DNA of 64,000 nt from a virus (IMGVR_UViG_3300030329_005244); one strand, 5' to 3'; shown: positions 1 to 64,000, numbered from the stretch's first letter. Program-made: numbers and translations. Notes: generated by a model not told the origin, from the letters alone.

Positions 1-1339
1 GCTCGCCGACTTCAATCTCTAGGGTTCCGCGTCCGTATCCTCGGTTCTGATTAATGACATTAATGTTCTTTCGTTCGTTCTTGCTCGTTGTGCCAAACAG
101 AGTGAAAAGAAGAGCATCGATGACAGAACTCTTCCCAGAAAAGTTCTTTCCAAAGAGCCCAACAATCCCGCTAAGCCGATCAAAATCAATGGCATTTCCT
201 TTCCCATAGTTAAAGAGGTTGTCCCATTTAAAAGACTTCAGTTTCCAATTAATGTTCCGTGCAATTTCCTCATTCTCTTCAACAATTTTATTAAAGTGTT
301 GGTTGAGTCTAAAGACTTCTTCGAGAACTTCATCCTCTACTTCATAGTCCTTCAAATACTCCTTCATCAAATCTTCCTGAACCTGAACGTCTCGGAGGTT
401 CTCGGTTTGAAGATTGTTCGCGAGGTTTCCGATGCTGCCATCGTCGCCGACAGAGCGATTCAAAAATGCAATGCTCTCGGGCTTAAACTTCAATTTCGCA
501 TAGTCAATTGCCCTCTTCATCATGATGAATGAGAGGTTGTTGTGCGAGATTAAACGCAGGCGAGCCTTATCAGGAACTTGAAGGTTCTTTGGGAATTTAC
601 CTCCTGATGTTAGCTCAATAGACATGAATGGTTTGGGATTTTTGTAGGCGATAGGCTTAATATCCCAGTCATCCTTGGTTCTTATGTCCCAGATGAGCAA
701 ACCTTTGTCATCAGTCTCGCCGTGGTTCTGTTGAACAGTTGAGCCGCAGTACCAAATGCGCCCGTGCTTATCCAACGGCTGACGCCTGTGAATGTCGCCA
801 AGCATAGCGAAATCGTACTCTTTAAAAATATCAATTTCATCATCTCCACGAGCCATCGTCCAGTCCAAATCTGTCTGGCAATTACTAATGGATCCGTGGT
901 ACAAAGCGACGTTAATTTTGTCTTTATTTTTTGGGCTAGCCCATCTATCTCTATCAAAAATTGAAAGGACGTGAAGGGACACAGAGGGCGTCAGAGACAC
1001 CTCCCCGGAGTGCTTCAACATGTGCAAGTTCGGCAGCGAAAGAGCCTGCACAATTGGGCTCAATGCGTCCTGCCGATTTGAGTTGCGAAGGTTGCCGTCA
1101 TGGTTGCCCAGAATAATATACGTGGGGGCAATGGACGCCAAGGACTCAAAAAAGTTCGCACACATCTCAACGAATTCTGGTGAGATTTGTGTTTTTGTGT
1201 GAGCGATGTCGCCACAGTGGACGATAGCGTCAACCTTCTCTTCTCTTAGTGTTTCATAAAGTTGATCAAAGACGATTTGATACTCTTCATGGAATTTAAA
1301 ATTTCGAATGTGCGTGTCAGCCAAATGGGCTATTTTCAA
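1..1339 (-). CDS. Fused Mre11/SbcD metallophosphoesterase nuclease and Rad50/SbcC ATPase (T4 gp47-gp46-like); runs off the left edge
   Basis: Not in the ORF track because it has no stop inside the window. Manual translation from TTG at 1339 (SD GAGGTG): MKIAHLADTH...VHCGDIAH...ILGNHD...YHG...LGDIH...YCGS (calcineurin-like phosphoesterase motifs). The frame continues without a stop into ...WKLKSFKWDNLFNYGKGNAIDFDRLSGIVGLFGKNFSGKSSVIDALLFTLFG (SMC/Rad50 N-terminus with Walker A). Confidence 0.9.
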   Translation of the reverse strand, partial: MKIAHLADTHIRNFKFHEEYQIVFDQLYETLREEKVDAIVHCGDIAHTKTQISPEFVEMCANFFESLASIAPTYIILGNHDGNLRNSNRQDALSPIVQALSLPNLHMLKHSGEVSLTPSVSLHVLSIFDRDRWASPKNKDKINVALYHGSISNCQTDLDWTMARGDDEIDIFKEYDFAMLGDIHRRQPLDKHGRIWYCGSTVQQNHGETDDKGLLIWDIRTKDDWDIKPIAYKNPKPFMSIELTSGGKFPKNLQVPDKARLRLISHNNLSFIMMKRAIDYAKLKFKPESIAFLNRSVGDDGSIGNLANNLQTENLRDVQVQEDLMKEYLKDYEVEDEVLEEVFRLNQHFNKIVEENEEIARNINWKLKSFKWDNLFNYGKGNAIDFDRLSGIVGLFGKNFSGKSSVIDALLFTLFGTTSKNERKNINVINQNRGYGRGTLEIEVGE

Positions 1340-1446
1340 AAAGCACCTCGAATAAGGGGTGTCAATCCGAATGACAAGTAGAACACCACTTCAAACACGA
1401 AAGCGAGCAGAAGGGTTTCCAACAGTTTGCAAAGAAGCTTTTTCAT
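1336..1446 (-). CDS. Small hydrophobic protein, 36 aa (MKKLLCKLLETLLLAFVFEVVFYLSFGLTPLIRGAF)
   Basis: ATG at 1446 with SD GGAGG; TGA overlaps the TTG start of the nuclease/ATPase gene; single TM-like stretch; below the ORF-track length cut-off. Confidence 0.6.
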   Translation of the reverse strand: MKKLLCKLLETLLLAFVFEVVFYLSFGLTPLIRGAF

Positions 1447-1461
1447 CTTACCTCCACAAGT

Positions 1462-1489
1462 AATATAACACACTCGGAGCAAGAAGCAA
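1462..1489 (-). promoter_or_regulatory. Putative sigma70-type promoter (TTGCTT-N16-TATATT with extended -10 TG)
   Basis: Lies in the intergenic gap upstream of the small ORF and the Mre11-Rad50 gene; minus-strand sequence ttgcttcttgctccgagtgtgttatatt. Confidence 0.5.
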
Positions 1490-1509
1490 ACCTCTTATCG
1501 CTTGTCACC

Positions 1510-2754
1510 TTATCGTCGCGGAATGCCAGGGTTTTTTTCGCCCGCTATTCCCGCTTCGTATCCCATCGCAACCAATTCTGGTTGATGACTAAAGAACACC
1601 GACGTTTGATCTATTTCTCCACCTGCTTTACCCAACTCGTATCCGTGGTCTACCGCTTGCTTCTGTCCTCTCGGGGTATCAAAATGTTTTCTGATTTCTT
1701 CTTTGTCTATCTTGCCCTTAAACTCAACCATTTGAGCCTCATCTAGTCCTTCTAAGGAGTTTGTCAAGAAGGTAAACAGAATTGACCACTCGGGGGGCAA
1801 CACTGTTTTTACTTCGCCACCATCTTTAACTTTTATTTGAACTGATTCTGCGCCCGCTAAACCAACTTGCCCAATGCCCAAAAGTTCCCTATAAACAGAA
1901 AAGAGATATTTGACTTTATCTGGGGAGCCATCCAGATTCGCTTGAAGGTAATCGAACGCTTCTTGCCCAGTGTCGGATTTTAACTTTGGAATTGGCTTGT
2001 CCAGTAAAGCGCCGGGAGAAATGTAATCGGTGGCTGGCGCTCTCTTATATTTAACGAGCCTCTTCTCCATGCTGCCTTCTCCAAAAGAGTCGATAGAATC
2101 TATTTGTCCTTCAAAATTGTAGTTGTCTAAATAGTGATCTCCCTGGACTGCCATGTGTGGCCCTCCATAATCTCCGCGAACATCCTCAACAGATGCGTGG
2201 TGAGCGGGGCGTTCCAGGGCTGCTTGGGATTGAAGATAATCAAGAAAGGATGCTCCCGTACCAAGGGCGGCGGCAGTGCCAACCACAAGTCCGATCCTCT
2301 TAAGAAGATCCCTTCGGCTTTGCATTTTATAAGCGAGTTCAGCGCTAACATCTTCTTTCTCGATGCCGCGCTCTGTTGCTTTTAAGCCAATCAGCTTCAA
2401 TAATTGTGCGGCAAAACCGCCTTGGGCTTCGTCTAAAGTTCCAGAATCAAGTATATCAATGATTTCATCAGCAGCTTGTGCCGCCTCGTCATCCGGCGGA
2501 GATTGTTCGGCGAGCCAATCTGTCACGCCCTCTTTAACAACTTGCTGAATTATATATTCTTCAACCGTCTCGCGGATTATTTGAAGTAGGGCAGCCTCTG
2601 TGAGTTCCACGGCTTCATCTGTAGAGCCACTGTCGGGTTCCACAGAATAGAGTTTAGCCATATACGCTTTGGCTTTTTCTTCAGTTGAGGAGCAGCCTTT
2701 TTTTTCATCTGTATCTTTCCTATAGACGCACTTGCCTCGTCTTACATAAGGCAT
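1510..2754 (-). CDS. Hypothetical acidic protein, possible head-internal/ejected virion protein with an internal twin-arginine-like hydrophobic segment
   Basis: 414-aa ORF; E-rich N-terminal third with ELTEAALLQIIRETVEE motif; internal MQSRRDLLKRIGLVVGTAAALG. Confidence 0.6.
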   Translation of the reverse strand: MPYVRRGKCVYRKDTDEKKGCSSTEEKAKAYMAKLYSVEPDSGSTDEAVELTEAALLQIIRETVEEYIIQQVVKEGVTDWLAEQSPPDDEAAQAADEIIDILDSGTLDEAQGGFAAQLLKLIGLKATERGIEKEDVSAELAYKMQSRRDLLKRIGLVVGTAAALGTGASFLDYLQSQAALERPAHHASVEDVRGDYGGPHMAVQGDHYLDNYNFEGQIDSIDSFGEGSMEKRLVKYKRAPATDYISPGALLDKPIPKLKSDTGQEAFDYLQANLDGSPDKVKYLFSVYRELLGIGQVGLAGAESVQIKVKDGGEVKTVLPPEWSILFTFLTNSLEGLDEAQMVEFKGKIDKEEIRKHFDTPRGQKQAVDHGYELGKAGGEIDQTSVFFSHQPELVAMGYEAGIAGEKNPGIPRR

Positions 2755-2756
2755 TA

Positions 2757-4004
2757 CTAGTCCTTCTTGCCTTTGCCCTTTGGGTAGACAAGACTGTCGC
2801 TGCTATTAACATTTGCTGCGAACGCTGCTTGTCGCTTGCGCTTCGTGGAGGAGCCACTTGCTGCCTTATCAACGCACGCCTGGGTCACATCTCCACCGCA
2901 ATACTTCGTGAATTCGCCTTCCGTGCCCTTCTCTTCAATATCTTCGGCTGCGTCTTGAGCCCAGTTCTCGTCTTTCTCTTCTTTCATGTGAACCCCCCTC
3001 ATTTGAAGTGCATCGCCCAACTCTCGCTGATACTGCTCTCCTTCGGGAGTGGTAGGCTGCCACTTTTCATAAACTGCCTCGGCGGCGCGCAACTTGCGCT
3101 TTGCTATTTCGGCTCCAAAATCGTGCATTCCAACATCGCCATGCCCTTCGGCAAGAGCCTTTTCAATTTCCTCAACCAAAATGGCTTTCAATTGTTTTCG
3201 GGTAATCTTCATTTTGTTTTCCTTTAATTCTTTTCCCCCCTTATGATAAGCGGGCATAGATTCTAATTCTTCGGCTTGAACTTTTAATGCTTTTTGTAGC
3301 AACGTGGGATCAAAGGCGGCGCACTTTCGGGCCTGGGCGCTTCCAAGCCCTCCACCTCCCATAATTTTATTATAAAGCCTAACTCTATCATATAGATGCT
3401 CAGACCCATAGCTGGTTTGTCCAATTTTGCCGCCTCGGCGCATTCTAAAAGATACGCAATCCATAGACATGTCAGTATAGCGACCGTTTTTTTCATCATA
3501 CTTTCCACATCTTTTTCCAAGTTCTCCCGACCAATCGTGAGCGGATCTATCGCTATCTAAATCCGAATAAATGTCTTTGTGTTCGCGATCTATTATTTTA
3601 TCCAAATGTCCTTGCAAGCTCATCCCACACGAAAGCATATCTTTATATTTACCACGATCCAATGTGTCAGAGGGGTCCATTCCCAACGCAATCATTGGCT
3701 CTGCTATTGCAGCGCGGCCTCGTTCAGTTTCTATTTGTTTTATAAAATTTGTACTAATTTTAAGACGTTGGCGCGAACTTTCGGCGTCTCGCCAATCATA
3801 TTGAGTTTTGGAAGAGCCTGGTCCTGCGCCCAAGCCTCCTTCCAGCCTTTCTGCTTTTCGGGCTATAGCGGCATATCGTGAATGGCTGGGGCCAATATCA
3901 AGGATTTCATAATCCTCGTCAGTCATTTCGTTGTAATTTTCGTAGAGAGCAGCACTAATCTCTTCTTTAAGAATAGCCTTCAACTGCGACTTTGAAATCT
4001 TCAT
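2757..4004 (-). CDS. Hypothetical protein with two copies of an MKI[S/T]xxQLKAILxEEI motif (possible capsid-targeted internal protein)
   Basis: ORF track 2757..4019; ATG 4004 preferred (SD GAGGA). MKISKSQLKAILKEEI at the start and MKITRKQLKAILVEEI at nt 3212. Confidence 0.65.
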   Translation of the reverse strand: MKISKSQLKAILKEEISAALYENYNEMTDEDYEILDIGPSHSRYAAIARKAERLEGGLGAGPGSSKTQYDWRDAESSRQRLKISTNFIKQIETERGRAAIAEPMIALGMDPSDTLDRGKYKDMLSCGMSLQGHLDKIIDREHKDIYSDLDSDRSAHDWSGELGKRCGKYDEKNGRYTDMSMDCVSFRMRRGGKIGQTSYGSEHLYDRVRLYNKIMGGGGLGSAQARKCAAFDPTLLQKALKVQAEELESMPAYHKGGKELKENKMKITRKQLKAILVEEIEKALAEGHGDVGMHDFGAEIAKRKLRAAEAVYEKWQPTTPEGEQYQRELGDALQMRGVHMKEEKDENWAQDAAEDIEEKGTEGEFTKYCGGDVTQACVDKAASGSSTKRKRQAAFAANVNSSDSLVYPKGKGKKD

Positions 4005-4015
4005 TCGTGCGTTCC

Positions 4016-4948
4016 TCAAATTGCGGCAAGCAAATCTAACAATAAATAGTCCTCTTGATTGATAAAGGTTGCGTTTTGCTTTCTTTCTTGAAAGATGTGT
4101 TTCGGCATAGAACCAACATCTTCATATCCGTTCACATCAATCTTATAAAGTTCGATGTCATATTTGAGAAGGGTCTGAATTAATCTCCGTTCTTTCTTGG
4201 CTGCGTCAGGGTCGAGAGCCACAAAAACAGGAGTATCATTATAGACGATACTTCGCACCAGCTTGGAATTCTCTTGAAGCGATGAGCCAAGCAGGGGCAC
4301 AGAGTTGCCTGCGACGATGGCGTCAAAGGCTCCCTCAACGAGCGTCAGGTCATTCGTCCAGTCCACATACAGTTCGTTGAAGATAATATTTTTTGTTGCT
4401 CTCGGATTCTTGTATTTGTAAGAGTCGCCGTTATAAGAACGGGCGATGAAGAAGTTGGTATCACCATCATCATCAAACGATGGAATGATCACCCGGTTGC
4501 GATACTCGCCTTCAAAGCAATAACCAATCTTCCATCGCACCATATCGTCAAAAGTCACTCCGCGCGACTGGAGATAGTTAAATGCGTGCCTTCCTGTGGC
4601 TGATACCTTGCGAGAAGTTAGGGTGCGGAATTCTGCTGGGAGTTCAACTTTGCTCTTTGCATCTTCATTCCCGTCTTCACTGAAAAGATCGCAAAATCTT
4701 TCAAGCTCAGTTCCACCCGACAATTGTCGCCATTTCTGGAGTTGTGTATAAGAACCAAAACGCTTAACAAGCCGTACAATACTGCGCCCACGATAATCGC
4801 ACACCCAGCACTTAAACATATTTTTGTCAACGTTAACAGAAAGTTTGCGCTTGTGGTGAGAGCATTTCGGACACGCGAAAAGGAGTTCTTTATTCCTGTC
4901 GATGTAGTTTCCAAGTATCTCATGAAGGATTTTCTTCTTCTCTTTCAT
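4016..4948 (-). CDS. dnaG: DNA primase (DnaG/T4 gp61-like; Zn finger plus TOPRIM)
   Basis: CPKC...FKCWVC zinc-binding domain; YLQSRG, RVIIP, KYKNP; TOPRIM LVEGAFD and ALDPDA. Confidence 0.9.
   Translation of the reverse strand: MKEKKKILHEILGNYIDRNKELLFACPKCSHHKRKLSVNVDKNMFKCWVCDYRGRSIVRLVKRFGSYTQLQKWRQLSGGTELERFCDLFSEDGNEDAKSKVELPAEFRTLTSRKVSATGRHAFNYLQSRGVTFDDMVRWKIGYCFEGEYRNRVIIPSFDDDGDTNFFIARSYNGDSYKYKNPRATKNIIFNELYVDWTNDLTLVEGAFDAIVAGNSVPLLGSSLQENSKLVRSIVYNDTPVFVALDPDAAKKERRLIQTLLKYDIELYKIDVNGYEDVGSMPKHIFQERKQNATFINQEDYLLLDLLAAI
4042..4051 (-). promoter_or_regulatory. Putative phage late-promoter element GACTATTTAT
   Basis: About 38 nt upstream of ATG 4004; the same CTATTTA core recurs upstream of several structural genes. 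Confidence 0.4.
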
Positions 4949-4971
4949 AGTTCCTCGGGGGAGTTGCCCTT

Positions 4972-4999
4972 AATCTAATCACCCTGTTGCCGATGTCAA
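4972..4999 (-). promoter_or_regulatory. Putative sigma70-type promoter for primase (TTGACA-N16-TAGATT)
   Basis: Perfect -35 TTGACA at 4999-4994 and -10 TAGATT at 4977-4972, followed by SD GAGGA and the primase ATG. Confidence 0.55.
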
Positions 5000-5518
5000 G
5001 CCCTCGTGCTCAAGTTTGTATCCTGCGCGAGCGATAACAATAGCGTCCGCACGATCAAAAAACTCTGCCTTGGGGTTTCCAAAGCGTGTTGTCGCCACCA
5101 CGAATGTGGGCTCTGTATTGGCAATATGTTCTATCACAACTTTCTTTGCCTTTGTTCCTCTGGGGATTTTTATTCCGCACTGCTTTCGAGCAGAGCCAGC
5201 AGAAATATACTTGGGCTCTTTTCTAAACTCTTCATAACACACCCAAGACACCATGCCATTAAAGCGTGTGAGAAGTGACAAAGTTTTTGCAGAGGACTTT
5301 CCGCCCATAAACATGTGAAGAGATTGTTCAATATAAACCTCATCAATGCCGTAGTAAGTCTTGCGAATGTCTTGAAGCTTATCAACGAAGCGTTCACATT
5401 TAGCAAAAATGTTTTTTTCTTTGCGTAAGTCGAGAGATGTATGGTGAACCAACATTCCTCGTTTGTCTATAACAGCAAAGCCGCAAATGCTTGTGCTGAT
5501 GTCCAAACCTAAAATCAT
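4979..5518 (-). CDS. ruvC: RuvC-like Holliday junction resolvase
   Basis: MILGLDISTS, VYIEQ and DRADAIVIA acidic RNase-H-fold motifs; 179 aa. Confidence 0.85.
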   Translation of the reverse strand: MILGLDISTSICGFAVIDKRGMLVHHTSLDLRKEKNIFAKCERFVDKLQDIRKTYYGIDEVYIEQSLHMFMGGKSSAKTLSLLTRFNGMVSWVCYEEFRKEPKYISAGSARKQCGIKIPRGTKAKKVVIEHIANTEPTFVVATTRFGNPKAEFFDRADAIVIARAGYKLEHEGLTSATG

Positions 5519-6891
5519 ATGTCAAGCCGTAATTTAAACGTAAGATCCTCATCCTCCTTCTTTAAAACAGGATTAGCAAGGGTGGCGACACCAATCAGAT
5601 TCTTGCTGGAATCGTAAATGCCGATTCGAGAGATATACACTTGCCTCTCGAAAGAAGCGGATTGGTGTGCGTAACTAGAGCTTACCACGTTCTGTATTAA
5701 ACGACTACTATTTTCTTCATAAATTTGAGAAGAAGAATGAGCCACCAGATTTTGTCCATATTGAAGGAATGTGGGATTATTAGAATAGTTAACCTCGCCC
5801 CGGCGAGCATTGGTAAACATTGTCACCACCTGAGTGTCAGTTTCTCCCTGGAAGGATGCTCCAAAAGATGCAGAACTATAAGTGGCCGCAGTCGTGGCTT
5901 GAGTGACGCCGTCGTTGGCTCCAGCTCCAAAATAAATCCACTTAGGCTTATATGTGGTGGCGTCATCTTTAATGATTGCCACTTGTTCGCTGGTAAGATC
6001 CCAGGAGCCAGTTAGAAGAATCAAACCTTCTTCATAAAGAACGACGCCCGCGACAGAACCGCTGTTGTCAGGAAGATTAGAATCGTTTCCCAAGTCTCGT
6101 TCGCTGGTTACTTGGATTAATTCTCCGTTTTGCTTAATGTCTTTGACTTCTCCCAAAAGAGAACCAGTCATATACCAACGCAATGAAACTGTGCCTGGAT
6201 AAATGCGTCTTCCATAAAAGATAGAAGGGACAGACAACATATTGATGACTTGTTGATCCTTAATCCACTCATACGTGTCTCCGGTGGCAGAACCGGTTAC
6301 TCTATAATGCTTGCTGCGAGCGCCTAAAAAGTTAAGCCTATTTTTCATAGCCCAGTAATGACGATATTTTAGCTCGCCATGAGTTTCGCACTTTTGAGTG
6401 CTATCGTCACACTCGGTTAAATCTAAATCATCGCCAGTATTAGCATCATAAATTTTAATTAACTTCCCTGCGGTGTCTTTCATGTATTCTCGCACGATGG
6501 AAGCAGACATGGGAAGCTGTCCATACATCGTGTCGCCATAAGAAAACTCATTGGCATAAGCGGTGGCGCCCACTGTGGTAAAGCTGGCGCCTGCACTATC
6601 TTTAGTGATAAAGGGGCGAATGAAAAGATTGCCACCCCGAGATACATGATAGCCATCGGGATCCGTAATGGGTGTTCCTACGCCGCTACTCTTATCGATG
6701 TTATATTCATAAAGGCTTATGTAGCCATGCCCACCAGACACCGATGTCACTGCCGTTCCGTTAAACGAACCTGATCGAGCCGGAATATTATTATAATAAA
6801 TTCCACCATCATAAATGAAAAACTCACTTTGAGGGTGAGCTTTCATTGTGTTTATAATAATATCATTGGTTCCGAACTTTTTAAGGGACAT
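5515..6891 (-). CDS. Virion structural protein with a C-terminal tail-collar/fibre-attachment (DUF3751-like) half-domain
   Basis: C-terminal NYSNNPTF...YISRIGIYDSSKNLIGVATLANPVLK...TFKLRLDI; paralogous to the neighbouring gene; about 10 [ST][GAS]S tripeptides. Confidence 0.65.
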   Translation of the reverse strand: MSLKKFGTNDIIINTMKAHPQSEFFIYDGGIYYNNIPARSGSFNGTAVTSVSGGHGYISLYEYNIDKSSGVGTPITDPDGYHVSRGGNLFIRPFITKDSAGASFTTVGATAYANEFSYGDTMYGQLPMSASIVREYMKDTAGKLIKIYDANTGDDLDLTECDDSTQKCETHGELKYRHYWAMKNRLNFLGARSKHYRVTGSATGDTYEWIKDQQVINMLSVPSIFYGRRIYPGTVSLRWYMTGSLLGEVKDIKQNGELIQVTSERDLGNDSNLPDNSGSVAGVVLYEEGLILLTGSWDLTSEQVAIIKDDATTYKPKWIYFGAGANDGVTQATTAATYSSASFGASFQGETDTQVVTMFTNARRGEVNYSNNPTFLQYGQNLVAHSSSQIYEENSSRLIQNVVSSSYAHQSASFERQVYISRIGIYDSSKNLIGVATLANPVLKKEDEDLTFKLRLDI

Positions 6892-6898
6892 GGTGCTA

Positions 6899-8002
6899 TT
6901 AGTAGTCTAGTCGGACACGCAGCGTAATATCGTTGGTGGGATCCTTTCTTAAGGGCTCGCTAAGCTTTGCCGTTGCAAGAAGTTCGTTATTAGAACTGTA
7001 TAGTCCGATGGTGGTGATGTACGAAACCGGGTTGTCCGAAGCAACGTTCTTCACCTGAATCTTGCTGCCTGACGTATATGTCGGGTTGGAGCTGTAGTTG
7101 TACTTATTGTGCGGCACTCGACAGAAATAAATCGTAGAGTTAATCTCGGTAGTGTTGTTAAACGAGAGATTGTAAAGCCGATGCCGAAGGGCGTCACAGT
7201 TTCCAGAGATGGATTGAGAGACGAACGAGTCGGCGAATTCATAGTAACCCCCACCATCTGAATGCGACTTGCTGAAGAATTGTGCCGAACTAGAGAAAAT
7301 CGAGCCTGTAACCACCACGATTCCAGCCTGGTAGAACACCAGCCCATACACACCTGCGCCGGCGCCCTTACCATAGGTTCCATCGCCGTTAGCTTCGTAA
7401 AGAAGTCCGTATTGCCCACCCACTGTGTCTTGGATGCCGCTATCTGCCGAGGATGCCGACACATCCTGAAGGGTGAGAATCGAGCCGCCAGTGGAGGCGA
7501 AAGGATCTGCCCAAGAGCCTGTACCAATCTTAAGATTGACAGAACCTTTTTTAATCTGATCCTTGGTAAGCAATCGAGAGAACGAAAGGAAATATCCATC
7601 TTTCATCAGGTTGGCAGCGCTTGCATCCAACACAAGATCATTCTCAAACAAGCGAACCGTGTTAGTGGAGCCAGTGTATCCCAGAAGAACCTGCGAGAAT
7701 TGATTGTAAATATTGATTTTCTTCGACTGTTGGACGGCGTTCAGAGAACCAGACATGGTGGAGGACTCATCAAAGCCCATCGTAATATCAAAAATATGGT
7801 TGGCGGAAGAACTAAGGTACGGATAGTCAAATTGGCTTTGCCACATTCCGTGGGTATAGTTTTTAACATTCGTCTCGCTCGTCCAATTGCCGTACACACC
7901 ACTCATGATGGTACCGGTTACCGGAATAGCTTCATGTAAGAGGGTCTTAGTTGTGGTAACATCTGTAGTCGTATTCAGACTCTCATAATTTTTAACTGGC
8001 AT
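6899..8002 (-). CDS. Virion structural protein, paralog of 5515..6891
   Basis: NYSSNPTY...YITTIGLYSSNNELLATAKLSEPLRK...TLRVRLDY; shares GLVFYQAGIVVVTGS / GVVLYEEGLILLTGS with the paralog. Confidence 0.65.
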   Translation of the reverse strand: MPVKNYESLNTTTDVTTTKTLLHEAIPVTGTIMSGVYGNWTSETNVKNYTHGMWQSQFDYPYLSSSANHIFDITMGFDESSTMSGSLNAVQQSKKINIYNQFSQVLLGYTGSTNTVRLFENDLVLDASAANLMKDGYFLSFSRLLTKDQIKKGSVNLKIGTGSWADPFASTGGSILTLQDVSASSADSGIQDTVGGQYGLLYEANGDGTYGKGAGAGVYGLVFYQAGIVVVTGSIFSSSAQFFSKSHSDGGGYYEFADSFVSQSISGNCDALRHRLYNLSFNNTTEINSTIYFCRVPHNKYNYSSNPTYTSGSKIQVKNVASDNPVSYITTIGLYSSNNELLATAKLSEPLRKDPTNDITLRVRLDY

Positions 8003-8015
8003 TTAATCTCCGTCC

Positions 8016-9026
8016 TTATGTTCCAGAATATTGAATAATAGTAACGTCAACCTGTTCCGTGATGCCGGAAATTGCACCTTGAATATAAACAGTTGTCGTT
8101 AAGTAATTGTATTGATTGCTCCCGGCAAAACGACTAGTGTCGTTAAGGCTTCCGTACAGAGAGAAAGTGGTGTCGTTTAAGCCCCCAACAGTTTGAAAGT
8201 TCAACATCGTAAAGGTGCCACGCGGGCCCTTTAAGGCAGAAACTGTACTATCCGCTGGAGAGCCTGTATATTGGAAAATACTATCGGCAATACCCGACAC
8301 AGAAGCGACTGCATAGTTTTCCATAAAGTCAGTTGCCGAAGTGCCCCCAACAGCCGCCAAAGATTTATTTAGGGTGACGACTCCATTGCTCGTATCATTA
8401 GAAAAGCTAGTTCCCGACGAAGGACCAATCACTCCACCAAGGAAGCGCGTATCATAATATACATTAAATGTGGTATCTAGCATATTATTATTAGTTAAGT
8501 AGGTTTGTCGATTTGCCGAAGTGGGAGCCACATCGGAAGTATCCAGTCCAGATTCCAAAAGAACTGCCCGACCACTTGTAGAGGCATCCGTGAGGAAGTA
8601 TTTGGCATTCCCTAAATCAGTGGCTAGCTTATCCTCAGTGCTGGCAGCCGTCGTTGTGGCTGTCATAGCCAAGTAAACTGTCCCGTTTTTCTTATAAACA
8701 ATATTATCAGCCACAGCGGCGACAGTAGACTCGTTCATCACCAAAGAGGGCATATAAAGAATATCATCGCGAGAAAGACTCATCAAGCCATAATTGATAT
8801 TGGCGTTAGTGCCCGTGAACGCTTCAAACACTGGCGTCTGCATGATCTCTAAATCATAATATGCCGTTCCACTTGGGTGGTTCTTGTTGTATAAACCATA
8901 ATCAATCTCATCATCCCCAAGCGCATACTTGACGACACTAAATGTTCCATCCGCCATCTTCTTTCTGCCCACATCCGTTAAGACGGCATCGAGAATGATG
9001 TCACCGGAATTGTCTAAAAAAGCCAT
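8016..9026 (-). CDS. Virion structural protein with an N-terminal tail-collar-like (DUF3751-like) half-domain
   Basis: MAFLDNSGDIILDAVLTDVGRKKMADGTFSVVKYALGDDEIDY resembles the LTxxGxxxLA...AVGD start of P2 gpH-type collar domains; S/T/G-rich, beta-type composition. Confidence 0.6.
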   Translation of the reverse strand: MAFLDNSGDIILDAVLTDVGRKKMADGTFSVVKYALGDDEIDYGLYNKNHPSGTAYYDLEIMQTPVFEAFTGTNANINYGLMSLSRDDILYMPSLVMNESTVAAVADNIVYKKNGTVYLAMTATTTAASTEDKLATDLGNAKYFLTDASTSGRAVLLESGLDTSDVAPTSANRQTYLTNNNMLDTTFNVYYDTRFLGGVIGPSSGTSFSNDTSNGVVTLNKSLAAVGGTSATDFMENYAVASVSGIADSIFQYTGSPADSTVSALKGPRGTFTMLNFQTVGGLNDTTFSLYGSLNDTSRFAGSNQYNYLTTTVYIQGAISGITEQVDVTIIQYSGT

Positions 9027-9046
9027 TAATGTACCTCTCTCTCACC

Positions 9047-9056
9047 ATAAATAGTT
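9047..9056 (-). promoter_or_regulatory. Putative late-promoter element AACTATTTAT
   Basis: In a 40-nt intergenic gap, 20 nt upstream of ATG 9026 and its SD GAGG. Confidence 0.5.
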
Positions 9057-9066
9057 GTATTTTTCT

Positions 9067-11751
9067 TTATTCGCCATTCAACTTATAAGTAATGTTCAGG
9101 TCAATTTTCTTCCCTGTTTTCTTAGATGTCAAGCGAACCTTGAATTTCTTCCCCCAAAGAGAATCTTCTGCTACCCCTACGCCTTGCGTTACTGCCTGAA
9201 ATTGGTTTAGCGCCGTATCTGCAAAGTCTACATCTTCCGTATTAAAAGTCAAATGAGACAAATTAGGCTCCAATTGGAATATCTTCTTAAAAGGAATCGA
9301 AGGGTTGGAGTAAGACGATTGTCCCAACGAAGACGGAAATAACGTATTAAAGGTGGCAAATTTAAATCCCCCATCGCTCACCAATTCTGCTTGGAGAATG
9401 TCCGACACATGCCCGTATCCACCCTCCTCATTCAAAACCCTAAATAAATAGTAGTACTTGCGATTTATATCGATTCTATCAATGAAGTCCACATAAGAAA
9501 GGCGATCTGAATCGTCTTGTTTTTTTAAGTCTATGCTTGCAATCTGACTGCCTTCAAAATCGTGCAAAGAGTGGGGCAACTTGTCCAATCGGTAAACCTC
9601 AATAGATTTATGTTGGGAAACTGTTTCAAGCCACAAATCATTGTCCTCCAGCAAATCCCATGCATGCAGATAGCTTGTTTTATACTCTTCGTCTCTTGCC
9701 AACACTCCAAGAGGAAATGGCTGTTGCAAAAAAGTTTCATATCTCAAGGAGAAACCAATTCGTTGAGAGTTGTCTAAAAATTGGCGAGGAATAACATTCA
9801 ATTGATTGGGAGGGTTGTCTAATACTTTCAAGGTTTTACTCCCCATGGGAATTTCAAACAATTTGAAAGAAGGAGCAATGTTTACCTTAAAATCTGCCAT
9901 ATATTGTTGCGAACTTTTAACCTGCGCTGGGCCCTGATAAGTGTTAAAACTCTGATCGTGGCCAAACAATTGAGGAGTTGATTCCGATGTAAGAGGATTA
10001 TAGTACTCCAAGCAATATTTTTCCTCAGCCTCGTCATAAGATATTTGACGAGTCACTGCCAAATCAGTACACTGATATTCGTGTCCTGCTCCGACCACAT
10101 AGGCATAAATCTTATAGGTATAGTCTTTGCCGTACTTTACTTGAGTATCACAATACATAAACGATGTTAAGTCGCTGGAATTAAAGAACCAGAAATTTTG
10201 AAGAGTGGGTTGTGTTATGTCATCCCCCGTGGGGCTGCCCCCTATTTTCTCTATTCTATATGCCAATGTTTCACTGTAATAGAAAGCTTTTTGGTAAAGG
10301 CGCGCTAACGGATGTATTTGAGAGCCCTGTGTTTCCTGCCCCGCTGTCTTCCAAATGTTGTTGTTCATCCAATTGTCAACAAATTTTTCCTCCACCACGC
10401 TAAGAGTGTCTCTCATCACATTCAATACATTAACCGTGTTGTATGCTCGATAAGTGCCCGTGGAATCCATCACTCCTTTAATTGCCAAACCGTCTTCTTC
10501 CACAAAACAACAATTAGAAGTAACAGATTTATAATTATTATGAATATAGCCTAACATTTTTAGAAAGTCAACCTCTCTCAGTGGAGTATTGTTGACTTCA
10601 TAGCGATTATGAACAACACCCTCAGCAGAAGCAGAGTACATCGAATTCCAAGCGGCATATTCCACCTTTTTGGCCTTAAAATCATCTAACTGATCAGTAA
10701 AAATCTCCTTGAGAGTTTTTAATAATTTATTGCCAAAATCATTTTCTTCTATGGCATTGCCAATGGCGCCAACAGAATCGGGCGTAAACTCAATCTGATT
10801 ATAGTAAGGGAAAAATGCTTTCTCCTCACTCACATCCGTGAGAGGGTTGAATGTGGTATTTCCAACCACCCCGCTGCTAGGATCAATACCACTGACGGCA
10901 TTATCCGAAGCAAAAATCATATTTTGTAGTTGATCCTTGACTGCTGCTTCTGTGCTGGCAGACAAAGGAAACATCAATATAGATTGGGCAATGGAACTGT
11001 TAAACCCATCATAATTGGGGGTATCGTATTTATTTAAATAAGTTTCCAAAGGCTGTTCATTGGTTAAGTAAGTCCCTTCGTGAATAGCGCCATCGCGAGT
11101 TACAAAATTGTGCAACGTTTGCGTCAAGGCGGCGTTGTTTCCCTCGCCAGTGTTGTACCAGGTAAAATTATTATTCATCTTTAAAAGATACATATTGGGA
11201 ATGAGAAGTTCCGAATCTAATCTATTAACATACTCTTCGTAATTTTTGAAATGATGATTGTAGCGCGGAGTTATGGTAAACACCTCGCTTTCACTTACAA
11301 GCCCTGGACTTAAAGTGTTGAGAACGTTCTTTTGAATCCCGTCGTAAAGAGAGGTGTGAACGAAGGAATTGTTGTCAAACACCTCTTCATTAAAAATAGG
11401 AGCATACTCATTTTCTCCCCACGTTCCCCCCACCAATATGGTTTTCCACTGTTCATCGCTGAGAATTAATTCAGCATTTCCATTTAGCCTAGCCATATAT
11501 GTGTAGTTGGGCACAATAGCCTCGGGATTATTAACGGAAATATCGTGAGTAAAGCCATCGTATTGGCCCCAAATATTCTTTAAAAAAGGATTTGCCAAGT
11601 TAGTATGATCAAATTCATTTGCCCATGTCGTCGAAGTCCCGACACTGGGACTGCTGGCTTCTACTTCCTCGTAAAAAAACCCCAAAGCAGTACGCAAAGT
11701 ATCGCTAGAACCCGAGAAAAGGTTTAAATCAAAATAAGAAGTGGTGGGCAT
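9067..11751 (-). CDS. Hypothetical virion structural protein (894 aa; possible FN3/Ig-like beta domains in the C-terminal half)
   Basis: Long ORF in the tail block; segments YCDTQVKYGKDYTYKIYAY and FIDRIDINRKYYYLFRVLN resemble FN3 strand ends. Confidence 0.6.
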   Translation of the reverse strand: MPTTSYFDLNLFSGSSDTLRTALGFFYEEVEASSPSVGTSTTWANEFDHTNLANPFLKNIWGQYDGFTHDISVNNPEAIVPNYTYMARLNGNAELILSDEQWKTILVGGTWGENEYAPIFNEEVFDNNSFVHTSLYDGIQKNVLNTLSPGLVSESEVFTITPRYNHHFKNYEEYVNRLDSELLIPNMYLLKMNNNFTWYNTGEGNNAALTQTLHNFVTRDGAIHEGTYLTNEQPLETYLNKYDTPNYDGFNSSIAQSILMFPLSASTEAAVKDQLQNMIFASDNAVSGIDPSSGVVGNTTFNPLTDVSEEKAFFPYYNQIEFTPDSVGAIGNAIEENDFGNKLLKTLKEIFTDQLDDFKAKKVEYAAWNSMYSASAEGVVHNRYEVNNTPLREVDFLKMLGYIHNNYKSVTSNCCFVEEDGLAIKGVMDSTGTYRAYNTVNVLNVMRDTLSVVEEKFVDNWMNNNIWKTAGQETQGSQIHPLARLYQKAFYYSETLAYRIEKIGGSPTGDDITQPTLQNFWFFNSSDLTSFMYCDTQVKYGKDYTYKIYAYVVGAGHEYQCTDLAVTRQISYDEAEEKYCLEYYNPLTSESTPQLFGHDQSFNTYQGPAQVKSSQQYMADFKVNIAPSFKLFEIPMGSKTLKVLDNPPNQLNVIPRQFLDNSQRIGFSLRYETFLQQPFPLGVLARDEEYKTSYLHAWDLLEDNDLWLETVSQHKSIEVYRLDKLPHSLHDFEGSQIASIDLKKQDDSDRLSYVDFIDRIDINRKYYYLFRVLNEEGGYGHVSDILQAELVSDGGFKFATFNTLFPSSLGQSSYSNPSIPFKKIFQLEPNLSHLTFNTEDVDFADTALNQFQAVTQGVGVAEDSLWGKKFKVRLTSKKTGKKIDLNITYKLNGE

Positions 11752-12383
11752 TATGTCACTTCCTTTGTCTTCACAAATCCGGTTTTTATTTGCTGTTCGA
11801 CTTCTTCAATCCCAAACACATCTACCATATCGTCCTCAAAGGGCACAGGGGGAGTTTGTTTGAATGAATATTTATTTACATAGAGGGTGGCGAGAATCTC
11901 GCTAATAACGTCCGTCACCTTGTTGTGGAGGGCACCACTTTCCACGCCGTCGCTATTGTCATAAAAGTAATCTTCCTCCATATAGCCGTAACGCTCTTTT
12001 AAGCCACCAAGCTCAGCCTCTCCATACTCCACCTCTATATCGCCTTTGCCCGAACTATCGCCGCTATCGCCACTTTCGTCAGCTTGAGCATAATAAATGT
12101 AATTGCCATAATTGCTGTTTATGCCGCTCGTATACCAATTGCGCAACCCCGAATCGTCATCCGTATACTTCACCAACCCAAGAATACCGTTCCACGCAAA
12201 TTCATAAAATGCCGACACATCTTCACTTTTAGAATAATCAGCCTCGGTTGCGTAAAATGCGCTCCAGGTCCAACCACCAGGATTATGGCCGCTGGTGGGT
12301 TCTATGAGTTCAGTTGTTCCGCCATCGTAGCTATCATCCGCATTTGTTCCCAACTTGTTCAGTTGATAAAAAGTATAGCCCAT
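11751..12383 (-). CDS. Hypothetical acidic protein in the tail block
   Basis: 210-aa ORF with SD GGAG; TAATG-coupled to the downstream gene. Confidence 0.6.
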   Translation of the reverse strand: MGYTFYQLNKLGTNADDSYDGGTTELIEPTSGHNPGGWTWSAFYATEADYSKSEDVSAFYEFAWNGILGLVKYTDDDSGLRNWYTSGINSNYGNYIYYAQADESGDSGDSSGKGDIEVEYGEAELGGLKERYGYMEEDYFYDNSDGVESGALHNKVTDVISEILATLYVNKYSFKQTPPVPFEDDMVDVFGIEEVEQQIKTGFVKTKEVT

Positions 12384-12410
12384 TTTCTTCTCCCTCTCTA
12401 AATATCTTCT

Positions 12411-12995
12411 TTATTTAAATTCCGACAATGTACTAGGATTTGTAGTGTCCATATTGATGCTAAATACATCTACCGCTACCGTAATAACATCGGGCGTCAT
12501 TTTAGATGTTCTTCTCGCTTTATCTGCTGTCGATAATGCCTGCGGGATATCTCCATCCAACTCATAAAACGCATCATTAGAGTTTGTAAATTTCCCAGAC
12601 GCAGTTTGAGTTTTTGTCTTGGGATCGATAGTGCTCCTATCAGAAATATTAGGATTGCTTATGACCTCTGTATCGGTAGTATCTCGTTGCAAACTATAGT
12701 CGCTCCCTTTAGAATAATCCACCGAACAACCTAAAGCGCCCAACATATTAAGGGCGGAATTATTAACACTATTCTCCCCCGCGTAGCCCATATCAGCAAT
12801 ACCCTTCGCAGACATCATGTGAGTAGCCTGCGCCACTTGGGCACGTTGGGGACTTAGAGCAGAACTAACTACGACATTTCCATACCTTTTTGTAGTCGAA
12901 CGAGCAGAAAACTTTTTACCCCCCTCTTTGTTTATTTGAGTGGAGTTTGGGGTTGTGAGAAATTCTTCAGGTGTGGGGGTTTTAAATTTTGCCAT
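12411..12995 (-). CDS. Hypothetical S/T-rich protein in the tail block
   Basis: 194-aa ORF filling the gap between co-oriented genes. Confidence 0.55.
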   Translation of the reverse strand: MAKFKTPTPEEFLTTPNSTQINKEGGKKFSARSTTKRYGNVVVSSALSPQRAQVAQATHMMSAKGIADMGYAGENSVNNSALNMLGALGCSVDYSKGSDYSLQRDTTDTEVISNPNISDRSTIDPKTKTQTASGKFTNSNDAFYELDGDIPQALSTADKARRTSKMTPDVITVAVDVFSINMDTTNPSTLSEFK

Positions 12996-12997
12996 GT

Positions 12998-14329
12998 CTA
13001 TAAATCCTTTGTAGAGTAAGTGATAACAATGCCGCTACCCTGATAAGCGCCGCCATCTGCTGGAGAACTCGTCCCATCCCAAGTAGCACCCGACCATTGA
13101 GCTATCCAATCGCTCGCCATTTCGCTTTGTCCGCTATAGTGAGAAGCCCCGCCACTGGACTGTCCTTCGCTAAATCGAACGAAAGTCCCGTTAGCTGTAT
13201 AGCTAGCTGACCACTGATAACCCTCGGTAGTTGCGGAATTAAAATTGTAGTGACCCTCAGAGGTTTCTGCGCCTGTGCCGCTAATTTTATCCTTAGCTGA
13301 ACCTTCAACGAGAGTAAACGGCCCATAACATTTATTGCCATGGTCATTGTCAGCACAACTCATATTCCCCGCCACTATCTTTTCCACTGTCATTGCGAGC
13401 GCTCCAGAGCCTACGGGATCAATTTGATAAAATTGGACAGTGATGCTACCAGGATCAGCCTCAACGGGCAGCTTATAATAATATAGCCAACCGGCCGTCG
13501 CGGCGGTGTCTGTCGCTTTAAATGCAGTTAACTCATCGGGATCACTTATGATATCTACAATTGTTGAACTGTAGTTTTGCTTATCGAAGTTTGTTGCCCA
13601 AGTAATGAGGGCGCCACCTTCTCCAAAAAATATATCTCGAAAATCATTATCCGTTGTCCCATAAGTAGACTCTGCTTCAGCCAGCAAGAGAGACAGCGAG
13701 CCTGCTATTTGATATTCCGCAAAAGGAAGTTTTCCTGTACTATACGAAGAACTCTTTCCTGAGAAAGTGTGTATTCCCCAATCGCTATTAGTTCCCATCC
13801 ATCCGCCTGCCGCGTCAATAACATTATACCACTTATACACATAAAGACTCTGATCGTAATCATCTGCCCCCATTGACAACACCAACATGGAATTAGGATT
13901 ATAAAGATACAGATTTTTCCCAGAAGGCGGTTGACCCGTATTCTTGTATATAGGATTGTTTATCAACTGTTGACCGCCCGCCAAATAAACATCCTCAGCC
14001 TTCACGTAATAAACAGTGACTTGAACGTCTAACGTATCACCTATAGTATTGCCTGTTCCCAGTTGCCAATCATAATAGGGAGAAATATCTGTCAACAATT
14101 CATCCCCCAAGGTGTCATATCGATTTGTCCACGCTTCTGCGACAACAACACTCTCAGAAGTTTCCGCATTGCGTACCAATTCCCAGTAATATCCAAGTAT
14201 AAACGCGTCAGAAACCTCGGCAGAAAAACGTCCCCGAAGGAGGTCGTTACTCTCAAAATAAGTTGGCGATGAAGATTTCATGCTTCCATCAGAGTTGTGC
14301 GTGGTTAGCCAAACGTTTGTTATTGCCAT
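12998..14329 (-). CDS. Hypothetical G/S/T/W/Y-rich virion protein (possible receptor-binding or decoration protein)
   Basis: 443-aa ORF; aromatic- and glycine-rich composition typical of carbohydrate-binding beta proteins; tail-block context. Confidence 0.55.
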   Translation of the reverse strand: MAITNVWLTTHNSDGSMKSSSPTYFESNDLLRGRFSAEVSDAFILGYYWELVRNAETSESVVVAEAWTNRYDTLGDELLTDISPYYDWQLGTGNTIGDTLDVQVTVYYVKAEDVYLAGGQQLINNPIYKNTGQPPSGKNLYLYNPNSMLVLSMGADDYDQSLYVYKWYNVIDAAGGWMGTNSDWGIHTFSGKSSSYSTGKLPFAEYQIAGSLSLLLAEAESTYGTTDNDFRDIFFGEGGALITWATNFDKQNYSSTIVDIISDPDELTAFKATDTAATAGWLYYYKLPVEADPGSITVQFYQIDPVGSGALAMTVEKIVAGNMSCADNDHGNKCYGPFTLVEGSAKDKISGTGAETSEGHYNFNSATTEGYQWSASYTANGTFVRFSEGQSSGGASHYSGQSEMASDWIAQWSGATWDGTSSPADGGAYQGSGIVITYSTKDL

Positions 14330-14335
14330 TTTTCT

Positions 14336-16519
14336 TTATCCTGTCGTTAAAACTTCGTCGGCGGTGTAATAATTATTATAAAAGGTTCGAACTTGTGTGG
14401 CAAAGTTAGTTAAGCCAGTGAAAGTTCCAGTGTCGGGATTGATTGCTTCAATGGTTGATTTGATTTTCTCTTTCATTTTGGCATAATCTCCGTCAAATAT
14501 TTGCTCGATCAATTCGGCGTGCATATAAAACAAGGCTGCCATCTTATACCATGGTGCTGTTTCCGGTTCTTCTGCAAACTTTTCTCGCATTGCATCTGCA
14601 AAAAAGGTATTAAACGAATCATCAAAAGAATTATAACTACAAAATTCGTTGGCACCATCTACATAGTCATCAAATACTGTCATCGCAGTCTCATATTGCG
14701 TTATTAAATCTCTCATAATTTTATAAGTTGTGTCGCGGACTTGCACATAAATATAATAATTTTCATCCCAACTTTCCCATTCATCTTTGGGCATCACGTC
14801 TTGCAGTTCAAATGTCATCAGGCGATATCCATTTAGATAAGGATAGCCATTCGTAGAACTTCCATACGAGAAGTCTACATTTCGCAACGTTACGTGAGAG
14901 GCATACTCATAAGAGCCTAAAGTCTTTATAGGATAGCCCGTGGTGCCATCATTAAGGGTGTATTGCAAGCCCGTAGTGTAAGGAAACTTTTTATAATCCT
15001 CTCCCCAGAGCGTATGATCCCACTCATCATAGGTGGCACTTATATTCGTATTCTCCACAAAAGTCGAATCAGAATTCAAATTGGATCGAATATAAGTGGC
15101 ACCCTTGCCCGACTGACCGCTGTTGCGGTACACCATCACCAAATGCAGCATCAAATATTCATAAGGGATTTTCATTCCAAACAGTTCTTCAAATTTTTGA
15201 ATGTTAATCATGCTCGAAAGAGCAGATGCCTTGCGCAACAATTTTTCGTAATCAAACCACCAATATCCCTGATTTCTCACTGTATATTCTATGCTGCTAT
15301 ATTCTCCCACATCGTCGTTGGTACTCAGGGAATATATTTGACTTTCTCCAACGGTGGAAGCAAAATAAACATATTTATCACTTAAGTCGGAATCATGTTC
15401 CACGCTCGTATAAGAACCGCCGAAAGCCCGAGAATCCAACACTTTGGGGTTTCGGGTAAGGCGCTTAATTAATCTATCTGATTTTATCAATGTACGATTG
15501 AATGTATAGAGTTTATTACGAAATGTCCTGTAAAGCTTACCCACCGGATTGGTTGGTAGCTTATTGGGAAATGTCTTTCGAAGATCATTAAGTTTTCGTA
15601 AGAGAACCACATCTCCCCCATATTCCGTAATGATGTAAGAAATATTATTTAACATCTCTTCTGATGTCGAATCCGCCACTTGGCGTTCTGCCATTTTTTC
15701 TTTTGTTTCGTCCACCATTTTTTGAAATGCTGCCACCACATTCTTATGGGTTACATTGTTTACTTTATAATAAAAACCATCAAAAGCCTGGAGGGGTACC
15801 AAGTTGTACAGCAAATCCGTAGAAGCATCAACGAAGGATGTTTCCACCTTAGATGCCAACTCGCCCGCCTCAAAAAGGTGTTCATATGCAAAATTGCTCG
15901 TCAAAAGGGTATCCAAGACAGAACGAGAGTCTTCCCCTGTTATACTGTCATTATCATGGGTATACCTCCAATTAGAGGCAGCTTGTATTTCCGTCACGAT
16001 GTCTTCTAAAGCAGAAAAAGCGAACAAGGTTATATCTTGATTCGAATTCCACATAAGGGTTTGCATCCATTCATCTTCAGTAGGAGGCCACCGAAAATTA
16101 GAAACCGAAGTTACTTTAACTATCTTCTCTCCTTCCACACTATAGCTCGTGCTATAGTTCAGCTCGGTAGAATCCGTAGCTTGAAAATCTTCCCAGCCCA
16201 TCTCCACCACATTGGACATCAAATAATCAGTTCCCCCAGATGTTTTATTTTCCCTGAAAGCATATTTGAGGAGGCTCTCGCCATCTTGAAGAACGGCGGT
16301 TGTGGCTGACGATCCGGCGCCGAGTAGAAAAAACTTCAACCCACTTTCCTTCATATAAGCAAGATAGGTATCTATATCTTGTTCATCATCCATATTGAAA
16401 AATAGAGATATCTGAACTTCACAATAATCGTCATACACATATACGTGCTCAATATAGGGCACTGGCAAGAATTCGCCAAAGTTTTGGTTTAAATCACCTT
16501 GAAAGATTAATTTTGACAT
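14336..16519 (-). CDS. Hypothetical virion structural protein (727 aa)
   Basis: Long ORF overlapping the end of the upstream gene; tail-block context. Confidence 0.6.
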   Translation of the reverse strand: MSKLIFQGDLNQNFGEFLPVPYIEHVYVYDDYCEVQISLFFNMDDEQDIDTYLAYMKESGLKFFLLGAGSSATTAVLQDGESLLKYAFRENKTSGGTDYLMSNVVEMGWEDFQATDSTELNYSTSYSVEGEKIVKVTSVSNFRWPPTEDEWMQTLMWNSNQDITLFAFSALEDIVTEIQAASNWRYTHDNDSITGEDSRSVLDTLLTSNFAYEHLFEAGELASKVETSFVDASTDLLYNLVPLQAFDGFYYKVNNVTHKNVVAAFQKMVDETKEKMAERQVADSTSEEMLNNISYIITEYGGDVVLLRKLNDLRKTFPNKLPTNPVGKLYRTFRNKLYTFNRTLIKSDRLIKRLTRNPKVLDSRAFGGSYTSVEHDSDLSDKYVYFASTVGESQIYSLSTNDDVGEYSSIEYTVRNQGYWWFDYEKLLRKASALSSMINIQKFEELFGMKIPYEYLMLHLVMVYRNSGQSGKGATYIRSNLNSDSTFVENTNISATYDEWDHTLWGEDYKKFPYTTGLQYTLNDGTTGYPIKTLGSYEYASHVTLRNVDFSYGSSTNGYPYLNGYRLMTFELQDVMPKDEWESWDENYYIYVQVRDTTYKIMRDLITQYETAMTVFDDYVDGANEFCSYNSFDDSFNTFFADAMREKFAEEPETAPWYKMAALFYMHAELIEQIFDGDYAKMKEKIKSTIEAINPDTGTFTGLTNFATQVRTFYNNYYTADEVLTTG

Positions 16520-18072
16520 ATCTCAGGCTCCGTCGGGTTTCCATAAATATCATAGTTCTTGCCGTAGATGTCGTAATAAGAAGACTCGCCCTTCTCATGA
16601 TCGCAATCAAAATCCAAATCCACATAATACGACTGCTTATTAAATACTGCCGCGCCCTTACAGGCAACCTGGGGCTCTATGGCTGCATCCACCAACACAT
16701 CAAAATAATACTCTACGCTGTTGGTTGTCAGCTCCTCTTCGGGGTTTTCTTGCTGTTGGGCAGAACGCATGAACCCCTGTACCACTTGGGGAATCCTCTT
16801 CTCAAAATACTTCCGATTGAGATTTTGGGAATTGGCACTCACCCCAGAATCTACAAACTCAAACACTTCAATATCAAAATTCTCGCTCAAAACTTGAGTA
16901 TTCATTTCATCTGCATAAACCAAAGCATCGTCACTTTCCAAAACAACAATCCGATTATCAGCAAAAGGAGGCGTCTTGGCTATTAACTTTCGTAGGTTCG
17001 CAGGATCAAAATCAAAATTTGCTGGCTGCACAGATGTCTTATAATGCAAATCTATGTTCAATTGTGGAACTTGTACGTCATATCCCGTACTTAGTGTAAC
17101 ATCTTTTGTAGCAGATGCACTAATATTTCCTTGTAAAGTTACAATTTTCCAAGCAGGGGCAGATTGTGTGTCGCCGTCCAAATAGGCATCACCAATGGCA
17201 TTATCAAATTTATAGATACTGCTTCTCGGAACAGTTCGAGTTGGCTCAACATCAGCAGAAAAATACTGACCGGTATATTCCGTGCCGCCTACCTCTATCT
17301 CTCCAACTCCAGGTATATTCAGTTTTATTATATCTTCTGTCCACTCTTCTTCCGAAGGGGTAATCTTGTTAACAAACTCTTCGGCATCTTCAAAAAGTAC
17401 AAGGCTTTCAAGGTAGCAAGTCTCATCTTTAATGCGCTTATGAATTTGGTTCTGAGGCTCTGCTGTGGCATTTTTTCCGCCTTCAAACGCAGTAGCTGTC
17501 GCCCTGCCACCGCCCACGCCGGTGCCCGTCACTGTCTTGCCATTTCCTCCGGTTCCCACCGCAGTCATGCGTAAAATAACCTCATTCGTTCCAACCCAAC
17601 CATTTCCCAGCCATACATTACCAGCCGCAACAGTATTCGTTTCGGTGGCAAGATTATCCCAGTAAGTTCGCTGAGTGGCTGAAATTCCAATCAACCCTTC
17701 TTTTCGAGCCAATTCAATACAGGTGGCTATCTGTTGAGCTATCTGCCCTGCGGTGGTATATCCATAGTTGTTGATAACCGTGCTAGAATTAGGATATTTA
17801 ATAGAATTGTTTCTGAATGTGAGGGTGTGCGTGGTGCCGTTGGCGTCTTCAAGGATGAGCGTCCGCGTGGACATCGTGCCAGGACTTGCGGATATTTGTG
17901 TCCATAAAGCTCCTGCTGGTGCCGCGTTTACATACCGCTGATCATAAACTACATTATCATCAAAGAAACCATAATAAGCTGGCTTAAAGGAGCCTACTGA
18001 AAGCAAGTAATGTCCATAAGTGGTGAGCTTTAAATCGTAGACTTGTTCTTTTTTATTTAGAAATTTTGCCAT
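16507..18072 (-). CDS. Virion structural protein; N-terminus paralogous to 8016..9026, with a G/T/A-rich internal domain
   Basis: DLKLTTYGHYLLSVGSFKPAYYGFFDDNVVYD aligns by eye with DAVLTDVGRKKMADGTFSVVKYALGDDEIDY. Confidence 0.6.
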   Translation of the reverse strand: MAKFLNKKEQVYDLKLTTYGHYLLSVGSFKPAYYGFFDDNVVYDQRYVNAAPAGALWTQISASPGTMSTRTLILEDANGTTHTLTFRNNSIKYPNSSTVINNYGYTTAGQIAQQIATCIELARKEGLIGISATQRTYWDNLATETNTVAAGNVWLGNGWVGTNEVILRMTAVGTGGNGKTVTGTGVGGGRATATAFEGGKNATAEPQNQIHKRIKDETCYLESLVLFEDAEEFVNKITPSEEEWTEDIIKLNIPGVGEIEVGGTEYTGQYFSADVEPTRTVPRSSIYKFDNAIGDAYLDGDTQSAPAWKIVTLQGNISASATKDVTLSTGYDVQVPQLNIDLHYKTSVQPANFDFDPANLRKLIAKTPPFADNRIVVLESDDALVYADEMNTQVLSENFDIEVFEFVDSGVSANSQNLNRKYFEKRIPQVVQGFMRSAQQQENPEEELTTNSVEYYFDVLVDAAIEPQVACKGAAVFNKQSYYVDLDFDCDHEKGESSYYDIYGKNYDIYGNPTEPEICQN

Positions 18073-18081
18073 TTATGTTCC

Positions 18082-21000
18082 TCAATAGCCCCCGCCACCT
18101 GACGATCCCGACATGCGACTGGGATTGTGGAAAAGAACATCCACATCCATTTTGATAGATTCCACAAACGACACATAATCGTAAGGCCAGTTAAACCCTA
18201 ACTGATATCCAGATTGTGTGGCTTGGAAATCTTCTGTAGTGGAGCTTTCGCCTGCTTGGGGTGCAACCAAATTAAAATAATTCTTTTGTGACTTCTGCTT
18301 AACTTTAAATACCATCCAGCGCAAGTTTTCATTATCAATAATATCTTCTGGTGCCAGCAATTCATTCTCGCTAAGAGTGTGCCCCGTGGACTGGAAAGTC
18401 AAACTGATCTTTTTGTAATCTCTAGGCGCCAAGTTTTGCCAGATATAAGACAAGTCGTCCTTATCTAAATCGTAAGTAAATTCGAAGAAATACATGACGA
18501 TGGGGCTCACATCAGTGTTGTTTAGGAAATCAAATTGCGGAGGAAGAATGTAGCGTCCCATTTTTTGGACCAACTTACGAATAGACTCGCCAGAAACATC
18601 AAGAGAGTCTCCATCCGCACTCCCAACTTCACCAGACAAAGCTGCATCATAGCGCTCTTGAGCAATCTCAAACAACTTTTTATTGGTAACTCCCGATTCT
18701 CCACTTACATCGCCTGCTTCCACGATATAAGGAATTGCCACAATGGCTTCTTTGAGTGTCTGCTTTTCGGCCAATTCGCCCAAGCGAACCTTGCTGGCGT
18801 TTCTATTGAAGCCCACCACATCACCGAGTGACTTCATATCGCGATAAACCGTAGGTCCGTTATTTTCTGCGTCAAGATCGTTATACACACTATTGTTCTC
18901 AAGCACATCATAATGATATTTCAACCAGTTGTTGGGAATGTCGCTCATCTCCATGAAGACACCAATGTTAGGATTAGCGGGAATAGCTCCAAACTGATGC
19001 CACATGCCTCGGGGCACAGAAGCAGAACCGAAATTGCTTGGCATTGTAATCGTGCTATTATCGGTAGTAATGGGGCGAATAGTATAAAGGCTATCGTTAA
19101 AGTTCATATGAGGAGTTTCAAACTTGGGCTGAATAACCCACTTCTTTCCTACAGTTTTGTTAATAGACTTAATCTCGTTGCCAAATTTATCCTTCTCTTC
19201 CTCCAGCACGTTTTCAATACCAAAGATGTTTAAACTTGCACTAATTTGCATAGCATTGGCATTGACATTCTTGCCATCATAAATTTGATGTTTCATCAAT
19301 TCGCCGTCGCCCCCGACATCAGTATCCACAGAGCACCAACTCTTAATCAATGTCGTGCGAGGATTGACAGCGTTTCCATAGTCATAACCAGGATCAACAC
19401 GCCAATAAGTGCCCGAGGTTTCCGCCAGCATCGTTTCTAAATCGTAGGTGGTGTTCTCCCGAGGGCGGAAAATAAAGTCAACCCACGCCTCTCCATTATA
19501 ATATGGAGGAGTGAACGCCCAGTTGCACCCGTTAAAGCTGTCCAAAGTTCCCGAAATCTCCGCTCCACCCGCATCACTTCCGCTCGGACGACCAGCAACC
19601 GGAGGACCGAAACCAGTGGGACGACTATACATCGTAAAGCTTTCTTGGAAGTTGGGATTCTTTTGAGGATCTTGGGGAATGGGGTACTCTGAGCCTGAAT
19701 GGAAATTCTCCAACGGCACAGCTTCAGAGCCGCTGTACAGAAGGGCTCCGAACCTTCCAAAGCCCGTGTTATTTGCATCAAAAGTTCCGCCCAGCTTCGC
19801 GAAAGAGCCCGATTCATATTCGTAGGTTCGTGGGCCTTGAGTAGAGCGATACAGCTTTAACCGCGCTCCATATACAGCTCCCGCCTCAAATTGCAAATCA
19901 CTCTTAACGGTATTTGATTTCAATGTAGTAAAGCTACTATCTTTCAAGAAGAAGCTCCCCACTTCTCCGAAGAAATTATTTGCCATCAACGTATAAATAT
20001 CATCTACAGATTCCCCAGTGAATGAGGCAGTTGCCTCCAAACTCATCGAAGGGTGGCTCTCTATATCATAAAAGGGCACCTTGGAAATATATTTCTCTGG
20101 CTCCAGCAAAGTCTCAAACGGAAGACGCATATCCCAGTATTCTCCTCCGCGATATCCCGTAGCAGTAGGACCCAAGCCACTAACAAGTTGAGGAGCTAAG
20201 CCCCACGTATCTGTAGATTCTGAAACTGCTGTTCCATAGAAAGCCTTCTTAATTTTCGCATCGGTAGTCACCAGGGGATAATCGACTGCCACGCCCGCCT
20301 TGATGGTGTTGTACAGCAACCCTGGCGAGTATAGGGCTTGGAAAAGAGGACGACTGGCGCCTCCATTGTTTTTAAACATCTCCCCCGACTCAACAGACGT
20401 TTCGGTGCCCGCTGCTTGCCCAGGAATCCAACCAACCAATCCATTGCCATAAGAACGGGAGAATTGAGTGAGCAAGTCCAAGCTCCGCTGTGCAGGATAA
20501 AAGCCCTTATAGGGATTAAATCGAATCGAAGCAGAACACACCAAGCGAATCTCCTTGGCGTTGAGCATTGATTCATCGTGAACCTTGGCGAAGCCCTTGA
20601 GGAATTCTGAGTTGGAGTAATCTTTGTAGAAAGAGGATGTAGTGCTGTTAATCCCAGTTCCCACAATCTCAAAAGTGTCCTGCTTGTCTTCGTTTAATAA
20701 GCCATACTTTTTGTAATCTTCAACATGCTCACTAATCCTAAACTCAGGAACAATGGCGTAACCCTTGGCTACGTTTTTCAAATCAAAGATGTAGTCAGCA
20801 TACTCATCAAACCACGGATCAGTGGGATAGGAAACAAATTGAGAACTAGAACCTGTTTTAACAACAATCCCCGCATTATCATTAGCTTCCCAATTTGCCT
20901 CACCGGCGTAAATATCCACCGCAAAGTTCTCAGTATTGAAGTAAATAAATGCCGAACCAGTGGGCACGCTGCCTGTCTGGGGAATTTGCATTCCCGATGG

Positions 21001-24000
21001 AGAAACCACTGTACGAGGGCTGGGCAATACGTGCTTGCGTGCATAAAGGGCTCCAGGGCGCAGCGAACCTAACTTCTGGAATGCCTGCAATGGAGAACCT
21101 GGCTCGTCTGTCTGATAAGAGAAGTAAGTATTTTGGAACTCGCCGCCTTTACTGGCTGTAAGTAATGGAGTCTTTACATAAGGAAGGGCAGAGGGGGCTT
21201 GTGTTCGCGTATTAAAATCGCTCGGAGGATCTAAAGGCCACATACTTTGAGAAAGCCCAATAACTCCCAAAGAGTTAACTATTCTATCTGTAGGCTCAAA
21301 CCCCTCTAGGCGATTGGAATTACTCTGACGCCAGAATTGATTGTTGTATCCCACTCGACTAGTCGAAGAAGAGAGGAATTCATTTCGCAAGGATGGGAAG
21401 ACATTCTGAGAATAGAGAATCCACGTCAAATGATAATTCGAACCAGAAGCATTAGCAGCCTCCGTAATCTGCTCCAGGGGCGTGTAAATATCAGCATCAC
21501 CCCCCAAGCCTTGGCGATTGTCCAAATCAGTTTCATTGAAGAAAATCTTCATATTATTATCGGTAACTTTGAGAGTCATGTTATTGCTCTCCAAACCAGA
21601 ACCAGCGTCAGGATCTTCTGAAGAAGTTGGGGCTGTGATATTAATATAAGCTGGACGACCGCGAAGAGAAACAGGAGCCAAACGATATTGAGTTAAGCCA
21701 TCGCTGCTCGTCAAAATCGACAATTCGTTGTTTTTTACTTCATTGAGAATTATCTTGTTAAGATTTCCTTGTCTCCCTTTCTTCCAATTCCACCCATAAG
21801 AGCCGCCGCGATGAGTCAACAGCAAGTTTAACAATCCATCAGTTACATTCCCTGGAGTAACTCCGATATCAGTAGCGAGTTCGGTATTAAAGTAAGCAAG
21901 CATCTTGCTCCCAGAAGGATATCCCATAGTATTTGTCGATGAAGTGATGGGATCAACAATGAAATTATTTAAACGATAGGTGGGCTGATTAAATGTGGGA
22001 TAGCTCGAATCCACTACCTCACTGGCTGTCACAAAATTGAAATAAGCCTCCCAACCATCGACAGAGCTTGAATACATGCCTTCTGTCAATCCTGAAACTG
22101 GGGCTCTACCGTAATAGCGGATTTCTTCGCTGTTAGGGGCTAGTGCCGCAGTAACCCAAGAATATTGACGATCAGCACGAGGAATCATGTGGCCAACGCT
22201 AAAGTTGTCGAACAGCGAACAAGTTTCAAATGTTTCTATTTCGTTCCACTTCTCAAGTGTTGCCGAACAGCCAGCCAGCCCTGCTGAGGCGGTGGAGATA
22301 CCAACCAAAGAGCCTGACTTGCAAATAAGGAGGGTGTTGGCGCCCCCCACTTGATCGATTATCCGATTGGTGGCTGACGAGGTTGTTTCTCCTACTCGTC
22401 CCGCAACAACGCCATCAAGTGGGTCGTCTCCCATGCGCCACCACGAAAGAAGCGCATCTCTATTGGGGGTGACGCTCGCCGTTAAATCACAGGGCTTGCC
22501 TGAGTTATAAATGTATTGTGCATCTGCCTCCGACGAACAGGTGGCAAACAGAGCCATTTCGTCCATAGAACCAACATACTCCACACTGGAGTTGTTGTCC
22601 ATCTTGCCCCCAAACAAGAACATGCCAGGCAAGTCGAGGGCTCCAAAATTCCTAAAGTTATTCTTAGTGGAACTTCCAGTGGGGATTTCATCATAGGGAG
22701 TGTTGCTTAGGGCAACTGCTTGCTCCACTCCATCGATGTAGATGCTAGCGGTAGCACTCGTTGAGAGAGAGCCTTGGGAGCCTGAGAAACTTACATAAAG
22801 ATGGAACCACGAATCGTCAGGCCATGTTGAGCTTGGAGTTTCAAAGTCTGTGCCTCGATAAAGAGAGCCATTATAAGTTTGTAAAGTAAGGGTAACTTGA
22901 CGAGAAGGGGCTTTGTTTAGGAATTGAACGGGAGCGCTGCCTGCGTTACGCCCCATGGAGAAGATAGGTCGCACTGTTGTGTCGGCAGGCGCCTTAAACC
23001 ATCCGCTGAAAGACCAGCAAATATTTCCCGATGCCTCAGCCATATTGCCATCAAAATTTCTTTGCTCGGCTTTTGCTGCGTTTTCAATAAAAAAGCAGTT
23101 CCCTTCATAGGTGCCCGTATCGGAAGGAAATTCCAAAGCCTTGGCGTTGTTCAACCAAGAGCCAGTTAATTGGGCTTCTATTGAGTTTTCTTCACATACG
23201 CGCACCTTTCTATTGCGATTGTTTTTAAACATCGCAGGAAGCTGATCGTATTTTGCACCCGGCAAATCTCCAGAAGAAGTTACAAAGAAAGAGTCTCGTC
23301 CAAAGCGAGCGGCATGGCGAGCCATGTGAGAACGCAAGCCGTAATCGCGCCCGTGAATATCAAACACTCGAATACCGGTGGTGCCCGAACCCACAGCCTG
23401 ATAGAAGGAGCTGGTAGCGCCCTGAGAGGGTTTAATAACTGATAGATTGCGATAGTTTAGTGCATTATAAACACTAAACTCCGACGCCTTGAAACTCTGG
23501 TATCCATAAGACATCACCTCGATGCCGCCAGGTGCGGCAAAACGTTGAGTAATGACAGACTTGTTGCTCGCTCCTGTCAAATAATCTGTAGAATATTCAC
23601 TCACCCATTGGTGATGTCCCCTTACGCCTCGGCGCGTATTCCAAAAGGTTCGCACGTTGGTGGGAACCGAACTGCTTCTTGCTGACCACACCACCTGAGT
23701 GGGTAGTGTTGGTTGATTATCAATAAAGTTTCGTGGATTAGAACTCGCACCCACAGTATTGACGATTTGATAATTGTGTTGATAGTTTCCAAGCACAGAG
23801 GAGCCTGACGAAATTTCGTTGGAACCTGTGCTGTTCAAAATGTTTTTAATGTTAACTGGGCGTTTGGCTGTAAAATCTCGGTAATAGACTGCCTTTTGCG
23901 AGGCTGTCATGGGATAAGGAACAACATCTTCCTCATTAGCCTCGGGCCAAGGATAATCAGCACCCACCAAGCCGATGGCGCCGGTATGTTCGTCACACGT

Positions 24001-27000
24001 CCCCAGGAGCAACTTCCATGCCTCGGGACGATTATACCAAGCGTCACTGCCGGTGTTAAGGCTCACATGCCGGGATTGATGCCCACCCACTGCATAATTG
24101 GTAAAAGGCCCCTGCATGGGAACTTCCAAATCGGGCCCATACGCATCATTGTGCAGATTGACAATGTTGAGATTGCCGCTAACCCTTTCATTGATAGCGT
24201 TGGAATAGCCACCGCTAACTGAAGAGCTAAGCATATTAAAGGGAAAACTGAACGTTGACTTTGTATTGGCGTAGCCGCCATCTTCGTAATCGCGTCCATG
24301 AATAACCTTTCCATAGCGCATTAGTTTCTTTTGCGGATGATTAACCAATTCTTGGGGAGTGTATTCTGGGATCTTTACGAAGTCATCCACAAATGCCACC
24401 AAAACATTTTCAGGCAAGAACACACTATCTTCGGTATTGATAGGACCGGCGGGATATACTGCGTTATAAGTGAAAGCGAAATTCTTTCCTTCTTTAAAAT
24501 TAACACCACCCTTGATAACATGTGTGGGGTTGCTAATCTTCAAGTCTATAAGGTTTTGGGAATTTCTTCTGGCATATGTATTGCGCGAATATGTGGTGCC
24601 ATCCACCGTGGATTCCACCGGCAAGCTAGAACTTAATTCGGGAGATGACCACGCTACATCTCGGAAAGTGTCGCGTTGAGCGTCTATTGTGGCATCACCA
24701 GAAGTGATTTCAGTAGCATCACGCTCTGCCATTCTCTGCCAATAAAATCTATTAACCTTGGTAGAGCGTGGTGATTCGGGAACCGGACTTGCCGACATAG
24801 CGTAATCGCGATCGGCGCTGGGACCATCTGCGGCGGCGTCTAAATTAGGCTGCTTAGCTTCCAATGTCGGGAATTTGGAGGCATATTTGTTGCGCTCCAG
24901 AACGTGGCTCTCGATGACATTATAAGAATCAGGAACGAAATCCGAAGAAGCTGGCACCATTTGAGCGATCAACATAGCCAAAGCGTCATCAAACCACTTA
25001 TAATAGGCTATAAACTTTTCTACATCCGATGTCTGGGTAACTCTCCTAAAGAAAATTTCTCTAAGCTTTTCAATTTCTTTGTAGTTTCCACGATAGCGAT
25101 TGACTGGGTGTCCAATTAGGTTGTTGAAATCCAAGGCTCCCGCAAAAAATTGCATCATCTCCTCAGAAATAGCGTTGTACATACTCTTCTCAAGTGTGTA
25201 AACGTAGTTGGGAACAGTCTCGGTAAATCCAAACACCTTGTCGTCATTGGTCAAAATACGCACTGCGTCATCAGAAACTGCCAATTCGGGATTGATGAAT
25301 TTAAAGGAATTAAGAGGAGCAGTTTCCACTACACTGGTGGAAGAAGTGGCAAAGCCGTATCCATAGCCAGTGTGTTGGTAGCCCGCCACTTCACCCAACC
25401 ATCCAAAATTATTACGAATCAGAGTCGAACCTGAGCTGTAATCATCAACAACAAACGTGCCGACGGAATGCCCATCAGTTGCAGCGGTTGAACCAGTAAC
25501 AGTTCCAAAAGTCCAATTAAGAGCGAGCGTATCCATGTTGAGAAGGGATTTGCCTGCACTCCCGGTGTCTAAGGCAGAAATATATTCATAAGAACCCGAA
25601 ACTCCATGGTTTTCAAAATCATAAGTGTGCTGATTTAAAGTTTCATTATCGATATATTTTGCCCAATATCTCAGCGAATGAAAGTTTACATCAGAATAGT
25701 TTAGAAGAGCGCCAGTAATATTGGTTCTGCGTGCGCCACAATAAAGTCTTTTTGCGGCTCCAAGGATTTCTTCACCAACGGAAGCTGCTAAACTAGCAGT
25801 TAATTCGAAACTATCGACAACAGTTCCCAACTCGCTATGGACGCCTCGGAAAACCAAGTCATAAGCGTTAGAGCCATCGTAGCCATCGGTGGAAAGTCCG
25901 TAAAGATAAGAACCACTAATAGTATTGGTAAAAGGATAATTGGCAGGCTTAATGCGAACCGAGAAGTTCCACTCTGTATTGTCATACACATCCATGAAAA
26001 GACTGCTCGTAAGTTCAGGTATGTACGTGGGAGCATTAGAAGAAGTTAAACGGAAATAAACATTCTTCGAATATGGTGTGGGTCGAACCGCCGATACTTG
26101 GAAGTTGGCATAATCGGGACCCAAAGTAGCCGGGCCATAATTCGTTAACCATGTGGTATTGGAGCCTAGTTTGCTATTAATCGAAATGGCGCCTGTTGGG
26201 GCTACCTCATACATCCCAAAGAGGGACATTTCGTTATAAAATCTATCGAATTTATCATGAGTGGGGAAAAACTTAGGAAAGTTGACATCGGCTTCCACTG
26301 TCATTCCGTAGCGATACTCATATCCTCCGATATTGTTTCCGACGCCCGTCATTCCCAAGCCTTGACTCCCAGAGATGTATCCCTGGGCATCTCCATTGGA
26401 AGCCGCAGTACCAGAGACAGCTTGGAATACAACTCCTCCATAATTGTCTTTCTCGTTCAGATTTAACGAGGAACGATTTATAAAGGTTTGTTTAAGATTG
26501 TTTTTAAGCTCATAAGTGTTATCGTTGGTGTAAACGTTAAGGCGAAGAAGGCTCTGATCGAGATTAAAGCATCGTAAAATGCTTCTGATAGAACGTTCCG
26601 TTCCCTTGCTTTTAAAAATCTCAGTGATGTTGTTATAGAGATTTAAGTAAATGAGGTTTTTTGCCTCTTCCACATTGTTTTGGAATAAGGCGGTGTCATC
26701 TCGATTCAAGAACTTTTCGAGGACTGTGGCGTCAATAAACAACTCGGGAGTAAATAACCCTAACGATTGAGGAAGATGATCAGCAAACGGCACCGGCTTG
26801 TAAGACGAACTGGTATAAAGAGCGTTCTTAAACTTGGGCAATTGAGAAATTTGGAGATAGAGCTTATCGAAATAAGTTCCCAAAATATGGGTCAAAATTT
26901 GCAAGCCGCTAGTGCTGGTATTATCCACACTGGTAATGATCCACTCTGGGAGGGTGGATAGAATATTGCTATTATTGTTATTATCGTGATACGAACCGCT

Positions 27001-28434
27001 GTCTAGCAATCCCGTTTTAAGAGTTACAACATCAGGATGAGTAGCGTAAATAATGGGATCGTGGTACTCTTTGATAGCAGCAGAAGCGGACAAGATAGCA
27101 GAACCCGTGTTTCGAGAATTCGAACCATAACCAGTCCAAACGCCATTACAAATTCGCCCACCATAATCCAGTACCGTATTATCAATGCTCGAATCTCCCG
27201 TGATTCCCGAATTGAACTTGTAGTATAAGCCAAGGGTGGCATTCGCAACATCAGTGTTCACGCCGCCACGAACTTGGGTGTTCCAGTGTCGCCCAATTTG
27301 TTGGGCGTTTCTACGAGCTTTCCAAAAACGGAATTCGTCCATAGAACCACTTAATTTAGCAGATCCCGAACCAGCAGTCGTTCCCTTGGGTGCTCTCATC
27401 AAAGCGCCTAGGCGCCCTTTCATTTCCTTGGAAGGCAGCTCTCCCAATGCTTGCCCTGGAAAGACGCTAGCAGTCTTGTAGAGCCCATCCAAATAAAGTT
27501 CGCACCCTAAGTCACTACCGGAATTAAAAATGGTAATTGCGTAGTGGTGCCATGCGGAAAAGGTGTCCACATTGAGCAATGAGGCGCCAAGAGTTTCTTG
27601 AAAGATTCCCTTTGTAGAGCCAGAATGAACCGTTAATTCAAGGGGAGAAACGCCACTGCTGGCACTCGCATTTAATTCTAAAGTAATGCGTCCATAATCT
27701 GCTGCTGCTGTAGCCGTACCCACCGCCGATGCCTTATTGTTCCAAATATCAACAATAACTTGTTTGTCGGATAAGCCATCGCTATAGGTGGTGTTGGCCG
27801 ATCCAGTTGTCAGCCAAAACTCAATAGTAACGCCTGTATCGAAATCAGATTTTAGGTTAGATTCTCGGGTGCCTTGACCATAATCGCTGGGCAGGCCCTC
27901 AGTCTGATAGATGTCAGTATCGTAAATATTGGAATACTGAAACTTACTGCTCATCGGGTTCGGGCTTAAGGCTGCGTAAGTATCTCCCGAAGCCGTCCCA
28001 GGACCGCCTTTAAATTCAATATATTCAAGCGTGTTGGGGAGTCCATAACCCGAGGTTTCACTGGCTTGAGTTCCCCACCCATCGGCACTAATGTTTACAT
28101 AACCAGTCGTGCGAGGATAAAGGTTATTGAAAATATAATTCTCAATGTCGAGCGACTTATTGTGAAACTCGTTTATTTCTGCATCAGAGCCATCATAAGG
28201 ATAGAAATCTAATATGCGCTCAATAGCAGACTTATAATAAAGATAAGCAGAACCATAGCGAGCAAAATTTGCTGGATTAGCGTAATCAATCTGCGGAACA
28301 AACGCTTCCTGCTCGACTCTAATCGCTTCAACATTTCTCTGAGATTCGACATCTTCAAACGCATCTTTCTGATTAGTATCGCTTAAATAGTTTCGTGATT
28401 TGTCGGTTGATGAGAAAAGTTTCTTAATACTCAT
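18082..28434 (-). CDS. Giant baseplate/tail protein (3450 aa) with LamG/concanavalin-A-like domains and a baseplate-wedge (gp7/P2 gpI-like) KGT motif
   Basis: LamG motifs VTIEFWL...WHHYAITI...LYLDG...LSGSMDEFRFW (about 27100-27850) and WSFSGWFK...WFHLYVSF...IYIDG...GSMDEMALF...LLSWWRMGD (about 22430-23030); FKSKGTERSIRSILRCF at about 26600. Confidence 0.75.
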   Translation of the reverse strand: MSIKKLFSSTDKSRNYLSDTNQKDAFEDVESQRNVEAIRVEQEAFVPQIDYANPANFARYGSAYLYYKSAIERILDFYPYDGSDAEINEFHNKSLDIENYIFNNLYPRTTGYVNISADGWGTQASETSGYGLPNTLEYIEFKGGPGTASGDTYAALSPNPMSSKFQYSNIYDTDIYQTEGLPSDYGQGTRESNLKSDFDTGVTIEFWLTTGSANTTYSDGLSDKQVIVDIWNNKASAVGTATAAADYGRITLELNASASSGVSPLELTVHSGSTKGIFQETLGASLLNVDTFSAWHHYAITIFNSGSDLGCELYLDGLYKTASVFPGQALGELPSKEMKGRLGALMRAPKGTTAGSGSAKLSGSMDEFRFWKARRNAQQIGRHWNTQVRGGVNTDVANATLGLYYKFNSGITGDSSIDNTVLDYGGRICNGVWTGYGSNSRNTGSAILSASAAIKEYHDPIIYATHPDVVTLKTGLLDSGSYHDNNNNSNILSTLPEWIITSVDNTSTSGLQILTHILGTYFDKLYLQISQLPKFKNALYTSSSYKPVPFADHLPQSLGLFTPELFIDATVLEKFLNRDDTALFQNNVEEAKNLIYLNLYNNITEIFKSKGTERSIRSILRCFNLDQSLLRLNVYTNDNTYELKNNLKQTFINRSSLNLNEKDNYGGVVFQAVSGTAASNGDAQGYISGSQGLGMTGVGNNIGGYEYRYGMTVEADVNFPKFFPTHDKFDRFYNEMSLFGMYEVAPTGAISINSKLGSNTTWLTNYGPATLGPDYANFQVSAVRPTPYSKNVYFRLTSSNAPTYIPELTSSLFMDVYDNTEWNFSVRIKPANYPFTNTISGSYLYGLSTDGYDGSNAYDLVFRGVHSELGTVVDSFELTASLAASVGEEILGAAKRLYCGARRTNITGALLNYSDVNFHSLRYWAKYIDNETLNQHTYDFENHGVSGSYEYISALDTGSAGKSLLNMDTLALNWTFGTVTGSTAATDGHSVGTFVVDDYSSGSTLIRNNFGWLGEVAGYQHTGYGYGFATSSTSVVETAPLNSFKFINPELAVSDDAVRILTNDDKVFGFTETVPNYVYTLEKSMYNAISEEMMQFFAGALDFNNLIGHPVNRYRGNYKEIEKLREIFFRRVTQTSDVEKFIAYYKWFDDALAMLIAQMVPASSDFVPDSYNVIESHVLERNKYASKFPTLEAKQPNLDAAADGPSADRDYAMSASPVPESPRSTKVNRFYWQRMAERDATEITSGDATIDAQRDTFRDVAWSSPELSSSLPVESTVDGTTYSRNTYARRNSQNLIDLKISNPTHVIKGGVNFKEGKNFAFTYNAVYPAGPINTEDSVFLPENVLVAFVDDFVKIPEYTPQELVNHPQKKLMRYGKVIHGRDYEDGGYANTKSTFSFPFNMLSSSVSGGYSNAINERVSGNLNIVNLHNDAYGPDLEVPMQGPFTNYAVGGHQSRHVSLNTGSDAWYNRPEAWKLLLGTCDEHTGAIGLVGADYPWPEANEEDVVPYPMTASQKAVYYRDFTAKRPVNIKNILNSTGSNEISSGSSVLGNYQHNYQIVNTVGASSNPRNFIDNQPTLPTQVVWSARSSSVPTNVRTFWNTRRGVRGHHQWVSEYSTDYLTGASNKSVITQRFAAPGGIEVMSYGYQSFKASEFSVYNALNYRNLSVIKPSQGATSSFYQAVGSGTTGIRVFDIHGRDYGLRSHMARHAARFGRDSFFVTSSGDLPGAKYDQLPAMFKNNRNRKVRVCEENSIEAQLTGSWLNNAKALEFPSDTGTYEGNCFFIENAAKAEQRNFDGNMAEASGNICWSFSGWFKAPADTTVRPIFSMGRNAGSAPVQFLNKAPSRQVTLTLQTYNGSLYRGTDFETPSSTWPDDSWFHLYVSFSGSQGSLSTSATASIYIDGVEQAVALSNTPYDEIPTGSSTKNNFRNFGALDLPGMFLFGGKMDNNSSVEYVGSMDEMALFATCSSEADAQYIYNSGKPCDLTASVTPNRDALLSWWRMGDDPLDGVVAGRVGETTSSATNRIIDQVGGANTLLICKSGSLVGISTASAGLAGCSATLEKWNEIETFETCSLFDNFSVGHMIPRADRQYSWVTAALAPNSEEIRYYGRAPVSGLTEGMYSSSVDGWEAYFNFVTASEVVDSSYPTFNQPTYRLNNFIVDPITSSTNTMGYPSGSKMLAYFNTELATDIGVTPGNVTDGLLNLLLTHRGGSYGWNWKKGRQGNLNKIILNEVKNNELSILTSSDGLTQYRLAPVSLRGRPAYINITAPTSSEDPDAGSGLESNNMTLKVTDNNMKIFFNETDLDNRQGLGGDADIYTPLEQITEAANASGSNYHLTWILYSQNVFPSLRNEFLSSSTSRVGYNNQFWRQSNSNRLEGFEPTDRIVNSLGVIGLSQSMWPLDPPSDFNTRTQAPSALPYVKTPLLTASKGGEFQNTYFSYQTDEPGSPLQAFQKLGSLRPGALYARKHVLPSPRTVVSPSGMQIPQTGSVPTGSAFIYFNTENFAVDIYAGEANWEANDNAGIVVKTGSSSQFVSYPTDPWFDEYADYIFDLKNVAKGYAIVPEFRISEHVEDYKKYGLLNEDKQDTFEIVGTGINSTTSSFYKDYSNSEFLKGFAKVHDESMLNAKEIRLVCSASIRFNPYKGFYPAQRSLDLLTQFSRSYGNGLVGWIPGQAAGTETSVESGEMFKNNGGASRPLFQALYSPGLLYNTIKAGVAVDYPLVTTDAKIKKAFYGTAVSESTDTWGLAPQLVSGLGPTATGYRGGEYWDMRLPFETLLEPEKYISKVPFYDIESHPSMSLEATASFTGESVDDIYTLMANNFFGEVGSFFLKDSSFTTLKSNTVKSDLQFEAGAVYGARLKLYRSTQGPRTYEYESGSFAKLGGTFDANNTGFGRFGALLYSGSEAVPLENFHSGSEYPIPQDPQKNPNFQESFTMYSRPTGFGPPVAGRPSGSDAGGAEISGTLDSFNGCNWAFTPPYYNGEAWVDFIFRPRENTTYDLETMLAETSGTYWRVDPGYDYGNAVNPRTTLIKSWCSVDTDVGGDGELMKHQIYDGKNVNANAMQISASLNIFGIENVLEEEKDKFGNEIKSINKTVGKKWVIQPKFETPHMNFNDSLYTIRPITTDNSTITMPSNFGSASVPRGMWHQFGAIPANPNIGVFMEMSDIPNNWLKYHYDVLENNSVYNDLDAENNGPTVYRDMKSLGDVVGFNRNASKVRLGELAEKQTLKEAIVAIPYIVEAGDVSGESGVTNKKLFEIAQERYDAALSGEVGSADGDSLDVSGESIRKLVQKMGRYILPPQFDFLNNTDVSPIVMYFFEFTYDLDKDDLSYIWQNLAPRDYKKISLTFQSTGHTLSENELLAPEDIIDNENLRWMVFKVKQKSQKNYFNLVAPQAGESSTTEDFQATQSGYQLGFNWPYDYVSFVESIKMDVDVLFHNPSRMSGSSGGGGY

Positions 28435-30073
28435 AGTCTTCTACTCGGAACTTAAATGTTTGTCGTTGCTCGCGCCAGGTGGCGAGCCCACTATCATAAA
28501 ATGAGAATTTTATTCCGTAAGCATAACCCGGCTCCAATAAGCTCATATCTAAGTCAAAATAGTTGCCCGAAACATCATATGATAATCCCGTATGAAGATC
28601 GCTCCCAGTCCCATAAGGAATGGCGTTGTAAGCATCCAATAATCTATAAATTTGATACGAAGCGCTCCTAATAGAAGTATTAGGAATGTTAGAACTTGCT
28701 CGGGTATAAATAGTTGGACTCCAATTTTTCTCGCGCACATACAAGTTGAATCTCCCCACTTCATCTGCGCGATACCTATCTCGTAAATTGGTGATATTAA
28801 TGTAATAAACCGGACGAGTTTCCACCACGGAGGAACCCAAGGTTAGAGGAGTGATGGTGCCTGTGTGAAATTGCACTTTAAGATGATCGCCATCAATAAT
28901 ACTACCTGTTGACCACACATCATAAAGAGTTTTTATGGGCGTTGCTGCTGCCGTAAAAGCCAGCGAAGCAGTATAAATCCCAGTTTCCTTCCATCCTCCA
29001 GATACGCTTGTCACGACGGAAGAATTGGAGCCATCATACAACTCCAATTTAGAGCCCGAAGGAGCGCTGTTATTTGCTGATCCCGAGAAGAGGGACAACA
29101 TAATAGAACCTGTCGTCCCAATCTCAGGAATATCCGTTAAGCGCCCTCGAACTACATTATAGAGATAAAGGGTATTAAGGTTGTCTTCGCCTGTTGCCAA
29201 AGAACTGCTATAGTAAAAAGAGCCCCGGTCGTCATATCGAGTAGAATTCCAACGCGCTTCAATTACCGGCTTTTTGAAAAAGAACTCGGTGCCTCGCGCA
29301 AACATTCGCTTAGTGTAATAGGAGGTAGTGGAGCCACTAGGGTTATAAATAACCGCGCTCGTAGGAGATTGCGCATCTAAAGTCTGGGGGACTCGACTTA
29401 CCAATTCGTCCGCAGAGCTTGATGAGGCTGCTTCATAACTCGCTGAGAGTTTTACTCCGATGCCATAATTCGTCCATGTCCCAGCCATCCATTGCTCTAC
29501 CCAGGGAGTAATGTTAACCTCTACATCTTCCAGCCCTGTGGAGAAGTCTTGGGTAAAAGTAAAGATGTCTACATCTACATCCGCGTTTACCGTTCCGGTG
29601 TGATAAGAGCCCCCCGCCAAAAGAGTGCCATTGTCATCATACCAGTAGCCAGTGGCAGCGTTTGATGCCGACATCCAGTTGGCACCCGTGTTTCCATAGG
29701 TAAGATCAGTGTAATTCTCTAAATCAAGTCCAACCCCTTCTTGCCATGATTGTGAAACTGCTAAGAAAGTAAGGGTATAGTCGCGAGGGACCGTTTTAGA
29801 ACTCTCAGCAGAGAACATGCGGAGATAAAAACTCACACTGCCCGAAGCAGGAATGTCACCAGCAGTCCTATCGGTACTAATATCGGTGATAGGAAACTTA
29901 ATCAAAACCCGAGACAACTCCTGAGAACTGGTGGATTGGCGTCCGTACACCGAATAGACTTCTAAAATATCAGCCTCGCCAGCATTGGAGCCGGTTCCAC
30001 GAATCTCTAAATTGTTTTGGTAAGCATTAACAATAGTTGTATCAGCATTAGCCACATACTTCTTGATACCCAT
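28424..30073 (-). CDS. DNRLRE/CBM96-like domain virion protein
   Basis: ADTTI...N.G...SRVLIKF...YLRMF...VSQSWQEG...ANW...VNITPWVEQW...NYGIGVK pattern typical of DNRLRE domains; lies between gp6 and the giant wedge protein. Confidence 0.6.
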   Translation of the reverse strand: MGIKKYVANADTTIVNAYQNNLEIRGTGSNAGEADILEVYSVYGRQSTSSQELSRVLIKFPITDISTDRTAGDIPASGSVSFYLRMFSAESSKTVPRDYTLTFLAVSQSWQEGVGLDLENYTDLTYGNTGANWMSASNAATGYWYDDNGTLLAGGSYHTGTVNADVDVDIFTFTQDFSTGLEDVEVNITPWVEQWMAGTWTNYGIGVKLSASYEAASSSSADELVSRVPQTLDAQSPTSAVIYNPSGSTTSYYTKRMFARGTEFFFKKPVIEARWNSTRYDDRGSFYYSSSLATGEDNLNTLYLYNVVRGRLTDIPEIGTTGSIMLSLFSGSANNSAPSGSKLELYDGSNSSVVTSVSGGWKETGIYTASLAFTAAATPIKTLYDVWSTGSIIDGDHLKVQFHTGTITPLTLGSSVVETRPVYYINITNLRDRYRADEVGRFNLYVREKNWSPTIYTRASSNIPNTSIRSASYQIYRLLDAYNAIPYGTGSDLHTGLSYDVSGNYFDLDMSLLEPGYAYGIKFSFYDSGLATWREQRQTFKFRVEDYEY

Positions 30074-31869
30074 TACCTAATCTTTCCTTTTATATCTGTG
30101 GCCGGATACTTGATTTCCACAATAGCATTCACAGGAACCATCAAATAGCTGCCATCTGGCGACATGTTTTGATTGATGTTAAGTTGTGCCGAGGAATAAT
30201 TTCCTCCTGCTTTGTTCACCAATTTCACCTTTTCCACATCTAAGACACCCGTCACCTCTTTCAACTCTGCATAAATATCACTAATATAAAGCGGCTCGCC
30301 AATGAAAAATGAAGTTTCAAACTTTTTCGCGAGTGCGTTAATACATCGATTGACAAGAGAATATTTATCCGTTTGAGATGTGGGACGTACCACAAACTCA
30401 ATGCCGAGATTGAGAATATAAGGATCTAAAATGTCAATGGTGTCGTTAATCATTCTATAATGATTGAGCCAGGTTTTCAAGTTATTTTTTATAGTATTAT
30501 TAGTTTTAATAAGTTTGCCAAACTGATCTTCTGATACCACATACAAATTGAGATTTCGCTTTAACGAATCCTGGTCTTTTGTGATGAGACATCGCTTAAT
30601 CGAACCAAATTTGGGAGGCATCCGATACGCCACGTTTTCATAATCCGCCTGCGTAACTGCTCGATTTTGTGTGGGAAAAGTATCATAAATACGCTGTTTT
30701 AATTCTGCCGATGTGGGAAAGCTGACATCTCCGACAATAGAATCTTCATTAGAAACCTCTAGAGAATTGCGCACAGTGCTCATCGTTGAGGTAGAAAGCA
30801 GTTGAGCATTCTTAAACTCCATTTGTGTGGTTCCCAGTTCATTTATCGATCCAGGCCCAGCATTAGAGTTAGTAAGATTGGTGGCGCGATAGGCTATGGT
30901 GAGCGTAGTGTTGGAGGGAACAATGCCCATATTCTGATTTTCAGAGAGCTTTGTCGGATCAAAAGTGGTTGTAGTGACATAATCTTTGCCAAATATCTCC
31001 ATCGCTACTTCTTGAGGTTGGGCCACCACATCAGTTGCTCCCGAACGCCCACTTCCAAATTGAAGGAAAGTCTCCGTTTTTGTTTGCGTCACAACAAACT
31101 TTCTAGACACCAACATGGGCTTTAAAATTGACGCAACGTTATCGCTCTTAAAATTAGGATTTCCCACCTCTTTAAGCACCATGTCTTGAGCTAAATAATC
31201 CACTTCAAAATATTCATTTCCTTGGGAATCCACCACCGAAAGAATTTCTGTCACCCCGTTTACTGGCACTTTCACTTTTAAAAATCGTTGAAACTCCCCC
31301 ACCTCTATGGTGGTGGAACTAAAAAAGCCAGAAACCACATTTCCATAGGCTTTAATGGCATAATTGGTGGGAGCGCCTGTCGTGTTGTCCACTGTTGCCA
31401 CAACCACAGCATTCTTCGGATCTGCAAAGTCTACGTTTTGCGTGAGTACAAAAGTCAACCCATTAGTAGAACTAAAAGTGGTTCCCCGCTGCAATAGGGG
31501 AATATACTGGGTATCCGGGCCCAGTCCCGTGGCGGATGCGGGCACCAAAACAAAGAGTGCCACCTCTCCAAACGTCGATGGGCGACCACCAAATTTATAA
31601 CCCAAGATGCGCCCGTGCCGAATGATGTTATCGTATTGATAAGCTGTATCTAAGAAGGTTTCATTGACATTGTAGTCGAGATAAAAAGAAAGCTGATCCC
31701 CTACATACGCTATGGTATCCACCATAAAAGAAGCAAAAGTCCCTTGACTAAAGTCTTGAAAGGTGTCGGGATAGAAACGTTCCGCAATACCAATTAAATC
31801 TCGCCTAATCGACTCGTAATCGCGATTGGTATAATTAATAGGAACTATCTTTTTTTGTTGATCTGACAT
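30073..31869 (-). CDS. Baseplate wedge subunit (T4 gp6 / baseplate J-like)
   Basis: YTNRDYESIRRDL, AYVGDQLSFYLD...ETFLDTA, GRILGYK, LQFGSG, QNRAVTQADYE. Confidence 0.9.
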   Translation of the reverse strand: MSDQQKKIVPINYTNRDYESIRRDLIGIAERFYPDTFQDFSQGTFASFMVDTIAYVGDQLSFYLDYNVNETFLDTAYQYDNIIRHGRILGYKFGGRPSTFGEVALFVLVPASATGLGPDTQYIPLLQRGTTFSSTNGLTFVLTQNVDFADPKNAVVVATVDNTTGAPTNYAIKAYGNVVSGFFSSTTIEVGEFQRFLKVKVPVNGVTEILSVVDSQGNEYFEVDYLAQDMVLKEVGNPNFKSDNVASILKPMLVSRKFVVTQTKTETFLQFGSGRSGATDVVAQPQEVAMEIFGKDYVTTTTFDPTKLSENQNMGIVPSNTTLTIAYRATNLTNSNAGPGSINELGTTQMEFKNAQLLSTSTMSTVRNSLEVSNEDSIVGDVSFPTSAELKQRIYDTFPTQNRAVTQADYENVAYRMPPKFGSIKRCLITKDQDSLKRNLNLYVVSEDQFGKLIKTNNTIKNNLKTWLNHYRMINDTIDILDPYILNLGIEFVVRPTSQTDKYSLVNRCINALAKKFETSFFIGEPLYISDIYAELKEVTGVLDVEKVKLVNKAGGNYSSAQLNINQNMSPDGSYLMVPVNAIVEIKYPATDIKGKIR

Positions 31870-31884
31870 ACAAAACCCTCGAAA

Positions 31885-31894
31885 TTAAATAGTG
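31885..31894 (-). promoter_or_regulatory. Putative late-promoter element CACTATTTAA
   Basis: Overlaps the gp25 stop codon, 15 nt upstream of the gp6-like ATG. Confidence 0.4.
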
Positions 31895-32256
31895 ACATCA
31901 AGGAAATCTTGAAAGCCGATTTGCGGAACACTATAAATGATTCGCATCCTCAAGCGATTACCATCGGCGCCCGATTCATCAAAACTGATGTTTATTATTT
32001 TCACAATGGGCATATACCGACTTACTTGCTGTTGGAGTCTTTCGCGGATTCCCGAATAAGTGCTCGTGGTAAACGCCTCAAAAAGGTAACCCATCATTCC
32101 CACCCCATAATTGGGATCCATCACTCGTTCGCCAGGATTTGTAAGCACCAACATTTTAAAATTTTGAGCCACATTTGCCTGCAAGGTTTTTATCATTTCA
32201 TAACCATCAGCTTGATTTCTTCTGAGTGGTAACCGGACTCCATACGAAAATGCCAT
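31885..32256 (-). CDS. Baseplate wedge / sheath initiator (T4 gp25 / GPW-like)
   Basis: QNFKMLVLTNPGERVMDPNYGVG...YLFE signature; 123 aa; adjacent to gp6. Confidence 0.9.
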   Translation of the reverse strand: MAFSYGVRLPLRRNQADGYEMIKTLQANVAQNFKMLVLTNPGERVMDPNYGVGMMGYLFEAFTTSTYSGIRERLQQQVSRYMPIVKIINISFDESGADGNRLRMRIIYSVPQIGFQDFLDVTI

Positions 32257-32268
32257 CTTTAAATTTCC

Positions 32269-35200
32269 TTATTTCTCGCACATTTCCCCATTCTTATTGA
32301 ATGGGTTGGTGCGCAACATGCGCTTCTTGTACCATGGAAGTAGTTGGGCGCCTGATGGTGGTTTCAACATTTGCCTTAAGTTCTTAATCATCAGCTTACC
32401 CAAACCATCACGCTGCCGGCGCACATCCTCATCAAAGTCTCTAGAGTTGTAAGCTGGTTTGAACATTTTCTTCAAAGTTCTTTTCGTTTGCATGAGAGTT
32501 TCCTGACTCCATTTGTCATACTTTAAGTTAAATATACCGTTACCCCAAAAACTCTTCCTATCTGTATAGTATTCCCAAGCCCCGTCGGAATCTCCACCAG
32601 TAGTAACTGTAATCGTGCCATCACTCCCGATATCTACATTAGAAACGTAAACCCCAGGGTGTCCACTGACCGTATCCAACTTCTCTATCTTGCCTTGGAA
32701 ATCAGAACTTTCACCAAACGAAGTTTGGTTAATAGAAGGTAAAAAGCCCATATCATTATAAATAGCTGCCATAGCTGTTAATTTATTCACAGGACACGCA
32801 TAGCGCGTAATAAGCTGATACGTGGGATCTTTAGCTAAATTCATCAACAAGCAATAAAGAAGCTTGCTATTGGCTGCTAACGGATCAGTTTGGGCAATTG
32901 GTAAATCTAATGCGTCTATTTCAACACTCGTAATTTCTTTCTTAGTGCCCCCAACCTTCATGGAAAATTGGATACCATATCTCACCCCCATCTTTCCTGT
33001 AATTCCTACTTCATCTCCGCTGGTGGCATCCGTAACCACCGTCATGGTGCCGGGATAGACTTCAGAAATAAGGAGTTCGTTGTTGTTGGCTTTAATGGTG
33101 GACAAGGCACTAGTCGTCGTGTCCCGGACCCATCCATTCCCTGAGTTTATCGCTATATATTTTTCTATAATGAAAGGCTTCGTGGCGTCAGCGGAAGGGT
33201 TGTAGCCATATTCTTCCACATCGCCAATACTAAGCGTAACTTCATGAGCGAAGGGCGCAAGAATCGAATGAGGCTCTTCCGTGTGAAATTCTCCCGCCAT
33301 CCAAATAGGAGTGCCAGTATCCTCATCTATATGAACGTGATAATAGCCGATGTATTCTTCACCCTGAGTAAAAGTAGTCTCCCCATTATCTGTGGCAACA
33401 TATAGATGTCCACCGGGCGTATACTGTTCATCCACTTCTTCGGTGGGCAAGCTTTCCAGCTCCTCTTCAACATCGCCGTCGAGTTTTAAATCTTTCCCAC
33501 CTTGCGTAAGCTTCTCTAAAAAGTAATAATCCAAATTATACACATCAGGAGACATTCCCAGAATTTGCAAATTGTTTACAAGCTTTTCGCCCATCACATT
33601 CAGTTCTCTAATCATAAATTCTTTAAGAACTCGCTTGGCTTTCTCTTGTGTCTTCATAATGGCATAATATTTTAAGTCTTCTCGATAATTCTTCACAAAC
33701 CATCGCCTCGTCTCGCCAGCCTTATAGTCGTCGTGCCGATCCCATCGCATGGGGTAATTGTCAAAGTAGGCTTCAGACATATCATTAAGCTCTCGCAAAA
33801 TTTGGAGAACTTCATCGGGAGGATCTTCAATTTCCCCTTGATCCACCATGCGCCCATATGTTTGCACCGATTGCTCCAAGAACGCATACCAGAACTCATC
33901 GTCCTTAAACGCGGAGAAGAATTCGAAAAACCCACTTTGTGCATCTTTAAAATCTTCCTCCATTAGTTCAACCAAATACGAAGCAAAGAGCGAACTAAAG
34001 GTTTCGGGGAATTTGGGATAAAACTTGGTGAATGTAGCCATGCCTTTGATAATCCCGGTTGTCGCGTAGACACGACAAGCTGCCATAATAATGCCTTGAA
34101 TGTCTGCGGCAGCTTGCCTTTCCAGAATGCGACTGTATGGCACCTCTCTTACACATTTGGGATCTTGAGAAAGCCTGTCATCATGCGGCATAAAGCGATA
34201 TGCCTCACTTACAGCATCCTTAATATCGCCGAAATCTACAATGTCTGTATGACGTGGTTTGCATGCAGTCATTTCAGGGAAAAGAGCATCAACAAAACCA
34301 AGCCATCCTTTATTTTTAATTGGCTTAATATAAAGAGGGGGATTCACATAGTTGCCACCATATTGAGTAGGATCCAGATAAAAAACACGATTATTATCGG
34401 GATCGGAATATTCCATTCGACTCACACCGAGAATCTGATCGCTGTTTTTGATAGGACGAGTGCCATCGCGATTACCATCTTTATCGTAGTTGGCCACCTC
34501 AGCTTCCCAATAGAGAGTGCCCCCAGGGGATTCTGTTTGTCCTTTCTTCACCACATACTCTACTTGAGGATAGGTTAAGCCATCAAATTCAGCCCCATAG
34601 TTAAACGCCGCTTCGTTCTCACTTACATCGCTTATAATTTGACCCATCATGGTGCCCATAAAGGCTTCATAAGTGCTTGTTATTTCACCCCTTCCCACAC
34701 TACCCCCCATCATATCGTACAACAGAGCAACCTGGGGCATCGTACTCTGATAACTCTGGAAGCATGCTGCCCAGGAAGGATAATCCACAGGCTCTACTTC
34801 AGGCATCTCATCAAAAGAAATAAATTCATACTTATATGTCTCTATTCCATCCTCGACGCCCATATTCTTCAACAAATCCAGCAACTCAGCTACATTAGTT
34901 TCACTGGTAGCTGAATCAGAACCAGGATCAGTAATGCGCGTAATAAGATTCATATTTGTCAAATCATTAATGATAACTCGGGCATTATTGCCAGGCACAT
35001 TAGTCCAGATATCATCTTGTTCTTGCAAATCCGAAAGGAAAAAATGCAGAACAAATCCCTTATCAAACCCGGTGCCATCGTGAGTAGCGCGTCCTAAGTT
35101 GTTGTCCTTAAACATAAGCTCTAAATCAGATGTCTTTTTGCGAGGTTCGCGAATTAACTTATAAGAATCATTTTCAAAATCAGGAACATATGTGACATTG

Positions 35201-38200
35201 TAACCCACATCCACTGTGCTGATGGCATCTCTAATGGTTACTTGCTTAAACGCTTTATCCGACATATCAATTCTTATAACTTCCCTATCCTGCTTACTGT
35301 TATTTACATTAAAAGTAGTGGATACCCCACCCATCTGCTGCTGAAGCCAACCGGCAACCTTTGTTGGATACGCGCCATACTGCCTTTCGAGTTTGGAATA
35401 ATTCCCAAAAGCTATCTTGCGGGGGAAAATGCCTTGCGAATCAGGATCTTCAAAATAAAATGGCTCAATAGTAAAGTCCACGTAACGCTTGCTGCGTGCC
35501 ACCATTCGATTGTGGCGCGTCAACGAATTGCCATGAGTATCTGCCATCAACATGTTGATGAGCCCCCATCGATTTGGACCCGGGCCGCTCCCCAACATAT
35601 CAATCGAAAAAGCCGTCTGAACACGTTGAAAGTTGCCCGAAATCAAATCAGTGGCAGTGGACACCATGTCCTCGTCCTCGAAAGGAGCAATGCCGTCATC
35701 ACAACCAGGAGCCGACACCAGAGGGGGCATATTTGCAGCCACCAAATCTCCCATATTTCCAGCATTTAAAATATCAGCAAACTCCTCGATGTCACGCTGA
35801 GTTTGTTCTCGACCCTCTTCGCACATCAACTCTACTTGTTCTGGAGTGGCTCGTCCAGCCAAAATATCCTTACGCACCTGGCACCACTGTTCCAGTTTTT
35901 CTGGGGTGGCACAAAGAGTGGGATTTGCCGGCAAATCATCAGAACCATTGGTAGCCAAATCAGCCAAAGCCCGTTTTTGAGACGTGGGCATGAGATTTCC
36001 CACTGCTTCAAACATTTGTGCCAGATCATCAGGAGTTTTAATAGCCTTGCCCAAATCAGGATAATCATCCTGCAACAGAGCGAACATGGTATCCAGGGAC
36101 TCTGGAATGGGTTCGCCAGTAAACATTGCAGCCCATTCGCGCTCCGTACTTGTAGAAGAAGCATCACTAAAGAAATTCATTGTTTGTTCGGTGTCTGCCA
36201 AGGCTGCCGCACCCATGCCTAGATTGGAAGCCAGGTCCAATACGGTTTGCTGCACCTGTTCATCGGGAGCATTTCCACAAACAGTGTCGCGAATCATATC
36301 CGAAAACGTATTCTCAGAGAAAGCCGACTGTACCGCAGCGCCCGCCATCTCCAGTGCCTTACAAATTGCACCACCAATCAAATCACACATCTTCTTAAAA
36401 ATCATACATAGAATTTTGAAAAGAATAGCTTTGATGGCCTCGATAATCGCATCCCGCAAGGCTTGATAGAGCATCTTCCAAAACCCCGAAAAGTCTGGGA
36501 AGTCTATTCTTGGCAACTTGATGCGACCACCATGGCGACATATGGGCAACTCTAAGCTCCCAATAAAGTCCACCCAGCTAGGGTTGAAAAGCGGATCACG
36601 GGGGCAATCCATCAATGCCAACACATTAAAAAGAAGGGGAGCACCGGGGAACTTGTTCAATTCATCCAGAAGATCTAACAAATTGTCCTTATAGACTTCC
36701 AGAAGCGCCTTAATATAAGCCTGGAGCACCACCGTAGACCGCAAACCCATTCCGGCTTGATCGAATTGCTGTGCTAACGGACGTTTGGGATTGTTTTCTA
36801 TTTCTTGTTCTGCCGCATAGGCAGCGTTTTCATTTTGTTTTTGAGTCTTCGCTTGTTGTAGCGTATCAGCAGTATCCCACGGCTTTTGAAACGAACTTGG
36901 ATCACCGTTCATGGCATCCATGGCGTCCGACGCTTGTTGGTTAAAGCTTCCTTCTTGAAACACATCCCCTTGGGCTATCTTCTTCTTAACGAGGGCATCC
37001 AGTTCTGCCTGCTTTTCAGGGGGCAAGCCAACAAAAAGAACCCCAAAGTTTTCAACCGACATATTGGCCAAAGCGCTTTGAATAACACTAGCCAATGCCT
37101 CTTCGAGTGTTAGACCCGCAAACAAACACTTAATAGTGCCGGCCAACAAATCAAACAATCCACACCACTTCAATGCGCCCAGTGTCTTATCCCAAGCAAG
37201 GTTTATCTCAAAGCCATTGCCCTTGCACAGTTCTTCTGCCATAATGGGACAGATGTTTTGAATCAACAAATCTCTATCGTCCAGCTCTTCATTCATTTGC
37301 CGTTCAATTTCTGCTTTTAAGTTATCTTGAAACTTTTCATCGGCGTTTTGGCGATAATCTTCAAACTCCTGAAGACTTCCCGTAAATTCGCCAGATGCCT
37401 TAGCCATTTCATAATATGTCTCTACGCGGTAGTCATTCGCGTGTAGGTCTGGGCTCCCCTGCTTGCGCATCTCCTTCTCTTCCTCTGTAAGAAGAATCTC
37501 GGGAAGCACCAACCCCATACGTCGCTTGCGCTTTTCTTGTTCTTCAGGCGTGGCGCACATATTTTGATGGAAGAGATATGCAATCATGTCGCCAATACTG
37601 AAGGCTTCATCAAAAATATCTTGCATAAACTGCTTGTGTTCTGCCGCCAAATTCGCAGCGATACAGCTTCCGATGGATTTTTCAGGATCAGTGCTCAAAT
37701 AGCCGGCGTTGGTAGTGCTGTAAATCTCGGGGTAAGTATGCTTTTTGAGAAACTCTAACCACTGCATTGGCTCACGAGCTTCTAAGTCGTTAATCATTTG
37801 ATTCATGTGAGCAAAATAAGCCACTGCGGTGGGATCACTCCACGAAGCTTTTGCCTTTAAGGGTTTTAGTTTTTGATTTCCATACTTTTTGGGAACAAGT
37901 TGGCAGTCTTCGGTATAGACGAGCATCTTCCCTAATTCATATTCGGGCGTAAAGTGAAACTCAATCTTTTCTACCCTATCTAGGGTAAATCCCCTTAGTG
38001 CGCCGGTTCCTGGCAATTTGAGCTTGCGCCCAAATAGAAAATCATCCAAATCGGAATAAAGTTGTCGCATGCGAGAAGTCTTACCAGGACGAAAATCCCA
38101 GCCATAGCGTGCTAAATTAAATCCTGCGCCTGCGGCTGGCCCCTCTAGATAAAAAAGGGCTTGCCCTTCAATAAAAGAACCCATCTTATAATAACGATTG

Positions 38201-38793
38201 TAAAGCCCTAAGCCCTTATTCACCTTGCTGATTTTACGCCTTAGCGCAGAGGCGCTATAAGTAACAGGGGGAACGTCCGACGGCTCTTCCTCTTCTTCCT
38301 CTTCTTCTGCTTCGCCGAGACTATTAAGTGTCTCACAGTCAACAGAATAAAGAAGCTTAAGGCGCGACTGAGGACGGGCGTCTAAGAAATAAGAAGTATA
38401 CTCCAGCACCCCTCTAATCTTCTCAACTGCCTCGGAAGAGTTGTCCTTATCATAAACATTGAGAAGCCACGTAATAGCTTGATCTTCGTACTCTTTAAAC
38501 CGTTGCGCGAGAAAAGCATCTGCCTCTTCGGGGGTGAGTGCTGGATTCTCAAAAGCCTCTTTCGGCATTGTGGTTGTATGAGATGTGCGAAGAGTAATCT
38601 GATATTTCGCAATCTTTTCATTTAGAAAGGGCTGATCTTTACGCCTCGTTTTCCAATCTGGCACCATAAAATTAGGATTGGGAAGACACTCGGCACCACA
38701 CTTAGGCGCAGGGGTGATAGGCATGTCATCGCATGCATCAACCATTCCATCATTGTTTTTATCTTGGTATTTTAAGAACTTAGAATCAGCCAT
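32269..38793 (-). CDS. Very large acidic hypothetical protein (2174 aa) between the gp5-like and gp25-like genes
   Basis: Uninterrupted ORF with SD AAGGA; N-terminal DKNNDGMVDACDD (DxDxDG-like), poly-E tract, helical Cys-containing middle; function not recognised. Confidence 0.7.
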   Translation of the reverse strand: MADSKFLKYQDKNNDGMVDACDDMPITPAPKCGAECLPNPNFMVPDWKTRRKDQPFLNEKIAKYQITLRTSHTTTMPKEAFENPALTPEEADAFLAQRFKEYEDQAITWLLNVYDKDNSSEAVEKIRGVLEYTSYFLDARPQSRLKLLYSVDCETLNSLGEAEEEEEEEEPSDVPPVTYSASALRRKISKVNKGLGLYNRYYKMGSFIEGQALFYLEGPAAGAGFNLARYGWDFRPGKTSRMRQLYSDLDDFLFGRKLKLPGTGALRGFTLDRVEKIEFHFTPEYELGKMLVYTEDCQLVPKKYGNQKLKPLKAKASWSDPTAVAYFAHMNQMINDLEAREPMQWLEFLKKHTYPEIYSTTNAGYLSTDPEKSIGSCIAANLAAEHKQFMQDIFDEAFSIGDMIAYLFHQNMCATPEEQEKRKRRMGLVLPEILLTEEEKEMRKQGSPDLHANDYRVETYYEMAKASGEFTGSLQEFEDYRQNADEKFQDNLKAEIERQMNEELDDRDLLIQNICPIMAEELCKGNGFEINLAWDKTLGALKWCGLFDLLAGTIKCLFAGLTLEEALASVIQSALANMSVENFGVLFVGLPPEKQAELDALVKKKIAQGDVFQEGSFNQQASDAMDAMNGDPSSFQKPWDTADTLQQAKTQKQNENAAYAAEQEIENNPKRPLAQQFDQAGMGLRSTVVLQAYIKALLEVYKDNLLDLLDELNKFPGAPLLFNVLALMDCPRDPLFNPSWVDFIGSLELPICRHGGRIKLPRIDFPDFSGFWKMLYQALRDAIIEAIKAILFKILCMIFKKMCDLIGGAICKALEMAGAAVQSAFSENTFSDMIRDTVCGNAPDEQVQQTVLDLASNLGMGAAALADTEQTMNFFSDASSTSTEREWAAMFTGEPIPESLDTMFALLQDDYPDLGKAIKTPDDLAQMFEAVGNLMPTSQKRALADLATNGSDDLPANPTLCATPEKLEQWCQVRKDILAGRATPEQVELMCEEGREQTQRDIEEFADILNAGNMGDLVAANMPPLVSAPGCDDGIAPFEDEDMVSTATDLISGNFQRVQTAFSIDMLGSGPGPNRWGLINMLMADTHGNSLTRHNRMVARSKRYVDFTIEPFYFEDPDSQGIFPRKIAFGNYSKLERQYGAYPTKVAGWLQQQMGGVSTTFNVNNSKQDREVIRIDMSDKAFKQVTIRDAISTVDVGYNVTYVPDFENDSYKLIREPRKKTSDLELMFKDNNLGRATHDGTGFDKGFVLHFFLSDLQEQDDIWTNVPGNNARVIINDLTNMNLITRITDPGSDSATSETNVAELLDLLKNMGVEDGIETYKYEFISFDEMPEVEPVDYPSWAACFQSYQSTMPQVALLYDMMGGSVGRGEITSTYEAFMGTMMGQIISDVSENEAAFNYGAEFDGLTYPQVEYVVKKGQTESPGGTLYWEAEVANYDKDGNRDGTRPIKNSDQILGVSRMEYSDPDNNRVFYLDPTQYGGNYVNPPLYIKPIKNKGWLGFVDALFPEMTACKPRHTDIVDFGDIKDAVSEAYRFMPHDDRLSQDPKCVREVPYSRILERQAAADIQGIIMAACRVYATTGIIKGMATFTKFYPKFPETFSSLFASYLVELMEEDFKDAQSGFFEFFSAFKDDEFWYAFLEQSVQTYGRMVDQGEIEDPPDEVLQILRELNDMSEAYFDNYPMRWDRHDDYKAGETRRWFVKNYREDLKYYAIMKTQEKAKRVLKEFMIRELNVMGEKLVNNLQILGMSPDVYNLDYYFLEKLTQGGKDLKLDGDVEEELESLPTEEVDEQYTPGGHLYVATDNGETTFTQGEEYIGYYHVHIDEDTGTPIWMAGEFHTEEPHSILAPFAHEVTLSIGDVEEYGYNPSADATKPFIIEKYIAINSGNGWVRDTTTSALSTIKANNNELLISEVYPGTMTVVTDATSGDEVGITGKMGVRYGIQFSMKVGGTKKEITSVEIDALDLPIAQTDPLAANSKLLYCLLMNLAKDPTYQLITRYACPVNKLTAMAAIYNDMGFLPSINQTSFGESSDFQGKIEKLDTVSGHPGVYVSNVDIGSDGTITVTTGGDSDGAWEYYTDRKSFWGNGIFNLKYDKWSQETLMQTKRTLKKMFKPAYNSRDFDEDVRRQRDGLGKLMIKNLRQMLKPPSGAQLLPWYKKRMLRTNPFNKNGEMCEK

Positions 38794-38802
38794 AGTATTT
38801 CC

Positions 38803-39816
38803 TTATGTTGTCTTCACGTTTTCACTACAAATATAGTGCGTACCAAATGGTTGTAAATAATTCACCTTAAAAGTCACCGTCTTTAAATTGGTACTCCAGA
38901 GAGGCATCATTGTTTTATATGCCATTTGTATATTGGCATTTGCCACCAGGGAAGACCAGGCCGATGCCACTCCCATAGTATAAGGCGTAGAAGCCATGTA
39001 CAAACCTGAAGATATATAGCTATTTATTCGCAATTGCCGGCTATTGAACTGCCTCACATCATCAATGAGGCTACCCACAATGCTCACCAACTCTTCGAGC
39101 GCAAGACGAGTATTCTCTCCCTTGGCTACAGGCTGAAGAGTGTTTTCTTTGGATGATTTTCGCAAATTGGCAAGAAAGCCTTCCTCGCTGTTGTCTCGGT
39201 TTCCCGCAATCAACTCAATCGTTGGTGCGGGCTGGCTCACCTTGCCTCCCAAAGAATTGGGTTCGCCTCCCATACCTACACCCTTCACGCCTTGCATCTT
39301 TCCAGTTACAATTTTAACACTTTCCCGTCCAATGATTCTTACTGCGTCAGCTTTTACCGCAATTCCAGAACGCCCTTTTGAAAACGGACGATCGCCTTTT
39401 GCTAACCCAAAGTTTTTATCAATATCTGTCAATTGCGAAATGTAAATACGCGCAGCATCACCACTCATGCTGTTTTCTACCGTCGTGTTTGCCTTGGGCC
39501 CCTTTCCTTTGCGAGCGGACGACATGCGCCCCACAACCAAATCAATAGTTGAAGCCTTGGTAGAACCTGCTGCGCCATAACCAGATGCCTCAGTAGTGGG
39601 CCTGTCTGTGCCCAACACAATCCATGAATTTCCATTAGCATACACCAACTCGTTAGGTGCCGCATTATATTTTGTCACCACACAAGGAGGACCTGGGGTG
39701 TGAAAAATACCCGTATTATCAGGAAGCTTGTTAAGCCGATCCGCTTCCGCCTTCAGTGCTTCTAAATCTGCCTGTCCTTCTTCACCAGCGCAATTGGTTA
39801 AGGTTTGTTTTCCCAT
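38803..39816 (-). CDS. Probable baseplate hub/spike (gp5-like) protein
   Basis: NSWIVLG...IDLVVGR...RSGIAVKADAVRIIGRESVKIVTG repeated short beta-strand pattern, then QPVAKGE and a helical C-terminus; baseplate context. Confidence 0.5.
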   Translation of the reverse strand: MGKQTLTNCAGEEGQADLEALKAEADRLNKLPDNTGIFHTPGPPCVVTKYNAAPNELVYANGNSWIVLGTDRPTTEASGYGAAGSTKASTIDLVVGRMSSARKGKGPKANTTVENSMSGDAARIYISQLTDIDKNFGLAKGDRPFSKGRSGIAVKADAVRIIGRESVKIVTGKMQGVKGVGMGGEPNSLGGKVSQPAPTIELIAGNRDNSEEGFLANLRKSSKENTLQPVAKGENTRLALEELVSIVGSLIDDVRQFNSRQLRINSYISSGLYMASTPYTMGVASAWSSLVANANIQMAYKTMMPLWSTNLKTVTFKVNYLQPFGTHYICSENVKTT

Positions 39817-39829
39817 GGTGTTCTCCCGA

Positions 39830-40993
39830 TTACTTCGTTACCTTAAACGAGCCTTTTTTCAAAACCACTAAATAGCTTCCGGGGCTCGTCACTAAGCGAT
39901 TATTATCAACGGAAACGCTGCGACTAATTGTCATCGTCTGTCCCACATTTCCGCCTGCTAAATATGCTTTAGATTTATCTATTTTCCATACTATGTCGCC
40001 GTGAGTGCCCCCTTCACGCCCTTGCACCAATACATCACCCACCGATAAGCGAATTTTGCTACTACCCAGATCATAAGCTTTCCAGCCGCTTTGTTTGCCA
40101 GCCGCCACAGCCTGTGAATAAGCCAGATGGGAATATCCAGTTTCTTTTGTGGCAAATGATTGACCTCTTAAAAGATAGCTGATAAATACTGCACTCCAAT
40201 GATGTTCGCTAGGCTTTGTCCACCATTCCACGTATGCATCAGAACCCAATCCAATATTAGTCCAATATGTCTGAAGTCGTGAAGAAGCGCCAGTTGCCTC
40301 TTCTGCCGGATATGGAAGATCCTTCCAAAATGCCCACTCTATGTTCACTCGTCCCGATACAACCGAGACGCCGCTCCCATCAATGATTTCTTCGCCCGTA
40401 TCTGGGAGATTCTCCGCCAGCTCTCTTAGTTCTTGCGTTTGGGACATTAAAGACATATCCCCATCCACAAAAGCGTTCTGCCCCATTCTAACGCAGGTTT
40501 CTTTATTTTGAGAAGCACCAAACCCATCACTTATTTTTTTAATATAGGTGCCCATGCTGGTGTCATATCCATGTTCAGTGGAGCGCAACCCCACTTCTAC
40601 AAAGTCTCCATAAGAAAGTTGCACTCCGCTTTGATTATTGGTGCCCAACTCTGCCTCGACAAGAAATCGCGTATGCCACATTGTCACTTCAAAATTGTCT
40701 TGATCGTTAGCCGCATAAGCAGGATCACAATTATCAGGCAACAAAAGATGACCCGTATTTCCATCCAACAGGCGTCCCCAAAAATAATAAGCTACAACAG
40801 CACGAGCCTTTCCAGGGGGTGCCGTGGCGTAGATTTGTTCATAAGTTACTGGCACCAACTCGCTTATAATCACAGCCTTAAAAGTTCCCAACTCTTCAGG
40901 GGGCGTCTGAGTCAAGCTCTGAGCCATCGCCTCCTTCAATGCATCTAAACCGGCACCGGGCGTGGTAGCTAACACTTCCGCGTTAAGAGGCAT
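39830..40993 (-). CDS. Tail-associated cell-wall hydrolase: N-terminal gp5-OB-like region plus C-terminal DUF2272 (CHAP/NlpC-P60-related) domain
   Basis: YW...HHWSAVFISYLL...SHLAY...VGDVLVQGR...THGDIV...AGGNVGQT matches the DUF2272/CHAP layout. Confidence 0.6.
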   Translation of the reverse strand: MPLNAEVLATTPGAGLDALKEAMAQSLTQTPPEELGTFKAVIISELVPVTYEQIYATAPPGKARAVVAYYFWGRLLDGNTGHLLLPDNCDPAYAANDQDNFEVTMWHTRFLVEAELGTNNQSGVQLSYGDFVEVGLRSTEHGYDTSMGTYIKKISDGFGASQNKETCVRMGQNAFVDGDMSLMSQTQELRELAENLPDTGEEIIDGSGVSVVSGRVNIEWAFWKDLPYPAEEATGASSRLQTYWTNIGLGSDAYVEWWTKPSEHHWSAVFISYLLRGQSFATKETGYSHLAYSQAVAAGKQSGWKAYDLGSSKIRLSVGDVLVQGREGGTHGDIVWKIDKSKAYLAGGNVGQTMTISRSVSVDNNRLVTSPGSYLVVLKKGSFKVTK

Positions 40994-41281
40994 TTAGTTG
41001 TCCTCCTGAATCATATCGAACAACTTACCCTTATCCTCTTCAGTAAAAGCATAATCGGTAGAACGATTCTTATTTTGAATTCCAATAATCTTTACCAATT
41101 GCTCATTAGAGCGCTGAAGTGTTTCGATGTGCTTCGCTGCGACGGGGCTTAAATACTTGTTCTGCGTGGGATCATTAACAATTTGATTGGCGATTTCATT
41201 GAGAAATTCACGCGCAAGCTTCCTATCTCCTCGAATATTACTCAAGGCTTCTTCTATCAACACATCTAATGTTTTGCTCAT
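40994..41281 (-). CDS. Hypothetical helical protein
   Basis: ORF 40994..41299; ATG 41281 preferred (ATGA overlap with the sigma-factor stop, SD GGAG). Confidence 0.6.
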   Translation of the reverse strand: MSKTLDVLIEEALSNIRGDRKLAREFLNEIANQIVNDPTQNKYLSPVAAKHIETLQRSNEQLVKIIGIQNKNRSTDYAFTEEDKGKLFDMIQEDN

Positions 41282-41973
41282 ATAGCTCCGCTTTCCCAAT
41301 CCTGCTTAAAAGAATAATATCGCTTACGAAACTTCTTTAAAGAATTCACAATCTGTTTGGTATTCAACCCAGTAAGCTCACGCAGGTACAAATAAATAGC
41401 TTTTTTGTTAAAAATTTCGATATCTTCCTTCGACTCAAAGAGAACTTTAATGGCTTTATAGACTTTTAAGTCATTATCTTTCATTTGTGCAACATCCCAC
41501 GATTTGAGTTCTGTATAAAAAGAACGCCAAAACTCTTGTTCCTCGCGGATCGTTACATATGACTCTTCTGTCGAAAGGTACTCTTCTTCATACGCTTTCG
41601 AGATATTGTTATAGTCTACCTCTCGCAGGTTACGTTTCTGTTGACGCTTTACCTTGTGGATAAACCAATTCTTTGTAATGACTGAGAAATATGAGAAAGC
41701 TTTGGATCCCCTGTTGGGATCATACTTGTTCAATATTGTCATCAACCATATCTTGCATTCGTCCCGCAAGCTATCAATGTTGGGTAAATTCGTAAACTTA
41801 TAAGTGAACACGATTTTATCCACCATCTCATTAAAAGCTGGTTGAATGTAATTTATATACAATTCGGTGCGCTCTTGGCGACAACTGGATTGTGCATATT
41901 GAAGGATAGCCTTTTCATGGACTATCGTAAAATAATGATTACTCTTCTTTTTTGTCTTCTTCTTTCTCATCAA
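41278..41973 (-). CDS. Phage RNA polymerase sigma factor (T4 gp55-like late sigma)
   Basis: NHYF...LRDECKIWLMTILNKYDPNRGSKAFSYFSVITKNWFIHKV (region 2-like, compare gp55 FDP...AFAYFT); C-terminal HTH-like YLRELTGLNTKQIVNSL. Confidence 0.7.
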   Translation of the reverse strand: MMRKKKTKKKSNHYFTIVHEKAILQYAQSSCRQERTELYINYIQPAFNEMVDKIVFTYKFTNLPNIDSLRDECKIWLMTILNKYDPNRGSKAFSYFSVITKNWFIHKVKRQQKRNLREVDYNNISKAYEEEYLSTEESYVTIREEQEFWRSFYTELKSWDVAQMKDNDLKVYKAIKVLFESKEDIEIFNKKAIYLYLRELTGLNTKQIVNSLKKFRKRYYSFKQDWESGAI

Positions 41974-42277
41974 TTGTGTTTTCAGAAACCTCTTGTTCGG
42001 TTAGAGAATAGATATATTCAAACGTATCGATCTGCTCTCTAAAAGACACAGCATGTTCCATCAAACCTTTCAATGTTTCATCTCCATAAAACATCTCCAA
42101 ATCGTAAACATCGCTTACATGATTAGCAAAAGAAGTAATCATCTGCTGTAAATCACCTAACTCTTCCGAAAAAGCGAGTAGCCGCACAATAGCCATGCGG
42201 GCATACATAAACAAAAATACATTAAACACCACCGAGAAAAATAATATTCCCGATAGCGCCATTTCAAGTCGGCTCAT
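41939..42277 (-). CDS. Hypothetical protein with an N-terminal TM helix
   Basis: ALSGILFFSVVFNVFLFMYA followed by an acidic coiled region. Confidence 0.6.
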   Translation of the reverse strand: MSRLEMALSGILFFSVVFNVFLFMYARMAIVRLLAFSEELGDLQQMITSFANHVSDVYDLEMFYGDETLKGLMEHAVSFREQIDTFEYIYSLTEQEVSENTIDEKEEDKKEE

Positions 42278-42530
42278 GTGTGCTGCTCCTTGCTTCTTCT
42301 TGCATGTCTTTTAAAATTTCTCTATTCTCTTCGATATGTTGTTTTGTAATCGTACCAGTCTTTTCTTCTTTTTCTTTATTTTTTTTATTGACGGAAAACG
42401 CCTCGTTATACAAACGCTCCATGCAGTTGGTTGCGCGGCAACACTCACATCCGCCGGGATATTCTCCATAGGCATGATAGAGGGTGGGCGCATCACCACA
42501 AACACTGCACTCGTAGCGGTAACGAGGCAC
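42264..42530 (-). CDS. FmdB-family zinc-ribbon protein
   Basis: MPRYRYECSVCG...H...CECC pattern (MPxYxYxCxxCG). Confidence 0.8.
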   Translation of the reverse strand: MPRYRYECSVCGDAPTLYHAYGEYPGGCECCRATNCMERLYNEAFSVNKKNKEKEEKTGTITKQHIEENREILKDMQEEARSSTHEPT

Positions 42531-42532
42531 GA

Positions 42533-42748
42533 TTACTTAACCATATTTTCGAGATCTTCTTTCGTGATTGCACTATCATCACTCACACGAACAGTCGGCG
42601 GATTGGTAACCACCAAGCCGTCTGTAGTGTTTTCCAACTTGAAACCCTTTAAAATGGGGACAATATCAAGTTGATTCATCAAGGATTCTTGAAGCGCCAT
42701 CATCACAGCACCCATCGCTTGATTAGAAAGTTTTAATTCAGTTTCCAT
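42533..42748 (-). CDS. Small hypothetical protein
   Basis: 71 aa with strong SD AAGGAG; fills the gap between co-oriented genes. Confidence 0.65.
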   Translation of the reverse strand: METELKLSNQAMGAVMMALQESLMNQLDIVPILKGFKLENTTDGLVVTNPPTVRVSDDSAITKEDLENMVK

Positions 42749-42760
42749 AAACTTCTCCTT

Positions 42761-43711
42761 TTACCATGTAAAATTTTTCTTGTAGTGGTCTACAATTCTC
42801 TGAATCTCATCATCAAACACACGCTTAGGCTCCCACCCAAGCGCTCGTAATTTGTCGTCATTCAACGCATAACGGACATCTTGCCCTTCCCTAACATGCG
42901 TTAAATCTAAATATTCTGACCAATCCCGTTTCTCCCCAAAATAACACTCGCACACCTTCTTGACGGTGTCGATGTTGGGCTGCTCAAAGCCGCCAGCCAC
43001 ATTGAAGATTTCGTTGGTTACCCCCGACTCAATTATAGCGATTACAGCGCGTGCAGTGTCGTCTGAGTGCAGCCAATTTCTTATTGGGTGTCCTTGGTTG
43101 TGTAAACGAATTTTCTTCTCTCTCGTCAACAATTTGACTGAGATTGGAATCAGTTTTTCGGGGTATTGTCCGATGCCATAATTATTGGTGGGGCGAAGGA
43201 GAATGTATTTCAATCCATAAGTGCGGGACCAAGCCTGAACCAGCATATCTGCTGCCGCCTTGGAAGCGGAATAGGGGTTACTTGGTTTTAGAATGTCTGT
43301 CTCAACATGGGCGCCCTCCTCAATATCTCCATAAACCTCATCAGTGCTGAAGTGGAAGAAAATGGGGCGATCGCACGTATTCGCTTGCTTGTTGCGAATA
43401 AGATCCAAGAGGTTCTTTACTCCCACAATATTAGAGTTAATAAAGTCTTCACTATCTACGATGCTGTTGCCTACGTGTGACTCGGCAGCTACATTAATGA
43501 CATAATCACAATCAGGCAAATGTTTAAGCTTGGCGATGTCTTCTTCAAAAAAAGAGAAATTACTATGCGTGCTGAACTTGCGAATCGTATCTGGATTGGA
43601 CGCGTAAGTAAACTTGTCAATACCCAGCACCTTATAGCCCGCCTGTAGGCAGCGGCGCGTAACGTGAGTGCCAATTAAGCCCGCGCACCCCGTAATGATT
43701 ACCAATTTCAT
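42761..43711 (-). CDS. rfbB: dTDP/NDP-glucose 4,6-dehydratase (RmlB/RfbB)
   Basis: ITGCAGLIG, DKFTYA, AAESHV, STDEVYG, PYSASKA, NNYGIGQYPEKLIP, R.GQD.RY. Confidence 0.92.
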   Translation of the reverse strand: MKLVIITGCAGLIGTHVTRRCLQAGYKVLGIDKFTYASNPDTIRKFSTHSNFSFFEEDIAKLKHLPDCDYVINVAAESHVGNSIVDSEDFINSNIVGVKNLLDLIRNKQANTCDRPIFFHFSTDEVYGDIEEGAHVETDILKPSNPYSASKAAADMLVQAWSRTYGLKYILLRPTNNYGIGQYPEKLIPISVKLLTREKKIRLHNQGHPIRNWLHSDDTARAVIAIIESGVTNEIFNVAGGFEQPNIDTVKKVCECYFGEKRDWSEYLDLTHVREGQDVRYALNDDKLRALGWEPKRVFDDEIQRIVDHYKKNFTW

Positions 43712-44100
43712 TTAATTCCTCTTAAGATATTGGTGGTAGAGTAGTCGCCGATGCGATCAAAAAACTTTAACTCCTTGGTATGCGCCTGTCCCACTACTTT
43801 TTTACCCCGCCAGTCAGAGCCGATTACCATAATATCAGGAAGAATAGCGCTTATAAGTGTATTCAACTCTTCTGCACTATTAAAAATAACCACTTTATCG
43901 ACAGCCTGCAAGCATTCTAAGGCAAATTTTCTATCTTTTTCGTTGTTGTAGGGGCGGCAAGAGCCCTTGTCTTGGCGAACTTTGGCATCCGAATCAATCC
44001 CTACAACCAAATAATCACCTACAGACTTGGCATATTCAAGCAATTCAAAATGTCCTCGATGTAAAACATCAAAGCACCCATTTACCCACACAACTACCAT
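43708..44100 (-). CDS. RfaE/HldE domain II-like nucleotidyltransferase (heptose-1-P adenylyltransferase / TagD family)
   Basis: NGCFDVLHRGH, LVVGIDSD...KG..RP, IGSDW, YSTT; ATG 44100 preferred over 44157. Confidence 0.85.
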   Translation of the reverse strand: MVVVWVNGCFDVLHRGHFELLEYAKSVGDYLVVGIDSDAKVRQDKGSCRPYNNEKDRKFALECLQAVDKVVIFNSAEELNTLISAILPDIMVIGSDWRGKKVVGQAHTKELKFFDRIGDYSTTNILRGIK

Positions 44101-44384
44101 GGAATCTTTCCTGTTAAAATGTCTTTTAGCATCACCCAATCGCAAGCCTTTGCCCAAATGGGGCTCGTAAAGGCGGCAGGCTTATTCTTTTCAAAGAAAT
44201 AGTGTCCACTCCACGCAAAAGGATAGACAATAAAAGGGGCAACCAACAATAACGTCCAAACTTGGATAAAACATACAACACTTATGAACAAAAGTGTAGC
44301 TATTTGTCCAAAAACATGCAGGCGCCGACACCAGTTATTCTGGTGGAGCGTCAAATAATAGTGATAATAGGCTCTAAAAGTCAT
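44094..44384 (-). CDS. DUF962 / Mpo1-like membrane protein
   Basis: YLTLHQNNWCRRLHVFG...YPFAWSGHYFFEKNKPAAF. Confidence 0.85.
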   Translation of the reverse strand: MTFRAYYHYYLTLHQNNWCRRLHVFGQIATLLFISVVCFIQVWTLLLVAPFIVYPFAWSGHYFFEKNKPAAFTSPIWAKACDWVMLKDILTGKIPW

Positions 44385-45181
44385 GAATGAAAAATCTCAT
44401 AATCTGGTTTTTTCTCGTATTCTTCAACAAGAGGCGCATAAGTTTGAACGAGTTTGGGAGCTTCGGGATTATTTTTCCAATGAGTGTTTCGCTTGCGCCA
44501 GGGAGGTAGGGTAAATGTGTACTCCACCCTTCCAGCCGAAATAAAGTTTTCTATTTCGTCTTTATAATCAAACAATTTCTCATATTTTATACACATAATA
44601 TCAGCCGATTGGGGGCGCCACCATTTGCGTAAATGTTTTCCCAACTGCAACACATCTTTATCCATAAACATATTTAGGAAACTTTCCTCCACATCACACT
44701 CTAAATAATCCACATAATGAGGAGTTCCCTCCGACCACGCTTCACGATCTGCGGAGATCTTTACATAAAAAGAATTTACAATAGATAGGGGATGGGCAAA
44801 AAGATAAATTATCTTATCCAGGGGCTTAAGTTCCCACATTCTGCCCCCTTTCACACAATATTTAAGACAATTTCTACCCCTCCACTTAGTGGGATAACTA
44901 TGAGATTTAATAATGGGGAACTTCTTGTTTTGTGTAGTCTCTAGTGCCTTATACAAACAGGAAGAACCGGATGCACCAGGACTCACCACATATACCAACG
45001 GAAAGTATTTAGATGTAGAAGGAATCCCGTAACCAACACCTGGGGGGCGGCCCAATGGCTCTATATAGGTATAGTTGGGATTTTGAATAATCTGATATTT
45101 GGCTTTAAGATATCCCAACTCAGAATGGCACTCCACTCCCGGTCCCATATGTACATCTTCGTTTCTATCATATAAACTCAT
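44381..45181 (-). CDS. Sulfotransferase-fold protein (divergent)
   Basis: VVSPGASGSSCL (5'-PSB-like loop), IIKSH, KIIYLFAHPLSIVNS, IKYEKL; ATG 45181 (ATGA overlap) preferred. Confidence 0.5.
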   Translation of the reverse strand: MSLYDRNEDVHMGPGVECHSELGYLKAKYQIIQNPNYTYIEPLGRPPGVGYGIPSTSKYFPLVYVVSPGASGSSCLYKALETTQNKKFPIIKSHSYPTKWRGRNCLKYCVKGGRMWELKPLDKIIYLFAHPLSIVNSFYVKISADREAWSEGTPHYVDYLECDVEESFLNMFMDKDVLQLGKHLRKWWRPQSADIMCIKYEKLFDYKDEIENFISAGRVEYTFTLPPWRKRNTHWKNNPEAPKLVQTYAPLVEEYEKKPDYEIFHS

Positions 45182-45921
45182 CGAACGAGACTCACTCCGC
45201 GTTGCTGAACCACCAAAGATGCACATTCATTGGCAAACTCAATTGCATCATTGATAATATGTTTGTTGTGCAAGTATCTAAAGACCAATGCAGATAAAAA
45301 AGAGTCACCAGCGCCTGTGGTATCTTTAATTTCCACTGCGCTCACAGGAAAGTTAAGACCCCCATGAGTGCAACCACGCGAACCTTGAGTAATAATCAGC
45401 TTATTTTGCAATTGCGGATAGTTAAACAAAGTGTGTTCAGTTGTCGCATATTCTTTATGATTAATCTTGATAAACCTCACTGGCTCAGCCCAGGCGCCCA
45501 AAAGCTTTTTGGTGTCCAAAAAAGTGAGGGGATGGCGTAGACTAATTTGAGTAATGTCCCTCTCTCGCAAAAAGCCCTTGTTGTAGTCTGAAATAACCAC
45601 TGCATCATACTGGCCAAAATCGATTGAGTCGAGATTAGAGATTCTTTCAATCTTTTCTTCTCCCGAGTCTACCCTCACAAACATATGATTAGTGAGATCA
45701 TCCACATAGCGAGTCTTGGTAATTTCAGTGTTGTTGGTGATTAAATCCACCTCTACCGCCTTAAAACTACGCAAATTCTCATAAACATTGCCGGCCATTC
45801 CACGATTCTCTTTGGTGTAGGTGGGAACAAAGACGGGGACCGGAGCATCAGGACACATACGACTGCATTTTCCATAGACAAAGACATCTTTGCAAGTATC
45901 GCCAATTACAAGAATTTTCAT
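45178..45921 (-). CDS. RfaE/HldE domain I-like PfkB sugar kinase (heptose-7-P kinase family)
   Basis: KILVIGD...D..VYG...RMCPDAPVPV, GMAGNV, TKTR, RVD, VVISDYNKG, DTTGAGDSF. Confidence 0.88.
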   Translation of the reverse strand: MKILVIGDTCKDVFVYGKCSRMCPDAPVPVFVPTYTKENRGMAGNVYENLRSFKAVEVDLITNNTEITKTRYVDDLTNHMFVRVDSGEEKIERISNLDSIDFGQYDAVVISDYNKGFLRERDITQISLRHPLTFLDTKKLLGAWAEPVRFIKINHKEYATTEHTLFNYPQLQNKLIITQGSRGCTHGGLNFPVSAVEIKDTTGAGDSFLSALVFRYLHNKHIINDAIEFANECASLVVQQRGVSLVR

Positions 45922-46322
45922 TTCCAACTAATCTCCCAATCCTCAAATTCAGCAGCCAAACAATCAATCTTATAATCTTTACGACCGCCCACAATTTCTT
46001 GGATTTTGTTCTTTGCGGTGTTGCGAATTCCATTGATTCCGTGAGTCAATGCAAGGTTGCCATCACCATCACCAGCACGCACCTTAGACTCGTTATGCCA
46101 GATGTGCAAATTCATCTGTGAGAGTACCACAATAGCGCGGATTGTATCAGCCGTGATGGGCTCTCCTTGCTGTTCTAAAATTAATTGAATGTCGTGACAT
46201 ATGTCAGAAATTTCTTGTGCATATTCGGCTTTGTGCTCCGCAATAAACACTTCTTTCAACTGTGAGATAGACAGTCGATCAATCAACTCTGCGAGAGTTG
46301 GGAGGTATTTTCTTTCGCTCAT
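45918..46322 (-). CDS. Hypothetical helical protein of a type found in glycan loci (DUF6165-like)
   Basis: LAELIDRLSI...N.HIWH.E...N..RN..K..I pattern. Confidence 0.5.
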   Translation of the reverse strand: MSERKYLPTLAELIDRLSISQLKEVFIAEHKAEYAQEISDICHDIQLILEQQGEPITADTIRAIVVLSQMNLHIWHNESKVRAGDGDGNLALTHGINGIRNTAKNKIQEIVGGRKDYKIDCLAAEFEDWEISWK

Positions 46323-46681
46323 TAGTCGCCCTTTAAAATTCTATAAGAATCGCTATCAAAATGTTGAGTAGAGAACTCAAACAATTCCGTATCTTCTAGC
46401 GCATACATACGATGTCGCAACCCACGATAGACGTGAAAATTCATTCCTGGTTCTAAAATGATTTGCTCAGCATTATCAATATCATCCTCGTCTGAAAAAA
46501 GAACTAGCATTTTTCCAGATTGGACATAAAACACTTCGTCCTTAAGTTTGTGGTAATGCCAGGAACATTGCTTGTTTTGATTGAAATATAAAAGTTTTCC
46601 ACAATACTCTTCGCAGTTTACAATCCACCGCTCAAAGCCCCAACCTTTCTCAACGATCTTCATCGGCAAAGAAGTCTTCAT
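46322..46681 (-). CDS. Cupin protein (mannose-6-P isomerase-like sugar isomerase)
   Basis: VEKGWGFE.W...YCGKLL...SWHYHKLKDEVFYV...HRM...EFST; start 46681 (SD GGAG) or 46663. Confidence 0.8.
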   Translation of the reverse strand: MKTSLPMKIVEKGWGFERWIVNCEEYCGKLLYFNQNKQCSWHYHKLKDEVFYVQSGKMLVLFSDEDDIDNAEQIILEPGMNFHVYRGLRHRMYALEDTELFEFSTQHFDSDSYRILKGD

Positions 46682-46979
46682 CTCGTCTCCCTTTATCATC
46701 AATATACAGGTCACCGCTTGGTTTGCCCAGGAATAAGCCGTGGTGCTTAACTCCCCAATGGGTTAATTGCCTCTTCGTAAAGGCATAAAAGGCTTGGTGG
46801 GCATAAGCCGTAGAATTGTCGCTACGTCCCATACCTCGTGCAGTTTGAAAATAGATAGTGTGTCCCTCATCAAAGAGTTTGTTAATCTTATCTATTCGTC
46901 GCTGGAGGGGTTGTGCCTCGTCATACTTCCCGTAGGTATTATTACAGATTGTTCCGTCAATGTCAAATACATAAGTCAT
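46650..46979 (-). CDS. Small HAD-family phosphatase (capsule-biosynthesis phosphatase type)
   Basis: FDIDGTIC, TARG, GKP...YIDDK; ATG 46979 by TAATG coupling. Confidence 0.85.
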   Translation of the reverse strand: MTYVFDIDGTICNNTYGKYDEAQPLQRRIDKINKLFDEGHTIYFQTARGMGRSDNSTAYAHQAFYAFTKRQLTHWGVKHHGLFLGKPSGDLYIDDKGRRDEDFFADEDR

Positions 46980-47908
46980 TAGTAATTCCCATACCATGGT
47001 TCGTCAATCATAGAGTATACCTTAATAAGCTGTTTAATGCCATCATCAAGATCGTATTTACATTCAAATCCTCGTGAATAAAACTTTTCACTACTGACGA
47101 TATAATCTCGCTTATCAGGATCGGAAGTAAACTCAGCCTTAATAATTTCCAAAGGCAGGTATTTCTTGATTTTTTGGGCTAATTGAAGCTTGTTCATATT
47201 AACATCATCATTGCCCACATTAAATGTTGTTCCTCCACACGTCTCCCAATTGTCTACCACAAATCTAAATGCTCTACAGACATCGGTTATGTGGATATAG
47301 TTCCGCATGAATTCACACTCATATAAAACCAGAATGCGCTCTTTCAATGCCTTAAGTACAAAATTGTTTACCAACAAATCGCTCCGCATACGGGTGCTAG
47401 GTCCGAAAACAGTGGCAAGTCTAAAAGTCGAACAATTTTCTACACTTCTATAAACACTCTCCGCATCCACCTTGGTTTCTCCATAAAGAGAAACAGGTCG
47501 TAAAGGAGATTCTTCGGTACAAACCGCGCCCTCTTCGCTAATCCCATATCCCGAATTGGTGCAGGGATAGATTACTCGCTGATCAGTAGATTTATGATTA
47601 GCAATCCAAAGATTACTCTCAAAGTTGGTTTCTTTAGCCTCGCGAGGGTGCTGATCGCATAAAGGAAAACCAACTAACGCCGCCAGAGGAATAATGACAT
47701 CAGCACTCTTCATAAGTGGTTCAAGCGCCTTTACATCGCGAACGTCCCCCTTTACAAATCTAAAATTCGGACGTTGAGAATAGCGCAACAAAGATGTAGT
47801 GTCGTACATCATATTATCCATAACTGTAATATCATAATCGCTGATAAAATGTTGTATTAGTTCGCTGCCAATATAGCCAGCGCCTCCTGTAATGAGGACT
47901 TTATCCAT
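46979..47908 (-). CDS. NAD-dependent nucleotide-sugar epimerase/dehydratase (extended SDR)
   Basis: ITGGAGYIG, LAALVG, YGETK, RLATVFG; ATG 47908 with SD GGAG. Confidence 0.88.
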   Translation of the reverse strand: MDKVLITGGAGYIGSELIQHFISDYDITVMDNMMYDTTSLLRYSQRPNFRFVKGDVRDVKALEPLMKSADVIIPLAALVGFPLCDQHPREAKETNFESNLWIANHKSTDQRVIYPCTNSGYGISEEGAVCTEESPLRPVSLYGETKVDAESVYRSVENCSTFRLATVFGPSTRMRSDLLVNNFVLKALKERILVLYECEFMRNYIHITDVCRAFRFVVDNWETCGGTTFNVGNDDVNMNKLQLAQKIKKYLPLEIIKAEFTSDPDKRDYIVSSEKFYSRGFECKYDLDDGIKQLIKVYSMIDEPWYGNY

Positions 47909-48806
47909 GTGCTCTCCTAAAATACTCAATCGACTTCTGTAATCCTTGAGGCAGTGAAGTCTTCAGATATTCGCTATCTTTTAGATAACTTATAACTTTA
48001 GCGGTGTCAAGCTTTTTCTCTCGGACGCCCACATACTTCGTTAAATCTCGCTCAACGAGGCTATAGTCATATCCATAAACACGGCAAACCTCTTGAGCAA
48101 ATTCATTAATGGTATAATCCCTTCCCGAACCCAAGTTAAAAATTTCATTGTCATATTTGAGTAGGTTTAGGATGGCATCTACTGCATCTTGCACATAAAT
48201 CAACTCTCGACGTTGTTCTCCATCACCCCACAAAACAAACTTATCCTTTCCTTCTTGAGCGTTATAACAATTGCGAATAAAATCAAAAATAAAATGATTG
48301 TCGTTTAATTCAAACTGAGGTCCATAAAGCGTCGAGGGAATAAAGTAGAGCCACTTAAGGCCATATTGTTGTTGAATTGCTTGAAGGCCCATCAAGAGCA
48401 TGCGCTTGGTCATCGCATAAGTATAAAGACTTGACTCAGGCTCTCCCAGAAGATAATTCTCCTCTTTCATATGAATACCTGGCGAATAAGAACAACTGGT
48501 TCCCATTGCCACCATTTTGGCTTGCGGTTGCTGTTCTGCCCAATATCTCAAAATATTGGTGTTAATAATTTGGTTAGTAATCCACTGATCACCCTGGTGC
48601 GTCATGCAGTAGTCACCTGCCTTGGTTACCGCCGCCAAATGGAAAATGTAATCAAACTCAACCTCGCTATAGATAGACAAATTCTGAATATCTAATAGGT
48701 TGCCTTGCAAAGTGTTGGAAATGTGAACGTCGTATCCCCTATCTTTAAGGGAGGGGACCAAATATCTCCCTAAAAACCCTGTGGCACCCGTCACCAATAC
48801 TTTCAT
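47901..48806 (-). CDS. GDP-L-fucose synthase-like epimerase/reductase (extended SDR)
   Basis: VTGATGFLG, HLAA, GTSCSY, YAMTK, LYGP, WGDGEQRRELIYV.D; ATG 48806 by ATGA coupling. Confidence 0.8.
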   Translation of the reverse strand: MKVLVTGATGFLGRYLVPSLKDRGYDVHISNTLQGNLLDIQNLSIYSEVEFDYIFHLAAVTKAGDYCMTHQGDQWITNQIINTNILRYWAEQQPQAKMVAMGTSCSYSPGIHMKEENYLLGEPESSLYTYAMTKRMLLMGLQAIQQQYGLKWLYFIPSTLYGPQFELNDNHFIFDFIRNCYNAQEGKDKFVLWGDGEQRRELIYVQDAVDAILNLLKYDNEIFNLGSGRDYTINEFAQEVCRVYGYDYSLVERDLTKYVGVREKKLDTAKVISYLKDSEYLKTSLPQGLQKSIEYFRRAHG

Positions 48807-49573
48807 GACACAAACCGCATTACAAGAATACACGAGCTAATCAGCCGACTACGCCAAGCTTCCACTTCGTCTGGGAACTCTCCGTGGGCGCGTGCCAAGC
48901 AATCGTAGAGTGTTTTTACAAAAAGAGGTTGTCTTTCCCACGTTTCCTCGCTTACAGAAGCCATATCTCCTATAGCACTGCCCAACACATAGGGCTGCTC
49001 TTTAAAATATTGTTTCCATTCCGTAGTATCTTTTACATTACAATGAATGTGTTTTTCATCCTCAGTGGGATATTCCCACTTTGAAGCCGTGGCAAAAAAG
49101 ACGGTGCTTAAATCAGAATGTCGGCGGATATTGTCCATAAAAACCTCAAAGCGGTGGGGTTCAATGTGCTCTACGTGCTCAAAGCTAACAATAAGGTCAA
49201 ATTTGGCTATAGCATCGCCTCGCATTATAGTATATTCTTCATCAGTCCTCACCACAAAGTGAGTATCTTTATCAACAAATGGGCTATCAATCGTTGCCCG
49301 ATTGCCATCCAAGCACACCACTTCCAAATCCGGCTTCATAAGCTTTAACCAATAGCCTAAACTACCCGCTCCCGATCCCACATCCATTACAGTCTTTAAA
49401 TCTTTTCCCGTGTACATTCTAAGTAAAAAATCTGCCATTAATATCATCATAGTGTGGTTGGTACTTTCTTCATCAAAGAACAGCGCATCCCCGTGGTTAT
49501 AACCTGGAATCTTGGCCCCTCCCGCCACGTAGGGAATTCCTGTATTTTCGAGATTAGTTTGGGTATACATCAT
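48803..49573 (-). CDS. Class I SAM-dependent methyltransferase
   Basis: VMDVGSGAG, FDLIVSFEHVEHI, HIHCN...EW. Confidence 0.8.
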   Translation of the reverse strand: MMYTQTNLENTGIPYVAGGAKIPGYNHGDALFFDEESTNHTMMILMADFLLRMYTGKDLKTVMDVGSGAGSLGYWLKLMKPDLEVVCLDGNRATIDSPFVDKDTHFVVRTDEEYTIMRGDAIAKFDLIVSFEHVEHIEPHRFEVFMDNIRRHSDLSTVFFATASKWEYPTEDEKHIHCNVKDTTEWKQYFKEQPYVLGSAIGDMASVSEETWERQPLFVKTLYDCLARAHGEFPDEVEAWRSRLISSCILVMRFVS

Positions 49574-50781
49574 CTTCCCACAATCTCAACTTCGGGAAAA
49601 GGAATGATAAATTTGGTGCCTTGAGCAATAACGCTCTCGTTCTTTTTGATTATCTCTTCAGCAAAATTGTGGGACAACAAGAGATAATAATCCGGCATAT
49701 CGTCCGACCTCTCCTCGGTGATGGGAATGTGAGACTGTGGGAGGTAGTTTCCAATCTTCATTTGATTAATCTCGACCGCCTTGTCAACTAATGTGTTGTC
49801 AATCCCAAAGTAGTTTAACAGCGTGTTTCCCTTCGCTGGGGCCCCATATGCGTAAATGGTCTTATTGGAGGTCTTAATACCCTCCAAAAGTGCGCGGAGA
49901 GAGCCCTGGCGAGCGCGCACAGTGGCGGCAAAATTCTTAAAAGCATCAAGAGTATACCCCTTATCTTTTTCTAACAATTCGAGGTACCTGCTGGTCTTAG
50001 AGTTAAGAGGGCTCTGGCTCAAACAAATCTTTGCAATCACCGACCCACTATGAATTTCGGAATAGTAAGCATCAAAAATCTCCAAACCATAAGGAGCTAA
50101 CAGGTTAGAAAGACTACGCAGTGTGTAATAACACAGGTGCTCGTGATAAATCGTATCAAAGTTGAGCTTTTCCACCATAGTGCCCGCATACATAAACTGT
50201 ACAATAAGAACTCCATCCTCCCTCAAGGAAAATTGAATTCCATCAATAACACTATGGAGTTCCTCTAAATGGAAGAAGACGCCCGAAGCGTTATACAGCT
50301 TAACAGATCGCTCTCCCACATATGCTTCCACGGTTTCGCGATTAAAATAAGCCGTCTCAGTAGGAACGCCATGCTCCCGAGAAATTTGAGAAACCCTCTC
50401 GGCACACTCAATGTTGAGAACCTTATGCATTCCCTGTTTTTGGTATTGAATCAATTGCGTGCCATCATTTCCCCCAATATCCACAATCAAATCCTCTGGC
50501 TGAATGTTAAATTGAGCGATATTCTCTTCCGCTACTTCATAAAAGTGATTCTTTAATGTTTGAGTCATCCCCGAAAGATAACAATGATCTTCAAACATTG
50601 TCTCCTTTGGTACTGTGTGATCAAGTTGTAAAAGCTCACAATCGTGACAATAGTTCAAACGCAACGGATACTTGGGCTCTTTGCCCACCCTTTCAACAGA
50701 AAGAAAATCATTACACCAAGGCTGTTCACCCAAATCTAAAATAAGCTCTAAATTTATGGAGCTACACGATCTACAATTCAT
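49570..50781 (-). CDS. NDP-hexose C-methyltransferase (branched-sugar, TylCIII/NovU-like)
   Basis: CRSC...LDLGEQP...C..C.L.QL zinc site; VDIGGNDG; FDTIYHEHLCYY; HSGS; YGAPAKGNTLLNY. Confidence 0.9.
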   Translation of the reverse strand: MNCRSCSSINLELILDLGEQPWCNDFLSVERVGKEPKYPLRLNYCHDCELLQLDHTVPKETMFEDHCYLSGMTQTLKNHFYEVAEENIAQFNIQPEDLIVDIGGNDGTQLIQYQKQGMHKVLNIECAERVSQISREHGVPTETAYFNRETVEAYVGERSVKLYNASGVFFHLEELHSVIDGIQFSLREDGVLIVQFMYAGTMVEKLNFDTIYHEHLCYYTLRSLSNLLAPYGLEIFDAYYSEIHSGSVIAKICLSQSPLNSKTSRYLELLEKDKGYTLDAFKNFAATVRARQGSLRALLEGIKTSNKTIYAYGAPAKGNTLLNYFGIDNTLVDKAVEINQMKIGNYLPQSHIPITEERSDDMPDYYLLLSHNFAEEIIKKNESVIAQGTKFIIPFPEVEIVGR

Positions 50782-51731
50782 TACTTGTCCTCTCTAATGT
50801 GTTGTATGAAATTTTCAGTGGTATATCGCAGAGCTTTTTGATAGGCGCTTTCCACCATATCTTCATAAGTTTCCCAGTCGGCTACAATATCTTTCACTTT
50901 GCTAAGTAAATCCCCAGGATTGTTAAAATAAAAGAAATCCTTTTCTGGCTCATAATATTGTTCCGCTATATTCCACTGATCGCGTTGCACCAAGTTTAAG
51001 GTACGACTAATGGCTGCTTCATGCATCCGAGTCTTAAATTGAGGCATCACGTTCCACCTCTCAACCTCAGCAAAGGCTTCATTATCCTTCCAATTGGGAT
51101 AAGATTGAATAGCTGGGATGTGTTGAGGATCGATATGTACCAAATTATAACATACCGAAACTTTAGTTTGTGCGATTAAGTTGATTTTTTCTTGAAAAGC
51201 CAAGTTAATATTCGTCGCGAACGGAAGACATTGCGCCGTCGTAGCGTTGATATGGTGATTCATTGTACAATAGCGATATTTGAAATGGGACATCACCTTC
51301 AAACAATCAATGTGCTCAGCGCCATGAATGCCACCGTGATAAATGATATCATAAAGCTTTTCGTGAGGCTGGGGAATTAGGTTTTTATGGAAAGGATAAA
51401 AGATAGGCTTATAAACTTTTTCCAAACCCAAAGTATTCAACCACTTAGAAGTATAAGGACAAATGGAGTAAATTTCATTAAACCAATTATCATATTCAAT
51501 GCCATCATGATCGGGACCTCGGCGTTGAGCAAATTCACAGGGCGCCCAATTATTAAAAAAGATTTTTCTATCACAATGGGAATACGCCTGCTGAAGCATC
51601 ACATTGTTGGGGGCGTTATATCCATACATAAAGATATCACTAGTGTTGGTGCCATCCGATAACTCATTAAAACTCCAATGGTGAGCATTGGTATCTGGAA
51701 CTTCTATGGATAGGTCTCCGACGATTTTCAT
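50781..51731 (-). CDS. Putative glycosyltransferase (GT-B, CgeB/Glyco_trans_1_2-like C-terminus)
   Basis: YDIIYHG...KVSVCYN...FKTRMHEAA...YYEPEKDFFYF. Confidence 0.6.
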   Translation of the reverse strand: MKIVGDLSIEVPDTNAHHWSFNELSDGTNTSDIFMYGYNAPNNVMLQQAYSHCDRKIFFNNWAPCEFAQRRGPDHDGIEYDNWFNEIYSICPYTSKWLNTLGLEKVYKPIFYPFHKNLIPQPHEKLYDIIYHGGIHGAEHIDCLKVMSHFKYRYCTMNHHINATTAQCLPFATNINLAFQEKINLIAQTKVSVCYNLVHIDPQHIPAIQSYPNWKDNEAFAEVERWNVMPQFKTRMHEAAISRTLNLVQRDQWNIAEQYYEPEKDFFYFNNPGDLLSKVKDIVADWETYEDMVESAYQKALRYTTENFIQHIREDK

Positions 51732-52486
51732 TAAAACACTCCTCGCTCTTCAACATTTAAATTGTATTCTTCCAACAGGGGATTCAATTCAGCCCCGTAT
51801 TCACTAAGATTCCACTTACCTTTGACCAAGGCTGTACAAATATGGGGAAAGACGGAAGAATCATGGTGATACATCCCCCTTTTGGGCTCCCCGTGATAAC
51901 AAAAAAGCCCTTCCATCCCTAACTCTTCGCAAGTTTTACTGGCCTGGAACTCAAATGAATTTTCATAATCAGTGTTGGCAATGTGAAGGTTTGGACCACG
52001 CTCATGAACCAACTCTATATGTCGCGTCTTCCAAACGGCTGCCTGGTTGGTGTAAAAGTATGGAAAGAAATTATAAAGAGGATATAAATCCTCATAATTT
52101 TCATAATTTGGATAACGAACATTGACCACCCCACCCTTTACAAATCGGACAAAAGAAACTTTTTGATGCTCTTCCAATATCTGCATATATCTCTTAATCA
52201 AATCTGCGCGCACATCTTCATACAAAATGTAATCTTCGGAGATATAGACGCAATATTTCTCAGGTACCTGCTTAACGCAAGACCAAAATTGTTCCCGATA
52301 CATCTTGTCTTTGTCAAAAAACAAGACTTCATAATCATCGGGAAAATTCTCCTCACATTCATTCACAAACACATATTTCTTTGCGAATAAATCAGGAGGA
52401 ATGTGCTTTTCAATCTGACCAAAAAACATGGGCCACACGTCTTTATTTCGTGTGACCGTATTAATGATTAAACATAAATCTTTCAT
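51731..52486 (-). CDS. Putative GT-A-like glycosyltransferase
   Basis: N-terminal beta strand, YCVYISEDY (DxD-like), QAAVW, LVKGKW; glycan-locus context. Confidence 0.5.
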   Translation of the reverse strand: MKDLCLIINTVTRNKDVWPMFFGQIEKHIPPDLFAKKYVFVNECEENFPDDYEVLFFDKDKMYREQFWSCVKQVPEKYCVYISEDYILYEDVRADLIKRYMQILEEHQKVSFVRFVKGGVVNVRYPNYENYEDLYPLYNFFPYFYTNQAAVWKTRHIELVHERGPNLHIANTDYENSFEFQASKTCEELGMEGLFCYHGEPKRGMYHHDSSVFPHICTALVKGKWNLSEYGAELNPLLEEYNLNVEERGVF

Positions 52487-53838
52487 CTCAACTCTCTAAA
52501 AAAATTATCAACAGTCGCCTTGATGTGAGCCATATTGTCATCATCCATACCAATATAGGTGCCCAAGAGAACAGAGCCACGGCTGGCGATATGGGCATTG
52601 GGGAAAGCCTTTTGTAAATCCCCATAAGGTAAATGGAGTCCGACGTTTCTATAGGCTGGGTGATAAAGCAGATTGCCAGTAAAATAAGGGCGCGTCTGAA
52701 CGTGGTTGAATTCTAAATAATTCACAAACATATTCTTTGTAAAGGAAGAATTTTCCTTAACAATTGGCATATAAGCAAACCAACAGGGATCTGACTTAGG
52801 AGTGGCTTCAGGTAACATAAAAAATTCTTTATAAGGATGGAAAATGGCCTGAAGTTTAGCAAAATTATTTCTGCGCGCTTGCTCCAACATTGGCAGCTTC
52901 TTTAATTGTTCAAGTCCCATTGCCGCCTGCAAATCCAAGGGTTTTAAATTATAACCTATCTCATCAAATACATAGCGATGATCATATAGCAACTGCTTTT
53001 CTGAGGGGAGCCAACAACGAAAGCGATTTCCACACGCAGTTTGACCTGTTACATCGCCCGGCTTCTTCTCGTTACAAAAGCACGCACGACCCCAGTCTCG
53101 CAAGCTCAATAAAGTTTTTTGAAGCGCATAATCATCTGTGGCAATATAGCCGCCCTCCCCAAGAGTCATATGGTGAGCCGGGTAAAAGGAGCAAGTAGAC
53201 ATAAGCCCAAATGAACCTAGTGGTTTTTGATCATAAGTAGAGCCCAGCGCATCGCACGAATCTTCCAAAAAAATCAAACCATATTTGTTTACAATGGCCA
53301 TTACTCGATCCATATCCGGTGGGTTGCCCAACACATGAGCGAAAATTATGGCTTTAATTTCCCTATTAGTGTCAGCTTCCAGAACTTTTTCTACGCTATC
53401 CAGATCTAGATTTAAACTCGGCAGATCTACATCCACAAAAACAGGCTCCAAGCCGTTTTGCAAGAGGGGGTTGACCGTGGTGGGAAAGCACACTACAGGA
53501 GTAATAACTTTGTCCCCCTTGCTAAGGCGATACTTCGTAGGGCATTTAGTTTTAGACATCAAAGCAGAAACCATCAGTAAATTAGCCGAACTCCCCGAAT
53601 TGGTTAGAGCCCCAAGGCGCTTACCTAAATAAGAAGAAAATTCATTTTCAAATTGGCGAGCATTCTTTCCAAACACCAACCAATCGCCCAACAAGCACTC
53701 AACACCCGCCGCGAATTCATCACTATCATAGTGGGGGCCAGAATACCTCACCCAATCATCTTTCTTGACTGCTTTCTTTTCCTCAACATATTCTCTCACT
53801 AATGAAAGAATGTGTTGCAATTTTGCTTCCGAACTCAC
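52483..53838 (-). CDS. rfbH: CDP-4-keto-6-deoxy-glucose 3-dehydrase (RfbH/DdhC, E1)
   Basis: NSGSSANL, FPTTVNP, AHVLGNP, EDSCDALG, SFYPAHHMTLGEGG (His in place of the aminotransferase Lys), Fe-S Cys motif RDWGRACFC...TACG.RF, YDHRY, IGYNLKP. Confidence 0.92.
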   Translation of the reverse strand: MSSEAKLQHILSLVREYVEEKKAVKKDDWVRYSGPHYDSDEFAAGVECLLGDWLVFGKNARQFENEFSSYLGKRLGALTNSGSSANLLMVSALMSKTKCPTKYRLSKGDKVITPVVCFPTTVNPLLQNGLEPVFVDVDLPSLNLDLDSVEKVLEADTNREIKAIIFAHVLGNPPDMDRVMAIVNKYGLIFLEDSCDALGSTYDQKPLGSFGLMSTCSFYPAHHMTLGEGGYIATDDYALQKTLLSLRDWGRACFCNEKKPGDVTGQTACGNRFRCWLPSEKQLLYDHRYVFDEIGYNLKPLDLQAAMGLEQLKKLPMLEQARRNNFAKLQAIFHPYKEFFMLPEATPKSDPCWFAYMPIVKENSSFTKNMFVNYLEFNHVQTRPYFTGNLLYHPAYRNVGLHLPYGDLQKAFPNAHIASRGSVLLGTYIGMDDDNMAHIKATVDNFFRELR

Positions 53839-54665
53839 TTGTAAGTCTCCAAGATTTTATCCAAACCTTCCCAAATGGTATACTCTTGCTCAAATCCCAT
53901 CTGCTTCAACTTAGTAACATCTAAAAACATATCTTTGACTTGAACAATGTCATGAAACTTAGGAGGAACAATAGAGATGAGGGAGCCTCTAGAATTTAAC
54001 TTCTTCTTAGAATATTCCATCATATCTCTAAAACGATGAGGCTCTCCACTTCCAATATTTATTATATCATTAACTGGCATCTTTGTCATACACAATTTTA
54101 ATGCTCGACACACATCATGAACATACATAAAATCACGAATATTCGCGCCATCATCATATAAGTTAATATCCCTATGATTAGCCAACTCATTTATCAAATG
54201 CTGGAGGGCATTACGCTTACCTGAAACCTTTGAGTCGGTTTCTCCATACACATTGGATAAACGAAAAATTCTATAATTTATGCCAAACGTTTCACAGTAA
54301 GAAATCAAAAGCTGCTCGGCTGAACGTTTCGTAATGGAGTAAAAGCCCTTGGGATTGCAGTGACTGCTCTCCGTCGCAGGCAAGGATTCAGTTTTTCCAT
54401 ATACAAACCAAGAACTTACAAAATTAAAAACCAGACCTGGTGTATTCTTGCAAGCTTCCAAAGTTTCTATCAAAGTAGTCAAATTTGTAGCAATATCGAC
54501 ATAAGGGTCGGAAAAAATATTATAATTATGAGTAGTGCTAATCAAATACAACACTTCTGAACTCTGGGGGAGTCGCTCATTGCGGGAGATTTTTATCACT
54601 TCGTCCGCATAGAGATTGCAAAATCGCGTCCCAATAAAGCCCGAAGCTCCATATACCGAAATCAT
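53835..54665 (-). CDS. NAD-dependent epimerase/reductase (SDR)
   Basis: GASGFIG, SSWFVYG, FYSITK, RLSNVYG, RDFMYVHD. Confidence 0.85.
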   Translation of the reverse strand: MISVYGASGFIGTRFCNLYADEVIKISRNERLPQSSEVLYLISTTHNYNIFSDPYVDIATNLTTLIETLEACKNTPGLVFNFVSSWFVYGKTESLPATESSHCNPKGFYSITKRSAEQLLISYCETFGINYRIFRLSNVYGETDSKVSGKRNALQHLINELANHRDINLYDDGANIRDFMYVHDVCRALKLCMTKMPVNDIINIGSGEPHRFRDMMEYSKKKLNSRGSLISIVPPKFHDIVQVKDMFLDVTKLKQMGFEQEYTIWEGLDKILETYK

Positions 54666-55435
54666 TTTTTTTCTCGCTTGTCTCTCGGGATTACTCTCAG
54701 TTTTCTTTCCGCTTCAGTGGCAGGATCATAAGGATCTTGAGGACGCTTCATATATTTGGTGGCCCGTGAGTTTTTAAACTCATCAGGACTATCTGGTTTA
54801 ACATAATAATAAGCAGCGATAGATTTGCGTGTTACATTTTCAGGACACATCAAAGGATCGGGGTGGCCATGATAAGATATATCACTGGTATTAAACACCA
54901 CCAATCTATTAAAAACGGGAGCAATTTTTTGCACACATTCACTCATTGTTGCATCCCACAACTCCAGATGGCTGCCATATTCGTCTAACCAACCCTTATT
55001 CAAATATAAAATACAATTAAGCGCTCGTCTATTCTTAGTTTTATAGTGATAATTAAAATCCGAATGAATATCGAGCTTTCCCCCGCGACAAATTTGATGC
55101 ATTCCCCCCCCCATCAAAGTAGGATCAGCAATCAAGTTCTTACATCCTGAAAGTTCTTCCAAAAAATTTAGAAACAAATCTGAATTTAAAGCGTCGAACA
55201 AAGAGGCTAAGATTTGATTCATCGAATCAATATCGGAGTTTAGCAATTTTTTTTCAAACGTATTGTCGTAGGTATGCCACTTCTTTCCTCTTGGGGGAAA
55301 GCTCTTCACCACCTTTTTAAGAAACTCATCCTCAAACAAGCCATCAATGCATACGTGGGGAAAAGGGGGGGTGGTGCGATATTCTTCTTGTAAATGGTGA
55401 GCAACGGCTTTCAAATCTTGTTTGAAAATTTTCAT
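54662..55435 (-). CDS. 2OG-Fe(II) oxygenase
   Basis: PFPH..ID, GGGMHQI..GG.LDIHSDFN (HxD), LYLN..W...GS.LELW, HGHP, RKSIAAYYY. Confidence 0.88.
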   Translation of the reverse strand: MKIFKQDLKAVAHHLQEEYRTTPPFPHVCIDGLFEDEFLKKVVKSFPPRGKKWHTYDNTFEKKLLNSDIDSMNQILASLFDALNSDLFLNFLEELSGCKNLIADPTLMGGGMHQICRGGKLDIHSDFNYHYKTKNRRALNCILYLNKGWLDEYGSHLELWDATMSECVQKIAPVFNRLVVFNTSDISYHGHPDPLMCPENVTRKSIAAYYYVKPDSPDEFKNSRATKYMKRPQDPYDPATEAERKLRVIPRDKREKK

Positions 55436-55443
55436 TTTGACTC

Positions 55444-56256
55444 CTATTCATATCCGCAAAAATATCTTCTTACAAATCGCGCATCTCGGTGTAAGTGGTG
55501 AAAGACCAATTCCGAAAGCTGTCCATTAAATTCAAGTAACTCGGGAAAATGTAAATCGAGAGAAACACCATATTTGGCAGCCAATCCGGGGCGCTGCCAA
55601 ATATCGATAGAATCATAAACCGGACGGTTGCCAGAGCCGTGGTGGTAAATCAAATCATCATACACTCCAAAATTAAGAGGATGAAGATTAAAACAGTTAG
55701 TTCGCAGCAACCGCCTCCACTCATGACCATTCTCATCGAGCCATTTTTTAAGCAACACGCCCGCACACGAAGCTCCTTGTGCAGGGTCTAACTCCCACGA
55801 CAGCTCGTTTTCCTTCCAAAAACCCACAGTAGTGGCCAAAAAACAAGGGTGAGGGTAAGGACGCTGATCATCGCGCAATAAAGGTTCAATATTCTCTTCA
55901 CGACTAATGGCCACAATAGGAGTGCTCATTAAATATTCTTCAATTTTTTTATTCCAATTTGGCTGAATGGGTAAAGCATCAGGATCGAGAAACATTAAAA
56001 TATCATCGTCTTCTGCATTATCAACAAACTTCACCAAGGCATTCATCTTTACATAATGATAATTGGGAAGAGAAGAGATGTCTACAACCTTGTATTTGGT
56101 GAGACGGAGATTATATTCTTCGACCATAGTACTAGGGTTAATCTCTGTAATTCCACAATACACTTGATATGGCTCTTCCGTAAAGGCATTCAAATAAGCC
56201 GATTGTAAATTAAGCCATTTACCAGTTTTATGGTGATTGGTAATAATATGAATCAT
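55444..56256 (-). CDS. Putative GT-A glycosyltransferase
   Basis: ILMFLDPDALP (DxD), HPCF, IYHHGSG; glycan-locus context. Confidence 0.55.
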   Translation of the reverse strand: MIHIITNHHKTGKWLNLQSAYLNAFTEEPYQVYCGITEINPSTMVEEYNLRLTKYKVVDISSLPNYHYVKMNALVKFVDNAEDDDILMFLDPDALPIQPNWNKKIEEYLMSTPIVAISREENIEPLLRDDQRPYPHPCFLATTVGFWKENELSWELDPAQGASCAGVLLKKWLDENGHEWRRLLRTNCFNLHPLNFGVYDDLIYHHGSGNRPVYDSIDIWQRPGLAAKYGVSLDLHFPELLEFNGQLSELVFHHLHRDARFVRRYFCGYE

Positions 56257-56891
56257 TGCTGTGCGCCCTTAATGAAAACCCACGAAGGAGCATCCGCATC
56301 ACCCTTTTCTGGATTGGTTCCTGTAATCTTAAATGATAAGCCATGCTTTTCAGCGAATTCGTTGACAGCCCGCTTGGTGCCAGGATTGGTTTCGTTATAG
56401 TCGTGGCCTGCCATAATTCCTCCCGGCCTTACTTTGGGCCACCAATCTGCAATATCTTGAGTAACTGCATCATAAGTGTGCTCCCCATCGATGTAGACAA
56501 AATCCACAGTTTCGGGGGCTACAAATGGGGCTACAAGGTGCGAATAAGACCTATAAAGCGTACCTTTGCCACCCCCCACATCGCGCAGGAGGGCCATGGT
56601 GTAAACGTAGCGTGTTTCTTGCCATTTATAGCCGTCGTCTCCAAGTTCCATAGGATCAAAACCTGGCGCCTTGGGATCCACATCTTCATAACTCTCGGTC
56701 GCCACCCACGGGTCAATGCCGTAAATGTGCATCGAAGTTCGCAACAACAGGTGCCGCATATACCAACCCTGCCATACCCCTATTTCCACGCCCAATTGGT
56801 AAGTTTTGGGCAAACTATCGAGAAGCAAATATCGATCTTCTAAATTTAATTGGTCAAAAGTCAAAGGATCGGGCTTTAAAACAAATTCCAT
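56253..56891 (-). CDS. SAM-dependent methyltransferase (Methyltransf_24-like)
   Basis: GVEIGVWQG, GIDPW, DFVYIDGEHTY..V..DI..WWPKVRPGGIMAGHDY. Confidence 0.88.
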   Translation of the reverse strand: MEFVLKPDPLTFDQLNLEDRYLLLDSLPKTYQLGVEIGVWQGWYMRHLLLRTSMHIYGIDPWVATESYEDVDPKAPGFDPMELGDDGYKWQETRYVYTMALLRDVGGGKGTLYRSYSHLVAPFVAPETVDFVYIDGEHTYDAVTQDIADWWPKVRPGGIMAGHDYNETNPGTKRAVNEFAEKHGLSFKITGTNPEKGDADAPSWVFIKGAQQ

Positions 56892-56893
56892 CT

Positions 56894-57496
56894 TTAATAT
56901 TCCTTAAATAAATCAAATTCCCTTAAGTCCCTATATGGAGGATTCTCGGGAATATCTGGATTGTCCTCTGGGAAGTTTTGCATCAATGCTAAGCCGTGAG
57001 CGGCTTCTTGAGGCGTCATATACATATTCCACCCATTAAGCCAGATGTTGTCATCGTGATACTTCACAGGGCTGCGACCTTCATAGCGGGCCTTCTTGAA
57101 CCAATCAACCGCCTCTTTGTTGTCGGTTAAAATCATCCCCCCTTTTCCAATCTTCAAGTGCTTCTTGATGTGAAAAGAGAGAGTCATAAACGCACCGGGA
57201 ATATACATTCCCGAAGTAAATCGCTTAGCAGCATCATAAATGGGATAAGGTTTGAGTTGATAAACTCCTTGCCACTCTCTGTCATCAAATTTTAAAGTGC
57301 CTCCTGCGTGCAATATAGATTGCGGCACAGAAAGATAAGTACGAGCCGGGATGGTTACCTCGGAGATGCCCAAATGAGTACAACACAAAAATAAAGCGCT
57401 CGTACAACTATCAACTGATACTGCGTAAGGGGCGCCTGTATAATCGGCTACCGTTTCTTCAAACATTTCAACAATCTTAAAAGGATTGTGCCTCAC
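56894..57496 (-). CDS. Short DegT/DnrJ/EryC1/StrS-family PLP aminotransferase (200 aa)
   Basis: FEE.VA.YTG..YAVSVDSCTSAL, V.IPA.TY, DAAK, SFHIKKHL..GKGGMILTD, GWNMYM. Confidence 0.8.
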   Translation of the reverse strand: MRHNPFKIVEMFEETVADYTGAPYAVSVDSCTSALFLCCTHLGISEVTIPARTYLSVPQSILHAGGTLKFDDREWQGVYQLKPYPIYDAAKRFTSGMYIPGAFMTLSFHIKKHLKIGKGGMILTDNKEAVDWFKKARYEGRSPVKYHDDNIWLNGWNMYMTPQEAAHGLALMQNFPEDNPDIPENPPYRDLREFDLFKEY

Positions 57497-57885
57497 ACTT
57501 TCTCCAAAATAAAATATTTAATTTTGTAGCCATTCTTACTAAACAAATTAAAACTGGCTAAATTACCTGTCTTAACTTTAGCCAGAGCGCCAGGGTGTGA
57601 CTTGTGAATCTCTTGGAGCATAAATGACCCAACCCCTTTTCCTTGATGGTCGGGATGGGTAGCAACCCGAATATCGTCATCTATAACGCCAATATAACCC
57701 GCAGCCTTATCATTTGCAAGACAAATGTAAAAACATTCTCCATATTTGGACATATATTTTTTTTGTTGGTCTTCGGTAATGTGTTCTTGTTGAATAAATC
57801 CTTGTCGCACACCATCCAAATTTCGGAGATTTCTAATGAACTCCCAATACTTTTCTTCGTTTTTTACGAATGTCAGAGTGGCCAT
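57493..57885 (-). CDS. GNAT N-acetyltransferase (PseH-like)
   Basis: IRNLRN...I..D.Q..Y; HPDHQGKGVG acetyl-CoA motif; N.AS..LF.K.GY. Confidence 0.8.
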   Translation of the reverse strand: MATLTFVKNEEKYWEFIRNLRNLDGVRQGFIQQEHITEDQQKKYMSKYGECFYICLANDKAAGYIGVIDDDIRVATHPDHQGKGVGSFMLQEIHKSHPGALAKVKTGNLASFNLFSKNGYKIKYFILEKV

Positions 57886-58673
57886 ATGTCTACTTGATCT
57901 CCAAATTTGTCACCACTCTTATACCAATAGTGGGTGAGATAGCCTCGGGTATGCTTCCACCCCTCCAAATTCAAAAGAGGGTTGAGGCAACTACCAATAT
58001 CCAAAAAAGTATTATGAGGATTGTCCTTAAAACAATCGTGAATCACAAAGTTACTTAAACTCGCTGCTGAGCACAGAATGACGTGATTTCGTATCTTATT
58101 CTCTTCAATATATTTCCGTACTTCCTCGGCTATATGATAATCGTTAATCATGCAGTTAGAGCCAATTTCAAAGGCTTTCTTTACATCAAAGGGGAGCCTG
58201 TCTAAATTAGCAAGCTTGTTGACTACATAAATAATATCTCGATGGGCAAAAAGAGGAACCATCTCCTCCACAAACCGGCGATAATTGGCATTAATGAGAA
58301 GATTAGAAAAAGTAAGATGATCATCTTCCCCTTGGTGCAGTTCTAATTGATATTTGAAATTCTCCACCCCCACATGTCCATCGGAGGGAGTGCAAATGCC
58401 TTTAAAATAACGGGGCTGTGAATGTTGAAAACATTCAATCAATTTCTCCCGATATTTCTGGTGTTTCTCGGGATAAAATTCTTTTTGTTCTTCCTCTGTG
58501 TAGACGTTGGCACCTTTAATATCGCCAGTAACATAGTGCTTTTCAGCCAGCACTACCGTCTTGTTTTGCATAATGAACAATTCGCCATCCGAAAACCGCG
58601 AAAAAGCGAAGTTCTCACCACGCTTTAGCATTCCCAAAATCTTATCAAATTCTCCTTGAAAAGTTTTACTCAT
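57873..58673 (-). CDS. GT-D fold (DUF1792-like) glycosyltransferase
   Basis: FAFSRFSDGEL N-terminal motif and FLDIGS C-terminal motif. Confidence 0.65.
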   Translation of the reverse strand: MSKTFQGEFDKILGMLKRGENFAFSRFSDGELFIMQNKTVVLAEKHYVTGDIKGANVYTEEEQKEFYPEKHQKYREKLIECFQHSQPRYFKGICTPSDGHVGVENFKYQLELHQGEDDHLTFSNLLINANYRRFVEEMVPLFAHRDIIYVVNKLANLDRLPFDVKKAFEIGSNCMINDYHIAEEVRKYIEENKIRNHVILCSAASLSNFVIHDCFKDNPHNTFLDIGSCLNPLLNLEGWKHTRGYLTHYWYKSGDKFGDQVDIWPL

Positions 58674-59658
58674 GAAGTTCCTCTAATAATATCTCTACAA
58701 TCTGCTGTGAAGCTGTGCCGTCCCCATAAGGGCAATCAGCCTTGGGGATGTGATCCCGAAGAACATTGTAAAAATTCTCCTCAACATTGTTTAAATCAGT
58801 CATATACGCAAACTCTCCCATTCCTTCAACACGCTCCGTATAATCTCGACACACCAAGCTCTTCTTGCGAAAGAAAGATGATTCTTCCTGAATTCCGCCG
58901 CTGTCCGTAATCACCATAAAAGCAGATGCCATCAGTGGCAGAAACTCTGCGTAAGGCATTGGTGGAACTACCTTAACGTGCTTCAACAAATCCTTGTGCT
59001 TATAAACGTTAGGATTGGGATGGATGGGAAGGATAAACTCAAACTTGGGGTTCTCTCTCGCCAACTTATCAAATTTAGCAAACCACTCTGGAATAAGGTG
59101 GTGATTTTCGCGCCGATGCATGGTAATCACCACACGATAAGTATACATGGGAAAATAATGGGAGAGATTGTCCAACACCGTATTTCCAACAGTAAAAATC
59201 TTACCATCCACCTTTTCTTTTTTTAAATTATCGGCACTAATCTCTGTCGGAGCCAGATGAATGTCTGCCAGCGATGAGATGGCTCGCCTATTAAACTCTT
59301 CTGGATAGGGGTGGTACTTATTAAAAGTTCTCAGCCCTGCTTCCAGATGAATAACTTTAATCTTTCGGTGAAATGCCGCCAGAGCCACTGCAAATGCCGA
59401 TGTCGTATCGCCCTGGACGATGACTGCCTTAATGCCCTCGAAAATATCATCACGATTCATCACCGAAGACACAATCGAATCCAGACGATTAGAGCCCTCT
59501 TCGATTTCTAGCCGACTCGTGTGGGCATCAACATGGGCCAACAAATCCGTATGCTGTCCCGTGAATAACACTCGAAAAGGAATTTCTCCTCTCATCTCCG
59601 CCATCAAGGGCTTGATTTTAATATACTCGGGTCGTGTGCCAAAACTGATCAAAATCAT
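58666..59658 (-). CDS. wecB: UDP-N-acetylglucosamine 2-epimerase (non-hydrolysing)
   Basis: GTRPEYIK, TGQH, VQGDT, HLEAGLRT, PEEFNR, GNTVLD, TMHRREN, HPNP, TDSGGIQEE, TER.E, PYGDG.AS. Confidence 0.95.
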   Translation of the reverse strand: MILISFGTRPEYIKIKPLMAEMRGEIPFRVLFTGQHTDLLAHVDAHTSRLEIEEGSNRLDSIVSSVMNRDDIFEGIKAVIVQGDTTSAFAVALAAFHRKIKVIHLEAGLRTFNKYHPYPEEFNRRAISSLADIHLAPTEISADNLKKEKVDGKIFTVGNTVLDNLSHYFPMYTYRVVITMHRRENHHLIPEWFAKFDKLARENPKFEFILPIHPNPNVYKHKDLLKHVKVVPPMPYAEFLPLMASAFMVITDSGGIQEESSFFRKKSLVCRDYTERVEGMGEFAYMTDLNNVEENFYNVLRDHIPKADCPYGDGTASQQIVEILLEELHE

Positions 59659-61271
59659 AATTTAACTCCTCGCACCGTTTTCCATCCCCCACGTAAGCCC
59701 GTCTGAACACAATTATCTCTTTCGCCAAAGAACTGCTTGTGGGAAATAGCGCTATTGGTTGACGTTGCTTTGTTATCTATTCCCAACTCGTTGCCTAGCA
59801 CCGATCCATGCATTTCCACGTCCTGTGGGGGGTGTGGAGGGCAGTAAGTTTTTATTCCGGCATACTTCTGTGCTAGATAAGAAAATTGTATATCTTCGCC
59901 ATTGTGCCAGGTTGTAGGCTTTTCACGCCAGAGGTATTGTAGCCACTCTCTTTTGAAGAACCAGGCATGCCCCACCAGGTCCACCTCTGTCGTCTGAGAG
60001 TTCTGAGTGGGCCACCCACATCGGTCGTGCTGTACATACTGAGAGCCTTTAAGGATGACTCCTGCGCTACCCAAAATACCTTCCGTTTCGGACATCGTAT
60101 TTAGACAATTGTCAAACCACTTGGTTCCTGGGACAGTATCGTCATCAAAGATAGCGACAAATTCAGTATCCACAAGCAACGCAGCAGCGAATCTGCCATA
60201 GAATTTCCAGTTAAAATCGTTGTGAAATACCCTGTCAACATCAAGCGAAGTAAAGTCAAAATCTTTATTATCCTCGTGGGCGTTTACCCAAAGCCAAATC
60301 TGTTTAGGTGCCCTTGTTTGATTGCGAATCGCTTCAATCTGCATCTTCAAATTGTAAGGACGCCTGTAGGCGTTCAAGATGACGGTGATGTCGGCTTCTT
60401 TTTCTTCTTTTTTGTCAACCCTTTGAAGTGCCTCGGTAATTTTACCAAAAACCACATCACGTTGTTGCTCCACGAAATCAATTAATTGCTCTCCTTTGTA
60501 TTCTCGAAACCAATCTTCGGATGTACAGCCGTTCAGCGAATTGGTGGACAACTTAAGCCCAAGCATTCGGGCTTCCACCACAACTCGATTAAAACTTTCC
60601 AATACTTTAGGAAAAAAAACAAGCCTCTCACATGGAGCCATTTGAGAAATAAAACCCTCGTATTCGGGAGATGCTATTAAGACAGCGTGCCACTGGCGTT
60701 TAGAGCAAAATTCTACTGCCTCGCGAGCATTCTTAATAGGATTAGCGCTATTCAACACCGCCGCAACCGGCTGATGTTCGCTTTGAGCATATTTCCGCAA
60801 CACCTTAATCTGTTTTTCAGACCACAAACTCATACCGAGATTGATGACATTCTGACTTCTTAAGTTCCGCTGAATGCAGCTTGCATGAATTTTAGATTGA
60901 GCAAAAACATTCTTGGCGTGAACATAGAATTCTTTAAATCTAATTCTGTCGGGGGGAACAAGAAAGTCTTTATAATGGGAGGGATCTCTCTCCACAATGT
61001 ATTTGTGATCATGTTCCAGAATGCTATAGCATCCGCGAACCTTCATCAATTCTTCATAAGCCGTTGTGGTAAGATTGCAAAAATTAGAAACGATAAACTG
61101 AAAACCGCTTTTTCTATACAAGCGGATGTGCTTATCGGTAATAAGGTGGCTTCTAAAGCGTATGACTTTGTGTCCTGATTTTTTCAACAATGAAATGAGG
61201 ATGCCGTCATAAATTTCAGCACCCCCCTTCACTTGATCTTCAAAAAAATCAGAAATAAAAATTATCTTCAT
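59655..61271 (-). CDS. Two-domain glycosyltransferase (N-terminal GT-B-like plus C-terminal GT2/GT-A)
   Basis: N-terminal GGAE...ESFNRVVVEARMLG; C-terminal ITVILNAYRR...VAIFDDDTVPG...GEDIQFS. Confidence 0.8.
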   Translation of the reverse strand: MKIIFISDFFEDQVKGGAEIYDGILISLLKKSGHKVIRFRSHLITDKHIRLYRKSGFQFIVSNFCNLTTTAYEELMKVRGCYSILEHDHKYIVERDPSHYKDFLVPPDRIRFKEFYVHAKNVFAQSKIHASCIQRNLRSQNVINLGMSLWSEKQIKVLRKYAQSEHQPVAAVLNSANPIKNAREAVEFCSKRQWHAVLIASPEYEGFISQMAPCERLVFFPKVLESFNRVVVEARMLGLKLSTNSLNGCTSEDWFREYKGEQLIDFVEQQRDVVFGKITEALQRVDKKEEKEADITVILNAYRRPYNLKMQIEAIRNQTRAPKQIWLWVNAHEDNKDFDFTSLDVDRVFHNDFNWKFYGRFAAALLVDTEFVAIFDDDTVPGTKWFDNCLNTMSETEGILGSAGVILKGSQYVQHDRCGWPTQNSQTTEVDLVGHAWFFKREWLQYLWREKPTTWHNGEDIQFSYLAQKYAGIKTYCPPHPPQDVEMHGSVLGNELGIDNKATSTNSAISHKQFFGERDNCVQTGLRGGWKTVRGVKL

Positions 61272-62527
61272 TAGTCAAACTCTAATATTTCTTCTTCCAC
61301 GCGCTCTGACGAGATTCCTATGGCGGCACAAACTGCCTCTACCATCTCTGCATACTTCTTTTCTTTGGAAAACCTATCTTGCACTTTTTGGGCATACTCG
61401 TCAAATGTTCGCTGCACTTCTTCTGCGTTCTCGCCGGTTAAGTGGATATAACACTGGCGCATTTGCTGCCGTGCCGATTGTTCACGGGGATAAGCCCAGC
61501 CCGATTCCTTAATAATCACATTTTCCCACACTACAGGCTCAGGAACCGCTTGAATATCATATGCGACATCATAAAAGCATGCCTTGTTTTCCTCTTTGTC
61601 GAACAAAAAGTCAAGCTGCCCAGACCACCCGGCACAAATGACGGGAACACCGGTATACGCACACTCAAAGAGAGGCAAGCCAAATCCCTCTCCGTGGGTA
61701 AGCGCCACCAATGCTTTAATCTTTGGATGTTTATAGAGAGAATGCATCTCTTCATCCGTCATATCCCCATGAAGGAGATATACCTTACATTTTCTATCGG
61801 CATATTCGGTGTTTAAGAGTTGCCGCAAATTGTGAAACATCTTTTCTCTATCCATAAGACAATTCTTCGCAATGTTGCTTTTCAAAACAAGCCCCACTTC
61901 CTCATGGCGAAATTCTTCAACAAACCATTTAATGGTGTTAACAAGATTCTTCCGAGGGCCAAATTGAGCCACTGTGAGAAAATTGAAATCATACTCCAAC
62001 TCAAGTTCCACTGGGGGAAGATTATCAAACTGCTTGGCTGGATAATTCACTGTTGTAATTGGGGTGTTTAATCGAACCTCGAATGATTCCTGTGTTTGGT
62101 TATTTGTGGCAGTATAGGTGGTGTTCTTATAAGAATCACGAGCATGATCCGACACCACCACAATACCATCCATCAAATTGCCACGCTGGAGCCACTGAGC
62201 AGCAACCTGCGTAGTTTCAATACCGGCTGTATAGCCAATGTTAATAGGGGCTATTTTGTCCCATTCATTAGGAATAGTAACTTGAAAAGAAGCATCATAC
62301 TGACCTCCTTGTTGGACATAAGCAATTGTCTTTTCGATGGCATCATCAATCCACTTCCTATCCACAGTATCTTCGTTTACCCATGAGGTTTGTCCCCACT
62401 GGAGGGGTTGGATGAAGATTTCAAACAAATCTGGGCGCGACTTGAGCGCTCTTAAAGCAAAACGAGATTGCTCGCCGTATCCGCTTCGCGTCAACAGCGG
62501 TCCTCTAAAAAAGATTTTCTTTTTCAT
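61271..62527 (-). CDS. Glycosyltransferase family 4-like (GT-B)
   Basis: SGYG, RKN, GEGFGLPLFECAYTGVPVI...WSGQLDF; ATG 62527 (SD GGAGG, ATGA overlap). Confidence 0.88.
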   Translation of the reverse strand: MKKKIFFRGPLLTRSGYGEQSRFALRALKSRPDLFEIFIQPLQWGQTSWVNEDTVDRKWIDDAIEKTIAYVQQGGQYDASFQVTIPNEWDKIAPINIGYTAGIETTQVAAQWLQRGNLMDGIVVVSDHARDSYKNTTYTATNNQTQESFEVRLNTPITTVNYPAKQFDNLPPVELELEYDFNFLTVAQFGPRKNLVNTIKWFVEEFRHEEVGLVLKSNIAKNCLMDREKMFHNLRQLLNTEYADRKCKVYLLHGDMTDEEMHSLYKHPKIKALVALTHGEGFGLPLFECAYTGVPVICAGWSGQLDFLFDKEENKACFYDVAYDIQAVPEPVVWENVIIKESGWAYPREQSARQQMRQCYIHLTGENAEEVQRTFDEYAQKVQDRFSKEKKYAEMVEAVCAAIGISSERVEEEILEFD

Positions 62528-63807
62528 GCGACCTCCTTCAAGTGCCATCGCTTATAGCCTTTGCGTGTATCCCAAGAGCCATGCTTTTCTACAATCTTGT
62601 CCATCGTGTCTATCCATTGTTGTTGGAATTGAGCAAAACTATAGCGCTCCTTAACATGCTTCATTCCTCGACGGGACATTTCCTTATATTTTTTATCAGT
62701 TACCCTAATTGCCATCTTCATGACGCGATTAAAATCATCTTGGGACATCCTATCTTCGTAAATATAGGGCACCTGGAGGGAGCCAATCACAGACTTGGAA
62801 GCGGGCTTAATACCCCACCCAAACCAGTGCTTACCGTTTGTCACTTGCTCCTGCAAGCCACCTGTCATGTTCACAATAATGGGAGTTCCACATGATAATG
62901 ATTCGAGTGTGGAAAGCCCGAAGCCTTCCGCATCAGAAATGTTAAGAGTAAAATCGGCAGCGTTATAAAGAGCTGCCAAGTGTTGCGGCTCCACTTTGTT
63001 GGTGGAGAGCAACACTTGCCCGTCGCTAACACCTAGATGTTCAATAATGTGAGGCAAGTCCTGCCCATGAGGATCGCGAGCGTCCGTGTGCATCAAGAGT
63101 GTAGCCTTGTCGTGCCCCACCTTATCCAAGAACTCCTTGAACCACCAAATCAGAGTGCCGCTTTGCTTGCGGCGAGCATTTCGGTTGTTCCAAAAGAAAA
63201 TCTTCTTATTGGGATTAAAATACTTTGTACTAGAGTGCAAAATTTGATGGCGCGTGTGAAAGGAACGCGCAGTATCCTCATCATTGCTATAAGGATAGAA
63301 CACCTCACCTTTTACTGCATGAGGAAGATAATGAGTAGATACGGAAGGAGCCACTTCATCTACAATTTTCTTAGTAACTTTAGAAATACACACCACCTCG
63401 TCAGTAGACCGATAAAAAGGACCGTTATACGCAGGCGCAGGGAAGTTGTCCCACACATGATAATATACCATGGGCATATTGGCTCGAATTTCATTTTCAA
63501 TCTCCCATAGCCAGCCAAAGAAACGCGGGTCTGTCATAAACCACAATACGTCTGGACGTTCTTTTTGAATAATTGAACGAATTGTCTCATGGTTTCCATA
63601 CCCATCCACAGGAAAGATTCTCCAATCATTATCCCACGGATCAACCCGCATCATGCGATAATCTTGATGCTTAATAGCTGCACCAAGGCAAATAAAAGAA
63701 TATCTCCCCGTATGGAGAAGGGTTTCAATCATATTCTTCGTTTGTGTCCCTACCCCGCTTGGACTGAGCGGGTGATCTGCTAATACTAATACTTTTGTTT
63801 TTTTCAT
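62524..63807 (-). CDS. Glycosyltransferase family 4-like (GT-B)
   Basis: SGVG, PHAV, NRNARRK, LYNAADF...SDAEGFGLSTLESLSCGTPII...GG; ATG 63807 preferred. Confidence 0.88.
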   Translation of the reverse strand: MKKTKVLVLADHPLSPSGVGTQTKNMIETLLHTGRYSFICLGAAIKHQDYRMMRVDPWDNDWRIFPVDGYGNHETIRSIIQKERPDVLWFMTDPRFFGWLWEIENEIRANMPMVYYHVWDNFPAPAYNGPFYRSTDEVVCISKVTKKIVDEVAPSVSTHYLPHAVKGEVFYPYSNDEDTARSFHTRHQILHSSTKYFNPNKKIFFWNNRNARRKQSGTLIWWFKEFLDKVGHDKATLLMHTDARDPHGQDLPHIIEHLGVSDGQVLLSTNKVEPQHLAALYNAADFTLNISDAEGFGLSTLESLSCGTPIIVNMTGGLQEQVTNGKHWFGWGIKPASKSVIGSLQVPYIYEDRMSQDDFNRVMKMAIRVTDKKYKEMSRRGMKHVKERYSFAQFQQQWIDTMDKIVEKHGSWDTRKGYKRWHLKEVA

Positions 63808-63809
63808 TG

Positions 63810-64000
63810 TCATCCTGCTGAACACACCGTGTTCAAAATTAGTCTCGTGACAACATAGGGATCGCAGTTAGAATTGGGGCGCCTATCTTCAAGATAGCCA
63901 CCGCCAGGATATCCTCTCTGCACATCCTTGGCACATTGCCACGGAATACGAATGGAGGCGCCTCTATCCGAAACCCCCCATTTGAAATCTTTATAGGAGC
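63810..64000 (-). CDS. glnII: Glutamine synthetase type II, C-terminal fragment (gene starts beyond the right edge)
   Basis: Not in the ORF track. Manual translation: [21 protein letters not shown]...[18 protein letters not shown]..., the GSII C-terminal signature; TGA at 63812-63810. Confidence 0.88.

Follow-up and report, generated by a model that had tools for sequence, protein, structure and literature searches.

The tripeptide [ST]-[GAS]-S is concentrated in the outer tail proteins of an uncultured marine T4-like phage, beside a locus of sugar genes, and the chances are about evenly balanced that it is a phage-encoded cytoplasmic O-glycosylation sequon. Three steps are inferred: an enzyme reads the motif, an adjacent pair of GT4 glycosyltransferases (GTs) is that enzyme, and what it attaches is a glycan. 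The window, a stretch of 64,000 nucleotides, supplied the proteins listed in Table 1, and the family was compared through five related near-complete genomes.

Table 1. Features of the window, with positions counted from its first nucleotide; sites are [ST][GAS]S tripeptides
Feature	Position	Strand	Remarks
458-aa motif-rich tail protein	5515..6891	-	10 sites vs 2.1 expected
367-aa motif-rich tail protein	6899..8002	-	8 sites vs 2.7 expected
336-aa S/T/G/A-rich tail protein, internal control	8016..9026	-	1 site vs 1.9 expected
3450-aa giant distal baseplate/fibre protein	18082..28434	-	64 sites vs 14.7 expected
549-aa baseplate protein directly after gp6	28424..30073	-	16 sites vs 3.8 expected
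gp6-like inner baseplate wedge, internal control	30073..31869	-	PHROG baseplate wedge; 0 sites
Conserved 231-aa gene flanking the cassette on the tail side	41278..41973	-	49-70% identical in G001-G005, 30% in immuto
Variable soluble sugar-nucleotide synthesis/tailoring cassette	42761..59658	-	
538-aa protein, N-terminal half unassigned and C-terminal GT2	59655..61271	-	Pfam Glycos_transf_2 just under cut-off
GT4 #2, 425-aa divergent GT4, always adjoining GT4 #1	61271..62548	-	Weak Pfam match
GT4 #1, 433-aa retaining GT-B glycosyltransferase, lineage core gene	62524..63825	-	Pfam Glycos_transf_1

The preliminary description of this DNA had put the number of sites at about 60, 15, 10, and 8 in the 3450-, 549-, 458-, and 367-aa proteins. 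The recount gave 64, 16, 10, and 8 (a 3-4-fold enrichment over the expectations in Table 1, with z = 13 for the 3450-aa protein), and the remaining 45 window proteins carry the motif at or below expectation. The three proteins singled out as motif-poor are indeed so, with no site in the 598-aa gp6-like protein, one in the 336-aa protein, and two in the 2174-aa protein, and the excess persists against a shuffled expectation, in keeping with the view that composition alone is insufficient. An unbiased scan of tripeptides placed SGS (27 observed, 4.4 expected) and TGS (21 observed, 3.4 expected) in the first two ranks and revealed no enrichment of [ST][GAS]T. The signal acts at the protein level, as codons are diverse at all three motif positions; every synonymous codon occurs at each position, and a repeated nucleotide motif is thereby ruled out as a DNA-level cause. 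The sites were said to be dispersed, and merely 8 of 98 lie within 11-mers dense in S, T, G, and A. Their spacing in the 3450-aa protein has a coefficient of variation of ∼1 and hence no periodicity, and a search of this protein for internal repeats found none; an artefact of low complexity or tandem repetition is ruled out by this dispersion and the absence of repeats. The hydrophobic flank also noted earlier is present, with a hydrophobic residue at -2 in 0.48 and at -1 in 0.44 of the sites against a background of 0.32, and -1 is poor in acidic residues.

The orientation of the motif is biased. In the 549-aa protein, the reported six occurrences of T[GAS]S and none of S[GAS]T were reproduced. 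The ratio of T-x-S to S-x-T in the motif-rich proteins of four lineages is 44:16, 58:12, 57:16, and 28:10 (187:54 when pooled) and is 6:26 across the other window proteins. The motif serine is conserved at 0.70 compared with 0.38 for other serines (p = 5e-4). Residues interchange within classes, namely S and T at position 1 and G, S, A, and C at position 2, with S preferred over T at position 3 (424:25), and replacement of position 1 by D or N is rare. The tripeptide is under purifying selection and behaves as a linear recognition signal.

Nearly the whole length of the 3450-aa protein aligns to one relative or another, and its family displays a motif ratio of 3.9 and a T-x-S:S-x-T ratio of 105:29. 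The C-terminal domain of the 458-aa protein is a homologue of the 367-aa protein; a search for related loci with the 458-aa protein returned four loci only. In the family of the 549-aa protein, ten sites are kept across 50 non-redundant homologues, and these ∼10 anciently conserved sites supply most of the motif excess, an observation that a structural role would also explain. The earlier label 'DNRLRE-like' for this protein had to be dropped, as it relies on a sub-threshold match (E 8e-4; 19.5 bits, the cut-off being 34). A domain common to the motif-rich families was sought by BLAST and in 120 hhalign pairs, based on shallow alignments, and none was found (maximum probability 2.5%). A single proliferated decoration domain with a built-in motif is therefore unsupported by either method.

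The internal controls behave differently from the carriers. Among 82 gp6-like homologues, 34 sites were counted against 127 expected. The family of the 336-aa protein has a motif ratio of 0.85 and a reversed bias, with a T-x-S:S-x-T ratio of 2:14, and in it [ST][GAS]T is enriched 2.25-fold. Within the virion, 62 of the 63 sites in the sheath are external to the gp18-like core, 19 of the 22 in the capsid fall within an expanded insertion, and the tail tube of the related genome G001 has none (0.5 expected). Proteins that are interior or cytoplasmic (gp6, GroEL, DNA polymerase, and SbcCD) carry the motif at or below expectation, although the depletion in GroEL and similar proteins may be typical of those families. 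With solvent exposure judged indirectly, from domain architecture and DSSP context, the motif is confined to outward-facing domains of virion proteins.

The preliminary description had proposed to examine whether the motif co-occurs with the GT4 pair in related phages, and it does so. The pair is present in all 15 family contigs and in three cultured relatives, Flavobacterium phage immuto, Microcystis phage Mel-JY01, and Rhodothermus phage RM378; a motif excess accompanies the adjacent pair in the marine family and in each of the three, being weak in RM378. Phages that lack the pair (T4, cyanophage P-HM2, and the huge phage LR756511) display no enrichment, with 38 sites in T4 against 38.4 expected. 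The T4 count and the giant proteins of P-HM2 rule out that the excess is a trait common to phage fibres or to virion proteins rich in S and T. The association is essentially one clade compared with outgroups, and does not amount to several independent evolutionary events, so that coincidental co-inheritance could explain it. No report of glycosylation in immuto, Mel-JY01, or RM378 turned up in the literature searched. In immuto the pair corresponds to gp181/gp180, and gp101, gp056, and gp111 are among its proteins with motif peptides.

The AF2 model of the 549-aa protein consists of beta-sandwiches in a chain, for which a fold search returned generic Ig/FN3-like beta-sandwich arrays and nothing more specific. 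Sites in the AF2 model occur at strand starts, at strand ends, inside strands, and in loops, and there is thus no single structural context. Hydrophobic flanks and placement at strand boundaries are atypical for a sequon that is read on a folded protein. The motif could be a structural or physicochemical feature peculiar to the exposed beta-rich virion domains of this lineage, such as a strand-capping or turn element or a patch that contacts anions or polysaccharides, with no modification involved and the sugar locus serving otherwise. We regard this as unlikely, though by no means negligible, given that many sites are anciently conserved at beta-strand boundaries beside hydrophobic residues and that an excess of young, lineage-specific sites was sought in the 549-aa family and not found. 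Such a feature would have to recur in carrier families that are unrelated and share no domain, and in heterogeneous secondary-structure contexts. It would also differ from Asx/ST-turns in seldom having D or N at position 1, and the acceptance of G, A, S, and C at position 2 means that a glycine-specific turn is not needed. Moreover, T4, P-HM2, and LR756511 have exposed beta-rich proteins without the motif, and within this virion the S/T-rich proteins beside the carriers either avoid it or favour the opposite direction.

The presence of a glycan locus, claimed from the first inspection of the sequence, was confirmed at 42761-63825, directly upstream of the baseplate module and on the same strand. 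The initial figure of about seven GTs was an overcount; family evidence supports three firm assignments (two GT4 and one GT2) and two weak ones (GT-D-like and Glyco_trans_1_2-like). The cassette encodes a UDP-GlcNAc 2-epimerase, the GT-D-like protein, a GNAT protein, two DegT proteins, O- and C-methyltransferases, a 2OG-Fe(II) oxygenase, SDRs, a cupin, a PfkB kinase, a cytidylyltransferase, and a dTDP-glucose 4,6-dehydratase. Its gene content varies across family members and its length ranges from 14 to 26 kb, the GT4 pair being the only conserved part of the sugar locus. Conservation of the 538-aa protein is partial, with orthologues in G001, G004, and G005, and in immuto a GT2 likewise follows the GT4 pair. 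The 231-aa gene on the tail side has no Pfam or PHROG match.

The AF2 model of GT4 #1 (pLDDT 82.6, pTM 0.84) has the two-Rossmann GT-B fold and matches GT4 structures in Foldseek with E values from 6e-18 to 1e-13. The nearest PDB folds are chlorovirus B736L, the best match at 17% identity, MshA, and BshA; these structural relatives use small soluble acceptors rather than proteins. Family profiles and structural neighbours revealed no specific likeness of GT4 #1 to known protein O-GTs. The EX7E box is invariant in 14 orthologues of GT4 #1, which is 55-70% identical in 15 of 15 informative family contigs and 32% identical in immuto, and in metagenomes the protein forms more than 7,700 clusters at 90% identity, many of them from Tara. 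GT4 #2 has orthologues in G001-G005, immuto, Mel-JY01, and RM378 (p014), and its HGEGFGLPLFEAA (EX7E) box is invariant in six orthologues; PDB sequence searches with GT4 #2 and with the 538-aa protein gave no useful match. The model of the complex of the two proteins has an ipSAE of 0.85, compared with 0.00 for the best control, a mark that 58 of 80 solved complexes attain, as do 2 of 110 mismatched pairs. Contact agreement in this model is at least 92% and partner pLDDT at least 87, and the modelled interface involves the C-terminal tail of GT4 #1 (residues 426-433). The modeling supports a heterodimer of GT4 #1 and GT4 #2, in which GT4 #1 is the candidate priming enzyme, or catalytic subunit A.

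A further reading keeps the motif as a signal and assigns it to a trans-acting factor outside the glycan locus, whether for phosphorylation, acylation, hydroxylation-linked chemistry, or the docking of an assembly chaperone, while the GT4 pair and the cassette act on a soluble acceptor that is not a protein. The acceptors used by the closest folds of GT4 #1, the 2OG-Fe(II) oxygenase of the locus, and the behavior of the motif as a linear recognition signal would all suit this reading. It seems improbable nonetheless, as the window revealed neither a kinase nor any other candidate writer, and the GT4 pair alone was found to accompany the motif through four lineages with different hosts. A sugar cassette of such length beside the tail module also needs an acceptor, and no other is apparent.

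It is very improbable that the target of the locus is the host envelope, with LPS or capsule altered to exclude superinfecting phages, or phage DNA, and that its position near the motif-rich genes is a coincidence. Serotype conversion and the glucosylation of DNA are the best-known roles of phage GTs (PMC12619734), and the variability of the cassette resembles that of O-antigen loci, but the motif would be left unexplained, the pair is kept in phages that infect Bacteroidota and in others that infect Cyanobacteria, two groups with unlike envelopes, and the locus lacks the machinery expected for export. The preliminary description had seen no lipid-carrier, flippase, or export genes, and this stands, as none of the 25 locus proteins has a transmembrane segment and no such Pfam family is present. 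Searches of the locus for a membrane-bound initiating transferase such as a phosphoglycosyl-transferase, Wzx/Wzy, an ABC exporter, or a polymerase found none, and secretion genes are likewise absent there. The ThyA/dCMP-hydroxymethylase family (PF00303, Thymidylat_synt) has no member in any of the five related genomes that were searched (four of them at least 90% complete, the genome of the window lying outside the set), which argues against DNA glycosylation.

In the proposed O-glycosylation system, [ST]-[G/A/S]-S, mostly following hydrophobic residues, would serve as a short linear sequon. Its bearers are the outward-facing domains of distal baseplate and fibre proteins, the outer domains of the sheath, the capsid insertion, and a gp13-like adaptor. 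Late in infection, the phage-encoded cytoplasmic GT4 heterodimer would add the first sugar to the motif Ser/Thr, and the neighbouring strain-variable soluble cassette (GT2, other GTs, and enzymes of amino-, methyl-, and deoxy-sugars) would extend the glycan, resulting in a virion surface with a strain-specific sugar coat. The full version, in which the heterodimer adds the first sugar at dozens of sites, with all outward-facing virion proteins as substrates, and the hypervariable cassette builds strain-specific glycans, is tentative and has slightly less than an even chance of being correct. To our knowledge, mycobacteriophage virion glycosylation has no defined sequon; the one proposed here would, if correct, be the first for phage virion glycosylation and would define a new class of sequon-directed cytoplasmic protein O-glycosyltransferase. 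The virions of one of the most abundant myovirus lineages in the ocean would be sugar-coated by a simple dedicated rule with strain-variable chemistry, in effect a viral O-antigen in the very abundant marine 'far-T4' lineage. This would bear on marine phage adsorption, on resistance to proteases, grazers, and aggregation, on evasion of host or predator recognition, and on why phages have large 'auxiliary' sugar-gene islands, and the compact tag and enzyme pair would be portable tools for cytoplasmic protein glycoengineering. Direct tests are within reach, as motif and GT4 pair occur together in the three cultured relatives.

Several known systems share parts of this arrangement. Giant viruses (chlorovirus PBCV-1 Vp54 and the mimivirus fibrils) use their own soluble GTs and rare-sugar pathways, with atypical acceptor rules, to decorate their capsids or fibrils; they infect eukaryotes, and the PBCV-1 glycans are N-linked. 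The best structural match of GT4 #1 is from a chlorovirus, but the fold likeness to B736L is generic for GT4. The GtfA/GtfB system of serine-rich-repeat adhesins and of general O-glycosylation in lactobacilli employs an adjacent GT4-type pair that assembles into a complex and O-glycosylates Ser in S-small-S in the cytoplasm. GtfB is catalytically inactive, and the serine-rich-repeat acceptor is a long low-complexity repeat that is exported by accessory Sec; the GT-D fold was first seen in this adhesin pathway. Two adjoining GT4-like subunits are likewise present here, their complex being predicted from a model only, and a GT-D-like protein is weakly detected at the locus. In contrast with GtfB, both GT4 subunits retain the EX7E box, and the acceptors would be dispersed sites in folded beta-rich domains, not low-complexity repeats. 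No match to TIGR02918, TIGR02919, or DUF1975 was found in the locus (Pfam/NCBIfam, E ≤ 0.01), and neither GtfA nor SdgB is among the top 50 structural neighbours of GT4 #1.

The hexapeptide SASSAS is the O-glycosylation signature of Lentilactobacillus S-layer proteins (PMC10221546). It is similarly a Ser-small-Ser signature on a surface lattice protein, but it occurs as one clustered hexapeptide per protein, whereas the virion tripeptides are dispersed and number in the dozens, and the tests made revealed no relationship between the enzymes. A close precedent in phages is that of mycobacteriophages, whose GTs glycosylate their own structural proteins in the cytoplasm and give rise to a glycan coat, in which the C-terminal tails of the capsid and tail-tube subunits carry the glycans (Freeman et al. 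2023, as summarised in PMC12619734). GTs beside structural genes are common to that system and the one proposed here. The candidate sites here differ in being internal, dispersed, and dozens in number, and in belonging to proteins of the baseplate, fibre, sheath, and adaptor and to the capsid insertion, with the tube not enriched, and they belong to another phage lineage with other GTs and a far larger sugar cassette.

The tripeptide [ST][GAS]S, a candidate O-glycosylation sequon, is concentrated in four proteins of the window. Each motif count in the preliminary description was reproduced, and the enrichment it proposed holds against composition shuffles: the 3450-, 549-, 458- and 367-aa proteins contain 64, 16, 10 and 8 motifs against 14.7, 3.8, 2.1 and 2.7 expected (z = 13, 6.4, 5.4 and 3.5, respectively). 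The remaining 45 window proteins together hold 21 motifs against 27.9 expected. An unbiased scan of all tripeptides placed SGS (27 versus 4.4) and TGS (21 versus 3.4) at the top and revealed no enrichment of T-ending versions. Each motif position uses all synonymous codons; therefore, selection acts on the protein. Stretches dense in S/T/G/A hold just 8 of the 98 sites, spacing in the giant 3450-aa protein is Poisson-like, and the flanks are enriched in hydrophobic residues at -2 and -1 and depleted of acidic residues at -1.

The motif is directional and conserved. T-x-S outnumbers S-x-T in the rich proteins of the window (44:16), of the related genome G001 (58:12), of Flavobacterium phage immuto (57:16) and of Microcystis phage Mel-JY01 (28:10), and the ratio is reversed in the other window proteins (6:26). 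IMG/VR holds 319 relatives of the 549-aa protein; enrichment is 4.25-fold in 80 of these and 3.6-fold in 62 homologues of the giant protein, with depletion in 82 gp6-like homologues (34 versus 127 expected). In the 549-aa family, approximately ten sites are positionally conserved at ∼50% overall identity, and their columns interchange within the motif class (e.g. TAS/SSS/SAS/TSS in one column). Motif serines are better conserved than other serines of the same protein (0.70 versus 0.38; p = 5e-4), and conserved sites carry S/T at position 1, G/S/A/C at position 2 and S over T at position 3 (424 to 25). The motif thus resembles a short linear signal with a fixed residue order, under purifying selection.

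Motif ratios are bimodal across orthogroups drawn from five near-complete related genomes. The giant, 549-aa, 458/367-aa and 147-aa families, the gp13-like adaptor, the sheath and the capsid protein lie at 2.3-4.3, whereas gp6, GroEL, DNA polymerase, SbcCD, terminase and one tail protein of unknown kind lie at 0-0.7, a low ratio that may be non-specific in some conserved cytoplasmic proteins. Of the 63 sheath sites, 62 fall outside the C-terminal core alignable to T4 gp18, and 19 of 22 capsid sites fall in an expanded insertion between two segments aligning with T4 gp23. From established T4 structures we take these regions to be the outward-facing parts, and domain architecture thus suggests that the sites are exposed. 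The rich proteins are unrelated, except for a C-terminal domain common to the 458- and 367-aa proteins; no internal repeats were found in the giant protein, and none of 120 profile-profile comparisons of rich families and giant-protein segments exceeded 2.5% probability. AF2 models the 549-aa protein as a chain of beta-sandwiches (pLDDT 63), and its sites lie in loops, inside strands and at strand starts and ends, so that, as modelled, they lack one common structural context.

The 336-aa tail protein and its orthologues are opposite to their neighbours, with [ST][GAS]T enriched 2.25-fold and S-x-T outnumbering T-x-S (14:2). A very S/T/G/A-rich 983-aa protein of G001, flanked by motif-rich genes and lacking a PHROG match, has one motif against 10.1 expected, the strongest single-protein avoidance seen. 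The G002 genome encodes two tandem sheath paralogues, each with 12 sites in outer domains.

All window genes lie on the minus strand and are ordered, in the direction of transcription, as a 21-kb sugar locus followed by the baseplate/tail module, in which the gp25-like and gp6-like genes precede the 549-aa protein, the giant, more tail proteins and lastly the 367- and 458-aa proteins. Products of the sugar locus include a pair of adjoining GT4 enzymes, a GT2-containing protein, a weak GT-D-like protein, UDP-GlcNAc 2-epimerase, GNAT, two DegT aminotransferase-like proteins, O- and C-methyltransferases, a 2OG-Fe(II) oxygenase, several SDR epimerases/dehydratases including dTDP-glucose 4,6-dehydratase, a cupin, a PfkB kinase and a cytidylyltransferase. 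All 25 proteins of the locus lack transmembrane segments; the sole clear transmembrane protein in the 23 kb scanned (41278-63825) is a 112-aa protein. The oxygenase may act in sugar tailoring or may hydroxylate proteins, the latter implying a second virion modification; an annotated prolyl 4-hydroxylase is also present near the tail genes of Mel-JY01. The 200-aa DegT-like ORF looks like a maintained truncated protein rather than a pseudogene because G001-G004 and immuto likewise retain it in short form (29-68% identity).

Coordinates of features in the window, in related genomes (G001, G002) and in cultured phages; L-numbers denote excerpted loci
Feature	Source	Coordinates	Strand	Remark
GT4 #1, 433 aa	window	62524..63825	-	
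GT4 #2, 425 aa	window	61271..62548	-	
Sugar locus	window	63825 down to 42761	-	
DegT/aminotransferase-like ORF, 200 aa	window	56894-57496	-	N-terminal part of fold only
2OG-Fe(II) oxygenase	window	54662-55435	-	prolyl-4-hydroxylase-like superfamily (PF13640); inside sugar cassette
Transmembrane protein, 112 aa	window	41939-42277	-	weak PKD_channel match; between sugar cassette and tail module; conserved in G003-G005
Conserved gene, 231 aa	window	41278-41973	-	
gp25-like	window	31885-32256	-	baseplate/tail module
gp6-like wedge	window	30073-31869	-	baseplate/tail module
336-aa tail protein	window	8016-9026	-	
983-aa protein	G001	L094:13440-16391 (G001 153440-156391)		
GroEL-type chaperonin, the phage family's own	G001	L088:2970-4616 (G001 22970-24616)		PHROG 5725, E 5e-139
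Sheath paralogues, 1009 and 990 aa	G002	134132-137161 and 137289-140261 (L132/L133)		
Prolyl 4-hydroxylase	Mel-JY01	L101:3096-3695		
610-aa protein	P-HM2	10357-12189 (L112)		

The GT4 pair and the conserved 231-aa gene bracket a 14-26-kb cassette with gene content that varies among family members, an arrangement that matches a conserved primer with variable elaboration after it. GT4 #1 is modelled with a GT-B fold; the solved structures closest to it (chlorovirus GT B736L, MshA, sucrose-phosphate synthase and BshA) are of enzymes that all act on soluble acceptors, and no known protein O-GT is among its top 50 structural neighbours. Complex prediction supports a GT4 #1-GT4 #2 heterodimer (ipSAE 0.85 versus 0.00 for the best control, a mark that 58 of 80 solved complexes and 2 of 110 mismatched pairs also attain; contact agreement at least 92%; partner pLDDT at least 87). 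In the complex model, the C-terminal tail of GT4 #1, which is invariant and which the monomer model leaves disordered, docks on a GT4 #2 strand; this would explain the strong conservation of the tail.

GT4 #1 is a member of a very large family from marine metagenomes and is present at 55-70% identity in 15 of 15 informative family contigs. The GT4 #1 matches in four contigs (G009, G010, G011 and G013) show 1-2 in-frame TAA codons within the aligned stretch, which could reflect alignment past a stop or real interruptions. A search of about 50,000 GenBank phages gave strong homologues of GT4 #1 (E 2e-62 to 3e-30) solely in the phages closest to the family by capsid and gp6, namely immuto, Mel-JY01, RM378 and one uncultured huge phage; two more phages have weak generic GT4 matches only (E 2e-8). 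GT4 #1 always precedes GT4 #2, which in RM378 was found by profile only. With the pair present, the motif is enriched in post-gp6, tail-spike and fibre proteins of immuto (e.g. 60 versus 20.4, 17 versus 3.0 and 7 versus 1.4), in six proteins of Mel-JY01 (e.g. 18 versus 5.6 and 11 versus 1.9) and more weakly in RM378 (8 versus 1.7 and 6 versus 1.2). With the pair absent, counts are 38 versus 38.4 in T4 virion proteins, 20 versus 22.6 in the LR756511 baseplate region and near expectation, without direction bias (87:113), in the giant S/T-rich proteins of the cyanophage P-HM2. P-HM2, which lacks the pair, also has a 610-aa outlier with 7 motifs against 1.4 expected and no direction bias (3:2). 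The co-occurrence anticipated by the preliminary description is consistent, but it is essentially one clade versus outgroups and hence one evolutionary association, not many.

The motif lies on unrelated outward-facing virion domains and is avoided or reversed elsewhere in the virion, a pattern that would be expected of a site read by a trans-acting enzyme. No enzymes other than the GT4 pair were found to follow the motif across phages whose hosts belong to different phyla, and the pair heads a fully soluble cassette without other apparent acceptor. For these reasons we favour, with middling confidence and from sequence, cytoplasmic O-glycosylation of virion proteins at the candidate sequon: a trans-acting enzyme would read the motif on outward-facing domains, and the GT4 pair with its cassette would glycosylate it. 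The main rival, in which the motif is a lineage-specific structural or surface-chemistry feature and no modification occurs, is a serious but distinctly less probable reading. A different modification or docking role, which would also involve a site read in trans, is rather unlikely. Action of the locus on host envelope or DNA is improbable; the five related genomes have no ThyA/hydroxymethylase-family gene and therefore lack the known route to glycosylated DNA.

Giant viruses glycosylate their own particles autonomously. A literature search found no published description of the motif or of virion glycosylation in this phage lineage. Phage virion glycosylation is known for mycobacteriophages (cited in PMC12619734), and SASSAS is a Ser-small-Ser O-glycosylation signature in Lentilactobacillus S-layers (PMC10221546). 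NCBIfam and Pfam searches gave no GtfA/GtfB signature for the phage pair, both of its enzymes keep the EX7E box where GtfA/GtfB have an inactive partner, and the phage proteins are not repeat-type acceptors; the two-GT4 logic nevertheless recalls GtfA/GtfB.
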